Source: Phallusia mammillata
Lineage: Eukaryota
Length of the DNA: 64,000 bases
Assembly: GCA_965637545.1 (NCBI GenBank)
Contig: OZ281500.1
Span: 23,064,001 to 23,128,000 of the forward strand
Reading direction: 5' to 3'
This document shows positions 1 to 64,000 of the stretch, in pieces. A program made the translations under genes and the position numbers. Every line of letters begins with the position of its first letter. Position 1 is the stretch's first letter. The notes below the pieces were generated by a model that was not told where the DNA came from, made no database searches, and saw nothing but the letters and a program-made list of their open reading frames with translations.

Positions 1-281
1 CAGAAGCAATACATAATGCTTGCTAGAATTAGGACACAATGCAGGTTTATAACAACCCAATATGTTTTACTAAACCACTGACATTAGAAGGGATAAGTGA
101 AATGAGGTATGTTACATCACACATATGTTGTGGTTGGCACACAAAAAATACCTAAGTAATTTGTACCATAAATAATAAGTTTTTGGACCCCTATTCGATT
201 AGACCACTTCTACCGACACTTTGGGTATAACAGTACAACTACAAAAAAAACACATATATAAAACAAGTGTTGAAAACTTAC

Positions 282-2915
282 AGAAACTGAGATTGTGTCT
301 CCTTTATTCACAAACACTTCTTGAGGTAGAAAATACACACTTTGCATCCAGTGGTCTCTCCAAGCTTGTTGTTTTCCATGTGGATGTAACCAGTATGGAG
401 CTGTGCTAAGGATATGTTTTCCTTCAGTGTCCATAGAAAGATCCCACCAGGACAGGACCGCCTTTAGGTAACAAAATATTTATCTATGAAAGGATTTAGT
501 TTAAGGATGTTTTGGAACAATCCTTGTTTTTGTCATAAACAATTGAATTGTATACTTGTAACAAAGTCGCAACAATACTGTTGGAAAAGCAAGCATTTGA
601 AATAAGGTTTCTCAGCAGCAAGTGATGTTGTTATTATAGACTATAGGAATTAGCCTGTGGTACAAGATTCTATTTTAACATGCCAAAAACTGATGATGGC
701 TTTTAAATAGGCAATATAATCTGTTTTCAAAGTTAATGATCAACTGGTGTTCTTTTGAAGTATTTTTGAACAATTTCTCAGCATGGTTTATTTGTAACTA
801 TTGTTTTAATATTTCCATCTTTGATGCTTAAGCTTACATTTGTATTTTTACATCTTACCTCTTCAAACAATTTATTCAAATGTTTATCAAGAGCAGATAA
901 AAGACTAACAACATCGGACACAACAAACTTACATGTGCTGTACCACTTTGCTTGGCCCCAATTTTTACTAAACTCCCCCTTGTTTCATCAGTCAATTTTT
1001 TACTGCTCCAGTCAAATTCAAAAACCTCAACAGGGTCAGTTAATTGAACAAGTTTTTCAACTGGGAACTGAGAGAGTTGAATGTCATGAACTGCAGGAAC
1101 TCCACAACCATCAGACAGGTCTGGGTTAGGCAGAACTTTGGTTCTAATTCCATTTAATTTGACACAGACTGGAAGCATTTTATGCCATGATAACATGAGG
1201 TCTGACTCCACAACTTGGATGTATGTTTTTGCCTTGTGTGGCACTGCAATGCAATTCTGTGGAGAAAAAAAAATTAAAATTTATTAGTAAGGTTTTTCAC
1301 TGTAAGCTTACAGCTTGCAAGTACAAAATATTGATAAAAATCTAAAACCATTATGAAATCGGAAAAAAATGTTTTAAGGTGTGCTTAAGCTAGCAATTAC
1401 CAGGAAAAGTTTATGCAAGACTTACATCTTCCACAAGATATTGATGAGCATGTTGGTATGACGACAAAGCTCCTTCACCAATCAGCTCTGTATCAAATAA
1501 TTCAGTCACTAAAATGTTTGCCTTCTCCTAACAAACAGAAGTAGTATTTTTTTAATTTTGAAAAAAATGAGAATACATTTCATACAGAAAAATCCATTTT
1601 ATATTCAATAATTTCTATTTAGGTTTACCTACAATTTCTGGCAAATATAAACTTACATATATATTCATTATAAATGTTTCACTTTTTTTTAAATAAATCT
1701 ATTTTACCTGCATATCTCCATCTGCGCCCAATATTACTTCATTAGAATGTTTATTGATGACTTTAATGTTCGTAAATCCATTGGCCTGGGTAATTTTTCT
1801 TGCAACATCAGCTACTGGGGTGAAAACCTAAAGCATAAAATTGTTTTTGCAACACAAGGTGCTAAATGGAATTAATAAAACCCCATGATGCACTTAATTT
1901 GGAGTACTGCAAAAATCAACAACAAACACTGCACTTACAATAGGGCAAATTTTAAAGACCTTTTTTATAATGGTGTCTAATGCATAATCAGGTCATTATA
2001 ACATTATACAAAGCAGTGATAAATAGTTGCACAGTGAATGCTTTGTTGTCAAATGTTTGTGATGAACCTTCGTGAAGAATTAGCTTTCCATCTAAATATT
2101 ACAGCCAATGCAGGTGTATTAATTTGTAACAACTGAAACATAACAAAAAGTACCAGATTGGACCAACAAGGCATGCCCTGCACATAAATTGTATTAATTC
2201 AAACCTCAATAGCAGTGATTTGTTCAGCTCCTGCTTTGGCTGCTATCATTGAAAGCAAACCAGTCCCAGTTCCAATATCAAGAACTCTACATTTCTCACC
2301 CCTAGCATGAACTCGACTGACAGCCTCTTTGATTGCGATGTGATAAAGTTGATTTCTCTCGCTGTCATGCAGCATGTCAGCATAAGATGACCGAGCGATA
2401 TCTAAACACAATACAACTATAACTTGTCACTTATATTAGAAAAAAACTTGGTCTGTAGTAATCCAGTTTGTTTCCACCTTTAGTAATACAAAAGAAAATA
2501 TATTTCACCTGTAAGCATCTTGAATTGTTGTAACAAGCAAAATGGTGCAAAAATTGACTGATAGGTACTTAATTTTAATTTTAAACACAATTACAAAAAA
2601 AATAGGGAATGAGTAAGATTGAAAAAAAATAAAAACATCAAAATAACGTTGGGTCACCATTTTAGCAAAAAAGAACGCAAACTTATAACACTACTTTTTG
2701 TTTATTATGGTGTTGACTACTCCAATCATACCTGTGAAATAATCATGTTCATCTTGACGTTCTGCAATCCATTCTTGTTTTCCTGTTGTCACGTTTGTTG
2801 TTTGAATGAAATTGTATTTTTCCTCGTCCATTTTGCAACAAGCAAAAGCTCGACTTTGTTTGTAAACCTTTGCTACCCTTGCATTAAAAACTGCTTTTAC
2901 AAAATACCGGAACAT
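282..2915 (-). CDS. PRMT7: Protein arginine N-methyltransferase 7, N-terminal module; gene continues beyond the left edge of the window
   Basis: Exons 2915(or 2831)-2732, 2401-2205, 1827-1708, 1527-1426, 1256-933, 461-282, all GT-AG and frame-consistent. Protein shows [27 protein letters not shown] motif [14 protein letters not shown], double-E loop [12 protein letters not shown] and the PRMT7-type DHW loop (WRDHWMQ). Confidence 0.96.
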
Positions 2916-3681
2916 AAAACTTACTCGGTTTCGACATTAATCTTCGTCTCTTAAATCAGGTTCGTTGTTTGTTCTTTCACTTTGTTGACAAAATTTTCTC
3001 ACGTGCTCTGTCAGAGAGCTTTTTGCATGATTCACGTGTTTTGTTGATCCAAACCTACAGGGTTTTGTCAAAACTTTGCATTTGAAAATGCTTGTTTGAG
3101 CTTCAACTTGCTTAAAAAACATTATTTATCAAGCACAAATATTAATCACTAAAATTGATTATTGACTGTTTCAAAAAAGATAAGAAAAAATAAATGTTTT
3201 TTAGTGGTAACGAAAGCAACCAGGCATTTCACTTTCGTGCAGACATAGCGGAAATAACAATTCTGGTGCTTTGATGATGTTGCAAAACAAACAACATATC
3301 AATGACGTTTGTCGAGAAAAAGAAAACACAAACGAAAAAAGGTCAGGTTGAGGCAAATGTCGTCGTGAAAAGGAAGCAGACATCATTTAAACGCATCACA
3401 AGCAGCATCTGCTGCAAAGTAGTTGGAGGCTTGAGTTCTGTGATAACTTTGAATGTCAATACTGCTGTGTACGTGAATAAGAAGAGTATGGAAGGCGAAT
3501 AAGGAGTTTTAATTCCATTGTTGATTATAAAATGAACAGTTTCTTGCCATTTAAAGTTGCATATACTTGTCAGATACTTTGTTAAGAAACTTGTCGTGCA
3601 GTTTAGGAATGCAGTTAAAATCTATGGGTGTATCCTGACTGTTATTCGTTTTTTTGTTGATATTTAGCCGATTTAATTGTC

Positions 3682-6600
3682 ATGATGCTAGCTGTAAGTA
3701 ATTCTACAATGGATGATGCAGTTTTTAGCACTTTGCCTTTCAAAGTAACCTCAACCGCAGTGAACGCCACAAAATGCCAAAACCGAAGGACTCCAGTGTT
3801 TCTGATATTTTCCATTCTACCATCGGTTTCAATGATCATAAACGGCTTTGTTCTCGTGGCTCTGATGTCATACAGGAGCAAGTTACGCCAGAATAACGTC
3901 TATGTGCATGTTGGTAGCACGTTACTGGCTAATATGGCGTTCTCCCTACTGGCTTTCTACCAAATTTTAAGCCTCTATTTCTCGTTGGACGGTCAAAAGA
4001 ATTTGGGCCATGACCACGAAGGCGCAGTAAGAGAAGATGTAAGAGTTTGGTGGTCCTTTTACAGGTAAAAATGCTGATTGCTAAATGTAACTACAGTAAA
4101 CCTCGGTAAATTCGGTTAATTCGGAGAAAAATGTGGTCCAAATGGTTTGTAATGTGGTAAGGCTTTAACTAATCGACATCGGTTAATCCGGATCCTCGCC
4201 TAATCTTGACAAAACTTGAGGTACAAATGATTTGTAATGTGGTAAGGAATAAACGACATGCATTAATCCAGATCTTCGCCTATTTGTTACAATTTTTTGG
4301 TGCAAACGGGTCCGGACTAACCGGGACGACTGACCCAAAGATAGCGTATTCAAGCTGTGCAAATTTAAAATATAACCGGGACGTCAACTCGAAAACACCG
4401 CACGTTTTAACCTTTGTACCCTGCTAATCCATTGTTTTTTAACCCCGGTTTCGTGAAAAGTTATTGTGGGTTCGACCTTCTATTTCATTGTTCCTATTTT
4501 TACTCGATCGATGAAGGTTAAATACGTTTTAGGGCCACAACCCAGAGGTGCACCTTTTTGCGGCCGCGGTGACGAGTTTATGCGGCCGTGAACATGACAA
4601 AGTATCTTTACTGTCGCGCGTCAGCCTTTGTAGAGTCATATGCCACTTTTTGTACGCCTATTTTGTGCAAACAATGCGAAGAAAGAGATACCACAAGCGT
4701 CGCAATATAGTTCGTGACGTTATAAACAGTTAAAATTGATCACCAGACTGTTCAGCTTAATCTGTGCATTAAAGTTAGGAAATAGTCTTGGTATTTCAGG
4801 CCCCCACTAGATAGGTATATATGAAATATACCTATTTATTTACATCAGTACTTTACAAACAAAAACAAGGAGACGCTTGGCGGCAATTGTGCAGCCCTGC
4901 CTTAACACAAAGGTTGAGAAACAAACGCTCAATTTATTATTTCAATATAGTCATGTAAACTAATTGGATTTGATGCATGCACACAGTTTATCATTGAATT
5001 TTTTAAGCCTTGTACTCTTCAGTTTCGATTTTCATTGTCTTACGTGTGTTTATCGCTATCCATTATTACGTCACAGAGCTCTGGTCACCGCCATGTTCCT
5101 TATAATTTGTGGCAACATCGGAATTCTTGTTTCCTCGATCCGGGACACTACTCACGCTCCACTGCTCTTCGGGTCACGTGCTTTGGAGTTGAATTCTTCC
5201 AGTGACTCAACAATGGATGAGGGAAGAAAATTGGCCAAACTTCTTTCTGGTGAGTTCGATAAATAAAAAGAACACAATAGAAAAACCGTAGTTCAACGTC
5301 ATAATCAGGCCTGCCATACGTCCTCTTTTCGAAGGACATGTCCTCCTTTGTAACAAAAAACAAGTTGTCCTCCAAAGACAAGAAAAAGTGCCAATGAATT
5401 TCTGATTTACCAAATACATCTATACATATTCAGCTTATTTTTTACAGAATATACAGGTGGATTTTACATATTTTGAAAATACAAGCTTATTTTAGTGTTG
5501 TGATAATATAAACGTTAAACTTTATCCAAACTATTCTATACCGTCTAATTTCCTAGGCTTTTTTTGGGAGCCCCTAAAGTATTTTTTTCTTTTTAACAAT
5601 GTGTCCTCCTTTTTGGGGATGGAAATATAGTAGGCTGTAATCCCGTCATAATCCCGTGGCTTCCTGAAAACATCGTGCATTTAACTAAAATGACAACTTT
5701 AGTAATAGATCAAAACCATTAACAGCATTTCTTAAACTGACGATCACTGTTTGCCTTTTTAGCTATAATACAGTAAAACCAATCCTTGGTAAAACAGAAC
5801 CAGTCGGTTCAAATAAAGAAATATATATTTCGCCAATGTGGCAGCATCAGTTCCTGGAAATCGAAATACAAATCGATATAAACATAAGTGCGAAAACAAA
5901 CACGCTAAAATAAATAAAAGCAGTAAAACAGTAAAACAAGATATTACTGTTTCAAACGCCGGTAGGTGCCTTTTTCTGCCAGCCGTTGGAATCACCTGCA
6001 TGCGCGTGCCGATATTACTTTTCTTATCTTTATTTTTTCTCCCTTGATTCCGTGCCCAGAGTTGCGCTTGTGTTGTTTGGGTTTTGAGGTTGGTTCAGAT
6101 AGCGTTGACAGTTTGAAACAGTAATATCTTGTTTTAGTGTTTTACTGCTTTTATTTATTTTAGCTTCTTTGTTTTCGCACTCATTTTTATATCGATTTGT
6201 ATTTCGATTTCCAAGAACTGATGATGCCACATTGGCGAAATATATATTCCTTTATTTGAACCGACTGCTTCTGTTTTACAAAGGATTTTATAGTCCGTTG
6301 GTTTAACTGTGTTCTAGGATAAATTTTCAACCACGAGAAAAGTTTAAACGTTTTTCAAAGGCATACGAATATTCCTCTCTTTAAATTTACTTTTGTCGAT
6401 ATATACTACACTGGCCAAAAAAAATCATAAAAACATACAAGCTGCGTGAGGCGTATTTGGTATGTGTCACACCCGATTCAGTTGGATAATGTACATCAAA
6501 CGGTGTAAAATTTGGTGGAAGTGTCAATCATCTTCGTACGTATGCCAGATCATAGGATAACAACACACAGGCGACTGTTTGAATTCAATTCTGCTGATTC

Positions 6601-8948
6601 GCCATATCCTGGGTGTAGCAACCGCGAAACGCAACCAACTGATGTGGTTTTTCGGTTTCCGTAGGTGCAAGATTGATTGACAAACTAGAAAACGCAATCT
6701 AAGCAATCTGTGCAAATTTTAGCGACCACTACTATGTGTGTTTGATAAATCGGGGTAAAAGTTGGGTATAGTAGACGTTATACTGGATAGGGTTTTGAAA
6801 AAGTCTATAAATATACTGCATTTTTTACAGAAATGGTTTCAAAACTGCAGTACGCGAATGCATGGAAATCCCTGTTTAAACGGCTTTGGAAAAAATAACG
6901 TTGTCAAAAATGCACCTGTAAAAAGCAAAACATGCTACTTTTTTTACGTCGTGAGCCAGTATTAGTAAGACACAACAATTATTTTTAAATGCTCCTAAAA
7001 TTGAGTGTTTTCGCAAAGAGAACGCAGTTTGAACGTTATTCCACAATTAGCTGAATGATATAATAAAAAGCAACTTACTGGCTTTGAATCATTCTGAAGT
7101 TTAAACTGATAAACACGAAGAAGTGATTGTGATAAAAAGTCGTTTATGACAAACATCAGTTGAAGACTTTTCGTCGAACTTTCACCATTTACTTTTTTTA
7201 ACTTTATTGTAGGTTTCGATCGTAAACGACGTCATCGTCGCACATGGGTCTTGATCGCCCTCGTGTGGATTCTCCCACTCATCTTTGTTACGAGCGCTCC
7301 TCTTGGATGGAGTTGCGCCTACTCATGCATCTGCTTGTCGGGTTGCTACCCCAGAGATGAGCTTGATTCGCTGGAAAGAAGGGCATGTTCGAGGGTGTGG
7401 CCTCCCATGCGTTACGATTGGTTGGTTGTCAGCATCGGTCTGTGGTTTATCTCAGTGGTTGTCGTTATTGCCATCTTGTGGAGGACCGTGACCGACACAA
7501 AGCGGCATTTCCGCTACTGCAGCATCAGGTCTAGAAAGAGCTATGTTAAAAAATCGTATGTCAGTGTAAATTGGTGCCAAAACACATTATTTTAAATCCA
7601 ATAAAGACTTACAAGAACAAAATGTCAATTAATACTAATTTTATCACTCATCGCTAAGTTTCGTTTTCAGTAAAGCTGCTTTTGTTTGGAAGTTATAGTG
7701 TACCCACGACCAACTTTTCTTTTTTTCCAGGGTCAAAAAAGAAGCCGACCGGCCAACGACCCAAGGTTTAAAGTCAAACGAGGACAAAACTATCTCAGTC
7801 ACAACTCACCTAACTGGCACCGCTGATGACGTTATATCTCCTGTTGTTGACGTAAAAGAAACACGTCACAGATCGCTGATCCGATCCCATCAGGTTCTAG
7901 TGAGTGCCTGCCAGCATGGGGGAAATGGGTTTATAGATGGGTTTATAGGACAGAATACTGTAGTTACGATTGTCAGTCATCTAGCAATCCAGTTTGAATA
8001 ACGTACAGTTGATTTTCGGTTTTTTTTACAAGAATTTACCCAGGATAAATATAATAACTGAAGAAAAACACAAGAACTTAACCTTCCTGATTCAAATTTT
8101 TTAACATAATCATCCGTGAAATATTAAAACTGCCAAAAAAGCTAGATTTTTTAGCCTGCGCTTTGTCACATGGGAATGCTTGGTGACCGGCTGATTCTGT
8201 ATAACGTCTTTAATAAGCCTAAAGTACTGTGATAAAACTGCACAAAAACGAAAAAACTAACCAAATTTTGTCGCGTTTGTATCAATTTTTGTGCATTTTT
8301 AAATAAGACTATTCCCGCCTCTAGCTATTAAAACTGAATTTGCGATTGAAACAAAAATAAAATAGAGTTATGTTCAACAAAAACAGATGTTGTCAGGAGT
8401 CCTCAAATTAGAAGAGTAAGAAAACAAACCAAATGACCCTTAACTTATATCTGCAGCGTCGTACACTGAGCAGTTTAAGGTTTATCATCTGGATCATCGC
8501 GCTGTTCGTCTTCAGTACTGCACCAGTGATGGCATTGATGTTGTACGATTACTTTTCTGTTGAGAACCCAAGCATGGTTCTTGGTAACAGCTGCCTTTGT
8601 GTCACATTTGTCTACTGCTGGGTCTGTCCGTTCTTGCTTGCCAAGTGTCTTCCAGGAATAAGGTCAGTATCTTTTTTGCTGCTCATTGTTTACTTTACTG
8701 TACACAATATTTTTGGTAGACAGACTTTTTGTTACAGTTTTTGTTCAGGGAAAAACTTTGTGCATCATTTTTTGTAATTGGAAACACTGTTTGTTACTAT
8801 TTTTTCTTTGTTTTCAAACATCTTATTTGATATGAACTTTTTTAGACAAGCATTCATTTCTCTGGCGCTGCAAGTGGGCAAAACTGGCAGTAGCAAACGC
8901 AGTGAAATGAAATCTACATCGACCATGAAAAGCAGAAGTGATTTCTAA
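3682..8948 (+). CDS. Divergent class-A-like 7TM receptor (G1), about 449 aa, EDG/cannabinoid-receptor-like features
   Basis: Exons 3682-4064, 5077-5249, 7213-7528, 7731-7899, 8457-8662, 8846-8948 (1350 nt, frame-consistent). Seven hydrophobic segments, N-terminal sequons (NST, NAT), TM1 IING, TM4 VWILP, ECL2 GWSC..CSRVWPP, TM7 CPFLL followed by helix-8-like LPGIR. Confidence 0.88.
4139..4283. repeat. Diverged tandem duplication of about 65 bp in G1 intron 1
   Basis: CAAATG(G/A)TTTGTAATGTGGTAAGG...CGACAT...TTAATCC(G/A)GATC(C/T)TCGCCTA occurs twice about 85 bp apart. Confidence 0.75.
5306..5637. mobile_element. Possible degenerate hAT (Blackjack-like) MITE in G1 intron 2
   Basis: Imperfect ends CAGGCCTGCCATACGTCC / GGAAATATAGTAGGCTG and internal direct repeat TGTCCTCCTTT; TSD not convincing. 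Confidence 0.35.
5781..6287. repeat. Long inverted repeat (foldback): arms 5781-5957 and 6111-6287, 153-bp spacer
   Basis: 177-bp arms, about 10 mismatches and no indels by manual alignment; explains the near-identical ORFs 5838..6047(+) and 6030..6230(-). Confidence 0.92.
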
Positions 8949-11900
8949 GCTGGAAATGTATCAACACATACACTAAAATTTGCCACAGGAAAAACCAAAT
9001 ATATTTATGAGGACCAAATCTGCAACAAAGAATCAACACACTTAAATGGCGTTGATTGATAGCACTTAGTTGTTGCTATGGTAGTAAATTTTAATTTAGG
9101 CGATAATGCAATATTGTAATAGATGAAAACACTAAAACACATTCTCAGATTGGAACAGATCTACTTAAAATGATCCTTGTCGTTAATGTGTTGTCAAGAT
9201 TAAGACTTGTGTCTAAATGCTACTAACGTTCAACGTTTTTACCCTGTGTATTGCTGTTGTCGTCTGTTTTGTTGTGTGTTTTTTTATGTTTACGCAAAAA
9301 TCCATGTTGTGTAGAGATTTTAAAAGTATAAGAAATTTTTTTGCACATTTGGCAAACTAAGCAAGATATTCGTTATTTTTTTTGATTTTGACTCAAATTT
9401 GATTTAGTTTGTCACTATTTAACCTATTACACTTATTTTTATTGGTTTAAATCTTTCTAAATACAAACACACTTTCTACAAAGTAAAAATTATTATTTTC
9501 TTTGGAAACAACATTTCACTAAAATAAAGCGCGCATTCCACATAATCAGCGTTGATACGTCACACAGAGCGCATTGTTTGAATTGTCAGACTGATTGAGC
9601 AACAACAATTTAGTTAAACGGAGCTAGCTAGTAACATTTGTGCGAAGTAGCTTCGATTTTGTATTGCTGAATGTGGAACTTCGGAAACTGTTTCAGTCTT
9701 TGCTAGATTGTTGCAGTTTAAGTAGGCTAAAGTTAAGCCAGTTAGCATTGGTATTTGACATTTACAGCTTGTTTACCAAGGGAAGAATAAATTTCTTGCT
9801 TGGCTCCTAACGCTTCATTTTTGATTGGTGAGTTGTATGAGTTTTTGTCATTTTACTTACAGTGTTAATGGTTATCCTTGAGTTACGAAACGGAAGATAT
9901 ACCAAACCAAGAATTAGATTAGGTGTGGGGATTACAGTTAGTTTGCTGCTGATTTTTAACATTAAGTTATGTACGCCTGTGAAAACCATAGTCAGTTGTG
10001 TGTTTCAAAACTGTTCTGTATATAAAGTAGCACTGCAGTTTGATTTGCCATATTAACGTAAGATATGACTGAAAACTTATACTGAGAAATTAACTGCTCA
10101 AAAAAACGTCCAAGCACATTTATAGGCAATGTTATGTGTTATATTTAACGTCTTGTAAAGCTATAAAAACATGCTTCAGTATACTAACGGATTATAAGCG
10201 CCTGTTATGCATTTTAGTGTTTTATTAAGAGATAGTTTGTGTGCTCTAGCCAGTTAACAAGTAACCTGCATGGGTCAAACAAATGGGGAAAATATGCTAA
10301 AACATGATAAAGTAAAGCTAAAAAGAACCAGACTGTGGATTACTATGTGGATTTTAACCTGTTTGCAAATGTATTGCAGAAGGTTGCAGTCAAGTACATT
10401 TGTTTTGTTGTAGTAGCTGTTTTATTTAAGCTGATTTTTTTGCTTTATTTTGAATATTTTGTTTGTTTTTGATATTTACTTTTGTTTTGATGTCTAAGAG
10501 AAGATAAACGGAATATTCTTAGGGGCGTTTGTACCGAAAAAATAGTTATTTTTTGGCGTTTTTTGAATCCCGCCGCAGTTTCAAAACCAACAATAACTTA
10601 TCTTTAACAAATGTTTTTCTACAATCGGGCACAGTTTTCAAAATAGAACAGCATTTTAACTAGAACATGTTTTAGCTACTGTATTTGCGATGGCATACCT
10701 CTGTTGCATTGTGTTGTGTTGTAAAGTCCCCCAAAAGAGTACTGTTAATGGAAAAAAAGTTGAGGCCCCACTAACACAGTTGCAACAGCAATGATTTCCT
10801 ATTTAGTTAACTTGCTGAATCGCAATGCATGTAACAATGGCTATTGATGATCATGATCAGTGTTACGTAATAAGTGACGGAAGTCTTGACTCTTGTTTGG
10901 AATTTTTGCAGCTTCAGCAAAACTTCACGTTTCATGTTGATCGTGCAGTTTGTTTACAAGCTGAATTCGCTGATTGCGTGAAAACACGATAGTATTTGCC
11001 TCATTGACTTGAGCTAGACTTTGTACCGAACACACACCACAACTAGACGCGAATAAAGAGTATACCAAATTACATGATCTATACATTTACATTTTTCTGT
11101 TTCAAACCTAGACCGCCTTTTCTTTGTCGATTTTACCTCTTGAAAACATGTTGCAATATTTGTTATTGTTGTTTGTCGGAATTGACATCATATTTCGTCA
11201 AAACCTTATTTTTTTCAACAACAAAAATCAAAAACCTTGCCCTAACTAGGCTATGGTTTCGACGATTACTTCCATGTGTCTTCAAGGTTCTTTCTATTGT
11301 GAATTACGCTTCTTGTAGTTTTTTTTTTTCTTTTCACGCTTTTATACCCTGAAGGGCCGCCATAACAATGAAAATTGTCATGTTTTTACCAGCGTATAGT
11401 GCTGTGTTTTTGGCAAGTTTTGATGGTTACGTTTGCACATCACTTTTAAAAGCAGCAGTAGTCGCTACACAGGTTGTATCTCTGTAAAGAACGTATGTGT
11501 GGAATATGTTCTATTGCTGTTTGCTTAACATTTTCTTAAAACCACAAGGTGATGCAAAACACGTGTTTTCTGGCAGCTAACAACGGATTTGCAACTGTGT
11601 AGACTTCCTAATAGAGTTGTGTATGCGTTATGGACATTTTAAAGACTAACTAAAAACAACTTTTAGGTATATATTTATTACATGTTGCACTTTGTGTTTG
11701 ACCAACTGTAACATTTCTTCGATGTAAAAAAACAACGAAAAGTAATTGCTGTTTAATAGCAGCCTACAGAAAACAATAACATTGAGAAGCAAACATTTCA
11801 TAACAGTAATCAACGCACACAGTATCTTCTGACAGTTAATATTGATAGTTGGATATACATACGGTTCTTGCGGAAAAAATCACAAATGGTAGAACACATC

Positions 11901-12138
11901 ACACATTGAACTTTGAATACATGGTAAATAACTCAATTTTTACAAAGTAATAGAAGTATTTAACTAGTTTATAAACTTTATGTTTAACACTGGGCAAAAA
12001 TTGGTAAAAATAGAAAAATGGATAGAATATAACAATGCAGAAAATAACATTCACTTATTACACTGGTGTCGTACAAAAAAGCATTAAAATCACATGTAAT
12101 CATTACAAACACACTATTCCGACCAAATCCTGTTTTAC

Positions 12139-14665
12139 TCATCTTACAACTGTGCAAAATAGGATTTTTTCGGACAGCATTGCATAAACTGCGCTTCTCA
12201 GATTCGGTAATTTCGTGCAGAGGACCACTGCTGCAAAGGTTTCGCTCAGTGTTGGAATCAGAAAAATTGGCACGGGTCCACGGCCGGGAAAAGCAAATGT
12301 ATTGTAATCGTCTTCGATAATGCAGTAAAGCGTTAAACCGACTATACACCCAGTGCCAATCACATACACCGTTGAGATTATACGCATCCATCCCAACTGT
12401 TGCGAAAGCGCATTTATAAGAAGAAAATTAGAATGTCGCAAGCTAGATTTCCCAGTAAGGTGGCTTAAAGTGTTATCGCGAGGCCCATTGTTTACGTCAT
12501 AACGCTGTTGTTCGATTTCGAATGCTGTCGGTTGTTGTTCGTTTGTCGGGCGGCGTTGAATGGTTGGTATTCTGCTGGCGGCCATCTTTTTCTTTACCAT
12601 AGTAAACTGGATTTGAGACACTATTAGCAGGGAAACCAGGAGAACAGCACATATCAGCCAGATAATGCATCCTAATATCAGGTAGCGATTTGTGATGGGT
12701 GCCCACACAACTGAGCAACCTGCAAAACAAAACATATATTAGTGTTCAGTTCCGTGTGGTTGGCGTACCTTTGTATTTTTAAGCACTTTATCTGGTTTTG
12801 GACAGTTTTGTTTTTCCGGGTAGGCGTACATTTTTGCTTTTTTCATGCTTGTTTTTACCTGAAGCAAGAAATACACTTAGTCTAATTCCATCATTTCAAA
12901 ACACCGTAAGTATTAATTCAAAACGATTTCGGTGACTATCGAAATAAACACGTAAAACATACACAAGCCACAAAACAAAAATTACCTTTGTTACACGTAG
13001 TAACTCTGTCGTTCTGCACAATGTAGTTAAACGTGCATTTGCATTCCCTCGAACACGACTCAAGGGCGACCTCTGTCAGCGAAAATATGATGGGGACGAA
13101 CCACGAAAGCATGATGTGTATCCGCATTTTTCGGCTTTTTGTCGACCAACAAAAACACCTGCATTATAAGTAGAAACCTTTTTTGTGGCGCTAGTTTTAC
13201 AAGTTGCTGGTTGCCTAATTTTTTGTTGTCTTGTCTTACTACCTATGCTTCTGGTTGGGTTTGATAACTGGAAACTCTTAACTGAGTCGCCCGCCTGCAT
13301 GATTGCGAACTGGTCGCGCCTGATGTAGTCCATGATTTGAATCAATAAAATCCAGCAAAAACTGTACATTAATCAGCCCAATAACATTGCTTACTCTGCA
13401 GTTTTATATTTATTTCCAAATTCACAAAAAATCAAATGAAATTTTGTGGCCAATATTGGATACACATCTTTGAGACAGACGTTAACAGTTGATGGTTTCT
13501 GAAAAACTTACTTTGCGAAACCTGATTTCTGCGGGCGTTGTTTTGTTCCACTGCTGTTGGGATTTTCCTCGTCGCTCACGCCTGCCACCGTGCGGTGAAT
13601 TCGGAACGCTTTCGACCGAATGGAGAAAATGACCAGAAATATTCCCCAAGCTATCACTGTATATGACAAAAAATGTGGGCTGCGTCGTTTATGAGTTTAA
13701 TAAATAAAATGTAAACAACAAATAGCCTTATTTGTGACCTAAAAATTCATCTATTTTGTACCAATTCACCATACCTGGATAAAAACGGAAGTAAGATTTT
13801 TCATATGGCAATAATGGTCTGAAACATTTATTACCTCATGAAATGTTGTTACATGAACCTAACATTGGAGGCTTCAAAACAACTTTTTGTGCCTGACACA
13901 AGGCCAACATGAACGCATAATCAAGCCATAATGGGGAAAATTTCGACTACAAACAGGGAGACTTACGTACCGGTATAAGTGGTGACGACGGTTGTTTTTT
14001 GGAAAGTCCACAATTTCAGCAAGGCAGGCGAGTCACCAGGAGGCCCAGTGCTGAGGTAGGACGGTGGCCCGAAACCAAAGTAACTCCATATTGTGTCGAA
14101 ACAACGAAGGACCGTACTTACGGCTATTGCAGCGACTATATTGGCAGCGTATATGTTCACCAGTTGTGATTTAAGCTTCTCCCTGTGAATTGAAATAATA
14201 AACAGTTAATGGGTGGTTATTAAAAGCTTTTTAATTTGTCCAGTAACACCTACCTCTGGTTAGTGTGTAAAAATACCCTGTCGTTAATTTTGTTATACAC
14301 ACAACTAATATTAATGATATACTTGTGGCGTTGGGGCAAAAGGGCCAAGAAGACTGACTTTGGTGGTTGATTTACATGCATTTTAAGGGTCTCAATTTCC
14401 AAAATTCCACCATAACCTAATTAGTGTGTTATACCGAGCACAAATTGCCCTGAACCGACCTGTATACGATCAACGATGTGACAAGGAACAGGTTAATGGG
14501 AGTAGAGCATGAAGTAGCGATGAGTTCAGCAAATAAGTACTCCATCTTCTGCGGCACGCATGTATATACTCGCTGGCTTGCATTCCCCGACAAGTTTGCA
14601 TGTATTGCTGCGGTTGTCCCCGGTGGCCGTGGCCTTGTTGGAACTGCTGTCGGTGTTACGTTCAT
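12139..14665 (-). CDS. Divergent 7TM receptor, tandem paralog A, about 438 aa
   Basis: Exons 14665-14460, 14182-13971, 13656-13512, 13158-12986, 12719-12139 (1317 nt; intron phases 2,1,2,1). Motifs PINLF, YAAN, WTFQK, SIR, SWFVP, CSRECKC..CSVVWAP, LPNLRSAV. Confidence 0.9.
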
Positions 14666-15313
14666 TTTGAGTCTTTTAAACGCCTATTTTTCTTAAATCC
14701 TGAAAAATGATAAAATTTTAGATTGAATTTTTAGGTATTTTTTTTAGTTTCTTGAGTGCTTTTAAAAAACAGACGTCAGTCTGTGAACTTTGACTGCAAG
14801 GTATCTTGTAGCTCAAAACAAAACTGATAATGAGACTTCAATTTGGTCAATGTTAAAATAAATAATTTAGGCAGTAATTCACACTTAGACAAATTTTTGG
14901 CTACACTTGACAAATACAGGTTCGATCAATTCTTAATCTGTCCGATCTAAATCCATTTTGTGATCGGTTCAACTAAACGCACTTTATCGACTAGTTAAAA
15001 CTGTCTTTTCACTTCGCATCACCAATCTATTGATCTGCACTTCATTAAAAATCAATGATTGATCTAATTGTTTGTCACTTTATCCGGTGCAAAATGTCAA
15101 GGTCGAAGAGAAGGGTATTTGGGAATTTTCTTGAAAGGAAATAGATGAAAACTGACACCCTGACAAATAAATCAATTCTTACACTAAAAACAAGGTAACT
15201 AAAATGCAGAATTTTTTTACCTTTCAACTTTTTTAAAACATGCGTGTTTTAATCTGCTATTCACGATACCAAATGCGGTATTTCATAAAGTTGTGCGAAT
15301 CCGATTGGTGTTT

Positions 15314-15393
15314 TATTGGCGTCCTAACTATGTGAACACTTTGACAAAACCGCTATTGGCGTCCTAACTATGTGAACACTTTGACAAAACCGC
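15314..15393. repeat. Perfect 40-bp tandem duplication
   Basis: TATTGGCGTCCTAACTATGTGAACACTTTGACAAAACCGC x2. Confidence 0.95.
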
Positions 15394-16560
15394 AAATTTG
15401 TAACTAAATATAAACGTCCATGCAATACATTACAGTTAGCTTGTGTGCTAAGTTGGGCTTGCGATCTAATTAACTGCTTTACACCGTCACAAACATACTT
15501 CATACAAAAGCAAGACAAAAACGTTCGTGCAAAAACTTTCGATGTTATCTCTGTCTCTCTTAATAATTGCTTTTCAAACTTGTGGTAGAGCATTTTATTG
15601 TCTTTTAAGACCTCTGGATTTTTATTATTCACGGAAAAATCAATACGAGTTACCGTTTGGCGCGCATGCCCAAATCAATCAATGTTTCAAACGAGAACCA
15701 CAGCAGGTCCTGGTAAAGAGAGAGGGACATAAACTGTCTTTAGTCTGGTTTGAAGTTTGCAAAAAACAAATCTGTGAAAGTTCTTGTCGATTCAAACGCG
15801 CTTCGGACGTTCTCAACCACATTCTTTTTATGTAATAATATTTCAACAAAAAAACCTTGGCGACTCTTCTGACATGTCACACAATATTAAATCGATTTAT
15901 AATGTACTATTTATGCAGTACGTTCATTTTTTCGCATAACTGTTTTCGAATGATGATAACAAATACAAACTTTGTCTTATCCAGTGACAACTTTGTTCGT
16001 AGTAAAGCCACTCTTAAATGCCGCATCATCTATGCAAAAGAACCCTAACGAACCCCTAGCACGTTTTTTTCCCAACTTCTAAAATTAGAACTGAAAATCT
16101 TAGCATCCGACAAGAATCACTGTTACTTACTCCTCTACTCTTAAATCAATGCCTTTTCCGATCTATAAACGGCCTTAAAAGCCCGTTGCTGTATCGCTGT
16201 TAAGCCGTTATGCAACAGGCTTGATCAGTTCAGTTCCTGCGCGCAGCCTCATAAATCACTTAGCAATGAAAACTTCCTGTTTATAAAAACCCTTGTACTT
16301 ACCGCTATAGACGATCGAACCCGAAGCTCATTAATATACGTTTTTACCACGTTGTACTGCAATATTTCATTGTAGTTTAAGAGTTTACATCATACCATTG
16401 GTTTTCAGGAACCAGGTGAAACTTTATTTTCTTTAAAACAGCAACAACGTTGTACTTACGCTACCATCCAATACTTGCAATGCTTTGTTGTATTTTTCAC
16501 TAATTTGTAGCTGAGATAAATGTCACTTTTATTTTTAACCTCCTTAAACTCCTACCCCGA

Positions 16561-16780
16561 GGTACTAGTTCGAAACCCTGCCCGAACCCGAATGCACAAG
16601 CCTGAAAACCGTTTCGAACCCGATTTCTTTTTAAATCAAACCGAGACTATAGGCCCTAGAGTCCGATTAACCGAAGTGAAATTACAAAATAAATGTAAAG
16701 TCAGGCCCAGATCAAGCCTGTTTCATTCAAACTAAAAACCCAACCCGACAAGACCCTGAAAGCACGACCGGACTTCTGCC
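16561..16780. repeat. ACCCGA/GCCTGA-rich degenerate transposon-like segment
   Basis: Clustered AACCCGA, CCCGAA and GCCTGA motifs typical of DNA-transposon subterminal repeats; a similar motif cluster on the opposite strand at about 29500-29750. No TIR/TSD resolved. Confidence 0.35.
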
Positions 16781-19700
16781 TTGAACAGTAGAACGTTACA
16801 CACGCAGTGGTTTGTTTTGTTTTGTATTATCGTTGAAGACATCCTGTATTATTGTTTTCAAGCATTTAACGACACTGCTACGTCGAGCTTCAGTTTAATG
16901 CTTCACAACTCAAGTTACGTGGCTGAAATCCGTTTTATGCCTAACCATCACAAAAGTTCAAAGCAAATCTAATCGTATGAACATATAAGTTGTAAACACC
17001 AATGAATATAGGCTACGTGTATACATTCTTCTCTCTGAAACAACCTTTATTAACATTAAAATTAAGTGGAATAGCTATGTAAATTAAATGCCTGAAACAA
17101 AAACGTATAACTTGCGTTGTCCTCAGTCGTATGAGCTAATTACTATGATACGTCTACTGCAACGGCTTGCTCTCAAGCCACGTAAGCTGGATGTGCAATC
17201 GCTACAGAGGTTTCGTGGTTTCTTCTGTACGACCTATTAAAGCAGTTTTAATTAAGGTTTGATCTTCTTTGATAACTTGCTCGCACATGTGCTTGTGGTC
17301 AGACACTGCGCCGCTCATTGTGTGTTCGCCACAAACAGGAATTGCGGTTAATCATAATGCGCAGAATGCTTGTTTGCAAAGGTAATTTAATGCACAATAC
17401 AATTGTTTCTTGAACTGGCACGCAGGGCGTATGTGTTGCAACATTATGAATAAATTCCCCCCAAAAAAACCAATAGATAGGACCAGCTTCTAAAATCAGC
17501 TACTTGTTTCTCCAGCTGAACCCCTTTTGTTTCAACGCCTAAAACATACCTTTTTGTTACCCGTCTTCATTATTATACGTTGGGCGCTGAAACAATTAGG
17601 TTAAATTGATTGTTACCGATTTAAATCAAGGTTAGTGATTGGAATTTAAATTTGAGTTTGTGTATTTGTATAGTATAACAGCGTTGTGCGCGGTGTACAA
17701 TAAGTCACGTTCGGTGACAACTTTATCTATTCGCCCACCAGCACAAAGGGTTAATTGTACAAAAAAAACAATGAAAACCACAACAGGTTTTACATGCTAT
17801 TGGATGCTGTTCTACCTGTCTGTTTATTCAATCCTCTCTTAGGCATAATCTGACCTTCTGTTATGTTTTTTTTTCTGTTGATTTGATGGAGTTGAAATGT
17901 CTAATTTCCACGTTCATAACAATTACGAGCAGATCATTGGGCTTTCCCCAACTGTCTGCGTACCGCTTTGAAGTTTCAGGAGATTTAAATATTTAAAAAC
18001 ATACGAAAATTCCCGACCACACACTCGTAATGCAACCGAAGTTATTAAAGTTTTAAAGGGCACATGAAATTCTTGTTGGGTATTTTTTCTTTACTCGTCA
18101 AGTGACACATTGTATGCATATGCGTGTTCTTACTGATCATCTCTGTTGAAACATTCGATTCCACGTCAGTGATTCTTCACTTAGTTCATGTCTTCACCAA
18201 TACCCTTGGTAACGTACATTGTTCAGCAGTTTTAGGGTTATTCGATTGTTTGAAACAGTGGTCCACGAATGGGCGCCGATGTCCACTGGGCCGCTGTTTG
18301 AATTGATAAAGGAGTCGCTGTAGGTTTATTGGGCGTTCAAAGTTCAACAAGCATATAACGAAAAGATAAATTTGTTTATGCATCCCTTTATTATTCCTAT
18401 AAGCAATTTAGTGAAAATGTTTTCGTAAAAATTGTTCATAATATGGAATCTAAATTTAATTAACTGGTTTAAATCTGCCATCTTCAGCCATTTGCACGTT
18501 TTGCATGTTAAGAGGATATTTGAACATCAAGAAGTTAAAAGGTAAATAAGTGTGCATAAAAGTTTAAGAATCACTCTTATAAAGCCATACAATGGTGTTT
18601 TGTATTGGTGGTCTTTAACAAAAGCTTAAAGTAGATCATGACACGAATTTCAAATTCACTTCTATCAAAAGCTGGCATTTATTGTCTGACGTGCAATCAT
18701 TTACCTCTTCTATTGTTCGTTTATGCGTCACTGCATACAAACAGAACCAACTTTCGGGACTGAAGTTTATCGCGGTTTTATAAGTTATTAGTCACAGGTT
18801 TTTATATGGTTTGGAAACCAAAGTAGTCCACTGATGAATTGTGTAACCCAATCAATCATATCGCGTCACAACACACTTCCCACAAAGTGCTTTTTGCTTA
18901 TGTAGTGACGCATAAAACTGAGAGTTGGGGATCACTGCCAATTTTCACATCTTGTTATTTAACTTTTTAAAATCGTTTTGAGAAAACGCTACATGGAATC
19001 AAGCCTCTGTACATTGAATAGGGTTTCTGTACATAAACACAAAACTTAAAGAGAGAGGTGGTACAGAAAAGGGTCTGACACCGTATTTGTCCAGCCCAAG
19101 GCTCTGTAATTTTGGGCTGTAGCGCCCCCTATTGGCGTTTTGTAAAATTTACAGGGCGGTATTTGCACTTAGCCATACAATACATCAGTTGAAAACTTTC
19201 TTACGTTTAAACCCAAAAGTTGTAAAGGGCCAATGATTGCAGTAGTTTGATTAGCCCTAACTGGATAAGCCGCCTATGTGATTGTCGTTTCAAACTGAAG
19301 CAATCTTGACTTAATGAGATGAAAACGCAGAAATAACAAGTTTATTTGAAGTTGGCGGTAACCTTGAAAACGCAACTGAACTTTGTATTTGCGGTTGTTT
19401 CCAACCAATCATAAAAAAAAGAACAAAATGAACTTTAATAAACAAATAAAGTTTGTAGCGGCGCAATACACCAGTAGGTAAATCAAAGTACAGCATGTGT
19501 GGACCAGTGATTCCCAACCTATTTTTGACAAAATCTTTACATTACAACTAAACACAGATTTGTTTCCATCCCCACGTAGCACAAATAGATGACGGTTCAT
19601 TATATTTTTCAGATGAGACCGTACATCGACTTAAAAATCCCCACGCCCAGAAGTATTTTTTTCGTAAAAAAAAACAAATTGAAGTTTAATATTCCCCCCT

Positions 19701-20129
19701 CGGTAGTAATTCCAACTAGTTTTATACCCACTGGTTTTAACTTACAGTAACGTTAGAAGTAGGACATGAGAGGTCTATGGAATGAAACACCTTTAACTAT
19801 GAGGAAACTTTTAGTTTTAAATTTGAACTTTCTTACGCTAAAGGTAAATCTGGCACATAAAGAGCATGCACAAAAAATAAAAACAAACAATGATAAATTC
19901 ATATTTAAACATTTTGTCAAAAATACCTGAATGTTTCAACTCTGACAATAAGCACTTTGAAGTACTCTCTACGCGTACACACTTACAGACCATTATGGTT
20001 TACAGCAACTTTCCAATTTGCCAACCATTTTCATCAAATTAGCCAAATACTCCTAACCGACGTTAAACTACTATTTGGCTTTAAGTATGCGGCAAAACGA
20101 ACTTGCGAATATCCGGAATTACTCGAAAC

Positions 20130-23100
20130 TCATTTTCTAAGACATCCAAAGCTCAGAATATACAAGACGACTTCCATCATGGAATGAACAGCAGAACGAA
20201 GGTTAGGAAGTTCCATACAAAGTGCGACGGCCGTGAAGCATTCGGCAGCGGCAGGCATCATTAGAATAACCACCATTAGTTGTTCGTTCCGTTCAAAGAT
20301 CTGCTCGTCATGAGCCAATATGGAGTAAGTTACGAAGCTTACCAGGACACCTGTTCCTATAACATACACAATGGAAATCACAAGGAGTTTGTTGAGATGC
20401 TTTGAGAGTTTGCGGAGCAGCAAACTGCTGTGCTTGGTGGAATGACGGAACATAATCCATCTTTTGATTCTCCACGATTTATTCCGATCCGTATTAGCAT
20501 TACTTTCCACGTCTTCTGAAGCTGGCTCCGATTCCCGTGTTTCCTGTTCGTCCCGCTGTTCTGCGTATTCCCTAGTTTCATTTTCCGGATTTTCGTTTTC
20601 CCTAATTTCCCTTCTAAAATTTCCCGGCATTTCCACATTGTCACATTCGGACCGTTCCGACGGAAAGACGTCTTTGAATCCCATTCCGTCGTCCCGGTTA
20701 TTAATAGGTGGAATATTAGTGGACATGATCTGCTTGCTGACTCGATTAAAGTCAATGTTGGACTTTGTGAGAAGGAAGAGTAGGATGATGACAAAGACGA
20801 ACCAGCAGAAACATCCGACCAGCAAGGATGAGTTTGGGAGAGGAGGCCAAATGAGGGAGCAAGCTGAAAGATAAAGCATTAAAAAATTAGCTGGGATGAA
20901 AACATTCATGTTGAAATCAGCCCTAAAGCATTCATTTCGACCAGCGACACTTATCGGTAAATCATAGTACGCCAGGGCTATTAAAGGCGTAATAGCGGAT
21001 TTGAAAATTATGTTTGATTTCTATTTTGATTTTCTAAAAATCGTTGCAAAGTTAATTTTTGTTTTGTTAGCGGAACGTAAGGCCCAGCAAATGGCCGTGT
21101 GGACACAAGGCCTTGCCATATGGTGGTGAATGCTTGGTGACCGGCTGATTCGGTATGGCGCCTTTATGGGCCTGGCGTACTGTGATTTAGGTAACAATAT
21201 GTTGTACGAACGCAACTTACTGTCTCCGCACGCCGGGATCGATCTATTGGAGGGAATGTAATTGAAGATGCACTTGCATTTGGCCAGACACGTTTTGTCG
21301 ATGCTGATTGCAATGATCGACGATGTGATAGGAATTGCCCACGAGATGAATATTAAGATTAGTGCCTGTTGTTTTCGATGCTTTGAAAACCAATCGGCCA
21401 ATCTGTAATGCAAATATTTAAAGCGTTAAAACTGTTTATGCAAAACTTCAAACCGTTTCATGGAGGGTCTAACACAATGGTTCCTAACCGAACGGAGTTT
21501 TGAAACTTGAGAGGAGGAATTTACTTTAACTTTTACATGTAGTTTGTAAATAGACACTTAAGCTCTGGGAATACGACCTGTGAAGTTGATAAAAGACCCA
21601 ATTTTGACATAGTTCATCACAATGTGGCGTTACGTTTAAACCAACTGGCCGGAAGCCCTTTTCCAATGTTTATCCTCGATGACAAATAAATCCTAACAAA
21701 AATGATGTGGTGTTCCATAGGCTTTGGGAATATTTGACTAGAATTTTTACGTTTAACGGCTAAAAAATGTTTATCACTTTTAGCAACGTTTTTTCCGACT
21801 TTCAAAAAATTACGCAGAAAATTGGACTAACTGCGGTTAAACTTTTGGCGTTTCCTATTTTATCTTCCGCTGTGAAATGGTTTGCGGTGATAATCTCAGC
21901 ATTACAGTCGCGAACACGACAGTAAACAATAAACGTTATTGTTTCGTGTTGTTATAGGTTACAGCAGCGGCTCCCAAACTGGGGTCCGCGGTCCTTTAGG
22001 GGTCCGTGAGGCAATTTTGGGGGGGCCGCGAAGCAGTTGAAGTAATTCTATAATCTTATTTGGCGTCAGTTTGTGCCACTAAATAAGTTTAAATCAAAGT
22101 AGAATTGATAATCGACTGTCTCCATTGCTGAACAATGGCCTTTATTGAATGACAACTATCAAAAATGCAATTGTTCGCGCACAATCGTAATGTTTTTTGT
22201 CCTGTTTGTGATGTCACATGCTGTCTTTGGATGATTGTTATGCGCAATTTTGCATTACTAGCTAAAATCCTGCAATCAACTTTCGTTTTTATGAAATACA
22301 CATGGATACAAGTCATTATTACATTGGTTTGCTTCCTTTAAAAAAGCGATTGCTTGCACTATAACTTAGTGATTTTATTGATGTGTTAAGCCGCCTTTGC
22401 TTATATTGCTATGCGCAATCTTATGAGGCCAAGGAAAACTTCTACATGCTGTTGTGATGAATACAAATGTTGACTTTTGGGAACCAGTAACCTAGATATT
22501 GGTGTCGTTAACAACAGTTTTGTTTTGGATAACCAACTTTAAGATCATCAATTGAATAAACAAACTTGTATAACCTGTTACTCTTTTTCTCACGGTCCTT
22601 CAACTCTTCTTCGTGACCGACCCCAGCAACTGTTCTGTGAACGCGAAATAGATTTTCACGAAGCGCCATGATCACGAACGCGATTCCTCCAGTGATAACT
22701 GCAGAAAGGCCAATATAGTTACCGTACATTCATGTTGTACAGTACCAAGTCTGCTGAATCATTTTTTATTTCATTTTTTCGACCAAGGAAGTTGGTGATT
22801 TCAATTTGTTTCAATCCACCACTTCCTCGGATTCAGAGAAAAAATTAAAACGCTCGTCTTAAAAAAAATCATTTGGAATATTCAGTTATATTACTTTGGT
22901 CAAAAAACACTTCTACGTGTCTCTCAGGTGGAAAGTCTAATATCATTACACCAGAACTTGAGAACAAAATAACCTTCGATTTCTGGTGAATAATTTGTAG
23001 GAGTTTGGGACAGTTTTTTGTCCAACCGTTATAAATTTACGAATTACCCGCATTTTATGTTTTACTGGGAGCTGTTTTTCGTTAAAAACTTGCAATTCAG

Positions 23101-23900
23101 CTAATATTTCCCCAAACTGCACAATGGGCATCATCAGAGCGATAAAGCGGACTCGTTGCGAACAAATGTCTGTAGTAAAATGAAACATTCAACTTACCGA
23201 CATACATTGTTACCACTAAGGACTTGTGGTAAAGCCACAGCAATTGCAGGACGTATGGCGCAGTCATGCAGTAAGGGTAAACAGTTTTACCCCCAATCAT
23301 ACCGAATAACGACCACGTAGTGTCGCTCAAGCGTATGACGGCGTTAAAGAAAACCGCCACAACCAGATTTGCCGCGTAAATGTTCACCAGCTGAGTTCGA
23401 AGTTTATGTCTGCAAAATAAGTTGATTGCGAAGTTCGTTTCCTCTAGTCTTGGTTATAAATGCAAGTTTGCATTTTTAGTTTTTTTCGTGCTTGAGTTTA
23501 TAGCATAAAGATCAAAAATTTTCGTGTATATACTTGTGATCAAAATATGATGTCTGAAGGGGAAAACGTAATTTTTATGTTCGTTTCTGCTAGTTTGGGA
23601 ATTATTACAAGTGGACTTTCGGTGTTCACGAGCCTTTGGTTGTAATAATTATACAGCCATCTATTTCTATAAATAATTGTTGCTTCTATCAGGAAAAACT
23701 GGATTTGACTGTACAAGTTTTGGTTTTGTTCTTGATTCAATATATATTATATTCAAACAGTTGTACCTGAAAACGACGAGTGACACGGTTAGAAAGAAGT
23801 TGATTGGCAGTGCAAAGCAAGCCACAATCATTTCGGCGTAAATAAACATCCAGTTTTCTGTCACACACGTCATAGGTGCGGCGGTGGTGCAGGTGTTCAT
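20130..23900 (-). CDS. Divergent 7TM receptor, tandem paralog B, about 464 aa, long acidic ICL3
   Basis: Exons 23900-23767, 23409-23198, 22698-22566 (an alternative in-frame donor would end the exon at 22575), 21402-21221, 20863-20130; same phases as A and exon 2 again 212 nt. Motifs PINFF, YAAN, WLYHK, ALR, SWAIP, CLAKCKC..CSLIWPP, LPNLRSAV. Confidence 0.9.
20960..21187. mobile_element. Small TA-flanked inverted-repeat element (AATCAYAGTACGCC family), 228 bp, in receptor B intron 4
   Basis: Imperfect arms of about 40 bp: AATCATAGTACGCCAGGGCTATTAAAGGCG versus CGCCTTTATGGGCCTGGCGTACTGTGATT, TA on both flanks. Partial copies at about 8173-8235 and about 61134-61172. Confidence 0.6.
21965..22040. 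mobile_element. hAT MITE end fragment in receptor B intron 3
   Basis: CAGCGGCTCCCAAACTGGGGTCCGCGG..GGGGGCCGCGAA resembles Charlie-type termini; a possible decayed partner end TTTGGGAACCAG lies near 22476-22487; no TSD seen. Confidence 0.45.
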
Positions 23901-26900
23901 TTTGATTTCGATGTTATCCACTAAATTGTGAAGAGGTTGTCTTCACTTAGATAAAAAAACGAAATAAGAGTCAATTGAAAATAATGTGAAATGATTTTGA
24001 AATGAGGAAATCACAACGTCGAAATGACTAAAAATTTGATTTTAATTACAGCTTGATTTTAGATTTCCTACCTCTTACCTGTTTTCTGTGAATAGCTGAA
24101 GTTGTGTTTCAAGTTTTCATCAGTTGACACAAAGATTGCAGATTTACCCTAATTACATACAAAATAACAAGTAACTGCGCATGAAAAACATGCTTTCAAG
24201 AAATATAATCAGTTATTGTAAACCAACTTGGGAATATATTTTTCGTATAATTCACACTTTAGACCTTATTTACATTATATGTGAATAAGGAAGTGACAAC
24301 GTCAGTTTCTTATTCAAACTGACTATGCAGCATGTAAAAATGCAGCGTTTTCTTTTATCGAATTGTTGAGCTATTAAATTAAGTGACTGGTACAAAAGCT
24401 ATCTAGATCTAAGGTGTCGCTGTCTTGTTACAAAACAAAAATGCCAGTAATCTTGTGCATGGTGAATACCGTTTGTTGCTGACTTATCAAAAGGAAAGGG
24501 ATTCACCATATTTAGTCCCTGAAAGGTTCAATTTTGATCGAGCTAGTTTTCCTTGTCTAGTATTCCTTGTACTCTCTGATCATTCTATTTTCTGATCGTT
24601 GTGAAAGTAAAAAGCACACGTTGGGCCTTAATTAAATTACAATGTTTCACTAAATTCTTTACAAAGCCTACAACTCGCTTTAGTATTCGACTTTTCGGCG
24701 TCCCGTACGAGACGCCTTAATCAGATAATCTCTCCTTTTGTTTCTGCACACCAGCATTAACGCCACAAACAAGGTGATTCAACGGTCAAAATTGGTCCGA
24801 CCTAAATGGTTTTCAATTGCGACAACGTAATTTTCGCGCCTGTTTCTCTCATCTATAAAACATTGACTCGCGACAAAGAGCAAAATTTCTTTAGAAATGT
24901 ACTACATGCGGTGAAAAGCGGTGGAAATACTATAAGCGGTTCCTTACAGGCATGTGACATTCGTAACCTTCAAACTGTCATATAAACCTTTTTTGTCAAC
25001 CTGTCAATTTGACATAATTTTAAATCGAATCTAGCGACATGAGCGCCTGATTAGCGGTTCCTAGCCGCTGGGCCGCAAGGCTCCTCTGGAGCTCCAAGCA
25101 TTATTGTAAATGTCACCATACAGATATAAGGTTGAACAAGGTTCATCACTGTAAGAAACATCTGCATACAAATATTCAGATTGCAAAATGACATATTTGT
25201 TAGTACAAAACCAACCTCAATTGTGATATCACAACTGTTCTTTTGCTGTCAAAAATGTTACATTTTTACTGGTGCATAATTTGTTTATTGCTTTGTGGCA
25301 ATATATCATAGTGTTTCAAAAGTGGGCCGTGATGTGGTAAAGGTTAATTGGGAAACTGCCCTGGATTGCAATTCACTGATAACGCAAATGGCAGACTTCC
25401 TTAACGTTTAACCTATTCTTATTCAGAAACCAGAAGACTGAAGTAAAAAACGCAACATTGTGGGCTAAAATGCAAAAGGCTTCTCGTTTTTTTGTGTTTT
25501 GATTTGTGTGAAGGATTGTGTGTTAAAACGGTAATAATTTACCACACTACCATCAACGTGAGACAGTCTTATGCTATTGAATGTATTTTCCACAATTTTG
25601 ACTTTTTGATGCTAAACTGATACTAATCATACTGTTTCCACGCTAAACATGTAAGAAACAAGTTACTAAACCGTGATAATTTTCCAAGCGCAAACCAGCA
25701 TGCAGTAAATTAAACCTCGTGCGAAACTTTGTAGGTGTTGTCACAATTTATAACTTCCCAACCCGAACTTATACTACAAATGTCGTTTAATTATTGAACA
25801 TATAAGTATGACAAACAGCACAGGACATTCCAACTTAGTCTTGCTAACACCGCGAGTTAAATATAACTTACACTTTCGCGGTTTTTGCTCAACCACTTCA
25901 ATTGATACAACAACTGAGCGTTCATGCAACCAACAAACATCAAAGTTTTTGATGTCAGCGACCACATCATTGGGTTAGAGCCACATCCGTCTAGGGACGG
26001 TGAGCTTCCTTTCGAAGTATAATTGTTGTAATGCGCCACTTCCCAACAAAACCTGTAGCTTTGCCAGTGATTAGTGAAAACGTAAACAAACTTTGCACTG
26101 ATGAAGGCCTGTGTTGAATTTATTGTTACGTTTTAGGTTCCTAATTTAGACTGAATAGATCGGGAGGGTTATTTGAAGTTTTTTCTTCATTTGTGATTTT
26201 TTCTTTAAATTTAATAAATAAACACATTCTAAAACTTGCAAATGAAACGCGATTTGTTTTTTACTTTTCTTTCCATTTTTGTCCCATTTTAAAAGTCACA
26301 AAGTTGTCCAAATACAAAAAAGGATCTTAATTTACGGTTGTACAACCGAAAGACATGTGTAAAAGAACTTTTCACAACTTACAAAAAACACCTATTTACG
26401 AATTTTTCCTTTTGCCCGAGACACCAGAAACGTTTTTATTTTTGGCGTTTTACAGTCAACATTTTCTGACAAATTATTGCTATTTGACCTGCATACAAAA
26501 CCACATTTCTGCCACAGTTCACGTAAGTCTCGTCAGAGTAATATCACATTTACGTACAGGTAATTACCGTTTTATTACGTCCGGTATAACCGACATGTTA
26601 TACATCCTTTGAACGTCAACTTACGAACATTGGTGGAAGCGTAATGACGAAAATCCGATTACACCTGACTGCATAACATGCTTTTGCCAAACTGTCTTTA
26701 ATTGTGACTGTGTTTCGTATCACACGTCAATCGCTTGCTTGCAATTGCCTATTCTACTTCGCAAGATATGGTTGATCATCACGGCTGAAATCTAACAAGT
26801 CTGAAGTCATCCAAAATCTTTGCTTTAAGCGTTAAAATTTGTCGGACTTGAATAATGTTCTGTAAATTTATCTTATCTGTGCTTTGGAGCATAACTGTCA

Positions 26901-27864
26901 TCCGTATTTTTCCTATAGAGTCGCTTTACCATGACCATCTTCTACAACACGTAAGGAACAAAAAGCTTAAGTCTTATCTTACATATAGATTAGATTAGGT
27001 AGAAGCACACAGCACGTCAATCAAAACTGGCTTGTTTGTGAGTTTTGAATTCTGAATAGTGACTGAGGAAAGACGTTTCAAGTCAACCTTCTTTGTCCCT
27101 GAACTCATTGAACTGTTTTGTCACTGTCTGCAAAACCGACATGCTTCTTTTTCCAAGTGTTCAACGACCCATGCCATTATTATGAAGTTTGCACCACACA
27201 TGTTAAAAGTTACTAACTTTTAGAAGTTAGACTCAGGCCTGTCTTATTCAACTGAAGCTCAACCTGACTTACCACTCTGACATGACTTTGTGTAAAACTT
27301 GGTGATGTGCTGGAAACGTTCAACAAAAGCTTATAATCATTCCGTCTTACTCTTGATCGCCCAAGCGTCAACCGAAAACAAAATGTTGAATGCGCAGGAA
27401 TACCACAAAGTATTCACTATGCACAGCTTTGTGCACAGGTTTTGCACTACTCACTGCTATAAATGACTGAAATGGATTATACAAGGCTGAAACAATAGTA
27501 ATATTGGACACTGTTTAAGCGTTTTATGCATTCCAACATTTTCAATCATTTGGTTATAGTGCGTTTAACATACGTTACTAGTTATTTTATCTCAATACAA
27601 TCCCAATCAACTCATGACAGCTTCAATCATGCATAGATCAATCAATAATACGCAATTCTTAACATAATTGAAAAGGTTTTGAACAGAAACACAAAGCTAA
27701 ACGACCACAAATCCCAAAGGAGAGATAGAGACGTGCTCCCTTAAATCAATCGCATCCCATAGTTACTTGTACATATGCCAAAGTAATTAGTCGCTTTGTT
27801 CCACGAAATCTACGTTTCCAGTTGCCTTTGTTGGAACATCTCTGCCATATAAGTAAGTCTAGGG

Positions 27865-28398
27865 CAGTGGTTCTTAACCTGTGGGTAATTACCCCCAAAG
27901 GGGTAATTTGGCATTTTAAAAGGGGTAACATAGATTTTCTGTTATAGTTATCATTAGATTCTTGGTTATCATTATTGCAACCAGCAAACATTTTGTAATG
28001 AGGGTAAAATTTATTCAAAATAATTCAATAAAAAGTCAATCTTAATAGATTTCTCGGCGTCCTGCCACATTTTCAAAATAAAAAAGAAGTAACTTCGATG
28101 GCAAACGTTGTCATGCGCTTCTACTCTAAAAGTCTCAATATGTTTCACTCGTAACCATGCTATTTGTGATGTCATAAAACTAGAACTAGAGTCTCTCGTA
28201 AACATCTGTTTCGTATACAATTGACGGTATAGTCCAGTTAGTGATAGGCATTATAGGCGTGAGGTAGCATTTGTTTCTTTTGTAGTAGTAACTAATTTGG
28301 ACCCCAAAAATATTAGGTGATGTTTTTCTAAAAAGGGGTAATTGATATCCATCAAAACATTTTGTGGGTAACAACAGAAAAAAGGTTAAGAACCACTG
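27865..28398. mobile_element. Non-autonomous hAT (Buster/Charlie-type) MITE, 534 bp
   Basis: Perfect 16-bp TIR CAGTGGTTCTTAACCT / AGGTTAAGAACCACTG; perfect 8-bp TSD GTCTAGGG at 27857-27864 and 28399-28406. Confidence 0.92.
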
Positions 28399-31095
28399 GT
28401 CTAGGGGAACGCTTTTCTGGTACCTAGCAGCTATTTAAAGTGCACAGGATAGCCCATGTTTTTTCGGTGTCCTTGCTGTTTTACGTAACCGTTTAACAAC
28501 CACATTGTGATGAAGTAAAAATGAATTTAATATTGCTTTTTGCTACTTCTCCACCCAACGTAAAGATACGAAAAAAAGATAGATCGGCGAAAATTTGTAC
28601 AAGATAAATCAATTTAATTCAATTGTTATAGCTTCCGGTCAGTGCACTGTCCTTTGTTTCACGAATTCTAAATGTATCTTGCGTATGTCGTAATATTTTC
28701 CACTTTCTTGAGAAAGCACCGTCAGTATGACCGCAAAATTATGCTGAGAGCGCGTGTGAACGGAAAGACATTTAGGAATATATTTTGTCACCTGATCAGC
28801 AACGAGTTTAAGTCACGTTTAACCGTTCCGTGAATACAACAATGTTGAATAATTTCATTTTTTGACAAAGCGGACAGCCACACTAACCTGCTTTATTTGA
28901 ATGAAAAAGAGTTTAATGGCAAAAATAGCGGCCCAAAAAGACGTAAAAAGCGACGTGCTTTATTGTTCAAACGTTATTTTTATCATTAAACTTATAAACA
29001 GATTCGTACATAGTGTTCCAAAAGTAGTTTTATTTCAAAATGCTTGACAATAAAACTCTGATAAATACCTAATATGTTGGCTTGGACCTATAGGAAGATT
29101 TGAATGCCAACCAGTTTTCATGAGTGGTTTTGTTGGTAACGCAACGCAACCTTCGTGAAAGGAAAATGTACACCAACCGACATGCTTAGCCACATGTACG
29201 CTTGGGGCCAGACTGTGGTCGAATTGCCACAGACGCATTGCGGTTCAACTGTGGTCAAAATGCGTCCTGTGCATCTCATGTTGACAAAGTGTGCCATCCT
29301 TGATGCTTTTGCCCAAATAATTTGTCCTCAGTTAAACTCATTCGAATCTAAAATGTCAGTTACGCTGGTTGACTTGTTATGCAAATTCATGAAAAAGGTT
29401 TTATGTTTGTATGCATAACGGTAACCGAATAAACTTTGAATGGTTCATTCTTTGACTCACTTTTTTCTTAATTCAAAGTCATAGAAAACTTTATAGACCA
29501 GGTTGCAACTGGTCTGGCTGTAGTCAGGCCGGCCTTTACGGGTCGGGTGTTGGGCTTAACGGGCCAATTACGTGACTGAATCCAACTTGCTGCTTATAAA
29601 TCGTATTATTTCTTGCATAACATGGAACTGACTAGTGCATTAACACATCTGTACATTCCGTAAATCCTCTATCAGTCATTTTGCTTCGGGCCTAAATCAG
29701 GCCTGAAAAGTATTCGGGTTTGTGCCTTAAAGTTTGGCCCAGTAAAACTATGGCTATGGACTCAATTACGAACTTTTTAACACGCACAGACTTAAGGCAA
29801 TTTAAAAGCCAAACATGTTTATATTATAAAGTGGCAGTGACGAGCAATAAGCTTGCTAGCTCTCAGGAAGAAATGGTTCGACCTTTAAACTTAGAGTAAG
29901 TTTTCCTGATTCAAACTCGTCCTCTTACGCACAAAAGCAACTTGCATTAGCCACAGTCAATTAATGACAAGAGCCGCATGTGTACATCCTGTATTACCTA
30001 CAGGCTGTGTCGTGTTAACAAAACTTCACACTGGAGTTTCAGTGCTTCTCAAACTGTTTTACCTTTCCACCCACTTATTCATTACTTTTCTCAAATAAAC
30101 AAAACACACATTTTCTGATCTAATGCATGACGAAACTGTTGGCCGCTCACTTAATTCCACAAAACAACTAAGTATGGGCGGTAGCTGTCTGATTGAAAAG
30201 CCCTGACCCAGGTCTTATACAAAAAGCAATCAAAGTCTTTGTCCTACTTCTGACAAGCTCTGATGGTTCGGTTTTCGTGACATACTTTAGCGGCAAGATA
30301 TGCAGACAATGCAAATTTCAAAATGCGCCAGACAGATTAGATGTGAAAAGTTGACTGGCCAACACCCGACTGCGCCCTGCCACAAATCACATCAATTACA
30401 ACTGCAAGTACATCCTGTGTTGTATAACCTACTATCACGCACTGATTGCAAAACATAAGTCGACTAACTAAAGCCTCATAAAATACCAGTACACAACATG
30501 TATAAACAAACATTTTGATACTTTTACCATCTATTTTTACCACGTTACCATGTAGTTTATCTTAACACCAATAATTTATCTGTTTCAAGTTAAATGAAGT
30601 ATTATTCTCTTCCTTCTTTTTTAGCAAAGCATTATTCTATGTTCTGTGTGCAACCTTTTGTAATGACTCTTTTTTATGTGTATTTTTTATTCGTTACTAT
30701 TCAATGAAAGTAAAGTGCCTTAAAAGCTGTCTTAGATAGAAAAGTAAATTCTCTGTAATGCTTCTGGTTTTCTATACTCGCTTTGGCAAAACTCTGACAT
30801 TCAACCAAGCTCTTGCTTTGCTGCGCACGATCCAACTTAAATCAAATTAGATTAACATGCCACAGCTTCCTCTAGGGTGTTTGTATCTCTCAATGGAAAG
30901 CCATGCTCCCTGTGGTTGCATTATACACTTGTGAGTGACACCTTCTATTTGTACATGGCTTCCAAATTTGCACTGGTCAGGCTATCACAAAGAAAAGAGA
31001 ACGTATATAATTGGCAAAAGTTATATCGCTTGTGCAGTATAACTTCTTAACACTAAATATTGCTTGACTAATATTCGTTTGTCAGACTTTTTGTT

Positions 31096-31174
31096 ATTGC
31101 CACAACCCTTAAAACTGTAACCAGACGAACTGTTTTTGTGATTGACACAACCCTTAAAACTGTAACCAGACGAA
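31096..31174. repeat. Tandem duplication, period 45 bp
   Basis: ATTG(C/A)CACAACCCTTAAAACTGTAACCAGACGAA at 31096 and 31141. Confidence 0.9.
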
Positions 31175-31880
31175 ACGATAAACTTGAATCGAAAGTTTTG
31201 TGAAACTTCTGCAATAATTCATATTCCTCAATTGTTCTTAAATTTCTCTGTTAAGTTATTGATAAAAATCTTTTGTAATTTTGTTTTTAGCACGTAGCAA
31301 AACGATGATTGTCAGGTTCTTTCTCATTTTCGCCTGCCCTGAATTACGTAATTGTCGAAAACAACGAAACTTCTGGCAGTGGCAGAATAGCTTAGCGTAA
31401 GGAAATCCATTTAGTTCGTTTGCTGATTGGGCGAAAACTTCCGTTGGAAGTAGGCGTAAACTGGGTTTGTCCGGTTCCATAAACAGTTGTTTCGTTACTT
31501 TCCTTTGATGTGCCAAAAATGGCGCAAATGCATGATTTTTAATAAAGTTTTTTACTAACAGCCGCGTATATCTCACTTGTATATCTTGCCCAAACTTTCA
31601 CATAATTTGTTTAATCTTTGGTTTTTGCGATATATTGTCTTGGTTACGTACATCAAAACTAAGTGTAAATGTTGAATCGCGTTTATCTGTCCACGTTTTT
31701 CTTCAATTCCAAGGTCTCGGTAGTGGATGTTATCTTGCGATGCAATAACAACCACTGAACAGGGCGTGGCAACGATTATTAGGAAAATCCTTAGGACAAG
31801 GTTTCCATTTTTAAGTAAAAAATGTCTACAGTTGTTATTGTGTGAATACGACAGATGTTTTTCTGGCAAAATATCACTCA

Positions 31881-32337
31881 ACAGAAACAGTGCAACCTGA
31901 AACTACAATGGAAACAGTACAAGCTGAAACTACAATGGAAACAGTACAACCTGCAACTACAGCAGTAACAATAAGTACAAACTGCAACTACAGTACAACC
32001 TGCAACTACAGTAGTAACAGTACAACCTGCAACTACTGTAGCAAAAGTAGAAACTACAACTACAGTAGTAACATTACAATCTGAAACTACTGTAGCAAAA
32101 GTACAAACTGCAACTACAGTAGTAACAGTATAACCTGCAACTACTGTAGCAAAAGTACAAACTACAACTACAGTAGTAACATTACAATCTGAAAATACAG
32201 TAGCAACAGTACAAACTACAACTACAGTAGTAACATTACAATCTGAAATTACAGTAGCAAAAGTACAAACTACAACTACAGTAGTAACATTGCAACCTGC
32301 AACTACAATAGCAATTAGCACAACCTGACTACAGCAG
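31881..32337 (+). repeat. 27-bp minisatellite (about 17 units, partly a 54-bp higher-order repeat) with mucin-like coding potential
   Basis: Consensus approximately ACAGTACAACCTGCAACTACAGTAGTA = TVQPATTVV; a frameshift near 31970, an in-frame TAA at 32131 and further indels near 32320. Confidence 0.9.
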
Positions 32338-32775
32338 CAACGACACAATCAACAAGCATAGGGGCAAGAGTGCATTTGTAGGAGATGCTGCAGAACAAAA
32401 CAAAATGAGAAAAGTAATTTTGAACAGAAACAAAACAACGAATGAATCTTCTCAATATACAATGTTGGTTTACAAATGAATAAAATCGAACAGTTGTGTT
32501 ACTCTAACAATTGTTTGTTCCATTAAGTTAAAACATTAACATTCCTGGTAGTTTTGTTGGTTAAGTGCCACAGTGTCGGTTATAAACGCGTAAACAAACA
32601 TAAACTAAAATTTCAATATTCTTAGTGTAACTCGAATTGAAATTGGATTTAGTTGCAGTTAAATAAAACAAAGAAGTTTTGACGATGAAACAATATTGCA
32701 CAAATGTAGTTAGAAAAACACAACAAAACTTAGTTTAGAGTTCTCGCATGGGATGCTTCAAACAAACGTCTTAAC

Positions 32776-35700
32776 CTAACGGAGCGTGAAGAGGCACGGG
32801 CACACTGCTGTCAAAATGGAACGAAGCGTTGCCTTGATTGCGCTGGAAATGGGATGAATGCAAACGCACAAAAGAATGGACGAAATGGTTTCGACAACAT
32901 TTGGCAAATTGATGAAAACCAATTTCGGATAAAACGAGTCAGGCTGTCTGTAAAATCCCGTCGCGGTGTCGATGAACACAAACAGTATTGAAGTCATAGT
33001 GCCGCCGACGTACACAATAGAAACAATAAAAATCGCTAGAAGGTCTCGTTTTGTTTTTTCCAGCAGCAAGCTTCCAGTCCTATGCTGCTTGGTTCGGTCG
33101 GGTTCCGCGAACGGAGTATCCCCCGGCGTTTCCACGGAGTTTTCCCGGGAAACGTGGAACACGTGGACACTGTGCTGCTGCAGCTCGGCACTGATTCGAC
33201 GGAGGTCGACGTATGACCGCACGAGGGCACCGATGAGCGCGAACAGCGAAATCAAACACAAGGCAGTGCTGATGTAAACTGTGTGGTTGGCCAGGGGCGC
33301 AACATCGTGGGCACATCTGCCTGTAACAGATAAATGTTAAAGTTTTTGACATTGTTATTTTACCAAATGTGGTAAAATAAGTGTTATCTGGCAAATAAAG
33401 CATAAGTTGCAAAAATCATATGAGATAAATCCAGAAGCGTAATTGCAAACGAAAAATAACAATAATAAATGTTTAAAGACAATTCTTAGTACCATCTCTG
33501 CAATTATTTGGCAAAAGTACTATCTTGGCAATTATCAAACAGGATAAATGCAAGTATAATGTGGTAATTGAAGCAACAAATACGAAACTCATATAGGCCC
33601 AGACAGGTCATTTAAAGCTACGAAACAAAAATGCCTGTCCAAAGTGACATTTCTTACTACCGTCATGACAGTTACTCAGAGTAATATCGCGTGTACCACA
33701 GGACTTAATGAGAATTGTAAGCCATTCATTGTTTAAGTGTTGGAACCAGGAGTCTCTATTGACACAAGTTCTGGGTATCATGTGATGCTTAAACTTACTG
33801 CCTAAATCCTCAGCTACACCAGTACTTGGAACGTAATCGAACGGACACTTGTAAATATGGGAACAGTTGTCGGCCGTGATGCTGATCAGAATGATAAGAA
33901 TTGGGAAGAACCATGAGAGGAAGATCAGGATCCTGGCTTTTGAGCGTTCCGACAATTCCTTAAATCTGTTGGAAACAAAAAATGTTTTTTTGGACCAAGA
34001 TTTTTTTCATTGACTGGATATACATTTAGAAGACATAAGATGAGAAATCATCTAACATCCCCATTTTCTCAAATGTTTCCTACTAAAGGCAAAAACCGAA
34101 GTCAAACTAATAAAGGCAAGCAAAACTCTATTAGGCCTGGTGCATTGCGATTTATACACGAAAATACTGTTATTATTGGCCAGATTCGAAATTGTAAGGC
34201 TTTTTCAAGCGATAAATACTTGTTTTTAGCTCCATGTAAAAAACCTGCGCAAAAAATCGATAACATCGTACATAACGTGTTTTGTTAACTCTAATTAAGT
34301 AGTTAAGTCGTCATTGTATTATCGAACGTGCAGGTAAAAGTTTTCTTAACATTCCTGTACGAGTTGGTGGTTGTTTCTTCTGGCAAGAACCTTTTACTGC
34401 ATCTAAACTTACTTGACAAGTATCCAGGGCAGTCGTGTGACCTTGTTTGACTGATTTTCCCCTCTCAAGCTGAGGCCAGCCACTGTTCCACTAATCCTCA
34501 TTAGGTTCTTTCGCATTGCCATGATGATCATCACGATACTCCAATAAAACACTGGAAAACAGCAAGTTTTCTGGTAAAATGTGACAGTTGCGTTTTTAAG
34601 CCTGCTTTAAACTAGAGCGACCGAGTGCTTGGTTGGTTTGAGGGTAACTTTTGCCTTTTGCAACTCTCTCGCTTGCGCCGTTACGTGACTGCAGTGTACT
34701 GATGTAACTGATCATCACGATACTTAATAAAACACTGGAAAACAACAAGTTTTCTTGCAAAAGTTGGAACTTTATGATTTGTAGGGAGTTTCTTTGATGA
34801 AGTCTGCTTTGAAGTAGAGAGGTTAAGCGGTCAGTTAGTTCAGGGGTAATAACTTTGCCTCTGCAAACTGACTCTCTTGCGCTTGTACGTGGCTGCAGTG
34901 TACCGCACGTGACGCTAGAGGGGTTGATTCTACAAAATCTTTTGCATACACAAATGAACAAAGATACACATAAAAAAAGCATTTTGGTTTGAATCACGTT
35001 AAAAAACATGACAGTGATGAATCACTTATTGACAGAAAATATTTTCATCACAGAGTTAAAAAAATTATCCAAAGAACCCCCTTATATGCGTAATGCGTGT
35101 TTTAAAATGCTTATTGGCACACATATAAAATATTTTGTTCTGGTAGCATTGATTGTCGTTTCACCTGGGTCAACTGCAAATTTGATTTTTTTTTCTTCAC
35201 GTCAAAAGCATGCTATTTTTGCTTAGTATTGCAAGTCACAAGTTCACAGCCTGGTGCAACAAAAGCCTACAATGCCAAGGTTGTATAAATGCATGCTGGC
35301 TTAATTTGTGAGTATAACGTAGACGTTGCGTGTTACTGCCAATCAACATCACATTGTCTTAAGCCGAGGTTAAAAATGACGTCAAAGGGACCATTTTGTC
35401 AGCGATTTTCCGAGCAGACGAGTTGATGTCCTGTATTTGACTCCGCTTGAATTGATTTAGCGCACTTTTGACCTTGAGGCAGAAAGCTAATTATTACGTA
35501 TACAGGTCCCGCAATAGTAAGGAAATTAAATGTGCAATTCCTTGGTTTATTTTAAGAGCACGTTTGAATTAAATGTGAAAATGTGTTTTATTTGTGAGTG
35601 AAATGAACGTGACTGTAAATAAGAGGTAAACTGTTACGCAAAAAAGAAAAACTGAACATAATACATGCAAAAAATTGAAAGAATTCAAACTGGTCTTATA

Positions 35701-38389
35701 CACTTGACAATCAAACTGTCGGGTACATTGCCCTGTAGTTACAATAATAGAAATCAATCCAGACATTAGTAAGTTGTCAAACCCTTCTGTTAGTTTTGTT
35801 TCACCTGATGAAACGTTGATGTTCTATACACAAATATTAACTTGTATTATTTGGCCGAGAATATTTAGAACCGTGTGTTTTGAACCCGCCCACATTTAGA
35901 CATATATTAAATAAACCCTTAAAGACAAACAAAAAACCAAGCACTTTACCTAAGAACAGCATCACGAGTGTTGACTTTTCGAACGCCCACCAATAAAGAT
36001 ATCCGTCTGAATGTTGATTGTCGGACGGAAACTCGCTTCCTAAGTAAGGTTTGCCGAAGTTTTGTGAAAACGTGTCGTAGACTCTAATCGCAGATGCTAC
36101 AGTGCTCGCTAAAACCACGTTTAACCCGTAAAGGCAAACGACTCGGGCCAATAGACGTTTCCTGTGGAAATATTTGATTACTAGATTTAGATATGACGGA
36201 CTTCCTTTTCAAGGTTTAAGGGTACTAGGAAATATGTGTAACTGTTACACAGTATACGTGCGTACTTTGAAATGGTTTCGTTTCTGAGAAATGATTGTTT
36301 GTTTTTCCTTACGGTGGATTGGCTGATTTAACGTTTTAGTGATAAGATGGCAATGGTTTTATGGTAGCTTCGTTCAAATACCTTGAACATGCTTTGACTG
36401 TAAAACAAATTGATTTTTGTGAAATATTTTCTCAAAAAAAAAACGATTGTGTAATGATGATGCCTACAATTGTTGTCAAAATAAACCGAAAATAATACGG
36501 GACAAAGTTTAATGGTTTATTATTCCCATAAGTACGAATATGGTGCGAGATATCTTAAACCTTTATCAGCTTAGTGGTCACTGCCCCCTTTACCTTTTAG
36601 AAGTTGTTGTATCACGGATTAGTTTTGTCGAAACGTTTTGGGTGATAAACTCATTGTCTTTTCAACGACCATTTCTTCTAAGTTAAATTTTGGAACATGG
36701 AAATTATGGTAGGATAGGTTTCAAATCAGATGGCTTTATGTAGTTGAAGCTTAATTTAGTTTTGCGAACTGGACGAAAACTAGCTGACGTTGCGATAATC
36801 GGAAGCAAGATTTTAATTGGAGACCTTCCATTGACGTTTGGAAACACAAAACTTGTTTACAAACAACATTACATGATTTCAATTGATCCTAAGAAAAGTT
36901 ATCTTCGCCCTATTGCTTGCTCATTAATTATTTAGTCGTCAAATGGCTTCTTATTAGCAATGAACCAAAAACTGTCAAAGTCTTGGTTTTTGCATCTGAA
37001 TTCTACTAAAGAAACTTTCCACAAAAACACGTTAATTTGCATTTTTTTTCATTTTTATTTAATTGTAAAATCTTGTGGGATGTTTGTCTGGCCACGTGTT
37101 TCTGGTTAGTTTATCACTCAATGCCATCGAAATCGAAACTTGTTGTCTTAGAGAGCATTGAAAAACACAATCACTTAAAGTGCACCATGGGCACCAGATT
37201 CATCTTTATGAGCGCATTGGGTTATATGGGTCTATGGAAAACTCCCTTTTTGCCCCTTTTGTGCCGTCGCCCTTGCTGATCACCGCAGATAAACATTTAA
37301 TTTTTGAACGAACGATTTGTTGTTTTGCTTTATGTTTTAGTGTCATTACATTGATCTTTAACGTTGCGCAATTGTTTCCAGCTGGGTGATTGCTTAATGC
37401 AGTTGTGTCACTATGTTTTTCAAGCAAGTGAACTAAGCTTAACTTTAAGGCCTGTTAACTTAATGTCGTGAAACTTTATACCACCGCATTGCCAACTCTG
37501 TGGAAGTTGTTATTGTTACGTTGCAATGTGACGTCATAAACGGCGTAATGACAAATGTATTAACGTCGCGGAGACAAATGGATTTGCTGTAATGTTCAGT
37601 GATGGACATATCTGTCACGGAAGGTGAATTGCCTCCTGCGGGTTTATCTTCTCATCTGACCGCATCCATCTAAACTAGCCCTTCCTTACCCTATTTAAGG
37701 CTTGTATAGAAATTCATCCACAAGCAATTACCTCAAACTCTTTTGACTGACTAAAAGTTGTACATTTCTCCAAACAAACATGGGTGTAGCGTGTAGCCTA
37801 AAAAGGAGAAGAGATACAAGAGCTATTCTTTGTTGTCTATTCTAAAATATTCTTTGTTGTCAGATAAAGGTGTAATGATTTACTTAAAAAGATTTAAGCA
37901 TTAACTAATAATGCCCTGTAAATTAGGAGCAACTTATCTGAATCAGTGTGTTTCAACCAATGTGGCGCAGCACAAAAAATCGTAGTGTTAGAAGTCCAAC
38001 TATTATCGTAATAACAAAATTCGGGTGGGTATGTTATCACCAAAGTGATTTTGATCGTATTTGTTGGTAAAAACAGTTTGATCCAGTCATCAAAAGTTGC
38101 AAGTTAATTTCTTGGGTTGGTTTTATTTTTGTTTTATACCTGGAAAAATTTGTTACGCGAACAAAAATGTATGATTGGTCAGTGTGTTGTAACCGTACAA
38201 TACTAATCCAAATCAACAAATACATCTTAATTGATGCTCTTACCTCTGGAAAACCAGACAAACCAGAAGAAAAACGTTGATCGGGAAAAGTATGATGGCC
38301 AAAACGGCCTGGACTTGCAAACTTGAGGCGTGCGGTCCGGCGCTCTTTAGCACGCAAGTCATATTCGAGGACGAATTCATTCCGCTCAT
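32776..38389 (-). CDS. Divergent 7TM receptor, tandem paralog D, about 402 aa
   Basis: Exons 38389-38244, 36161-35950, 34551-34413, 33965-33799, 33320-32776 (1209 nt); same phases and exon 2 again 212 nt. Exons 1 and 3 are not in the supplied ORF track and were found by homology (FPINVFLLVCLVFQR; MAMRKNLMRISGTVAG). Confidence 0.88.
34527..34903. repeat. Local duplications in receptor D intron 2, including a second copy of the exon-3 splice acceptor
   Basis: About 47-bp block 34527-34575 repeated at 34709-34756; about 60-bp block 34641-34700 repeated at 34843-34903. Confidence 0.8.
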
Positions 38390-38745
38390 TGGATTATACA
38401 AGTCAGCAGAATTCGTATTTAATTATTGATGTCTCTTGTATCACATTTGGCCGCGCGAGAATCAACACGTGCTTTCAAGGTCGAGGAAGGTCACAACGTC
38501 AAAGTTCTGTCCCTAGGGATGTCTGCAAAGTAAAGATATCGATTTTTAGGATATGAATTTCGAGAGACCGCTTTGTCAGTTCGTGATATAGAATATCTTC
38601 TGCCTGTCATATTATTAATGCATGAATATGGCAGTGATGGAAGCGTTAGCGTTAACTTATAGGTGATCGATAACGCAACGTCAATTAGTTTCTTGGCTTG
38701 AGGAATGAAATACACTTTCTACAGTCTATGGCATAGACTCTATGC

Positions 38746-39354
38746 CAGTGGTTCTCAAACTTTTTAGACCGCGACCCAAATCAGAGTTTGATGAACATCT
38801 CACGACCCAAGCATCAAACATAAAAAATGTATTAAACGAGATGGACTGCAATTTCGAGGCCACGTCGCCGCATAGAAGTCTGCCCATGTCAAAATGTCTG
38901 CAGGCTTAACGAGTTCGATTCGTTTGACAACACTGCATAACACAACACACATTGTGGCTTTGCAGCACCATGAATATTGATAGAAGTAAATCCCAAATCT
39001 AAAAAAGCTTCCTTGTACGAATACCTACTCATCCACGCTAACTGTTACGTCTCCACTTTCAGTTTCGCCAGATTAACTTGTCCTATTATTTCCCGTGCTA
39101 CGACGTTACAATCGTCATGGGCTTAACAGTCAAGTTGGAAGCCTATTGTCGTCTGTATGTGGTAATGATTGGTTCATTTTACGGTACAACATGGTCGAGT
39201 GAGGTGATTTTACTATCAGATTAAATAAATTCGTTTTTGTTTACTTAATGCAGTAATAGTTCGTTCGGGCAGAATTGAATCACAATAGCGCGACCCATTT
39301 TTTGAACCTGCGCGACCCATGTTTGGGTCGCGACCCATACTTTGAGAACCACTG
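38746..39354. mobile_element. Non-autonomous hAT MITE, 609 bp, about 350 bp upstream of receptor D
   Basis: TIR CAGTGGTTCTCAAA / TTTGAGAACCACTG; perfect TSD CTCTATGC; subterminal GCGACCCA repeats. Confidence 0.92.
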
Positions 39355-40347
39355 CTCTATGCAAACTGGACTGATATCTTGTCCATATTATTCACATTGT
39401 GCCGACCCAAAACGCTCTGTCAAAAGAAGTTAAATACTCGTGCCACGCTCTAAATGCGAATAATGTGTTGCGTTTTAGGTATATATTCAAGAAAGAAGGG
39501 TTTTAAAAAAATAAATTACGTCAGTACTGAAAATCATATTCAGTATGGACCTTTCAACGGTGTCAAAATTTATTATAAGTTTCATTTCAAAAAACATGTT
39601 TCTGTCATTACAAGTGCATAAGGTCGGTCGTTGTCGGTCGTTCCCTATCGTTGTGCACAAACCCCTTCATAATCTGCATACAATGACTAGAGTAAGGAGA
39701 AACGACTGCAAGTTTATAGCCTCTGAACTGACCTAGTACATAAATTAGCATGAAAACTTAAAAAGAAAAACTAAAACTTGTTTTTGTGGTCTGGTAGTGC
39801 AAAAAAGTAACTCAAATTTTCACTGTTAAAGTCATTTTATTGTTTCGCCACCTATACAATAGTCTTTTTGAACCTTCTTAATCTACAGACAAATGCTGAA
39901 ACTATGTATAAGATGTCACTGTAGGGTTATAGCTGCTGTAATATAGTTGCAACTGCCTGTGGTCGTACTTTGGTATGTTAAAAGAAGATGCAACTTCCTT
40001 TTAAAGATCTTTTGATGTCTATTACAGCGAAGTTTGATTGAAATTATCGCTATCTTTAAATCTATCGGCACTTCAAATGCCATTAACGGCTACAAAAAGT
40101 TCAGTGGTTCCTCGAACAACATGTCAATTGCGTTCCACGAAATCGAAATTAATCATTTACTCTGTTGTGTTGCTTCCTGTCATAAAGATGCCATGAAGGA
40201 AGTCTTGAATAGGCGGCAAAAAACTCGGTTTCGATGTTCAAAGTATACAATCATGGGAAATTTTGCCTTATGCTGTAACTTTATAAACCATGAATTAAGT
40301 TAATAAAAATCATTAGGTCATTCGTCCTTACGACTTTCATTGTAGAT

Positions 40348-40854
40348 CAGGGGTTCCCAACCTTTTTACGATCTCGTACCACTTGGACGCTCTGCACTGC
40401 CACGCGTACCACCATAGAGAACTAATGTGCTCTATCTATGGTACCACTTCTTGCAGAACAATTGATTTGTTCGAATCATATTTCATTCAACGCTAGCTTA
40501 AGGTTAAGCTACAAAACAGCAGATGATATCTATCAAGAGCAATCATTTGACAGAATTAACGCCCACTGTGCCACAGCGTTGTTCGGCTTTTCATAGCAAG
40601 TAGCAACTATGCTTTTTGTTGAGAATTGACATGACCTGTATTTTGAAGATCGTAATGATACGAAACAACAGGAATAGTTATGTAACAATGACAATAGACC
40701 TGGGGAATGTTTTTTTTTGTAAACAAGGCCAGATAAACAAAATATAAAGTTGCAAATCGAGGTTTTTGTGAACAAAACAGAAGCTACTCGCGTACCACCT
40801 GAAAACCCTTCGCGTACCACTAGTGGTACGCGTACCACAGGTTGGGAACCCCTG
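40348..40854. mobile_element. Non-autonomous hAT MITE, 507 bp (same family as 59819-60300)
   Basis: TIR CAGGGGTTCCCAACCT / AGGTTGGGAACCCCTG; perfect TSD TTGTAGAT; subterminal GCGTACCAC repeats and palindrome GTGGTACGCGTACCAC. Confidence 0.93.
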
Positions 40855-43800
40855 TTGTAGATCCATTGTAGTCTCAAGCTTATTATCTTAAGGATGAATA
40901 ACTTAACGTCTTAGCTGAACTTAAATCAATAGACATAAGGTTCATTATAGTCTCCATCCATCACGCAACGAACTGGGAGATTCTAGTTTTCTAGTTTAAG
41001 TTTAAAGTACAAGTTTTTATGTACCACAAGTCCACAAAATACGGAACTGTAGAAATCTCTCGTATGTCTAAATAAATTAGTGTGTACAAGTCAAGTGTAA
41101 AAAATCAGAAAAAAGCTTTACCTCTGCAGTAACTTCACTCTTGTCTTACAGTACACCAAAGCTACACTGGACTGTTGAAATGATTTCGGTCTTAACGGCT
41201 TATATATACTCGTGTGTAAATAGGCGTATGTCTGTTTATGTTCAAAATGACAACTGCATGCATTGGCGATTGAAATGTCCATTTCATTTTGCTTTTCATC
41301 CCTGCGTGGCGGAGGAAGTATTGGACAGCTTCCTACATATGCGCTGAAACAATCCAGAATCACAGTCCGACACTAATATATTATAACGTTGCTTCATGTA
41401 CATTTGCATAGGTGTACATAAGACGAGATCTTTTGTGGAAATATTCATCACAACTGTAATTGCAACAACCTTTAAATCTATAAATGCTTTAACCATCAGA
41501 ACCGTAATTACAACAAACAACAACATTCACTATCAATAACCAAGTTGTTACCAAAAAAACTTGCTTTATTTCATACTGATATCGGATTGCATGAGCGGTT
41601 TTTCAACATCACATATGCTTTCGGATTGTATGCGTCATAACTTGAGAACTGAATCATTTTGAAACACATTAAAGCAACGACCTCTACAGGACACTGAAAA
41701 ACTTATTTCACCAACGTTTGTCAGCCTTTAGGATGCGCCAAATCTGTTGAGATGTTTTCTGGCTTAACTTTGTCGCTAATCCTGAATGTACTTTCTCAAA
41801 CCACATATTTAACTTATGTCATGGACTGTTAGCCGTGATGCAGTGTCTAACTGACCACAGGTTAAGAACTGTTTATCAAAGTGAGCGATTTATCAAGTTA
41901 AGCGAAATGCCTGTTTAAACCTGAAGGTTACACGTTTAACTACGGAACCTGTCACAGTCACTTTATCATGTTCGTTCAATCAACGTCTGCCTTCGCTGGT
42001 CAAAAGGTAGCAAAACAAAGGTGAAGCGAAAACTGCTGACGAGTTCGTGCCTCTACCTGACATGTATTACACATGCTGAGATCACAGTAACGTTTGTGAC
42101 GTCAATCGAAATGTCTAAATGGGTCGTTTTTGTCCATTGATAAATATGCTGTTCGGAGCGCGGCTCAGTGTTGCAAGGTCGACCTTACATATACAATGGC
42201 GTGACAAACTTTAATTTGCATTACAATTTGGTAAGTCTGCGTGGTGCATTTAAATTACGGATGGTTACAATAGTTTATGCGAACGTCAGTGGCAAAACGT
42301 TTGACGTATAAGATACCGTTATATGTTACTTTTTGTTCTTGGCTATGCTACCCTTGCTAAGGCGTGTCTTTGATTCAAATTTGTCTTATACTTCTTGCTC
42401 AACGTACCGACTCATCAAGTTTCTCATCAATTACTATTACCATGGCTGCATATTTTGACTGTCATATAATTAAGATTAATACAGCATACTTTGATATATT
42501 CCTTCCGCACTTTTCAAAACTGTTAGTATTATTTCCCGACCACGGCATATAAGTTGAAACGGTTACTATAGAATAACACCGCTTGTCAATTCAGAATATA
42601 TTTGTATCAAATATAAATCATTTTTAAGGTGCAGCCCAGTAAAGCGCAATCTAAAACACATTGGTCTGTACAAATACCAAGTTCCCTCGATTTCATGGAA
42701 ACTTACATTCTGATATTACATGTAACACGCCACGCGAGTCGCATAACGTGATGGAATTATACATGATTGCCGTTAATAAAAAGCCATAATTAGTCGGCAA
42801 GGCAAAGGCTTGACCCAACCGCGACACAAAGTTATTTTCGGCTGTGGTTATTTGCTATACGTTGTCTAGGCTAAAAGACTTTGACGGTGATCAATGAGGA
42901 CTAGACCTGTATTTCTTAAACCTTTCTAAACCTGCGGACCGGTGAACTTATAGAACCTTGGGTTGTTATAGAATCTAACCCTAAAGTAATAAACCTAACA
43001 CATTGATGGTATTTCCTGCAACGCTAAAGCGAAATTAAAACACTTTTTTACCAACAATCACGTTTTGTTAGGTCATAATGGCATTAAGCGCTTCGTTGGT
43101 TTCACTGCTTTACATCTAAAGTAGCTGCACCCTAATTTTTTTGGAATTAAGGTGTAAACCTGAAATATATTTTTAGGCCGGTTGAAACGTGATAAAAAAT
43201 GTACGGTTTTAGTATGTTGTGTATACCGTTGGTATGTACACTCCCAACTTTATCTATGACGCATCCACATTGATGGTGTTATACTTTCTATCAATGATGA
43301 AAATAACAATTATTCATCTTTAACACAATTCTGTTAACCTCATTTTTTGTTTGCACTGCCAGAAATAGCCACTGATTTGTCAGTGAGTCATTGACTGTTC
43401 TAATACAACTGTGTTAACAAACTTACAAACGAAATTATACCACCATCTCTTTTCAAGTCCACTTTTGCACTGATATGAACTGGCATTTTGTAGTTGATTG
43501 GTATTTTAACCACTTTCCAAAACTGACAGCCAGAAATTACCACAAAAAGTAAAAAAATGAGATTTACACTATTCTAATAATTCCATTTTAATTTTCCTGT
43601 GTCTTCAGGCAAACCTGTTTTTATTTTGGACGAATCTAATTCTCACTACCTAACATCTTACCAAAACACAAGTTTACCACACAACTAGATCGACATACTA
43701 ACTACCTTCGCAACACACACTCACTTATTATTAGGCAATTTTCTCTGGCTATTAACCAAGTGTCAATTGACGTTCTATCTCTGCTTAATATAGCTTCATT

Positions 43801-46800
43801 GGCATTTTATGCGTTTTCAAACGGTCAATTCGCATTTGTCAAGACGTTTCAACGTCCTATAAAAAATCTAAAGCATGTACAGATCACATACAACGGTTAT
43901 AAAACAATTTTATGTGCTTAAGTCGTTCATCGCACTTATGGCTTTGAAATATGACTTGTCACGTTATTAAGTTTGAGTATTATAGCTAACCTGTCATGAT
44001 CATGTGTATTGGTGTCTTATATACGTTTCCTTATCATCCTTGTAACAATAACACACATTTGCGTACAAAGTAATCGTAGAAGCACGCTGCTCTGTTGTTT
44101 TCCTGCAAAGATTGGGGAAATGTTATCAACACGAAGTTCCCCGTTTGCATGTCGTCAAGGATAGCGATGTACGTGTACTATACTGACGCACCATCTACAT
44201 TATAATCTACGCATTGTGCATTACACTTTACTTATACGTGCACACCTACACCTGTAAAAAATCCTTACATGGTTTTCTACTTATTAATTTACGTGATAAC
44301 AATTTAAATGTATGTTTGTCGTACATGTGTGTAAGGTAGAAACGCGCTTTGAACTAAAGGTCATTTTATAACGTCAATGGTTTATAATTGCTTAATACTA
44401 CACTTGGTTTTGCCGTCCCTAGGTTGAACGTGCCGTGTTTAATAATTATGGAATACTTTCTTACTTTACGTTATGTTTTGTGCATAAAAAAGTAAATTGG
44501 TATAGAGACGGTCGATATTTTAACTAAGGTTTCGAACCACGGTGTTTTAAACTTAATAAAATGTATTTGAATATGTTGTGTTTAAACTAACAACTTTTGG
44601 ATTACCATGAATTATTGTAGGGTGACGGGTGATATTTAGAAAAATTCCTCCTAAAACTTGTTTCTTTCGTTTCGAATAAAAACAGCCCACGAAGTCGATG
44701 CATTTGCAACGTCATAGTATGGGAAAACACCACTAACCAGATGAATACCTTGTCGCTAACTGCTTGGTATATGCAGCTTGGTATATGAGTTTTGTCCCAA
44801 AAATACTTTTTACAATGGACCTAAGCAAAGGTTTTTGAAAAGATATTAATCTATAGAGTTATGTCTTACATATGTGTGATGTTATGACACTTAGAACAAG
44901 GTCAACCTATAGTTGCTATAAGTATTTGATTTTGAAAGCATTAGATTTTGTTCGCCGAAATCGTCCTTACAGTCGTATGTAAATGTTAACTGACTGCCCC
45001 TTTTTGGCTTCGTCAGTGCAAATACCGCACATCACAGTAACAGTTCCCAATCATTTACAGGAAGTTATACCTGGTATTAGCTCCCTGTTTACACAACGTA
45101 GGCACGATTAATGCCATCATCAACTGAAAACACTTAAACTTGCAACTTCAGGTTTTTCACTAACCAACTATAGTTCATTTCAAGAGTTTTTTAAGTAGCT
45201 ATACACGGAGTCAAAAATGTTTGACGTTATGTTACGTTTCGACGCAATTACTTTTATACGCACGTTTGCGTACACACTACAGATTGCCCATTTACATTTT
45301 TCGGGGAAAAGGTATGTTCATCTTTTCAACTGCCTGCACTGTCAGGTTATGCATAAACACAAGCAATGAGACTTAAAGAAACTCTTACTTTTTTGTCATA
45401 AAAAGCCAAGATAGTGGTATTGTTGCCAAAAACCTGGTAGTAACAGTCTTGTTAGTTGCATTAACAAGCTTTCATTTGTTTTTACGGTCTTTACGTTTCA
45501 ACAATGCGCAGCTTTTTCTGACTTGGAGACTGCCCTACTATAGTGCAATTGTGTCGCTGTGTTTTCTTTCATCAAGCGAAGCAAACTCAACTTTCTTTTG
45601 CTGTTTGACGGTATTTCTTAACAACCCACTGTTTTGCACATTTAAGCTTTCAATTCAAGCCTCAGAAACAACACGCCATTAAATAAATCTTAGCACAAAA
45701 ATTTCAAAGCATAAAATCATCTCTACCCATTTTAATGCTGTTTCGTACACCACACGTTTAACATACCAAGACCCACACAACTGGTTGTCTAAACTGCTTA
45801 GCTAAGGTAATATTTTTCATTTCAGCTGTACAAAGGTCGCAAGGGGACAGTTAAACGTACAACCCGTGATACAGCTGTTATTGCTTCCTTAAACGACCAC
45901 AGGAACTAACCGACAGTCACGTAAAAGCCGCAAGGGCATGGGCAATTATAGACTTTAACGACCAAGAGAAGCGTTACCATTTTACACGTTTTAATGTACT
46001 GAAATGCTAAACTTTATCACTAAATTACCACGGTTTTTAGACTAATTCCTATAACGAGAAACGGTTTAGAAACAAACATCGATGCATGGTTTTAAAAAAT
46101 TTTTACACACTTTGCATTCAGCTTTTTTCCTAGGTGCTTACATAAACTCTGTTCTAGCTCGAATTACAACCTGCACTGATGATTACAAACGTCTGCAAGA
46201 TGTTGCAAAAATACATGTTTTCTGGCGAAATGTTTTTGATTAAAGTATTTAAAAAGTGCCTTATTAGCAAATACGACACGTTTAACTAAACAAATATGCC
46301 CCCTGTGCGCACTTAGGGAAGCCTGAACATTTTGTAAATAGTTTCCCATCTGCCGTTAAACGTTGGTCCCTGTACGTGATAAATAGGCTTCGCTAGCAGA
46401 CTAAACAAAGCATTGAACGTGTGAAGGTAAACTTCCCGTCAGGCTGTTCTAATGCATTGATTAATGCAAAAATAACGACTGTTGCGTCATAATCACGTAA
46501 AACAAATTTGAACGAAACGATTGTAAAGAACAGTAGAGCTTTGTGTTTTTAATAATGATTCATCTTAAAATGGTAGTTTAGCATATGAGTTTTAAATAGT
46601 TTTACCAGGCATTGTTTTTATGCGTGCGATATTTTGCGTAGCCCATGCACATTACGTTGAAACATAGCGTAAATATAGAACAACTTCCTTTGTTTTGTTA
46701 TTTGTGCGTACGTTGCTTTGACTAATTTTGCCTACAGATTTTGTTTTACTGCTTTTTATAGCTTTTCACTCAAAAACATTTATTTGTTTTAAATCAACGC

Positions 46801-48939
46801 AAAATCAAAAACCCCAATTGTACCTAAAAACAGCATTTTTCACCAAAACTTGCAAAACACAAAACGAGAAATAAATAATTAATGAGGTCCTCAATTACCA
46901 CAACCCTATACCAAGGAATAGTGACATTCTAAATTATTCATCAATCTTTGTTTGCTCACAATTGAATGAAAGGCAGTTAGCTCAGACCACTAATCTTTTG
47001 CTATTTACCAAGCTTGCTGTTCTTTTTTTTTTGATTAGACAAAAAAAAGCTCTGTTCCCTTGGTCTAAATACCGTGTAAACCAAAAAGCAAAAATTACCG
47101 AAGTGTTATTCAAACACAAACTGCTGCAATGGTATAGTCCTGTCTTAAAGTGGTCTGAATCTAGTTTATTTCTCTATATTTAATAAATAGTTTGAAAAGC
47201 AAATTTCGCAAATTTTGTGCTTTATTGGCATGAACGACAAGTAAATGCTTTCATGCTTACAATGAGTCAGCTATCGAACTGCTGTCTTATTGCTAGTGTG
47301 TTAAGTGAGTATTATTTGCCTTCTAAAATGACAAAGTTGGTGACTTCAATTTAGTCTTTAGCTTCAAGTGCATTTATCTTGAGCTTTGCTGTATATAAAC
47401 CTTGTAAATTTCCTAGCTTAAGGTATGTTGTCTTCGCAAAAACAAAAATTTTCAAAAACGAAACCTTTCAAAGCACGACACTTTCACAATATTTGCAGTC
47501 AATTGCTTTCTTGTATCCTGATCTATATCGATCCTGTTTTTAAACCTTATACGCCGGTGAAATTTAGTCATAGAGATTCGACTTATTATAAGGTAGAGGG
47601 GGTTTACGATCGTTAAAACAGGCGAAAAGGTTCAAGGAGAAGAGGTTGATTTTGTATTCCGTAAAAATCCAGATTTAAGCTCGGGCCTCAATGCTAAAAG
47701 TAAAATTTTATTAATCATCTTGGTTTACATGCTAAGTCCGTTTTTCGCTTATACAAAGTACCAATTCAGGACAGAGACACGAACTGTGCTTTCCACTTTT
47801 TTACGTTTAGAAACGTCTCCAAACAACTCCAAACAATTCGTTTCTATATCCAGTTTTGTGATTAAATGTCCATGTAACACCGTCCCTATGATTTCCCACA
47901 GCGAGCGAAATCAACTTAATTCAACAACCAATATTCCTGCGCGTTATCAGTTTTTTACTGTTATTGATTAACAATGCCTTCATTTACACATTTACACAAA
48001 ACACGACCTTCCAATTAATCTTAGACTGGACTCTGATCTGATCTCATTAAAGAAGCCTTGCAGATTACCAGCACGTTGCTTCACAATTACAACCCTTCTT
48101 CTTTCCATTCCGAAACTCTTTCTTCACATTCCAGCAGCTACGCCGTTCAAACAAAAATCCTAAAACGAGCTTACACTAACGAATGCTTACAGGTCTAATT
48201 TCCCGTGAGGCTACAATCTTATTACATCATGCCAATTCCCAAACGCTCTTAATGTCACTTCTTGCAGCCTTCCCTCGTGTCACGTACAATGCAAACCGAA
48301 AGACAATCGGATATTAAATTACCACCACCAAGGTTTCGTTTTACGCTTTGGGACGGCTTAGATTGCTCATTGGCGCTCTGAAATGAACGTGTTGACATAT
48401 GCTCCGTGTCTACATTAGATATTTGAACTGATACATTGTTTCCGATGACTGTTAATCGTGGTTAGAAGGTATTTAGTACTGGTATCGATTCGATAGCTGC
48501 AAATATCATAACCTGAAAGGTCTGAAGGCGAAAAATATCATATAATGTGAAGACATTTATGATTTATTGGTCAAATTGTCGTTCAGGACCCAATTTGCAA
48601 ATGCTAAATACCATCGTAGCAAATTCTATGTTGAGAAAATATCACAAAAGCTACGACCTAATTCATTTCAGGTCAATTGAATATCTTTTGATGCCAACGT
48701 GGCACATACACACAAACCTGGCAAACCTCAAGTGGTGTCTGACATTGGAGTCTATTTGACATCCAAGAGTCAATATCAGGTTTTCAAATTCCACGAATTT
48801 CAGACCAATTTGGCATTTAGATTTCGAAGAGGAAATGCAAGACCTGTCAATCAAGCTTCTTCCCATTACTGACAAACGGTATGACGCGCGTGTCTCTGTT
48901 CTGCAAGCATTGCCAATTATATGTGATTGTTCCCTTGGG

Positions 48940-49318
48940 CAGTGATTTTTAACCAGTGTTCCATGAATAATCGTCAGATGTTTAACACGAAATTGATTAG
49001 TTGACCAGTACTCAATAGAACACTCGTCCAAAATCACTGGTTTAACAGGCTAGGTATAAATAGCTTTTCTTTCAGGAAAGGAATTGTCTACTATCACCAG
49101 TTTGAATGTTCCATCGTGATTTTGCTTCATTTATTGTTGTCAATAATAAGACTCCTTGTGACATAATAGGAATGTATTTGCGTGGGCCTGTTGCTGCTTA
49201 CAATAGTTGAGTGTGAGATTGTTTATTTTATTGCATCTTTATAAATTTTCGTTGGTGTTATCCAGGAATAATTTAATGCATAGTGCGTTCAGTGGCTCAA
49301 AAAGGTTAAAAAACACTG
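48940..49318. mobile_element. Older hAT MITE, 379 bp
   Basis: TIR CAGTGATTTTTAACC versus GGTTAAAAAACACTG (14/15); TSD degenerate (CCCTTGGG versus CCCTCAGT). Confidence 0.65.
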
Positions 49319-49746
49319 CCCTCAGTGATTTTGAACAGGATCTGTCTTGAATGCTGACTGAGTTAAATTCGTACAGATTAGATTATTGTTAAATGAGTAA
49401 CCGAAGATACCAACAAAAGTAGAAAACGCGTACTTTTAAGAAGAGTTTAGCAGTTAGGAGGCAGAAACGCTGCGTCTTTACTTGTATTTACTGTCATTGC
49501 ATTAATTGCTCCAAAACTTAGTCGATATAAAGTTACTTTTTAACCTGAATTTTGAGATTTGCAGTTTCAAGGGTATTTGGTTTTATGTGGTTTCGACCCA
49601 TTTACGTACATTTTTTCGCACCAAACGATCTAATCAATGTCTCTCAATCAACATTACCACTCTTAATGCGTGAAAAACTATATTTTTGCAACAAAAAGGA
49701 GCGATGGGAAAGAAAGTCAAAATTTGGCATGGAAATCGAAACTGAA

Positions 49747-52700
49747 TTATTTTGATGCGTTGGCATTGGCATCAAGCGCGTCATCTGGTGGTTGAATTTC
49801 TGCCGCATTTTCCATGGTTGGGGTGCGGGGTGTCATTTCCAGTTCATCGCTCAGCCTGTCAGGGGTAACTTCCCAGTTATGAATGTAAATCTACAGGGTT
49901 TGGCAGCAAAATAAAGTGTTGTTAATGATGTTGTAGATGATAATCACTTTAAGCCAGTTTCATATAACTATAGTCGCATGCACCACAGGTGCTTGCTCAT
50001 TGCTCATTTTCAATCACGTAAAAATATTAAACCTGTAGTTATAACTTTCTTTGGAACAAAACCATACAAAAATTTAAACTCGTAACTCAAGAACACAAGA
50101 GTTCACAAAAGAAAGCCAGTTAGTAATCCATTTAAATGTACGGCATCAGATTCCGGTTAATTGTGATCAATTTAATCGCAAACTCGTTTTATTGCATACT
50201 GACTCCTAAACATAAGGTCATCATAAGTTACGTCTCCCAGTTTATGGTATACCCCGGTTAATCCCCAGAGAAAGCTTGAACAATTGAACTTGCCACCATG
50301 TCCACTGCAAAATGTGGTAAACAAGAAGCCACTAAAATCTATGCAACGAACCTGGTAAATGACACAAAACAAGAGCGATTCCACAATCTGATACAAAAAG
50401 TAAACTAGAGGATAAGAGTACATTTCCAATATCATACACGTACATCTGCGAAAAAACACCGATTTAAAGCCTTATTTTGCAATTTCTCAACGGTAACTGT
50501 GCCCAAGTGAATGGTCGCATTTAATAGCTTCACAGAAATAAAATGAATTCAAGAGCAATATTCGTTGAAGTACAGAATGTAGCGAATATTTAGGCAGTGC
50601 TTACATGTATTGAATATGCCCCCGAATGTTTAATCTTGACATAAAATGAAAACACGCAGTGTGTTGAATAAACATGGTTTTCTCGCAATAAAGTAGTATG
50701 GTTATTATGATATAGCACATCAGAAAGCAGTGTTGTTTGAAACGGCCGAGAACGATTGTCTTTTTACGTCTTGTTTTAGGTCCTATACAATATCTTGACA
50801 GTGATTTGGGGTATAACCTAAAGAAACGTTTTGCAATGACAAAACCAGCCCCTTAAATTTACCAGCTATGTGGTCATAAAATACTGGCTACGTTGTGTTG
50901 AACGTGCGTTTACATAACCCACCCGTAGTTGAGTTGAATGATCGTCGTGCACAGCTGGGAATTCTGCGTTCCCGTTTCTATGGCGATAGTTCGCTTCTGC
51001 TTTTCGGTGATGACGTCACTGCCGAGTAGTTTAGAGGTCAGATGCGACAGAGCGTAACCTAGTACGTAACCTACAAAAGAGAATATGCCGTTTTGTGGAT
51101 GAATAATACAAGAAAACAGCTGATATTATATGACAAATTTGTGTTAACATTTTAGGTTTAAAATAAATTGGATAACTAAATCTAGTTCAGTCTGTTCACT
51201 CTTTGTTTGATAAATACAGACGTTTTCTCCGTCCAAGTGCCGATTATATTAGCTGAAATCATAACAAAATGTCACTGCTTATCATCATTTTGTACAAGGT
51301 TTTAAACCCTTTTTGTTTGGCTGTGTTAAATTGCTTTTGCGAAACTCTTTGGTAGCAGTAGCAGTACATATTCGCACTTTATAAAAACAAATTTGGATAT
51401 TGGTCTCTACAGAGAGTTTCGTACAAAATTACTTCACCTGTCAAAGGCAGAATGAACCCGATCGACCAATAAATGGTAGGAATATGAAAAGCTGAAGGGT
51501 AGAGAAGAATTCCAATCAGTGCTGCCGCCAAAATTACAAATATCCCAATCACAGCTCCAACCTAGCGATAAAAATAATCAGCGAACACAGAACGCCCTGT
51601 ATATCGCTTTCACGAAGTGTGCGGCATGGGGTTCGAACCCTAAACTTTAGTTTTATGTTGTAGCCCAAATATCCCAAGTCTGCAGACTCAGATAATTCAG
51701 TATTTGACAGGTTTTCATTAGTCTGTCTTACTTCACATTTACATCTTTTGGTTTTTGTAATTTACACTAAGTGAACGGTTCTATGAGACACAAATGGTCT
51801 GACCATAAAATGACGAAGAAACACTGTTATACAACAAACACAAATCTCATGCAAGGCGCGCAAAAAAGGACATTTGTGGAATAAAGGCAAAGTATAAACC
51901 AGGGTGCCCAACGTACGACGGCAGATCAAAAACTTTATCATCCAACTACTGACCCTGGAAATGATTCTTGCCACGTTTGGTTTGAAGTAGTTGATGACGA
52001 TTCCGATTGCCACTGGAGCGATGAAAACCGCGAGAAGGATGCCTAAACAAATAAGATGTGAAAAATAAGTTCGAAAAACACAAATACGTAATTAAAAACA
52101 CTGCAAGACTGTACAAACAGTTGTAAACCTATATTTGAATTTACAATTTGATATTGATTAAAATAAATAATTATTTTGCTTTTGTTTACAAAAGACACTT
52201 AGAAACGTACAAAATCCTCTAAACAAGTTTAAACAAATACTTTAACAAAAAAACAAATGTAAATGTACATCCCGTGACTTCCATGGTATATAGCACTTGT
52301 TTTGATGTAAACGTACCAGGGAAGAAACTGACAAATGAAAGCTTTAATGCCAAATATGTGTCTTCAATTACATACTTAAACAAGAAACAAAACTATTTAT
52401 GAGTACTTACATATATTGACGTAAGGCACGACAACAGTTTCATCCACAAATGCTCGAGCGTAAATAAAGAGACATAAAGGCATCATGGCAAAAGCCAACA
52501 TGGTTGATGTTGCCGTCATAGCAATGCTTTAAACAATTTTTTTTATCAAACAATTGTTAGATCAAGTTTATAACAAGCCTACATTAAAAACATGCATGTT
52601 TGCACCAAAACAATCCGATACACAATTCATGGTTCCTATGAGACAATTCATTTCGACGGTTGCAATTTAAATTACAAGGCTAATGGAAAAGTTTATTCAA

Positions 52701-54434
52701 CCGAATTACCTATTAAGACTAAAGGTGCAGAACTTGCGGTCAACGGGCCAAATCAACCTTTGGCCCGCAAAGACGTCTGCATTTTAAATGAAGAATGGCT
52801 CGCTTAACTATTTCAATCCACTGCTAGCAAGCGAATATAGTTTGTTTTGTTTTTTCTGAGCAGATCAATGCGTCCGGTGCTATTTTACTTCGGCCTATAT
52901 ACCACTGCGACTAGAAGCAGTTGTTAACGTAATAAAAGTAAAGTTCATATTTGTTATTGTGGCTACTTTCTGTCGTCGATCTGCCGGTTACGTTAGTTGC
53001 ATTTAGCCATCAGTGTTTGAGGTTGCACACCCCTGATTTTGATCATAGCTCAACACAATGCTTAAACTCAATAACTTAGCCTTACAACAACTTTGCCTAC
53101 TACCTGAGGTCCATATCGCCGTTGATCCAGTAAGCGATGAGGTTGGAAGCGTTGCCACCAGGCAAACATCCCATGATCAGGACGACCAATGCTTTCGCTT
53201 GCGTAAGTCCCATCAGGGTTGCAAGAACGAACGCACACAAAGGCATGATGCCAAATTGACATAGAAAACCTGGGCATGAAAGCAACATAGATGTACTATG
53301 CCAGGGATTCTTCGCCAAAGTCATTTATAGTACACTTTAAATTAACGTCTAAACCAGTATATTACAACGTTTTTGTACGTACGCCCATCAAAATTTAATT
53401 TTATATTTAAAACTTGCCATGGAAGGCGGGTCGAAAACAAAGCACTAAAAGTAAACAATAATATTAGTTTTGAGCGTGTAATGGAACAAAAATGTATTGA
53501 ATATTGGCACTAGTTTTGCGCTTCGGCACTTACAAACAACAATTCAAAACCGTTGTCTCACCAATTAGAATCCCCCACGGGCGAACGAGTCTGGTCTTGA
53601 GCTTTTCCACTTGCACGTTGCATCCCATTGCAAACATGACGATAGAGACACATCCAATCAGCGCAAGGCTAAGTGCACGACTGCAAACAACAAACCAATA
53701 CAGACGAATCTCCCATTTTTCCGTTTTTGTGTGCAATTAACCAGATTTTACAATTACCAGAGTTTCGAATGCAAATAATGGAACAATGAGATTAACCTGT
53801 TTGAATTTAACCAGATTTTACGGTTATCAACCCCTACTGACCATGCAAACCCTTTCCTGTCAACACATATTTTAAATCATTTGCAAACCTGTAATTCGCT
53901 TGCTTTTGTGAGGAGCATTCTGGAATTTGGACTGTTATGTCATCAACGCTAGCGCAGTATTCCGCCATTGTTGGTACTGAATAAAAGCAACATTAGGACG
54001 TAGACCGCAACAGCGGTTTTAGTAGAGGGTCAAGCATACATTGAAATAGATCCTAAACTAACGATCACTGTTTGACTTTTTTATGTTTATGTGATTTCAT
54101 ATTTGTTGTGCTAAAATATAAACATTGCCTATTTTTATTAGGAAACTTTACAATTTGACTTTTCCAAAACTTGCATCTTTAACATTCTCGAACCCCCGAA
54201 AAAACATTTTTGACTTTGTACAAAAAATCAGATTTACAAACCGACAGCTTTTCCTGTACGATTTCTGTCATCTTCTGAACCGGATCCGGATCCCGATAAA
54301 TCAATTATTCCGGATTCAGATACTTCATTAATTCCGGAACCGGATACATTCCATCCGCTAAAATCGTTCGATTCCCACCATTGTGGTGACGTAACAAACG
54401 GTTCTGATGTAAAGAGAAACGATGTCGTATTCAT
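49747..54434 (-). CDS. SLC10A2-like: SLC10 family sodium/bile-acid cotransporter (ASBT/SOAT-like), about 426 aa, with a Ser-Gly-rich N-terminal extension
   Basis: Exons 54434-54242, 53976-53889, 53680-53562, 53269-53104, 52526-52411, 52042-51954, 51561-51438, 51070-50923, 50445-50352, 49890-49747 (1281 nt). Family motifs [72 protein letters not shown]. Exact paralog (A2 versus A6 etc.) not resolvable by eye. Confidence 0.93.
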
Positions 54435-54634
54435 ATTTTTAATTCAAGTTTTCTTTATATCTTTCGAAGCGGATTAGAGTTTGTAAAAATCTAGGAATTA
54501 AAACAAGTTAACGCCAAACGTTTTTGTAGCACAACTTTCGATTAAATCTGCGACAACTATGAGTGAACATTTATACAGACTTTTGTCACACAGAATTTGC
54601 AAATCTAACGCAAAAACAACCCTAATACATATCA

Positions 54635-54721
54635 GTCGTAGTACGCGAGGCTTATTAAAAGCGTCATATGCAAACAGGCTCTTGTCGCGGGTTCGAATCC
54701 CACCACATGCTTGATTTTTTT
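54635..54721 (+). other. Degenerate tRNA-derived (SINE-like) Pol III element
   Basis: B-box GGGTTCGAATCCC at 54689-54701 followed by a T-run; the cloverleaf stems do not pair well, so not called a tRNA. Confidence 0.35.
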
Positions 54722-55955
54722 AGCTTATGCCTTGCCTCTTTTAAGTAATGTTACCTAAAGAAACCTTAACTACTAAGCAGCTAAACAGTACAAAATTTCA
54801 AAAATACAAAACAAAAACAGAGCGAAAACACTTCATTACATATTAAACTTTAACACAGACCAAACTTCTAATCCTAACAAATTCTTAAAAACGGACTATA
54901 AGTATAAAAGGCTGCAGAAATCATCATGTCAGGCAACTGAAGTAAAACAATCACACTGACTTTACATTATGATTCCGCTTTTCTTGCGAGCACGACTTGT
55001 AAGAGACCCTGTTCTTATCTCTGCCGCTTGCAAGTTGGGACACGTTTTGCTGGACGGTCAAAGATAGCAGCGTTAAAATTGAAACCAACAGATATAAGTC
55101 AAATGGTTTGGTTGGAACTTTATAAAACGGATTCTGAGCTTTGGTGTTGGTATTTGTCTGAAAATCTTGGTTTTTGGGCAGATAACATTGTTGTATGGAA
55201 ATTTTACGTTGCTTATGATTACACTACAATAGGTATCTGATTAGATACAACTTTACTGTATATCAACTCAACTGTATCAAAAGCTATGTTGGACATAGCT
55301 ATGCACAGTAAGAACGCAAAAAAGCGCACAAAAATATGAAAGTCCCTTGATTCACATCGGAAGATTAAGGCTGAACGCGCCACTAATACCACATCAGTAC
55401 ACAGCATTAACAACCCTAGCGTGGGTACGTTTACAAAAAAAGCAGGCAAAACAACATGTTTGAAGGTTGAAAATTCTGTAGTCAGTTGCATTGATTTTCC
55501 GGTAATCTTCAGTGGGAAAATATACTGACAATTTTGTCGCAAGACAAGCAAAAGACTTCACGCGGGGGTTCTTAAACAGGTACGTGTACCCCTTGGTGTA
55601 CACGAGGTACGGTGTCAAAATTAAGTCCATAAAACCTCTCACTAAACGTTCAAAAGCACTTTGCTTGCCTTAAACGAGCATTTGTAGTGGCTTCCCCCAT
55701 TCATGTGGTCAGGGAACCGGTCAAGTTGTCTATTTTCTTAGTCATGTGTGATTATTCCTTTTCCATGTTGCAGTATTTTTGCTTGGAAGACCGACTTGGT
55801 TGAGCATGTCGCTTTTATTATATATGGCGTACTATGAAATTGACATAAGAATGTCGCAATCGCTGGTCTTTATGAAGGCTTCAGCCAGTAATTGAACCAT
55901 TTGACATTTTAAAGCGGAGCCAAACACTTTAACATACTCCCTTGTTGACCTAAAG

Positions 55956-56460
55956 CAGGGGTGCACAACCTTTTTGCTAAGACGGCCGCATTGCGGATCC
56001 TTATTTCACCCACGGCCGCCAATTACCTGCTTGTTTTGTTTTTAAATTGAATATGTGAAAATAGGGCTTGTCCCACATACAAAAACCATCTAATGGCGTC
56101 CAAAAAGGCCGGATAATTTTTAAAACATGATCCACAGATTGAGCTAAACAGTCTGATGACCCGTCTGAGCTATTAATGACGTCACAATCTATATTGTGAC
56201 ACAAGAGGTGACTGTTTATTTGCATTGTTTGCACACAATAGGCGTATATAAAGTGTAATGTACAGGGTTACCACGCTGGTAATATTCTTTACAGTCTTAC
56301 AAAATCTAATTAGAGCAGTTTCAAAGTCAAAATATTTAGCAAAAGAGTTGTTTTTACGTCACGGCCGCCAGTACATATATTTTAATAAACATGTTCACGG
56401 CCGCACAAAATCGTCAACTCGGCCGCATGCGGCCGTACGGCCGCAGGTTGTGCACCCCTG
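55956..56460. mobile_element. Non-autonomous hAT MITE, 505 bp
   Basis: Perfect TIR CAGGGGTGCACAACCT / AGGTTGTGCACCCCTG; perfect TSD ACCTAAAG; subterminal CGGCCG repeats. Confidence 0.93.
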
Positions 56461-58446
56461 ACCTAAAGTCAGTATTATTTACGCAGCTTGAACAGAAATT
56501 AACGAAGCGCTGTAGCAATTAAGCAATGATCTGGACAGATTGACCACGCGTTCCTAGCCAGCATGTCATGCAAAACTGTATGAGTTACACAGACTTGGTC
56601 ATGCATACACACAATGATAAAACACACTACCAGGAAAAATCCGCCTTCCGCCGCCTTTAAAGCTATTGGGTTAAGTTTATAATTTTACGAAAGAATAGTT
56701 TAATATGTTTACCGCTAACTCGCATTCAAGTGTGCCTAATGTAAGCGTAAAAAAGGCTTATCTCTAGACATGAAACATTGCTCTCCACCTTGACTGTTTT
56801 TTTTTTGTTCTTTATCTTCTATTTTTTATGCACGTTTTTTGGAACCTTGTTTATTGACTGATAAAGTTTAGATTTCCTAATTGATATGGAGTCATCGAAA
56901 CTATCCAACAAGGTTTTTTTTTCGGTGGTTTCTTTTTCCTGTCGAAACCCACCCTCTTTCCTAACACGGGTGGTTAGTTTATAGGCCCCTCCCGTCTGGT
57001 CCCACCAACGTTCCCTCCCGCCCCCAGTCGCGTTTACCCACAATGCGCCAACCTCACTTTCTTGTGAGCCCCAGTCACATAACGTCTTTCAATGCCGGGT
57101 TCAACCATTATCCACCAATTGTGACCTTTAGTGTTTTACGCTCCATGACGTTTTAACGTTGCGCAGCTATTTCCGGCTTGGTTTGTTTTTGGCTTGGTGA
57201 TTGTTTTTGTGCTGTTGTATCGCTATGTTCACAAAGCGAAATAAACTAATCTCATCTCAAGCATTGAGATTAGGTGGGATAACCCTCAGATTCCAAGTTT
57301 ACAAAACACAACAAACGTGAATCTACTAAAGTTTGTTATTATTGACAAAACCTGAATTTTACAAACCGCCACAAGTTTACAAATCACAAGTTCACAGTAA
57401 AAGTATTATAACAATAACAAATGCTTCACATACAAACTTGTCACAATATGCAACTAAAAGATGTATTATTTGAAGTAGAATTATACTGGTAATGTTAATT
57501 TAACACAATGCAAACTGAGTCAAACCTATAGAGTTTTTGTTGTCATCATTTTCAAGTACGAAATTTTGGAAACTGGCAAAAATTGAAATGAAAGGCACAA
57601 AAAAAAAAAAAGCATGATAAAGAAAAATACATTGCTTGAAAATTAAAACAAGTAAAATCTGGTCAGATATAATTTAGATAAACGGAAGTTTAGACAAATT
57701 AGCAATCATTAGACATTAGTGTTTGATTTTTAGGAGCTGACTATTATAACATTTTATTTCAATAGGGTTTTCTTCTGGTTTGCATAGCTCAATTGCTGTT
57801 AAATGGCAAACTTTTCCCAATCATCATATAGATGTGTGAAGACAGTTGAAAAATATTTACATGTTTAGACACAAAGTTCAGAAATAACAGTCACGGTAAT
57901 TTGACACAAACCAACTATATGGAACATAATTACGACTATAAGTCTAACAAAACATCACAGCTAACATTCACTAAAGCAATTCATAAAGCAGTTTAAAATG
58001 TGGTTCAACCATTCAACTAACAATGTGTAACCTATGGTTTTATTATGTGTACATTTTTAATTCCAGTAACAATTGCAACGTTTTTTTGTCTATTATAGTG
58101 TACAAAACAAAGTCGCTTTCAACACCTAAAAGTTTCATGTTTGTTTTCAAACATTTGTGTATAATTTAGGTACCTGCTAAAGTACAACATAGTATTTTAC
58201 TGTAATTGACGTACAACAGCAGGGCAGTTATAAAATTCAATGGATAAATAATTGGGATCATATTTACAAAGTAAACATGAGACTTTATTGTACAGACTGC
58301 TATGCAAACAAATCACAGTTTATCATGTGTGATTCTACTGCATGCATTCATCATTGCATTATTTCCCCTAGTTCCAATAACTGTGTAATCAATCGTGGTT
58401 GCATGGGACAGTAACTGTTGTCTTGTCGTTGTGTAGTTTTTCCAAT

Positions 58447-61408
58447 TCAGCAGAAACCTGAGTCAATAAAAGTGTTATTGGGTGTGTTATCAACGTCAAT
58501 TACACTAGTAATGTGGCTGTGTTCACACAATTTAGACATTATCTTTCTTGTGGACAACTGAAAAACATGCTATAAATGGTTCCTGTGTATAAATGTAACC
58601 ATGATTAAGAACATCTACTGTAAACATTAAAACATAAGTTTATTATTCATCGATGGACATTTTTAAGTTTTGGTGTTTGGCTGAAAATAACCCACCTGGT
58701 CACTTTGGATGATATTAGCTTTCTTCTCAACAAGTTTTTTAACTTCAACTTCAATATTTTGCCAACTTACACCCGCACAGGCATCTTCTACAAGATATGT
58801 CTGAAATATATGCAGTAAAATAACTTTATCAAATGACATAAAAATAACACACCCGAGCTATTGTATTTTTAACTATTTTAAAAACAGAGAATTTGGGTAT
58901 TATTAAATATACGTTTGTATAGTTTTTTGTGTCATCAACTATGAGCAATTTACTTATATAGAGAGTACACTGTGCTTAGGATACAAAAACCTCAGAAATA
59001 AAATTGTGTTTTCAAAAAGAATATGTGCAAATTTGTCAAGGGTATAAGTGGTAACTTTAGTGACAAACCAGTGAATACTTTTACACCTACAAATTAACTT
59101 AAACCTACTTTATACGTGATTGACAAAAAGTAGAGATGGAAAAATTCATGTCACAAGAAACACCCTAAAACCTAACTGACCTGGTATCCAAGATCCAAAC
59201 TGTCTTGCACTGTAAAATTCACACATACATCTGTTGCAACTCCACACACAAACACATGTGTGATGTTATTTCTCTGTAGTAATTCTCTCAGTTCTGTCTC
59301 CTGCAAGTGCTGGTTATCAAAGAATGCAGAGTAGGAGTCGACATGTTTGTCCATGCCTTTTGTCACTATATGACTTCCATTTGCAACCTAAAACATGGAA
59401 TTTAAAAGTTGACATTTGAACTATACTACATACAAATTTGAGATCCGCAAATTAAAATACAGACATAGCAGAACAATGCTTTTCCAACATAAGACTGCAA
59501 CAAATTTATTTGACAAACATTTTACATATTTTTCACCTAAAGTATGTTTTATAACAATAAAGGGAAATATAACACCCTTTTAAAAGCAGACTAAAAATAT
59601 TTGCGTTATAATATCTGAAATATAACACTGTTAGTCTTATCATTGATGCTGAGTTTCTTGTGATTTGGATAGTATATTTTAAATGGCTGCCGTTTAATAA
59701 TTCAAAAAAAATTTAATAAATTTGAACGTTCAGAAAAAACATTTAGTTGTTCATCCTTAAGTTTAAAGATATATATATTTCGCTTTTTCAGCATCATCAG
59801 TATCTTATTCAGATAGAACAGGGGTTCCCAACTGGTGGTACGCGAAGGTTTTTTAAGTGGTACGCGAGTAGCTTTCGTTTTTTTTTCACAAAAATTTGGA
59901 TTCACAACTTTCTATTTTGTTTATGTGGTTTTGTTTACAAAAAAAATTCCCCAAGCCTCTTCTTATTGTTACGTAACTATTTCTGTTGTTTCGTATCATT
60001 ACGATCTACAAACTACACGTCATGTCAATTGCCAACAAGAAGCACAGTTGCTTTGAAAAGCCGTACAACACTGTGGGACAGTGGGCGTTGATTACGGCAA
60101 ATGATTGCTCAGCCAATTGGTGGACAGTAAACAAAAGCAAAAATATCATTAAATTTGCTTTAGTGTTATTTTAGTAGGCCAATATTATTATTCTTAATAA
60201 AATATGATTCGATTAAATAAGTTGTTCTGCAAGAAGTGGTACGCGTGGCAGTACAAAGCGTCCAAGTGGTACGAGATCGAAAAAAGGTTGGGAACCCCTG
60301 AGATAGAAGTAAGTGAGGCTTTTATTTACCAGTAAGTCAGGATGTAGTTCTGAACCCCATGAAGATTGAATACAGTGTGGAGGCCACAAAACTTGTTCTC
60401 TTCGCTGGTTTCCGTCAACATTGAAAACAACTTTGTCATAAACTTCTGCTGATGTTGGATCAATCTTCAGAATAAAATTTTAGTAATAAAATCCATGCAT
60501 GTTGTGAGATAGATGCTCTTTATTGCATGACAAAACATACTGTATTTTTTGAAAAACTGTTGTTGCATGTAACAATACTTTTAGCATAAACTTTGACGGT
60601 AAACAACTGTTTCGCCCAAGAATATATTATTGTTTCAAACTAGTAACTATGTCAAAGGACTAAAAATAATATAATATAACTTTATATTTACAAAGAAATT
60701 TACCGTAGATTCTTCATGTCGTTCAAACTTGTAAGCGTTGGTAACGAATGAAATGTGGTCGGCAGGATGCCAATCTTTTGTGTATACAATCAAGTCCCAG
60801 TTTGGTAGGGAGGTAAGTTTGTTTACAACATGTATAGTGTGATTTCCATCCTGAACAAAAAATGTAATGTAAAAATTTCTTTAAAGCACAGATTTAGATG
60901 CAGAAAAATATGTAAAAATTACCGAAACTAAAAATGAATAGACTTGCAACAAGACAGGGATTTTGACAGCAGACTCATTGTGAGCAGGTCACTACAAAAT
61001 CAAATTGGATCATCCCATGTGTGTCATAGCTTAACGCAACACTTCTAGATCAGTTAAGATGAACATAAATTTACAACCGGGATCAGCCCTAAAACGTCTG
61101 TACAGACCAGCGATCAGGGCATACTCACAAATAAATCACAGTGCGCCAGGCCCATTGAAGGCATGATACCCTGTTAAACACTTTAAAATGTTCCTAATTT
61201 GATTCCTTGTCTGTGAATACTTCAACAAAGATTTAAGCAAACACAACTAAGGAAGTTTTAAGCTGATAGTAGGGGGGAAATGGTTGAAATGTACCTGTAA
61301 ATCATGCTACCTTACCTGTTTAGCTGGGCAGTCTTTCATAGCTAGAGACCCGCTAATGAAATCATTTTGCATGTCCACCACCAACAAAACACATTTATTC
61401 GGGCTCAT
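58447..61408 (-). CDS. PNC1: Nicotinamidase/pyrazinamidase (isochorismatase-like cysteine hydrolase), about 265 aa
   Basis: Exons 61408-61316, 60850-60704, 60464-60330, 59387-59181, 58800-58696, 58557-58447 (last exon less certain). Catalytic D (VDMQNDF), K (VTKG) and C (GVATDVC); metal-binding DWHP and WPPHC; YSAF motif. Confidence 0.93.
59819..60300. mobile_element. Non-autonomous hAT MITE, 482 bp, in nicotinamidase intron 3; inverted copy of the 40348-40854 family
   Basis: TIR CAGGGGTTCCC / GGGAACCCCTG; perfect TSD AGATAGAA; internal sequence is the reverse complement of 40348-40854 with small indels. Confidence 0.93.
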
Positions 61409-61800
61409 CTTTTAATGCTTTTGCAAATACTGCTTTGAAATAAATAAATAAGTAATGCTAAAACCACTTCACTTTATTTAACCATACGAGTCTGGTTCCG
61501 AAACATTAGTTTCTATTTAAGCTCCCATGAAAAAAGGTCCCATGAGCTATAAGAGACACTTGTTGTCTTGTAAACGAATAAAGCTTCAGAAACCAACCTA
61601 TGACAATTGATTTACGAAAAGTAAGTACATACTATACTGCTGTTTACAATTAGGGGCATAACATTTAGTAGAAACGTTGACAACTACAACAATTAAATGT
61701 ATGTTTTTGGAATTTCTTTTTTCGATCATGGGACGTACAACTTTCCCATAGAAACCGAACTTTTGTTGTCGGTGCTTTCCCCAAGTGAAGTGAAAGCGAT

Positions 61801-63965
61801 CTACGCGTCACCAAAGTATATATAAAACACAAGTAGTCCAAATTAATACAGCAGGTATAGGGAAAAACACATAAATTGTCTGATTTTTACAAACTGGTGG
61901 GATTTAACGCGAGTTTGATAGGCAAAATCGAATAAAACTTTTGGGTTCTAACATTTGAGCGTGATAATGGACGCTGAACGCAAATATTTAAAGTTTACAT
62001 GAAAAATAAGCGGCCAAATTTACATGAAAAACAGCAATTTAGCTTTTAGTATTACGGTGAAATGTTAGAACTCGAAATTTTCATTCAATTTGGCGAATCA
62101 AATTCGCGTCTATGCTCTCCAGTTTGTAAAAATCAGACAATTTATGTGTTATTTTTCTCTACCCACAGTATCATTTTGGACACAAAATGGCTACATAGGC
62201 TTTATTGCGTAACAATAGGTTGGACAACTTGTGTTTTATATAGACTTTGCGCGTCACAAGCCACAAGGTGATCGTTGCGCAAACAAAAGTTGCACCTTAC
62301 TAGTGTAAAATACGTTTAAACAAGTCCAAATTTAACTCGGTAATGTTAATAAGATTGATATTAAAGGTTTTTCGTGATAAACAATAGGTTTGTAACATTT
62401 TTATCTGTTTTGTGCCCCTAAAAAACTTAATTTTCGCTTGTGTTCTCGCAAAATACCATCCATTGCTCTGAAGAAGTCCTACCGTTCTGGTGGGTGAACC
62501 CCTACTGTTTCTGTGTTGACAAATTTTTAAACAAACAAGTAGTATTTTGTTTAGCATTACACCAGTTACACGACAAATTTGTTTTGAAAAACCTAAACTG
62601 GAAATCTTAGTACATATCCACAATAGATTTATCAAGCAGGTTTATCTATAAACTCCCTGTCTACTGTTCTTGTATTCCCTTCGAACTACAGGCTTGTAAA
62701 ATACTGCAGGATACTGGCCTGACAAGCTTGATGACAAAAAATGCAAGCGCCATTTATCGCTTTAAAAAAGGGGAAGTGTGATTTTTTTTCTACTTTGTAT
62801 TAACTCTACTTGATGTCGCGTACATGAACTGCGATAAGGTTAACTTTGTTGATGTTTCGTGCATCGATGACAGGACGCAGTGAATAGTAAAAAACATTAT
62901 GTTTCCAAGAACTTTTTTTTAACAAAGCTGTTTTTGACGGAGGCATTTTTTAACAATAGCACAGCAATTGACATTTCCGTAGAGGCAGCGGCCGCGGTGT
63001 CAATTTTGAAAGGAACCGTCGAGTTCACTTGAGTTTGTTTTGCTCGTTAAAGGAAATAATAAAGCGGCACCATTGCGTTATTAAATTGTTCCTCAAGTTT
63101 GTTTACCGTATAGCGACGTTGCTTAAAAAAACAATTTTGTGCTGCGAAATCACCAACTAACTGTGCGTTTTAGGCTTGTGATTTAATCACCCTTGTTCAC
63201 TAAAAAAAGCGTTTTCGCTAAAAATACCTTTTTTCGCGAATTTTATCGAATTTCAGTTGCTATAAATTTAGGAACAAAAGTTGCTATAAATTTAGGAACA
63301 AAGAAACAATAATATGGTTTGTCGTCCTTATTAGCAAACACGTACAATAACATACATCCTACTGAAATTGGCACATGGAACAGTCAAATTGGAAACAGTA
63401 TACGTTTATACTGACAAAAACACCAACATTACTAACAATAGATTGTCATAGTTACGGTCATTCGTGATACATGTTGTATGTAGGGGTTCTATGGCAGTAG
63501 TCTTCAACCTGTGGGTCGCGACCCCAAGTGGGTTCGCCTAAACTTTGTCTGGGGTCGCTATAAATTTAATTTATTGGCGTTTAAGTTTATTACACAAAAA
63601 ATGATATGTTTTCGCTCTAGTTTGCAACCTTTGCTCTTGTTTCGTAGTACATGTTGGTACCTCGTGTCTCAATCTAATTATTGTGATGCAATATTCCATA
63701 TAAAACATGAGTTGTCCAAGCAATTGCTACGCGATAGAGCCCCATGCAAGTCATGTGTCCAAAATAATATACAGGGTACAGGGGAAAATACATAAATTTA
63801 CTGATTTTTACAAACTGGTGAGCTTTAACGCGAATAGATTAGCCAAATGAAATAAAACCTTTCGGTTCTAACATTTGAGCGTAATAATGCACGCTGAATG
63901 TTTACATTTAAAGTTTACTTAAAAATTGAGCGAACATATTTACATGAAAATAGTTTCAGTTTCGG
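61801..63965 (+). repeat. Pair of diverged direct repeats of about 240 bp (61801-62045 and 63728-63965)
   Basis: Shared blocks TTTTACAAACTGGTG, TTTAACGCGA, GGTTCTAACATTTGAGCGT, ATTTAAAGTTTAC and ATTTACATGAAAA in the same order and spacing. Confidence 0.8.
63255..63302. repeat. Perfect 24-bp tandem duplication
   Basis: AGTTGCTATAAATTTAGGAACAAA x2. Confidence 0.92.
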
Positions 63966-64000
63966 CATTACTTAAACATTTTTCTCCCTATCGGAAAAAA
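63495..64000. mobile_element. hAT MITE left end; right end not found in the window
   Basis: CAGTAGTCTTCAACCTGTGGGTCGCGACCCC resembles the other TIRs and subterminal motifs; preceded by TTCTATGG (central TA). Confidence 0.55.

What the first reader, a model, noticed from the sequence alone, without database searches (positions are those of the whole stretch)
3682..38389. Clustered family of four orphan 7TM receptors with an EDG/cannabinoid-type ligand pocket: candidate lipid-sensing or chemosensory receptor expansion
Seen: in all four reconstructed proteins a Lys/Arg lies exactly 22 residues before the TM3 arginine (G1 WWSFYR..SSIR; A WTFQK..FSIR; B WLYHK..MALR; D WWAFEK..MAMR), i.e. position 3.28 if that Arg is 3.50. 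None has the Cys at the top of TM3 or a TM5 proline, and ECL2 ends in CS-x-x-W-x-P (CAHDVAP in D; GWSC at its start in G1). Established: R3.28 of S1P1/LPA1 and K3.28 of CB1 contact lipid head groups, and the MECA group lacks the TM3-ECL2 disulfide; EDG and cannabinoid receptors also lack P5.50 and have GW-x-C..CS in ECL2. Inference: this is a lineage-expanded, fast-diverging branch of MECA-type receptors. Tunicates are reported to lack vertebrate-type odorant receptor genes, so such a family is a candidate for sensing anionic lipids or other environmental cues.
Basis: partly seen in the sequence, partly recalled or inferred. Interest (0 to 1): 0.82.

Follow-up and report, generated by a model that had tools for sequence, protein, structure and literature searches.

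The report
Tunicate cannabinoid-like receptor gene cluster
Four neighbouring genes in this sea-squirt window encode very diverged seven-helix receptors from a tunicate-only expansion (about two dozen genes) of the cannabinoid / lysophospholipid receptor lineage; what they bind is unknown.

Summary
The window carries four intact, GT-AG-spliced paralogous 7TM genes: G1 on the + strand, A, B and D on the - strand. Each has K/R exactly 22 residues before the TM3 Arg, no Cys at the top of TM3, no TM5 Pro, and an ECL2 ending CS-x-x-W-x-P (CAHDVAP in D). G1 needs two more exons than a simple reading gives: it has 6 exons, encodes 449 aa and ends at 8948. RNA contigs confirm three of its joins.

The MECA-type reading is supported. 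A G1-like profile hits only CB1 (5e-8), then S1P receptors and LPA1, among all solved structures. Profile-profile comparison links the family to tunicate cannabinoid-receptor orthologues at 97-99% probability, against 2-35% for other class A genes of the same genome. AF2 models of the Clavelina relatives match CB1, LPA1, S1PR and GPR3/6 best. A five-Cys ECL2 scaffold is shared with the Ciona CB-receptor orthologue. The G1 + A-like + A-like gene order is the same in Clavelina.

The lipid-pocket inference is not supported. The "3.28" basic residue is E, Q, N or A in Clavelina paralogues and absent from the CB-like relatives, and the 3.50 register is uncertain by 1-2 residues. A, B and D lack D2.50, DRY, CWxP and NPxxY. 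Ligand and chemosensory role remain untested.

The parts
3682..8948 (+). Gene G1, 6 exons (3682-4064, 5077-5249, 7213-7528, 7731-7899, 8457-8662, 8846-8948), 449 aa. It is the most conserved and most class-A-like member.
   Evidence: Splice sites and frame. RNA contig joints 4064|5077, 5249|7213 and 7899|8457, and a loose end at 8662 matching 8846. 60% identical to Clavelina LOC143454626 (P0010), with matching intron positions. The 7528|7731 join is inferred only, from phase and orthologue.
12139..14665 (-). Gene A, 5 exons (14665-14460, 14182-13971, 13656-13512, 13158-12986, 12719-12139), 438 aa.
   Evidence: Intron positions are identical to Clavelina P0013/P0014. One run (X1) holds 9% of the words of this stretch; the joins were not checked with reads.
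20130..23900 (-). Gene B, 5 exons (23900-23767, 23409-23198, 22698-22575, 21402-21221, 20863-20130), 461 aa. It is sister to A (40-42% identity).
32776..38389 (-). Gene D, 5 exons (38389-38244, 36161-35950, 34551-34413, 33965-33820, 33320-32776), 395 aa. It is the most diverged of the three.
4063..5143 (+). G1 TM3. The R128 codon is split by intron 1 (4063-4064 + 5077). The TM3-end R150 lies at 5141-5143, with a spacing of 22.
   Evidence: the join is confirmed by RNA contigs.
13616..13998 (-). A TM3: K131 (13998-13996) and R153 (13618-13616), spacing 22 across intron 2.
22658..23225 (-). B TM3: K107 (23225-23223) and R129 (22660-22658), spacing 22 across intron 2.
34511..35977 (-). D TM3: K111 (35977-35975) and R133 (34513-34511), spacing 22 across intron 2.
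7305..7406 (+). G1 Cys-rich ECL2, from GWSC-x4-C-x-C (7305-7334) to CSRVWPP (7386-7406).
   Evidence: Aligns with LGWNC and CSTILP of S1PR3 and with CB1.
12697..13061 (-). A ECL2: C-x3-C-x-C (13061-13035) and CSVVWAP (12717-12697), split by intron 4.
20841..21296 (-). B ECL2: C-x3-C-x-C (21296-21270) and CSLIWPP (20861-20841), split by intron 4.
33295..33871 (-). D ECL2: C-x5-C (33871-33845) and CAHDVAP (33315-33295), split by intron 4.

Best explanation
The window holds a conserved tandem cluster of four intact genes for highly diverged class A (rhodopsin-type) 7TM receptors. They belong to a tunicate-specific radiation of the cannabinoid / EDG (MECA) receptor lineage, the same radiation that contains the orthologue of the Ciona cannabinoid receptor CiCBR.

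Shown:
- The gene structures.
- The paralogy of the four genes.
- The specific homology to tunicate CB-like receptors and, through the G1 subgroup, to human CB1, then S1P receptors, then LPA1.
- A class A fold for the Clavelina relatives.
- A shared ECL2 built on five conserved cysteines and ending C[SH]-x4-P.
- Conserved synteny with Clavelina.
- About 24 clade members in this genome.

Inferred mechanism:
- A hydrophobic or amphipathic ligand binds in a 7TM pocket roofed by a disulfide-stapled ECL2, as in CB1, S1P1 and LPA1. These receptors also lack the TM3-ECL2 disulfide and P5.50.
- In the window's four proteins, the K/R near the top of TM3 may contact a polar or anionic group.
- Signalling is probably non-canonical. 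G1 keeps N1.50, the TM3 Arg, W4.50, P6.50 and P7.50, but has N at 2.50, no acidic 3.49 and no Y7.53. A, B and D additionally lack CWxP and NPxxY and carry a conserved Glu in TM7.
- All four have an unusually long ICL2 of about 45 residues. In the model of the G1 orthologue it is a helical TM3-TM4 extension, and it is nearly invariant between G1 and its Clavelina orthologue. It is a likely effector-binding surface.
For: Gene models and joins.

Paralogy:
- phmmer 1e-8 to 1e-80.
- hhalign of A/B/D-like against G1: 99.6-99.9%.

Link to class A and the CB lineage:
- G1 exon 3 finds, genome-wide, canonical 7tm_1 genes with the same ECL2. These include L048 (CWLP, NPLIY) and L053. L053 is 60% identical to Ciona 'cannabinoid receptor 1 isoform X1'.
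- Across CB-like, P0027-like, G1-like and A/B/D-like proteins, three Cys and the final Pro are invariant columns and one further Cys is nearly invariant.
- The G1-like profile against 177,635 PDB sequences gives CB1 at 4.8e-8 to 2e-6 (16 constructs), S1PR1/2/3/5 at 1e-4 to 7e-3 and LPA1 at 0.025-0.1. Nothing else is significant.
- Control: the canonical paralogue P0027 gives beta2-adrenoceptor first, so a CB1-first ranking is not generic.

hhalign:
- Whole family against CB-like: 97-99% (E 3e-11 / 8e-16). Against ten other class A ORFs of the same genome: 2-17%.
- A/B/D-like alone against CB-like: 96-98%. Against the other class A ORFs: 8-35%.

Structure:
- AF2 of P0010: pLDDT 78, pTM 0.80. 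The top 30 Foldseek hits are all LPA1, CB1, S1PR or CB2.
- AF2 of P0013, with an alignment holding no CB-like rows: pLDDT 76. Foldseek ranks CB1, LPA1, A2A and S1PR first. VIA-align gives GPR6 Z 25.7, CB2 24.7 and GPR3 24.6.
- The ESM Atlas structure search puts an LPA receptor 2a cluster first.

Tree: one branch (96/91) separates ten other class A ORFs from CB-like + G1 + A/B/D.

Synteny: in Clavelina OX392439.1 the G1 orthologue (+) is followed by P0014 (-) and P0013 (-).

R3.28 as a head-group contact in LPA1 and S1PR1: PMC4542628.
Against: - Pfam 7tm_1 does not reach its cut-off for any family member. P0010 scores 22.4 against 30.5 bits; the A/B/D-like proteins and the window exons give no hit.
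- The A/B/D-like profile alone has no significant PDB hit. The best are OX2R 0.012, 5-HT2C 0.018 and CB1 0.12. Its MECA placement therefore rests on G1, on the tunicate CB-like proteins and on predicted structures.
- No vertebrate, amphioxus or echinoderm reference sequences could be brought into a tree. The tree used only ten unnamed class A ORFs as outgroup and has long branches.
- The canonical clade member P0027 scores beta2-adrenoceptor above CB1, so the clade as a whole is alpha-group, and its MECA placement is less secure than for the G1 subgroup.
- Structures were predicted for Clavelina relatives, not for the window's own spliced proteins.
- The basic residue is not conserved across the family.
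- The TM3 Arg is Thr in two Clavelina members.
- Most activation microswitches are missing, so receptor function itself is an inference.
Confidence: 0.75

Rival explanations
1. A, B and D (and possibly G1) are atypical 7TM proteins. They keep the receptor fold but no longer couple to G proteins. They would act as decoys or scavengers, as scaffolds or co-receptors, or through the extended ICL2.
For: - A, B and D lack D2.50, an acidic 3.49, CWxP, NPxxY and Y7.53. G1 has N2.50 and CPFLL in place of NPxxY.
- The TM3 Arg is Thr in two Clavelina members.
- ICL2 is about 45 residues in all four and is modelled as a helical hairpin in P0010.
- Pfam 7tm_1 fails for every member.
Against: - Intact ORFs, conserved intron positions and conserved synteny across tunicate orders imply selection.
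- N1.50, the TM3 Arg and W4.50 are kept in the window's four proteins.
- A conserved TM7 Glu could replace D2.50.
- Many diverged chemoreceptor-type class A families signal without canonical motifs (general knowledge).
- No functional data point either way.
Confidence: 0.25
2. The clade is the ascidian chemosensory repertoire. Its members detect external lipids or other environmental cues and stand in for the missing vertebrate-type odorant receptors.
For: - About two dozen clade members in this genome, several in tandem arrays: this window, and five genes at C7:8.13-8.16 Mb.
- Lineage-specific duplications: A+B here, and 7+20 and 13+14 in Clavelina.
- Fast divergence of A, B and D.
- A variable residue at the putative pocket position (K/E/Q/N/A).
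- Ciona lacks OR, TAS2R and insect- or nematode-type chemoreceptors (PMC2396169).
Against: - No data on where the genes are expressed.
- Two dozen genes is small for a chemosensory repertoire.
- G1 is a slowly evolving one-to-one orthologue (60% identity), which suits an endogenous ligand.
- The genome holds much larger 7tm_1 expansions elsewhere that are equally good candidates.
- CiCBR itself is neuronal and axonal (PMC7924210).
Confidence: 0.12
3. The genes are class A receptors of another alpha-group or peptide lineage, and the EDG/CB-like ECL2 and missing C3.25/P5.50 are convergent.
For: - P0027, a canonical member of the same ECL2 clade, scores beta2-adrenoceptor above CB1.
- The A/B/D-like profile's best (non-significant) PDB hits are OX2R and 5-HT2C.
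- VIA-align Z values differ little between MECA and dopamine receptors (25.7 against about 23).
Against: - The G1-like profile hits CB1, S1PR and LPA1 only, and the best-scoring stretch is TM6-TM7, not ECL2.
- hhalign specificity for CB-like over other class A genes.
- Foldseek ranking for two independent models.
- The L053 relative is annotated as, and is 60% identical to, the Ciona cannabinoid receptor.
Confidence: 0.08
4. A, B and D are decaying duplicates (pseudogenes) of a G1-like receptor.
For: - Loss of nearly all class A motifs.
- Low identity to any relative.
- Little RNA evidence: only a 9% word share in one run for A.
Against: - Each gene has a complete ORF across five exons, with canonical splice sites and no frameshift or internal stop.
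- The same exon structure, and intact ORFs, are seen in Clavelina and Styela relatives.
- Family-specific conserved motifs persist: W before the K/R, TVAG after TM3, YV-x-G-T-G in TM6, Glu in TM7 and LPNLRSAV in helix 8.
Confidence: 0.03

Closest known systems
Tunicate cannabinoid receptor orthologue (CiCBR; NCBI 'cannabinoid receptor 1 isoform X1', Ciona intestinalis, P0004) and its orthologue in this genome (G000 C6:8.438 Mb, L053)
   Same: - Class A fold.
- ECL2 starts GW[NS]C, then C-x-C, a fourth Cys and a final C[SH]-x4-P.
- No P5.50.
- hhalign 97-99% to the window family.
- Same side of the 96/91 branch in the tree.
   Different: - CiCBR-type proteins keep GN, LAxAD, DRY/DRH, the TM6 Pro, NPxxY and a short ICL2, and they pass Pfam 7tm_1 (6e-25).
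- The window proteins have lost most of these motifs and have a 45-residue ICL2.
- They carry W-x3-[KR] at the top of TM3, where the CB-like proteins have no basic residue.
- Identity is only 14-18%.
Human CB1, and CB2
   Same: - Only significant PDB family for the G1-like profile, at 4.8e-8. The match covers TM4 + GWNC and TM6-TM7.
- Top Foldseek and VIA-align matches.
- No C3.25 and no P5.50.
- A basic residue near the top of TM3 (K3.28 in CB1; own knowledge).
   Different: - 13-16% identity.
- CB1 has two ECL2 cysteines; the tunicate clade has five.
- CB1 has DRY, CWxP and NPxxY.
- No ligand data exist for the tunicate proteins.
EDG-type lysophospholipid receptors (S1PR1-5, LPAR1-3)
   Same: - Second and third best PDB families for the G1-like profile.
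- LGWNC and CS-x3-P align with G1 ECL2.
- Top structural matches.
- R3.28 contacts the phosphate head group in LPA1 and S1PR1 (PMC4542628).
   Different: - EDG receptors have W3.25-x-x-R3.28 followed by E/Q3.29 (own knowledge). Here the Trp is four residues before the K/R, and no 3.29 partner is conserved.
- The basic residue is not conserved across the tunicate family.
GPR3/GPR6/GPR12 (constitutively active MECA orphans)
   Same: Best VIA-align Z scores for the A/B/D-like model: GPR6 25.7 and GPR3 24.6. They are orphan lipid-pocket receptors.
   Different: The Z margin over other alpha-group receptors is small (under 3). No sequence-level signal was seen.
Ciona 'Unclassified EDG/CNR-like' and 'Other Rhodopsins' of Kamesh et al. 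2008 (PMC2396169)
   Same: Ascidian-specific or fast-evolving rhodopsin-family receptors without clear orthologues outside tunicates. This is the category the window genes would fall into.
   Different: That survey lists one EDG/CNR-like gene and 23 unplaced receptors for Ciona. It does not describe a CB-like radiation, the five-Cys ECL2 or motif-less members. I did not map the window genes onto its gene list.

Membership tests
Class A (rhodopsin-family) GPCR, Pfam PF00001 7tm_1 | Score above the Pfam gathering threshold (30.5 bits). | tested here: not met
   Window exons give no hit at E<=1. The full-length G1 orthologue P0010 scores 22.4 bits (E 1e-4). The A/B/D-like proteins P0007, P0013, P0014, P0017 and P0020 give no hit. 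The window's own spliced proteins could not be submitted because they have no reference.
Class A (rhodopsin-family) GPCR | Significant sequence or profile homology to bona fide class A receptors. | tested here: met
   - G1-like profile against PDB: CB1 4.8e-8.
- G1 against P0027 (7tm_1 at 2.8e-31): phmmer 1.4e-10.
- Family against tunicate CB-like receptors: hhalign 97-99%.
- For A/B/D-like alone, the link runs only through G1 and CB-like; the direct PDB search is not significant.
Class A (rhodopsin-family) GPCR | Seven-helix bundle plus helix 8 that superposes on solved class A receptors. | tested here: met
   AF2 models of the Clavelina relatives P0010 (pTM 0.80) and P0013 (pTM 0.74). Foldseek E 4e-8 and 3e-6, probability 1.00. 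VIA-align Z up to 25.7 over about 300 residues. These are proxies for the window proteins: 60% identity for G1 and 24-28% for A/B/D.
Class A (rhodopsin-family) GPCR | Conserved microswitches: N1.50, D2.50, D/E-R-Y, W4.50, CWxP, NPxxY. | tested here: not met
   - N1.50 and W4.50 are kept in all four.
- 2.50 is N in G1 and I/V/S in A/B/D.
- Only the Arg of DRY is kept (SIR, SIR, ALR, AMR).
- P6.50 and P7.50 are present only in G1 (STAP, CPFLL).
- Y7.53 is absent in all four.
MECA cluster, EDG / cannabinoid / GPR3-6-12 branch | No C3.25 (no TM3-ECL2 disulfide) and no P5.50. | tested here: met
   Read directly from the spliced proteins. The residue at '3.25' is S/T/L/A, and TM5 has no Pro.
MECA cluster, EDG / cannabinoid / GPR3-6-12 branch | ECL2 signature GWNC ... 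CS-x3-P with intraloop cysteines. | tested here: met
   G1 has GWSC ... CSRVWPP, aligned by HMMER to LGWNC and CSTILP of S1PR3 and to CB1. A, B and D keep the cysteines and C[SA]-x4-P but have lost GW. Disulfide pairing was not tested.
MECA cluster, EDG / cannabinoid / GPR3-6-12 branch | Closest solved or known receptors are MECA members rather than other class A groups. | tested here: met
   The PDB profile search, Foldseek on two models, VIA-align and the ESM Atlas structure search all agree. A control with P0027 gives another order.
MECA cluster, EDG / cannabinoid / GPR3-6-12 branch | Placement inside MECA in a phylogeny with named vertebrate and invertebrate references. | tested here: inconclusive
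   Only a tree with tunicate CB-like proteins and ten unnamed class A ORFs of this genome could be built. A 96/91 branch puts CB-like + G1 + A/B/D on one side.
Lysophospholipid / cannabinoid-type ligand pocket | A conserved basic residue at 3.28 lining the pocket and contacting the ligand head group. | tested here: inconclusive
   - K/R lies 22 residues before the TM3 Arg in G1, P0010, A, B, D and Styela P0017.
- The same position is E, Q, N or A in Clavelina P0007, P0020, P0013 and P0014, and is not basic in CB-like P0004, P0002 and P0027.
- The register of the TM3 Arg against R3.50 is ambiguous by 1-2 residues.
- Side-chain direction could not be read, because model coordinates are not exposed.
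Chemosensory receptor repertoire | Expression in sensory cells; large, rapidly turning-over tandem arrays. | not tested
   Arrays and lineage-specific duplications exist, but no tissue-resolved expression data were available. RNA runs are coded and small.

The most novel reading that the evidence does not exclude
Ascidians have turned the single ancestral cannabinoid/EDG-type receptor lineage into a repertoire of about two dozen Cys-knotted-ECL2 receptors. The motif-less members (A/B/D type) signal through a new intracellular module: a long helical ICL2 and a TM7 Glu in place of D2.50/NPxxY. They would serve as the animals' lipid or chemical-cue sensors in place of odorant receptors.
Probability: 0.12. 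Interest if true: 0.8.

Novelty: new variant of a known kind. Interest (0 to 1): 0.5.

Why it matters
- Cannabinoid-receptor evolution is usually told with one invertebrate-chordate orthologue (CiCBR or BfCBR). Here that orthologue sits inside a tunicate radiation of roughly two dozen genes, recognisable by a five-cysteine ECL2.
- The radiation grades from canonical receptors to proteins that have lost almost every class A activation motif, yet are kept intact and syntenic across ascidian orders.
- This gives a natural series for asking how a lipid-type class A receptor can be rebuilt.
- It flags family members that Pfam-based GPCR surveys miss.
- It offers concrete orphan targets (G1 first, because it is conserved and transcribed) for deorphanisation in a model chordate clade.
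- It does not yet say anything about ligand or physiology.

Tried and rejected
1. Pfam on single exons gave nothing useful.
2. Word-index protein search with B exon 5 and with P0010 returned no relatives, so that index does not reach this family.
3. PDB searches with the TM5-7 profile of A/B/D plus G1 exon 4 and with single G1 exons found nothing significant. G1 exon 3 and P0010 alone gave only sub-threshold S1PR3 and CB1 hits.
4. hhalign of the four window proteins against ten intronless class A ORFs gave 3.8%. Before the CB-like relatives were found, this looked like evidence against a GPCR.
5. My first G1 model had 4 exons and 409 aa. It was wrong in ICL3 and at the C-terminus, and was replaced after the RNA contigs and the Clavelina orthologue. 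One search also contained a failed motif look-up, corrected.
6. A non-GPCR 7TM family was rejected.
7. No further family members lie in the window outside the four genes.
Clavelina relatives served as proxies, and the window proteins were analysed only in scripts.
9. The direction of the K/R side chain could not be checked, because no coordinates are returned.
10. The search of earlier findings returned nothing for this place or topic.

Full report
WHAT IS IN THE WINDOW

The window is AT-rich eukaryotic DNA (GC 0.32-0.42) without N runs. Six-frame reading and codon-level inspection of every junction give four genes whose exons join only at GT-AG sites, stay in frame and end in stops.

- G1 (+ strand): 3682-4064, 5077-5249, 7213-7528, 7731-7899, 8457-8662, 8846-8948; 449 aa.
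- A (- strand): 14665-14460, 14182-13971, 13656-13512, 13158-12986, 12719-12139; 438 aa.
- B (- strand): 23900-23767, 23409-23198, 22698-22575, 21402-21221, 20863-20130; 461 aa.
- D (- strand): 38389-38244, 36161-35950, 34551-34413, 33965-33820, 33320-32776; 395 aa.

A, B and D share one five-exon plan with intron phases 2,1,2,1. A family HMM finds every one of these exons and nothing else in the 64 kb.

INDEPENDENT SUPPORT FOR THE JOINS

- Contigs of four small public runs of the same organism were laid on 3600-8800. The runs are labelled RNA by guess only.
- They carry the G1 joints 4064|5077 and 5249|7213 (two runs) and 7899|8457 (one run), all GT..AG.
- One contig leaves the genome at 8662 and continues with letters that I found at 8846.
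- This showed that my first four-exon G1 model was incomplete, as is any reading that runs exon 3 or exon 5 on to the next stop. G1 has an extra ICL3 exon (7731-7899) and a separate last exon (8846-8948).
- The 7528|7731 join is not covered by contigs. It rests on matching phase and on the orthologue.
- The annotated Clavelina lepadiformis genes found later have introns at the same protein positions: four of five for G1, and all four for A/B/D.
- For gene A, one run holds 9% of the sampled words. The A, B and D joins were not tested with reads, because the single read-laying run went to G1.

THE OBSERVATION

- A basic residue lies exactly 22 residues before the Arg that ends TM3: R128/R150 in G1, K131/R153 in A, K107/R129 in B and K111/R133 in D. 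A conserved Trp sits four residues before it.
- There is no Cys near the top of TM3 and no Pro in TM5.
- ECL2 ends CSRVWPP, CSVVWAP, CSLIWPP and CAHDVAP, and GWSC opens ECL2 in G1.
- The four proteins are true paralogues. phmmer gives A-B 1e-79, A/B-D about 1e-30, G1-A/B about 1e-16 and G1-D 1e-8. hhalign of A/B/D-like against G1 gives 99.6-99.9%. The shared features are therefore inherited, not four independent coincidences.

Two qualifications apply.

- Calling the position 3.28 assumes that the TM3 Arg is R3.50. Against the DRY/DRH of the tunicate CB-like receptors, MAFFT places it under D3.49 and hhalign two positions upstream of R3.50, in a poorly aligned helix. The numbering is therefore uncertain by one or two residues, which is a 100-200 degree turn of the helix.
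- The basic residue is not a family constant. It is R in the Clavelina G1 orthologue and K in a Styela relative. It is E, Q, N and A in the four Clavelina A/B/D-like proteins, and it is not basic in the CB-like relatives. The TM3 Arg itself is Thr in two Clavelina members.

WHAT FAMILY

Sequence pieces alone were uninformative.

- Pfam found nothing.
- The word-index search found nothing.
- PDB searches found nothing significant.
- An early profile comparison with ten intronless class A ORFs of this genome gave 3.8%.

Two searches opened the family.

The exhaustive profile search with TM5-TM7 found 23 relatives.

- The named ones are all tunicate: five Clavelina lepadiformis genes and one Styela clava gene.
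- They are annotated 'uncharacterized protein' or, in UniProt, 'G-protein coupled receptors family 1 profile domain-containing protein'.
- One of them, LOC143454626 (P0010), is the orthologue of G1 (phmmer 3e-151; 59-60% identity).

A six-frame search of the window's own 240-Mb genome with G1 exon 3 (TM4-ECL2-TM5) found a graded series of relatives.

- These include genes with canonical CWLP and NPLIY, and a gene with GN, LAVAD, DRY and GWNC.
- The latter is 60% identical to Ciona intestinalis 'cannabinoid receptor 1 isoform X1' and 65% identical to a Clavelina protein.

An alignment of TM4-ECL2-TM5 from CB-like, P0027-like, G1-like and A/B/D-like proteins has three Cys and the final Pro as invariant columns and one further Cys nearly invariant. 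With that profile, the genome gives 34 exon matches at E<=0.01, which I count as about 24 genes. They include another tandem array of five at C7:8.13-8.16 Mb.

TESTS OF THE MECA ASSIGNMENT

(a) PDB profile search.
- A profile of the G1 subgroup against all 177,635 PDB sequences hits CB1 at 4.8e-8 to 2e-6 (16 constructs), then S1PR3/1/5/2 at 1e-4 to 7e-3, then LPA1 at 0.025-0.1. Nothing else is significant.
- The best-scoring stretch is TM6-TM7, not only the ECL2 motif.
- As a control, the canonical clade member P0027 ranks beta2-adrenoceptor first, with A3, CB1 and LPA1 behind. A CB1-first list is therefore not what any tunicate class A protein gives.

(b) Profile-profile comparison in one script, with controls.
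- Family of ten against seven tunicate CB-like proteins: 97.2% local and 98.8% global (E 3e-11 / 8e-16).
- The same family against ten other class A ORFs of this genome: 2-17%.
- A/B/D-like alone: 96-98% against 8-35%.
- G1 pair: 96-97% against 29-68%.
- CB-like against other class A: 99.4-99.8%, as expected for canonical receptors.

(c) Structure.
- AlphaFold2 of P0010 gives pLDDT 78 and pTM 0.80, with seven helices plus helix 8.
- Its top 30 Foldseek PDB hits are all LPA1, CB1, S1PR1/3/5 or CB2 (E 4e-8 to 8e-7). A2A and 5-HT1A follow.
- AlphaFold2 of the A/B/D-like P0013 used an alignment that contains no CB-like rows. It gives pLDDT 76 and pTM 0.74.
- Foldseek ranks CB1, LPA1, A2A, S1PR1/3, GPR6 and CB2 first for it.
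- The structure-only re-alignment gives GPR6 Z 25.7, CB2 24.7 and GPR3 24.6. The margin over dopamine receptors is small, at about 23.
- The ESM Atlas's own model of P0013 is nearest to an LPA receptor 2a cluster.

(d) Tree. An ML tree of 23 proteins has one branch (96/91) separating ten other class A ORFs from CB-like + G1 + A/B/D. G1 + A/B/D is supported at 100/100, and A and B are sisters. The outgroup is small and unnamed and the branches are long, so this is supporting evidence only.

(e) Direct A/B/D signal. The A/B/D-like profile by itself has no significant PDB hit: OX2R 0.012, 5-HT2C 0.018, CB1 0.12. Pfam 7tm_1 stays below threshold for every member. The placement of A, B and D is therefore transitive.

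SYNTENY AND TEMPO

- On Clavelina chromosome record OX392439.1, the G1 orthologue (+) is followed by two A/B/D-like genes on the opposite strand (P0014, P0013). This is the same order and orientation as G1, A and B here. The cluster predates the split of these ascidians.
- G1 is about as conserved (60%) as the CB orthologue (65%). A, B and D are 22-29% identical to their Clavelina relatives, and they duplicated independently in each lineage.

HOW IT PROBABLY WORKS

Shown: a class A-type fold, and a cysteine-rich ECL2 inherited from CB-like ancestors.

Inferred:
- As in CB1, S1P1 and LPA1, which also lack the TM3-ECL2 disulfide and P5.50, a stapled ECL2 roofs a hydrophobic pocket suited to lipid-like ligands.
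- The K/R near the top of TM3 could contact a polar head group in the window's four proteins, as R3.28 does in LPA1 and S1PR1 (PMC4542628).
- Its replacement by E, Q, N or A in close relatives means it cannot be a family-wide anionic-lipid anchor. At most it is a variable specificity site.

The intracellular half is unusual.
- G1 has N at 2.50, I-R-D instead of D-R-Y, S-T-A-P instead of C-W-x-P and C-P-F-L-L instead of N-P-x-x-Y.
- A, B and D lack the TM6 and TM7 prolines altogether and carry a conserved TM7 Glu.
- All four have an ICL2 of about 45 residues. In the P0010 model, TM3 (113-164) and TM4 (167-205) continue as a helical hairpin into the cytoplasm. The G1 ICL2 sequence is almost unchanged between the two species.
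- I therefore expect non-canonical coupling, possibly through ICL2. I give a quarter probability that A, B and D do not couple to G proteins at all.

COMPARISON AND NOVELTY

- CiCBR is known as the ascidian cannabinoid-receptor orthologue, with neuronal expression and unknown pharmacology (PMC7924210).
- The Ciona GPCR survey lists 5 MECA genes, one 'unclassified EDG/CNR-like' gene, 23 unplaced 'Other Rhodopsins' and no odorant receptors (PMC2396169).
- The window genes are best described as a new variant within that known kind. They are the derived end of a CB-like radiation marked by a five-Cys ECL2, and its members escape Pfam. I found no paper describing this radiation, but the literature library is partial.
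- The chemosensory idea is not excluded, but it has no direct support. This genome also has much larger 7tm_1 expansions elsewhere.

LIMITS

- Spliced window proteins have no reference, so they could not be sent to Pfam, AlphaFold or the large searches. Clavelina relatives stood in for them.
- No vertebrate reference sequences could be loaded for a tree.
- Model coordinates are not exposed, so the pocket geometry and disulfide pairing are untested.
- The runs used for splicing are only guessed to be RNA. However, GT..AG-bounded skips of 1.0, 2.0 and 0.56 kb at the predicted sites are what spliced transcripts give.

Noticed in passing
window 4135-4295 (G1 intron 1): A roughly 85-bp-period satellite-like repeat. 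The first look found 1738 candidates genome-wide, with tandem arrays at e.g. C4:668 kb, C4:3.544 Mb and C4:4.372 Mb at 80-87% identity. It has very high contig depth in the RNA-guessed runs (up to about 1000 in X18), with 'goes back' joints typical of a repeat.
   Followed up: partly
window 31886-32341: A tandem repeat of period 27/54 bp with about 17 copies at 75-83% match. It produces long spurious ORFs on both strands (31842-32084 +, 31878-32348 -).
   Followed up: partly
window 34727-34741 and flanks (D intron 2): A degenerate duplicate of the acceptor region and first codons of D exon 3 lies 183 bp upstream of the real exon (34551). It is followed by stops and looks like a small tandem duplication remnant.
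   Followed up: partly
window 40536-40910 (-) and 59747-60088 (+): Two inverted copies of a similar ORF-like repeat. Their translations share stretches such as ...FCL.G.VYKK..SP.L..LL.NY.CCFVSLRS..Y.SCQ... It is probably an interspersed element.
   Followed up: no
window 7486 (G1 exon 3): Contigs of two runs (X15, X16) covering exon 3 both stop at 7486, which is 42 nt before the inferred donor at 7528. A GT lies at 7488-7489. This could be an alternative donor or a heterozygous site; it is not resolved.
   Followed up: no
window 5012-5690 (G1 exon 2 into intron 2): Contigs of X17 and X18 run through the exon 2 donor into the intron, so they derive from unspliced RNA or DNA in these runs. One contig skips 5372-5541 without splice signals (CC..AC), which looks like an indel polymorphism.
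   Followed up: no
G000 C7:8133136-8157055: A second tandem array of about five genes carries the same five-Cys ECL2 scaffold, also with an intron inside ECL2. Further single members lie at C4:13.55, C4:13.98, C4:21.30, C5:3.67, C5:16.20, C6:6.35/6.36, C6:9.66, C6:11.63, C7:2.89, C7:9.05, C8:2.04, C8:12.97 and C8:17.08 Mb.
   Followed up: partly
G000 C1:5.33-5.73 Mb, C1:9.60-9.75 Mb, C7:0.65-0.69 Mb and others: Large expansions of canonical 7tm_1 genes: intronless ORFs of about 490 aa, and ORFs of about 1000-1250 aa carrying a 7tm_1 domain. At least 239 exon-level matches were scored out of 730 candidates. These are alternative candidates for a chemosensory repertoire.
   Followed up: no
L055 (Clavelina OX392439.1:24369996-24392401): Upstream of the Clavelina G1 orthologue lie an LDLa + 7tm_1 receptor gene (948 aa) and a fatty-acid hydroxylase family gene. 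Whether the same neighbours flank this window's left edge was not checked.
   Followed up: no
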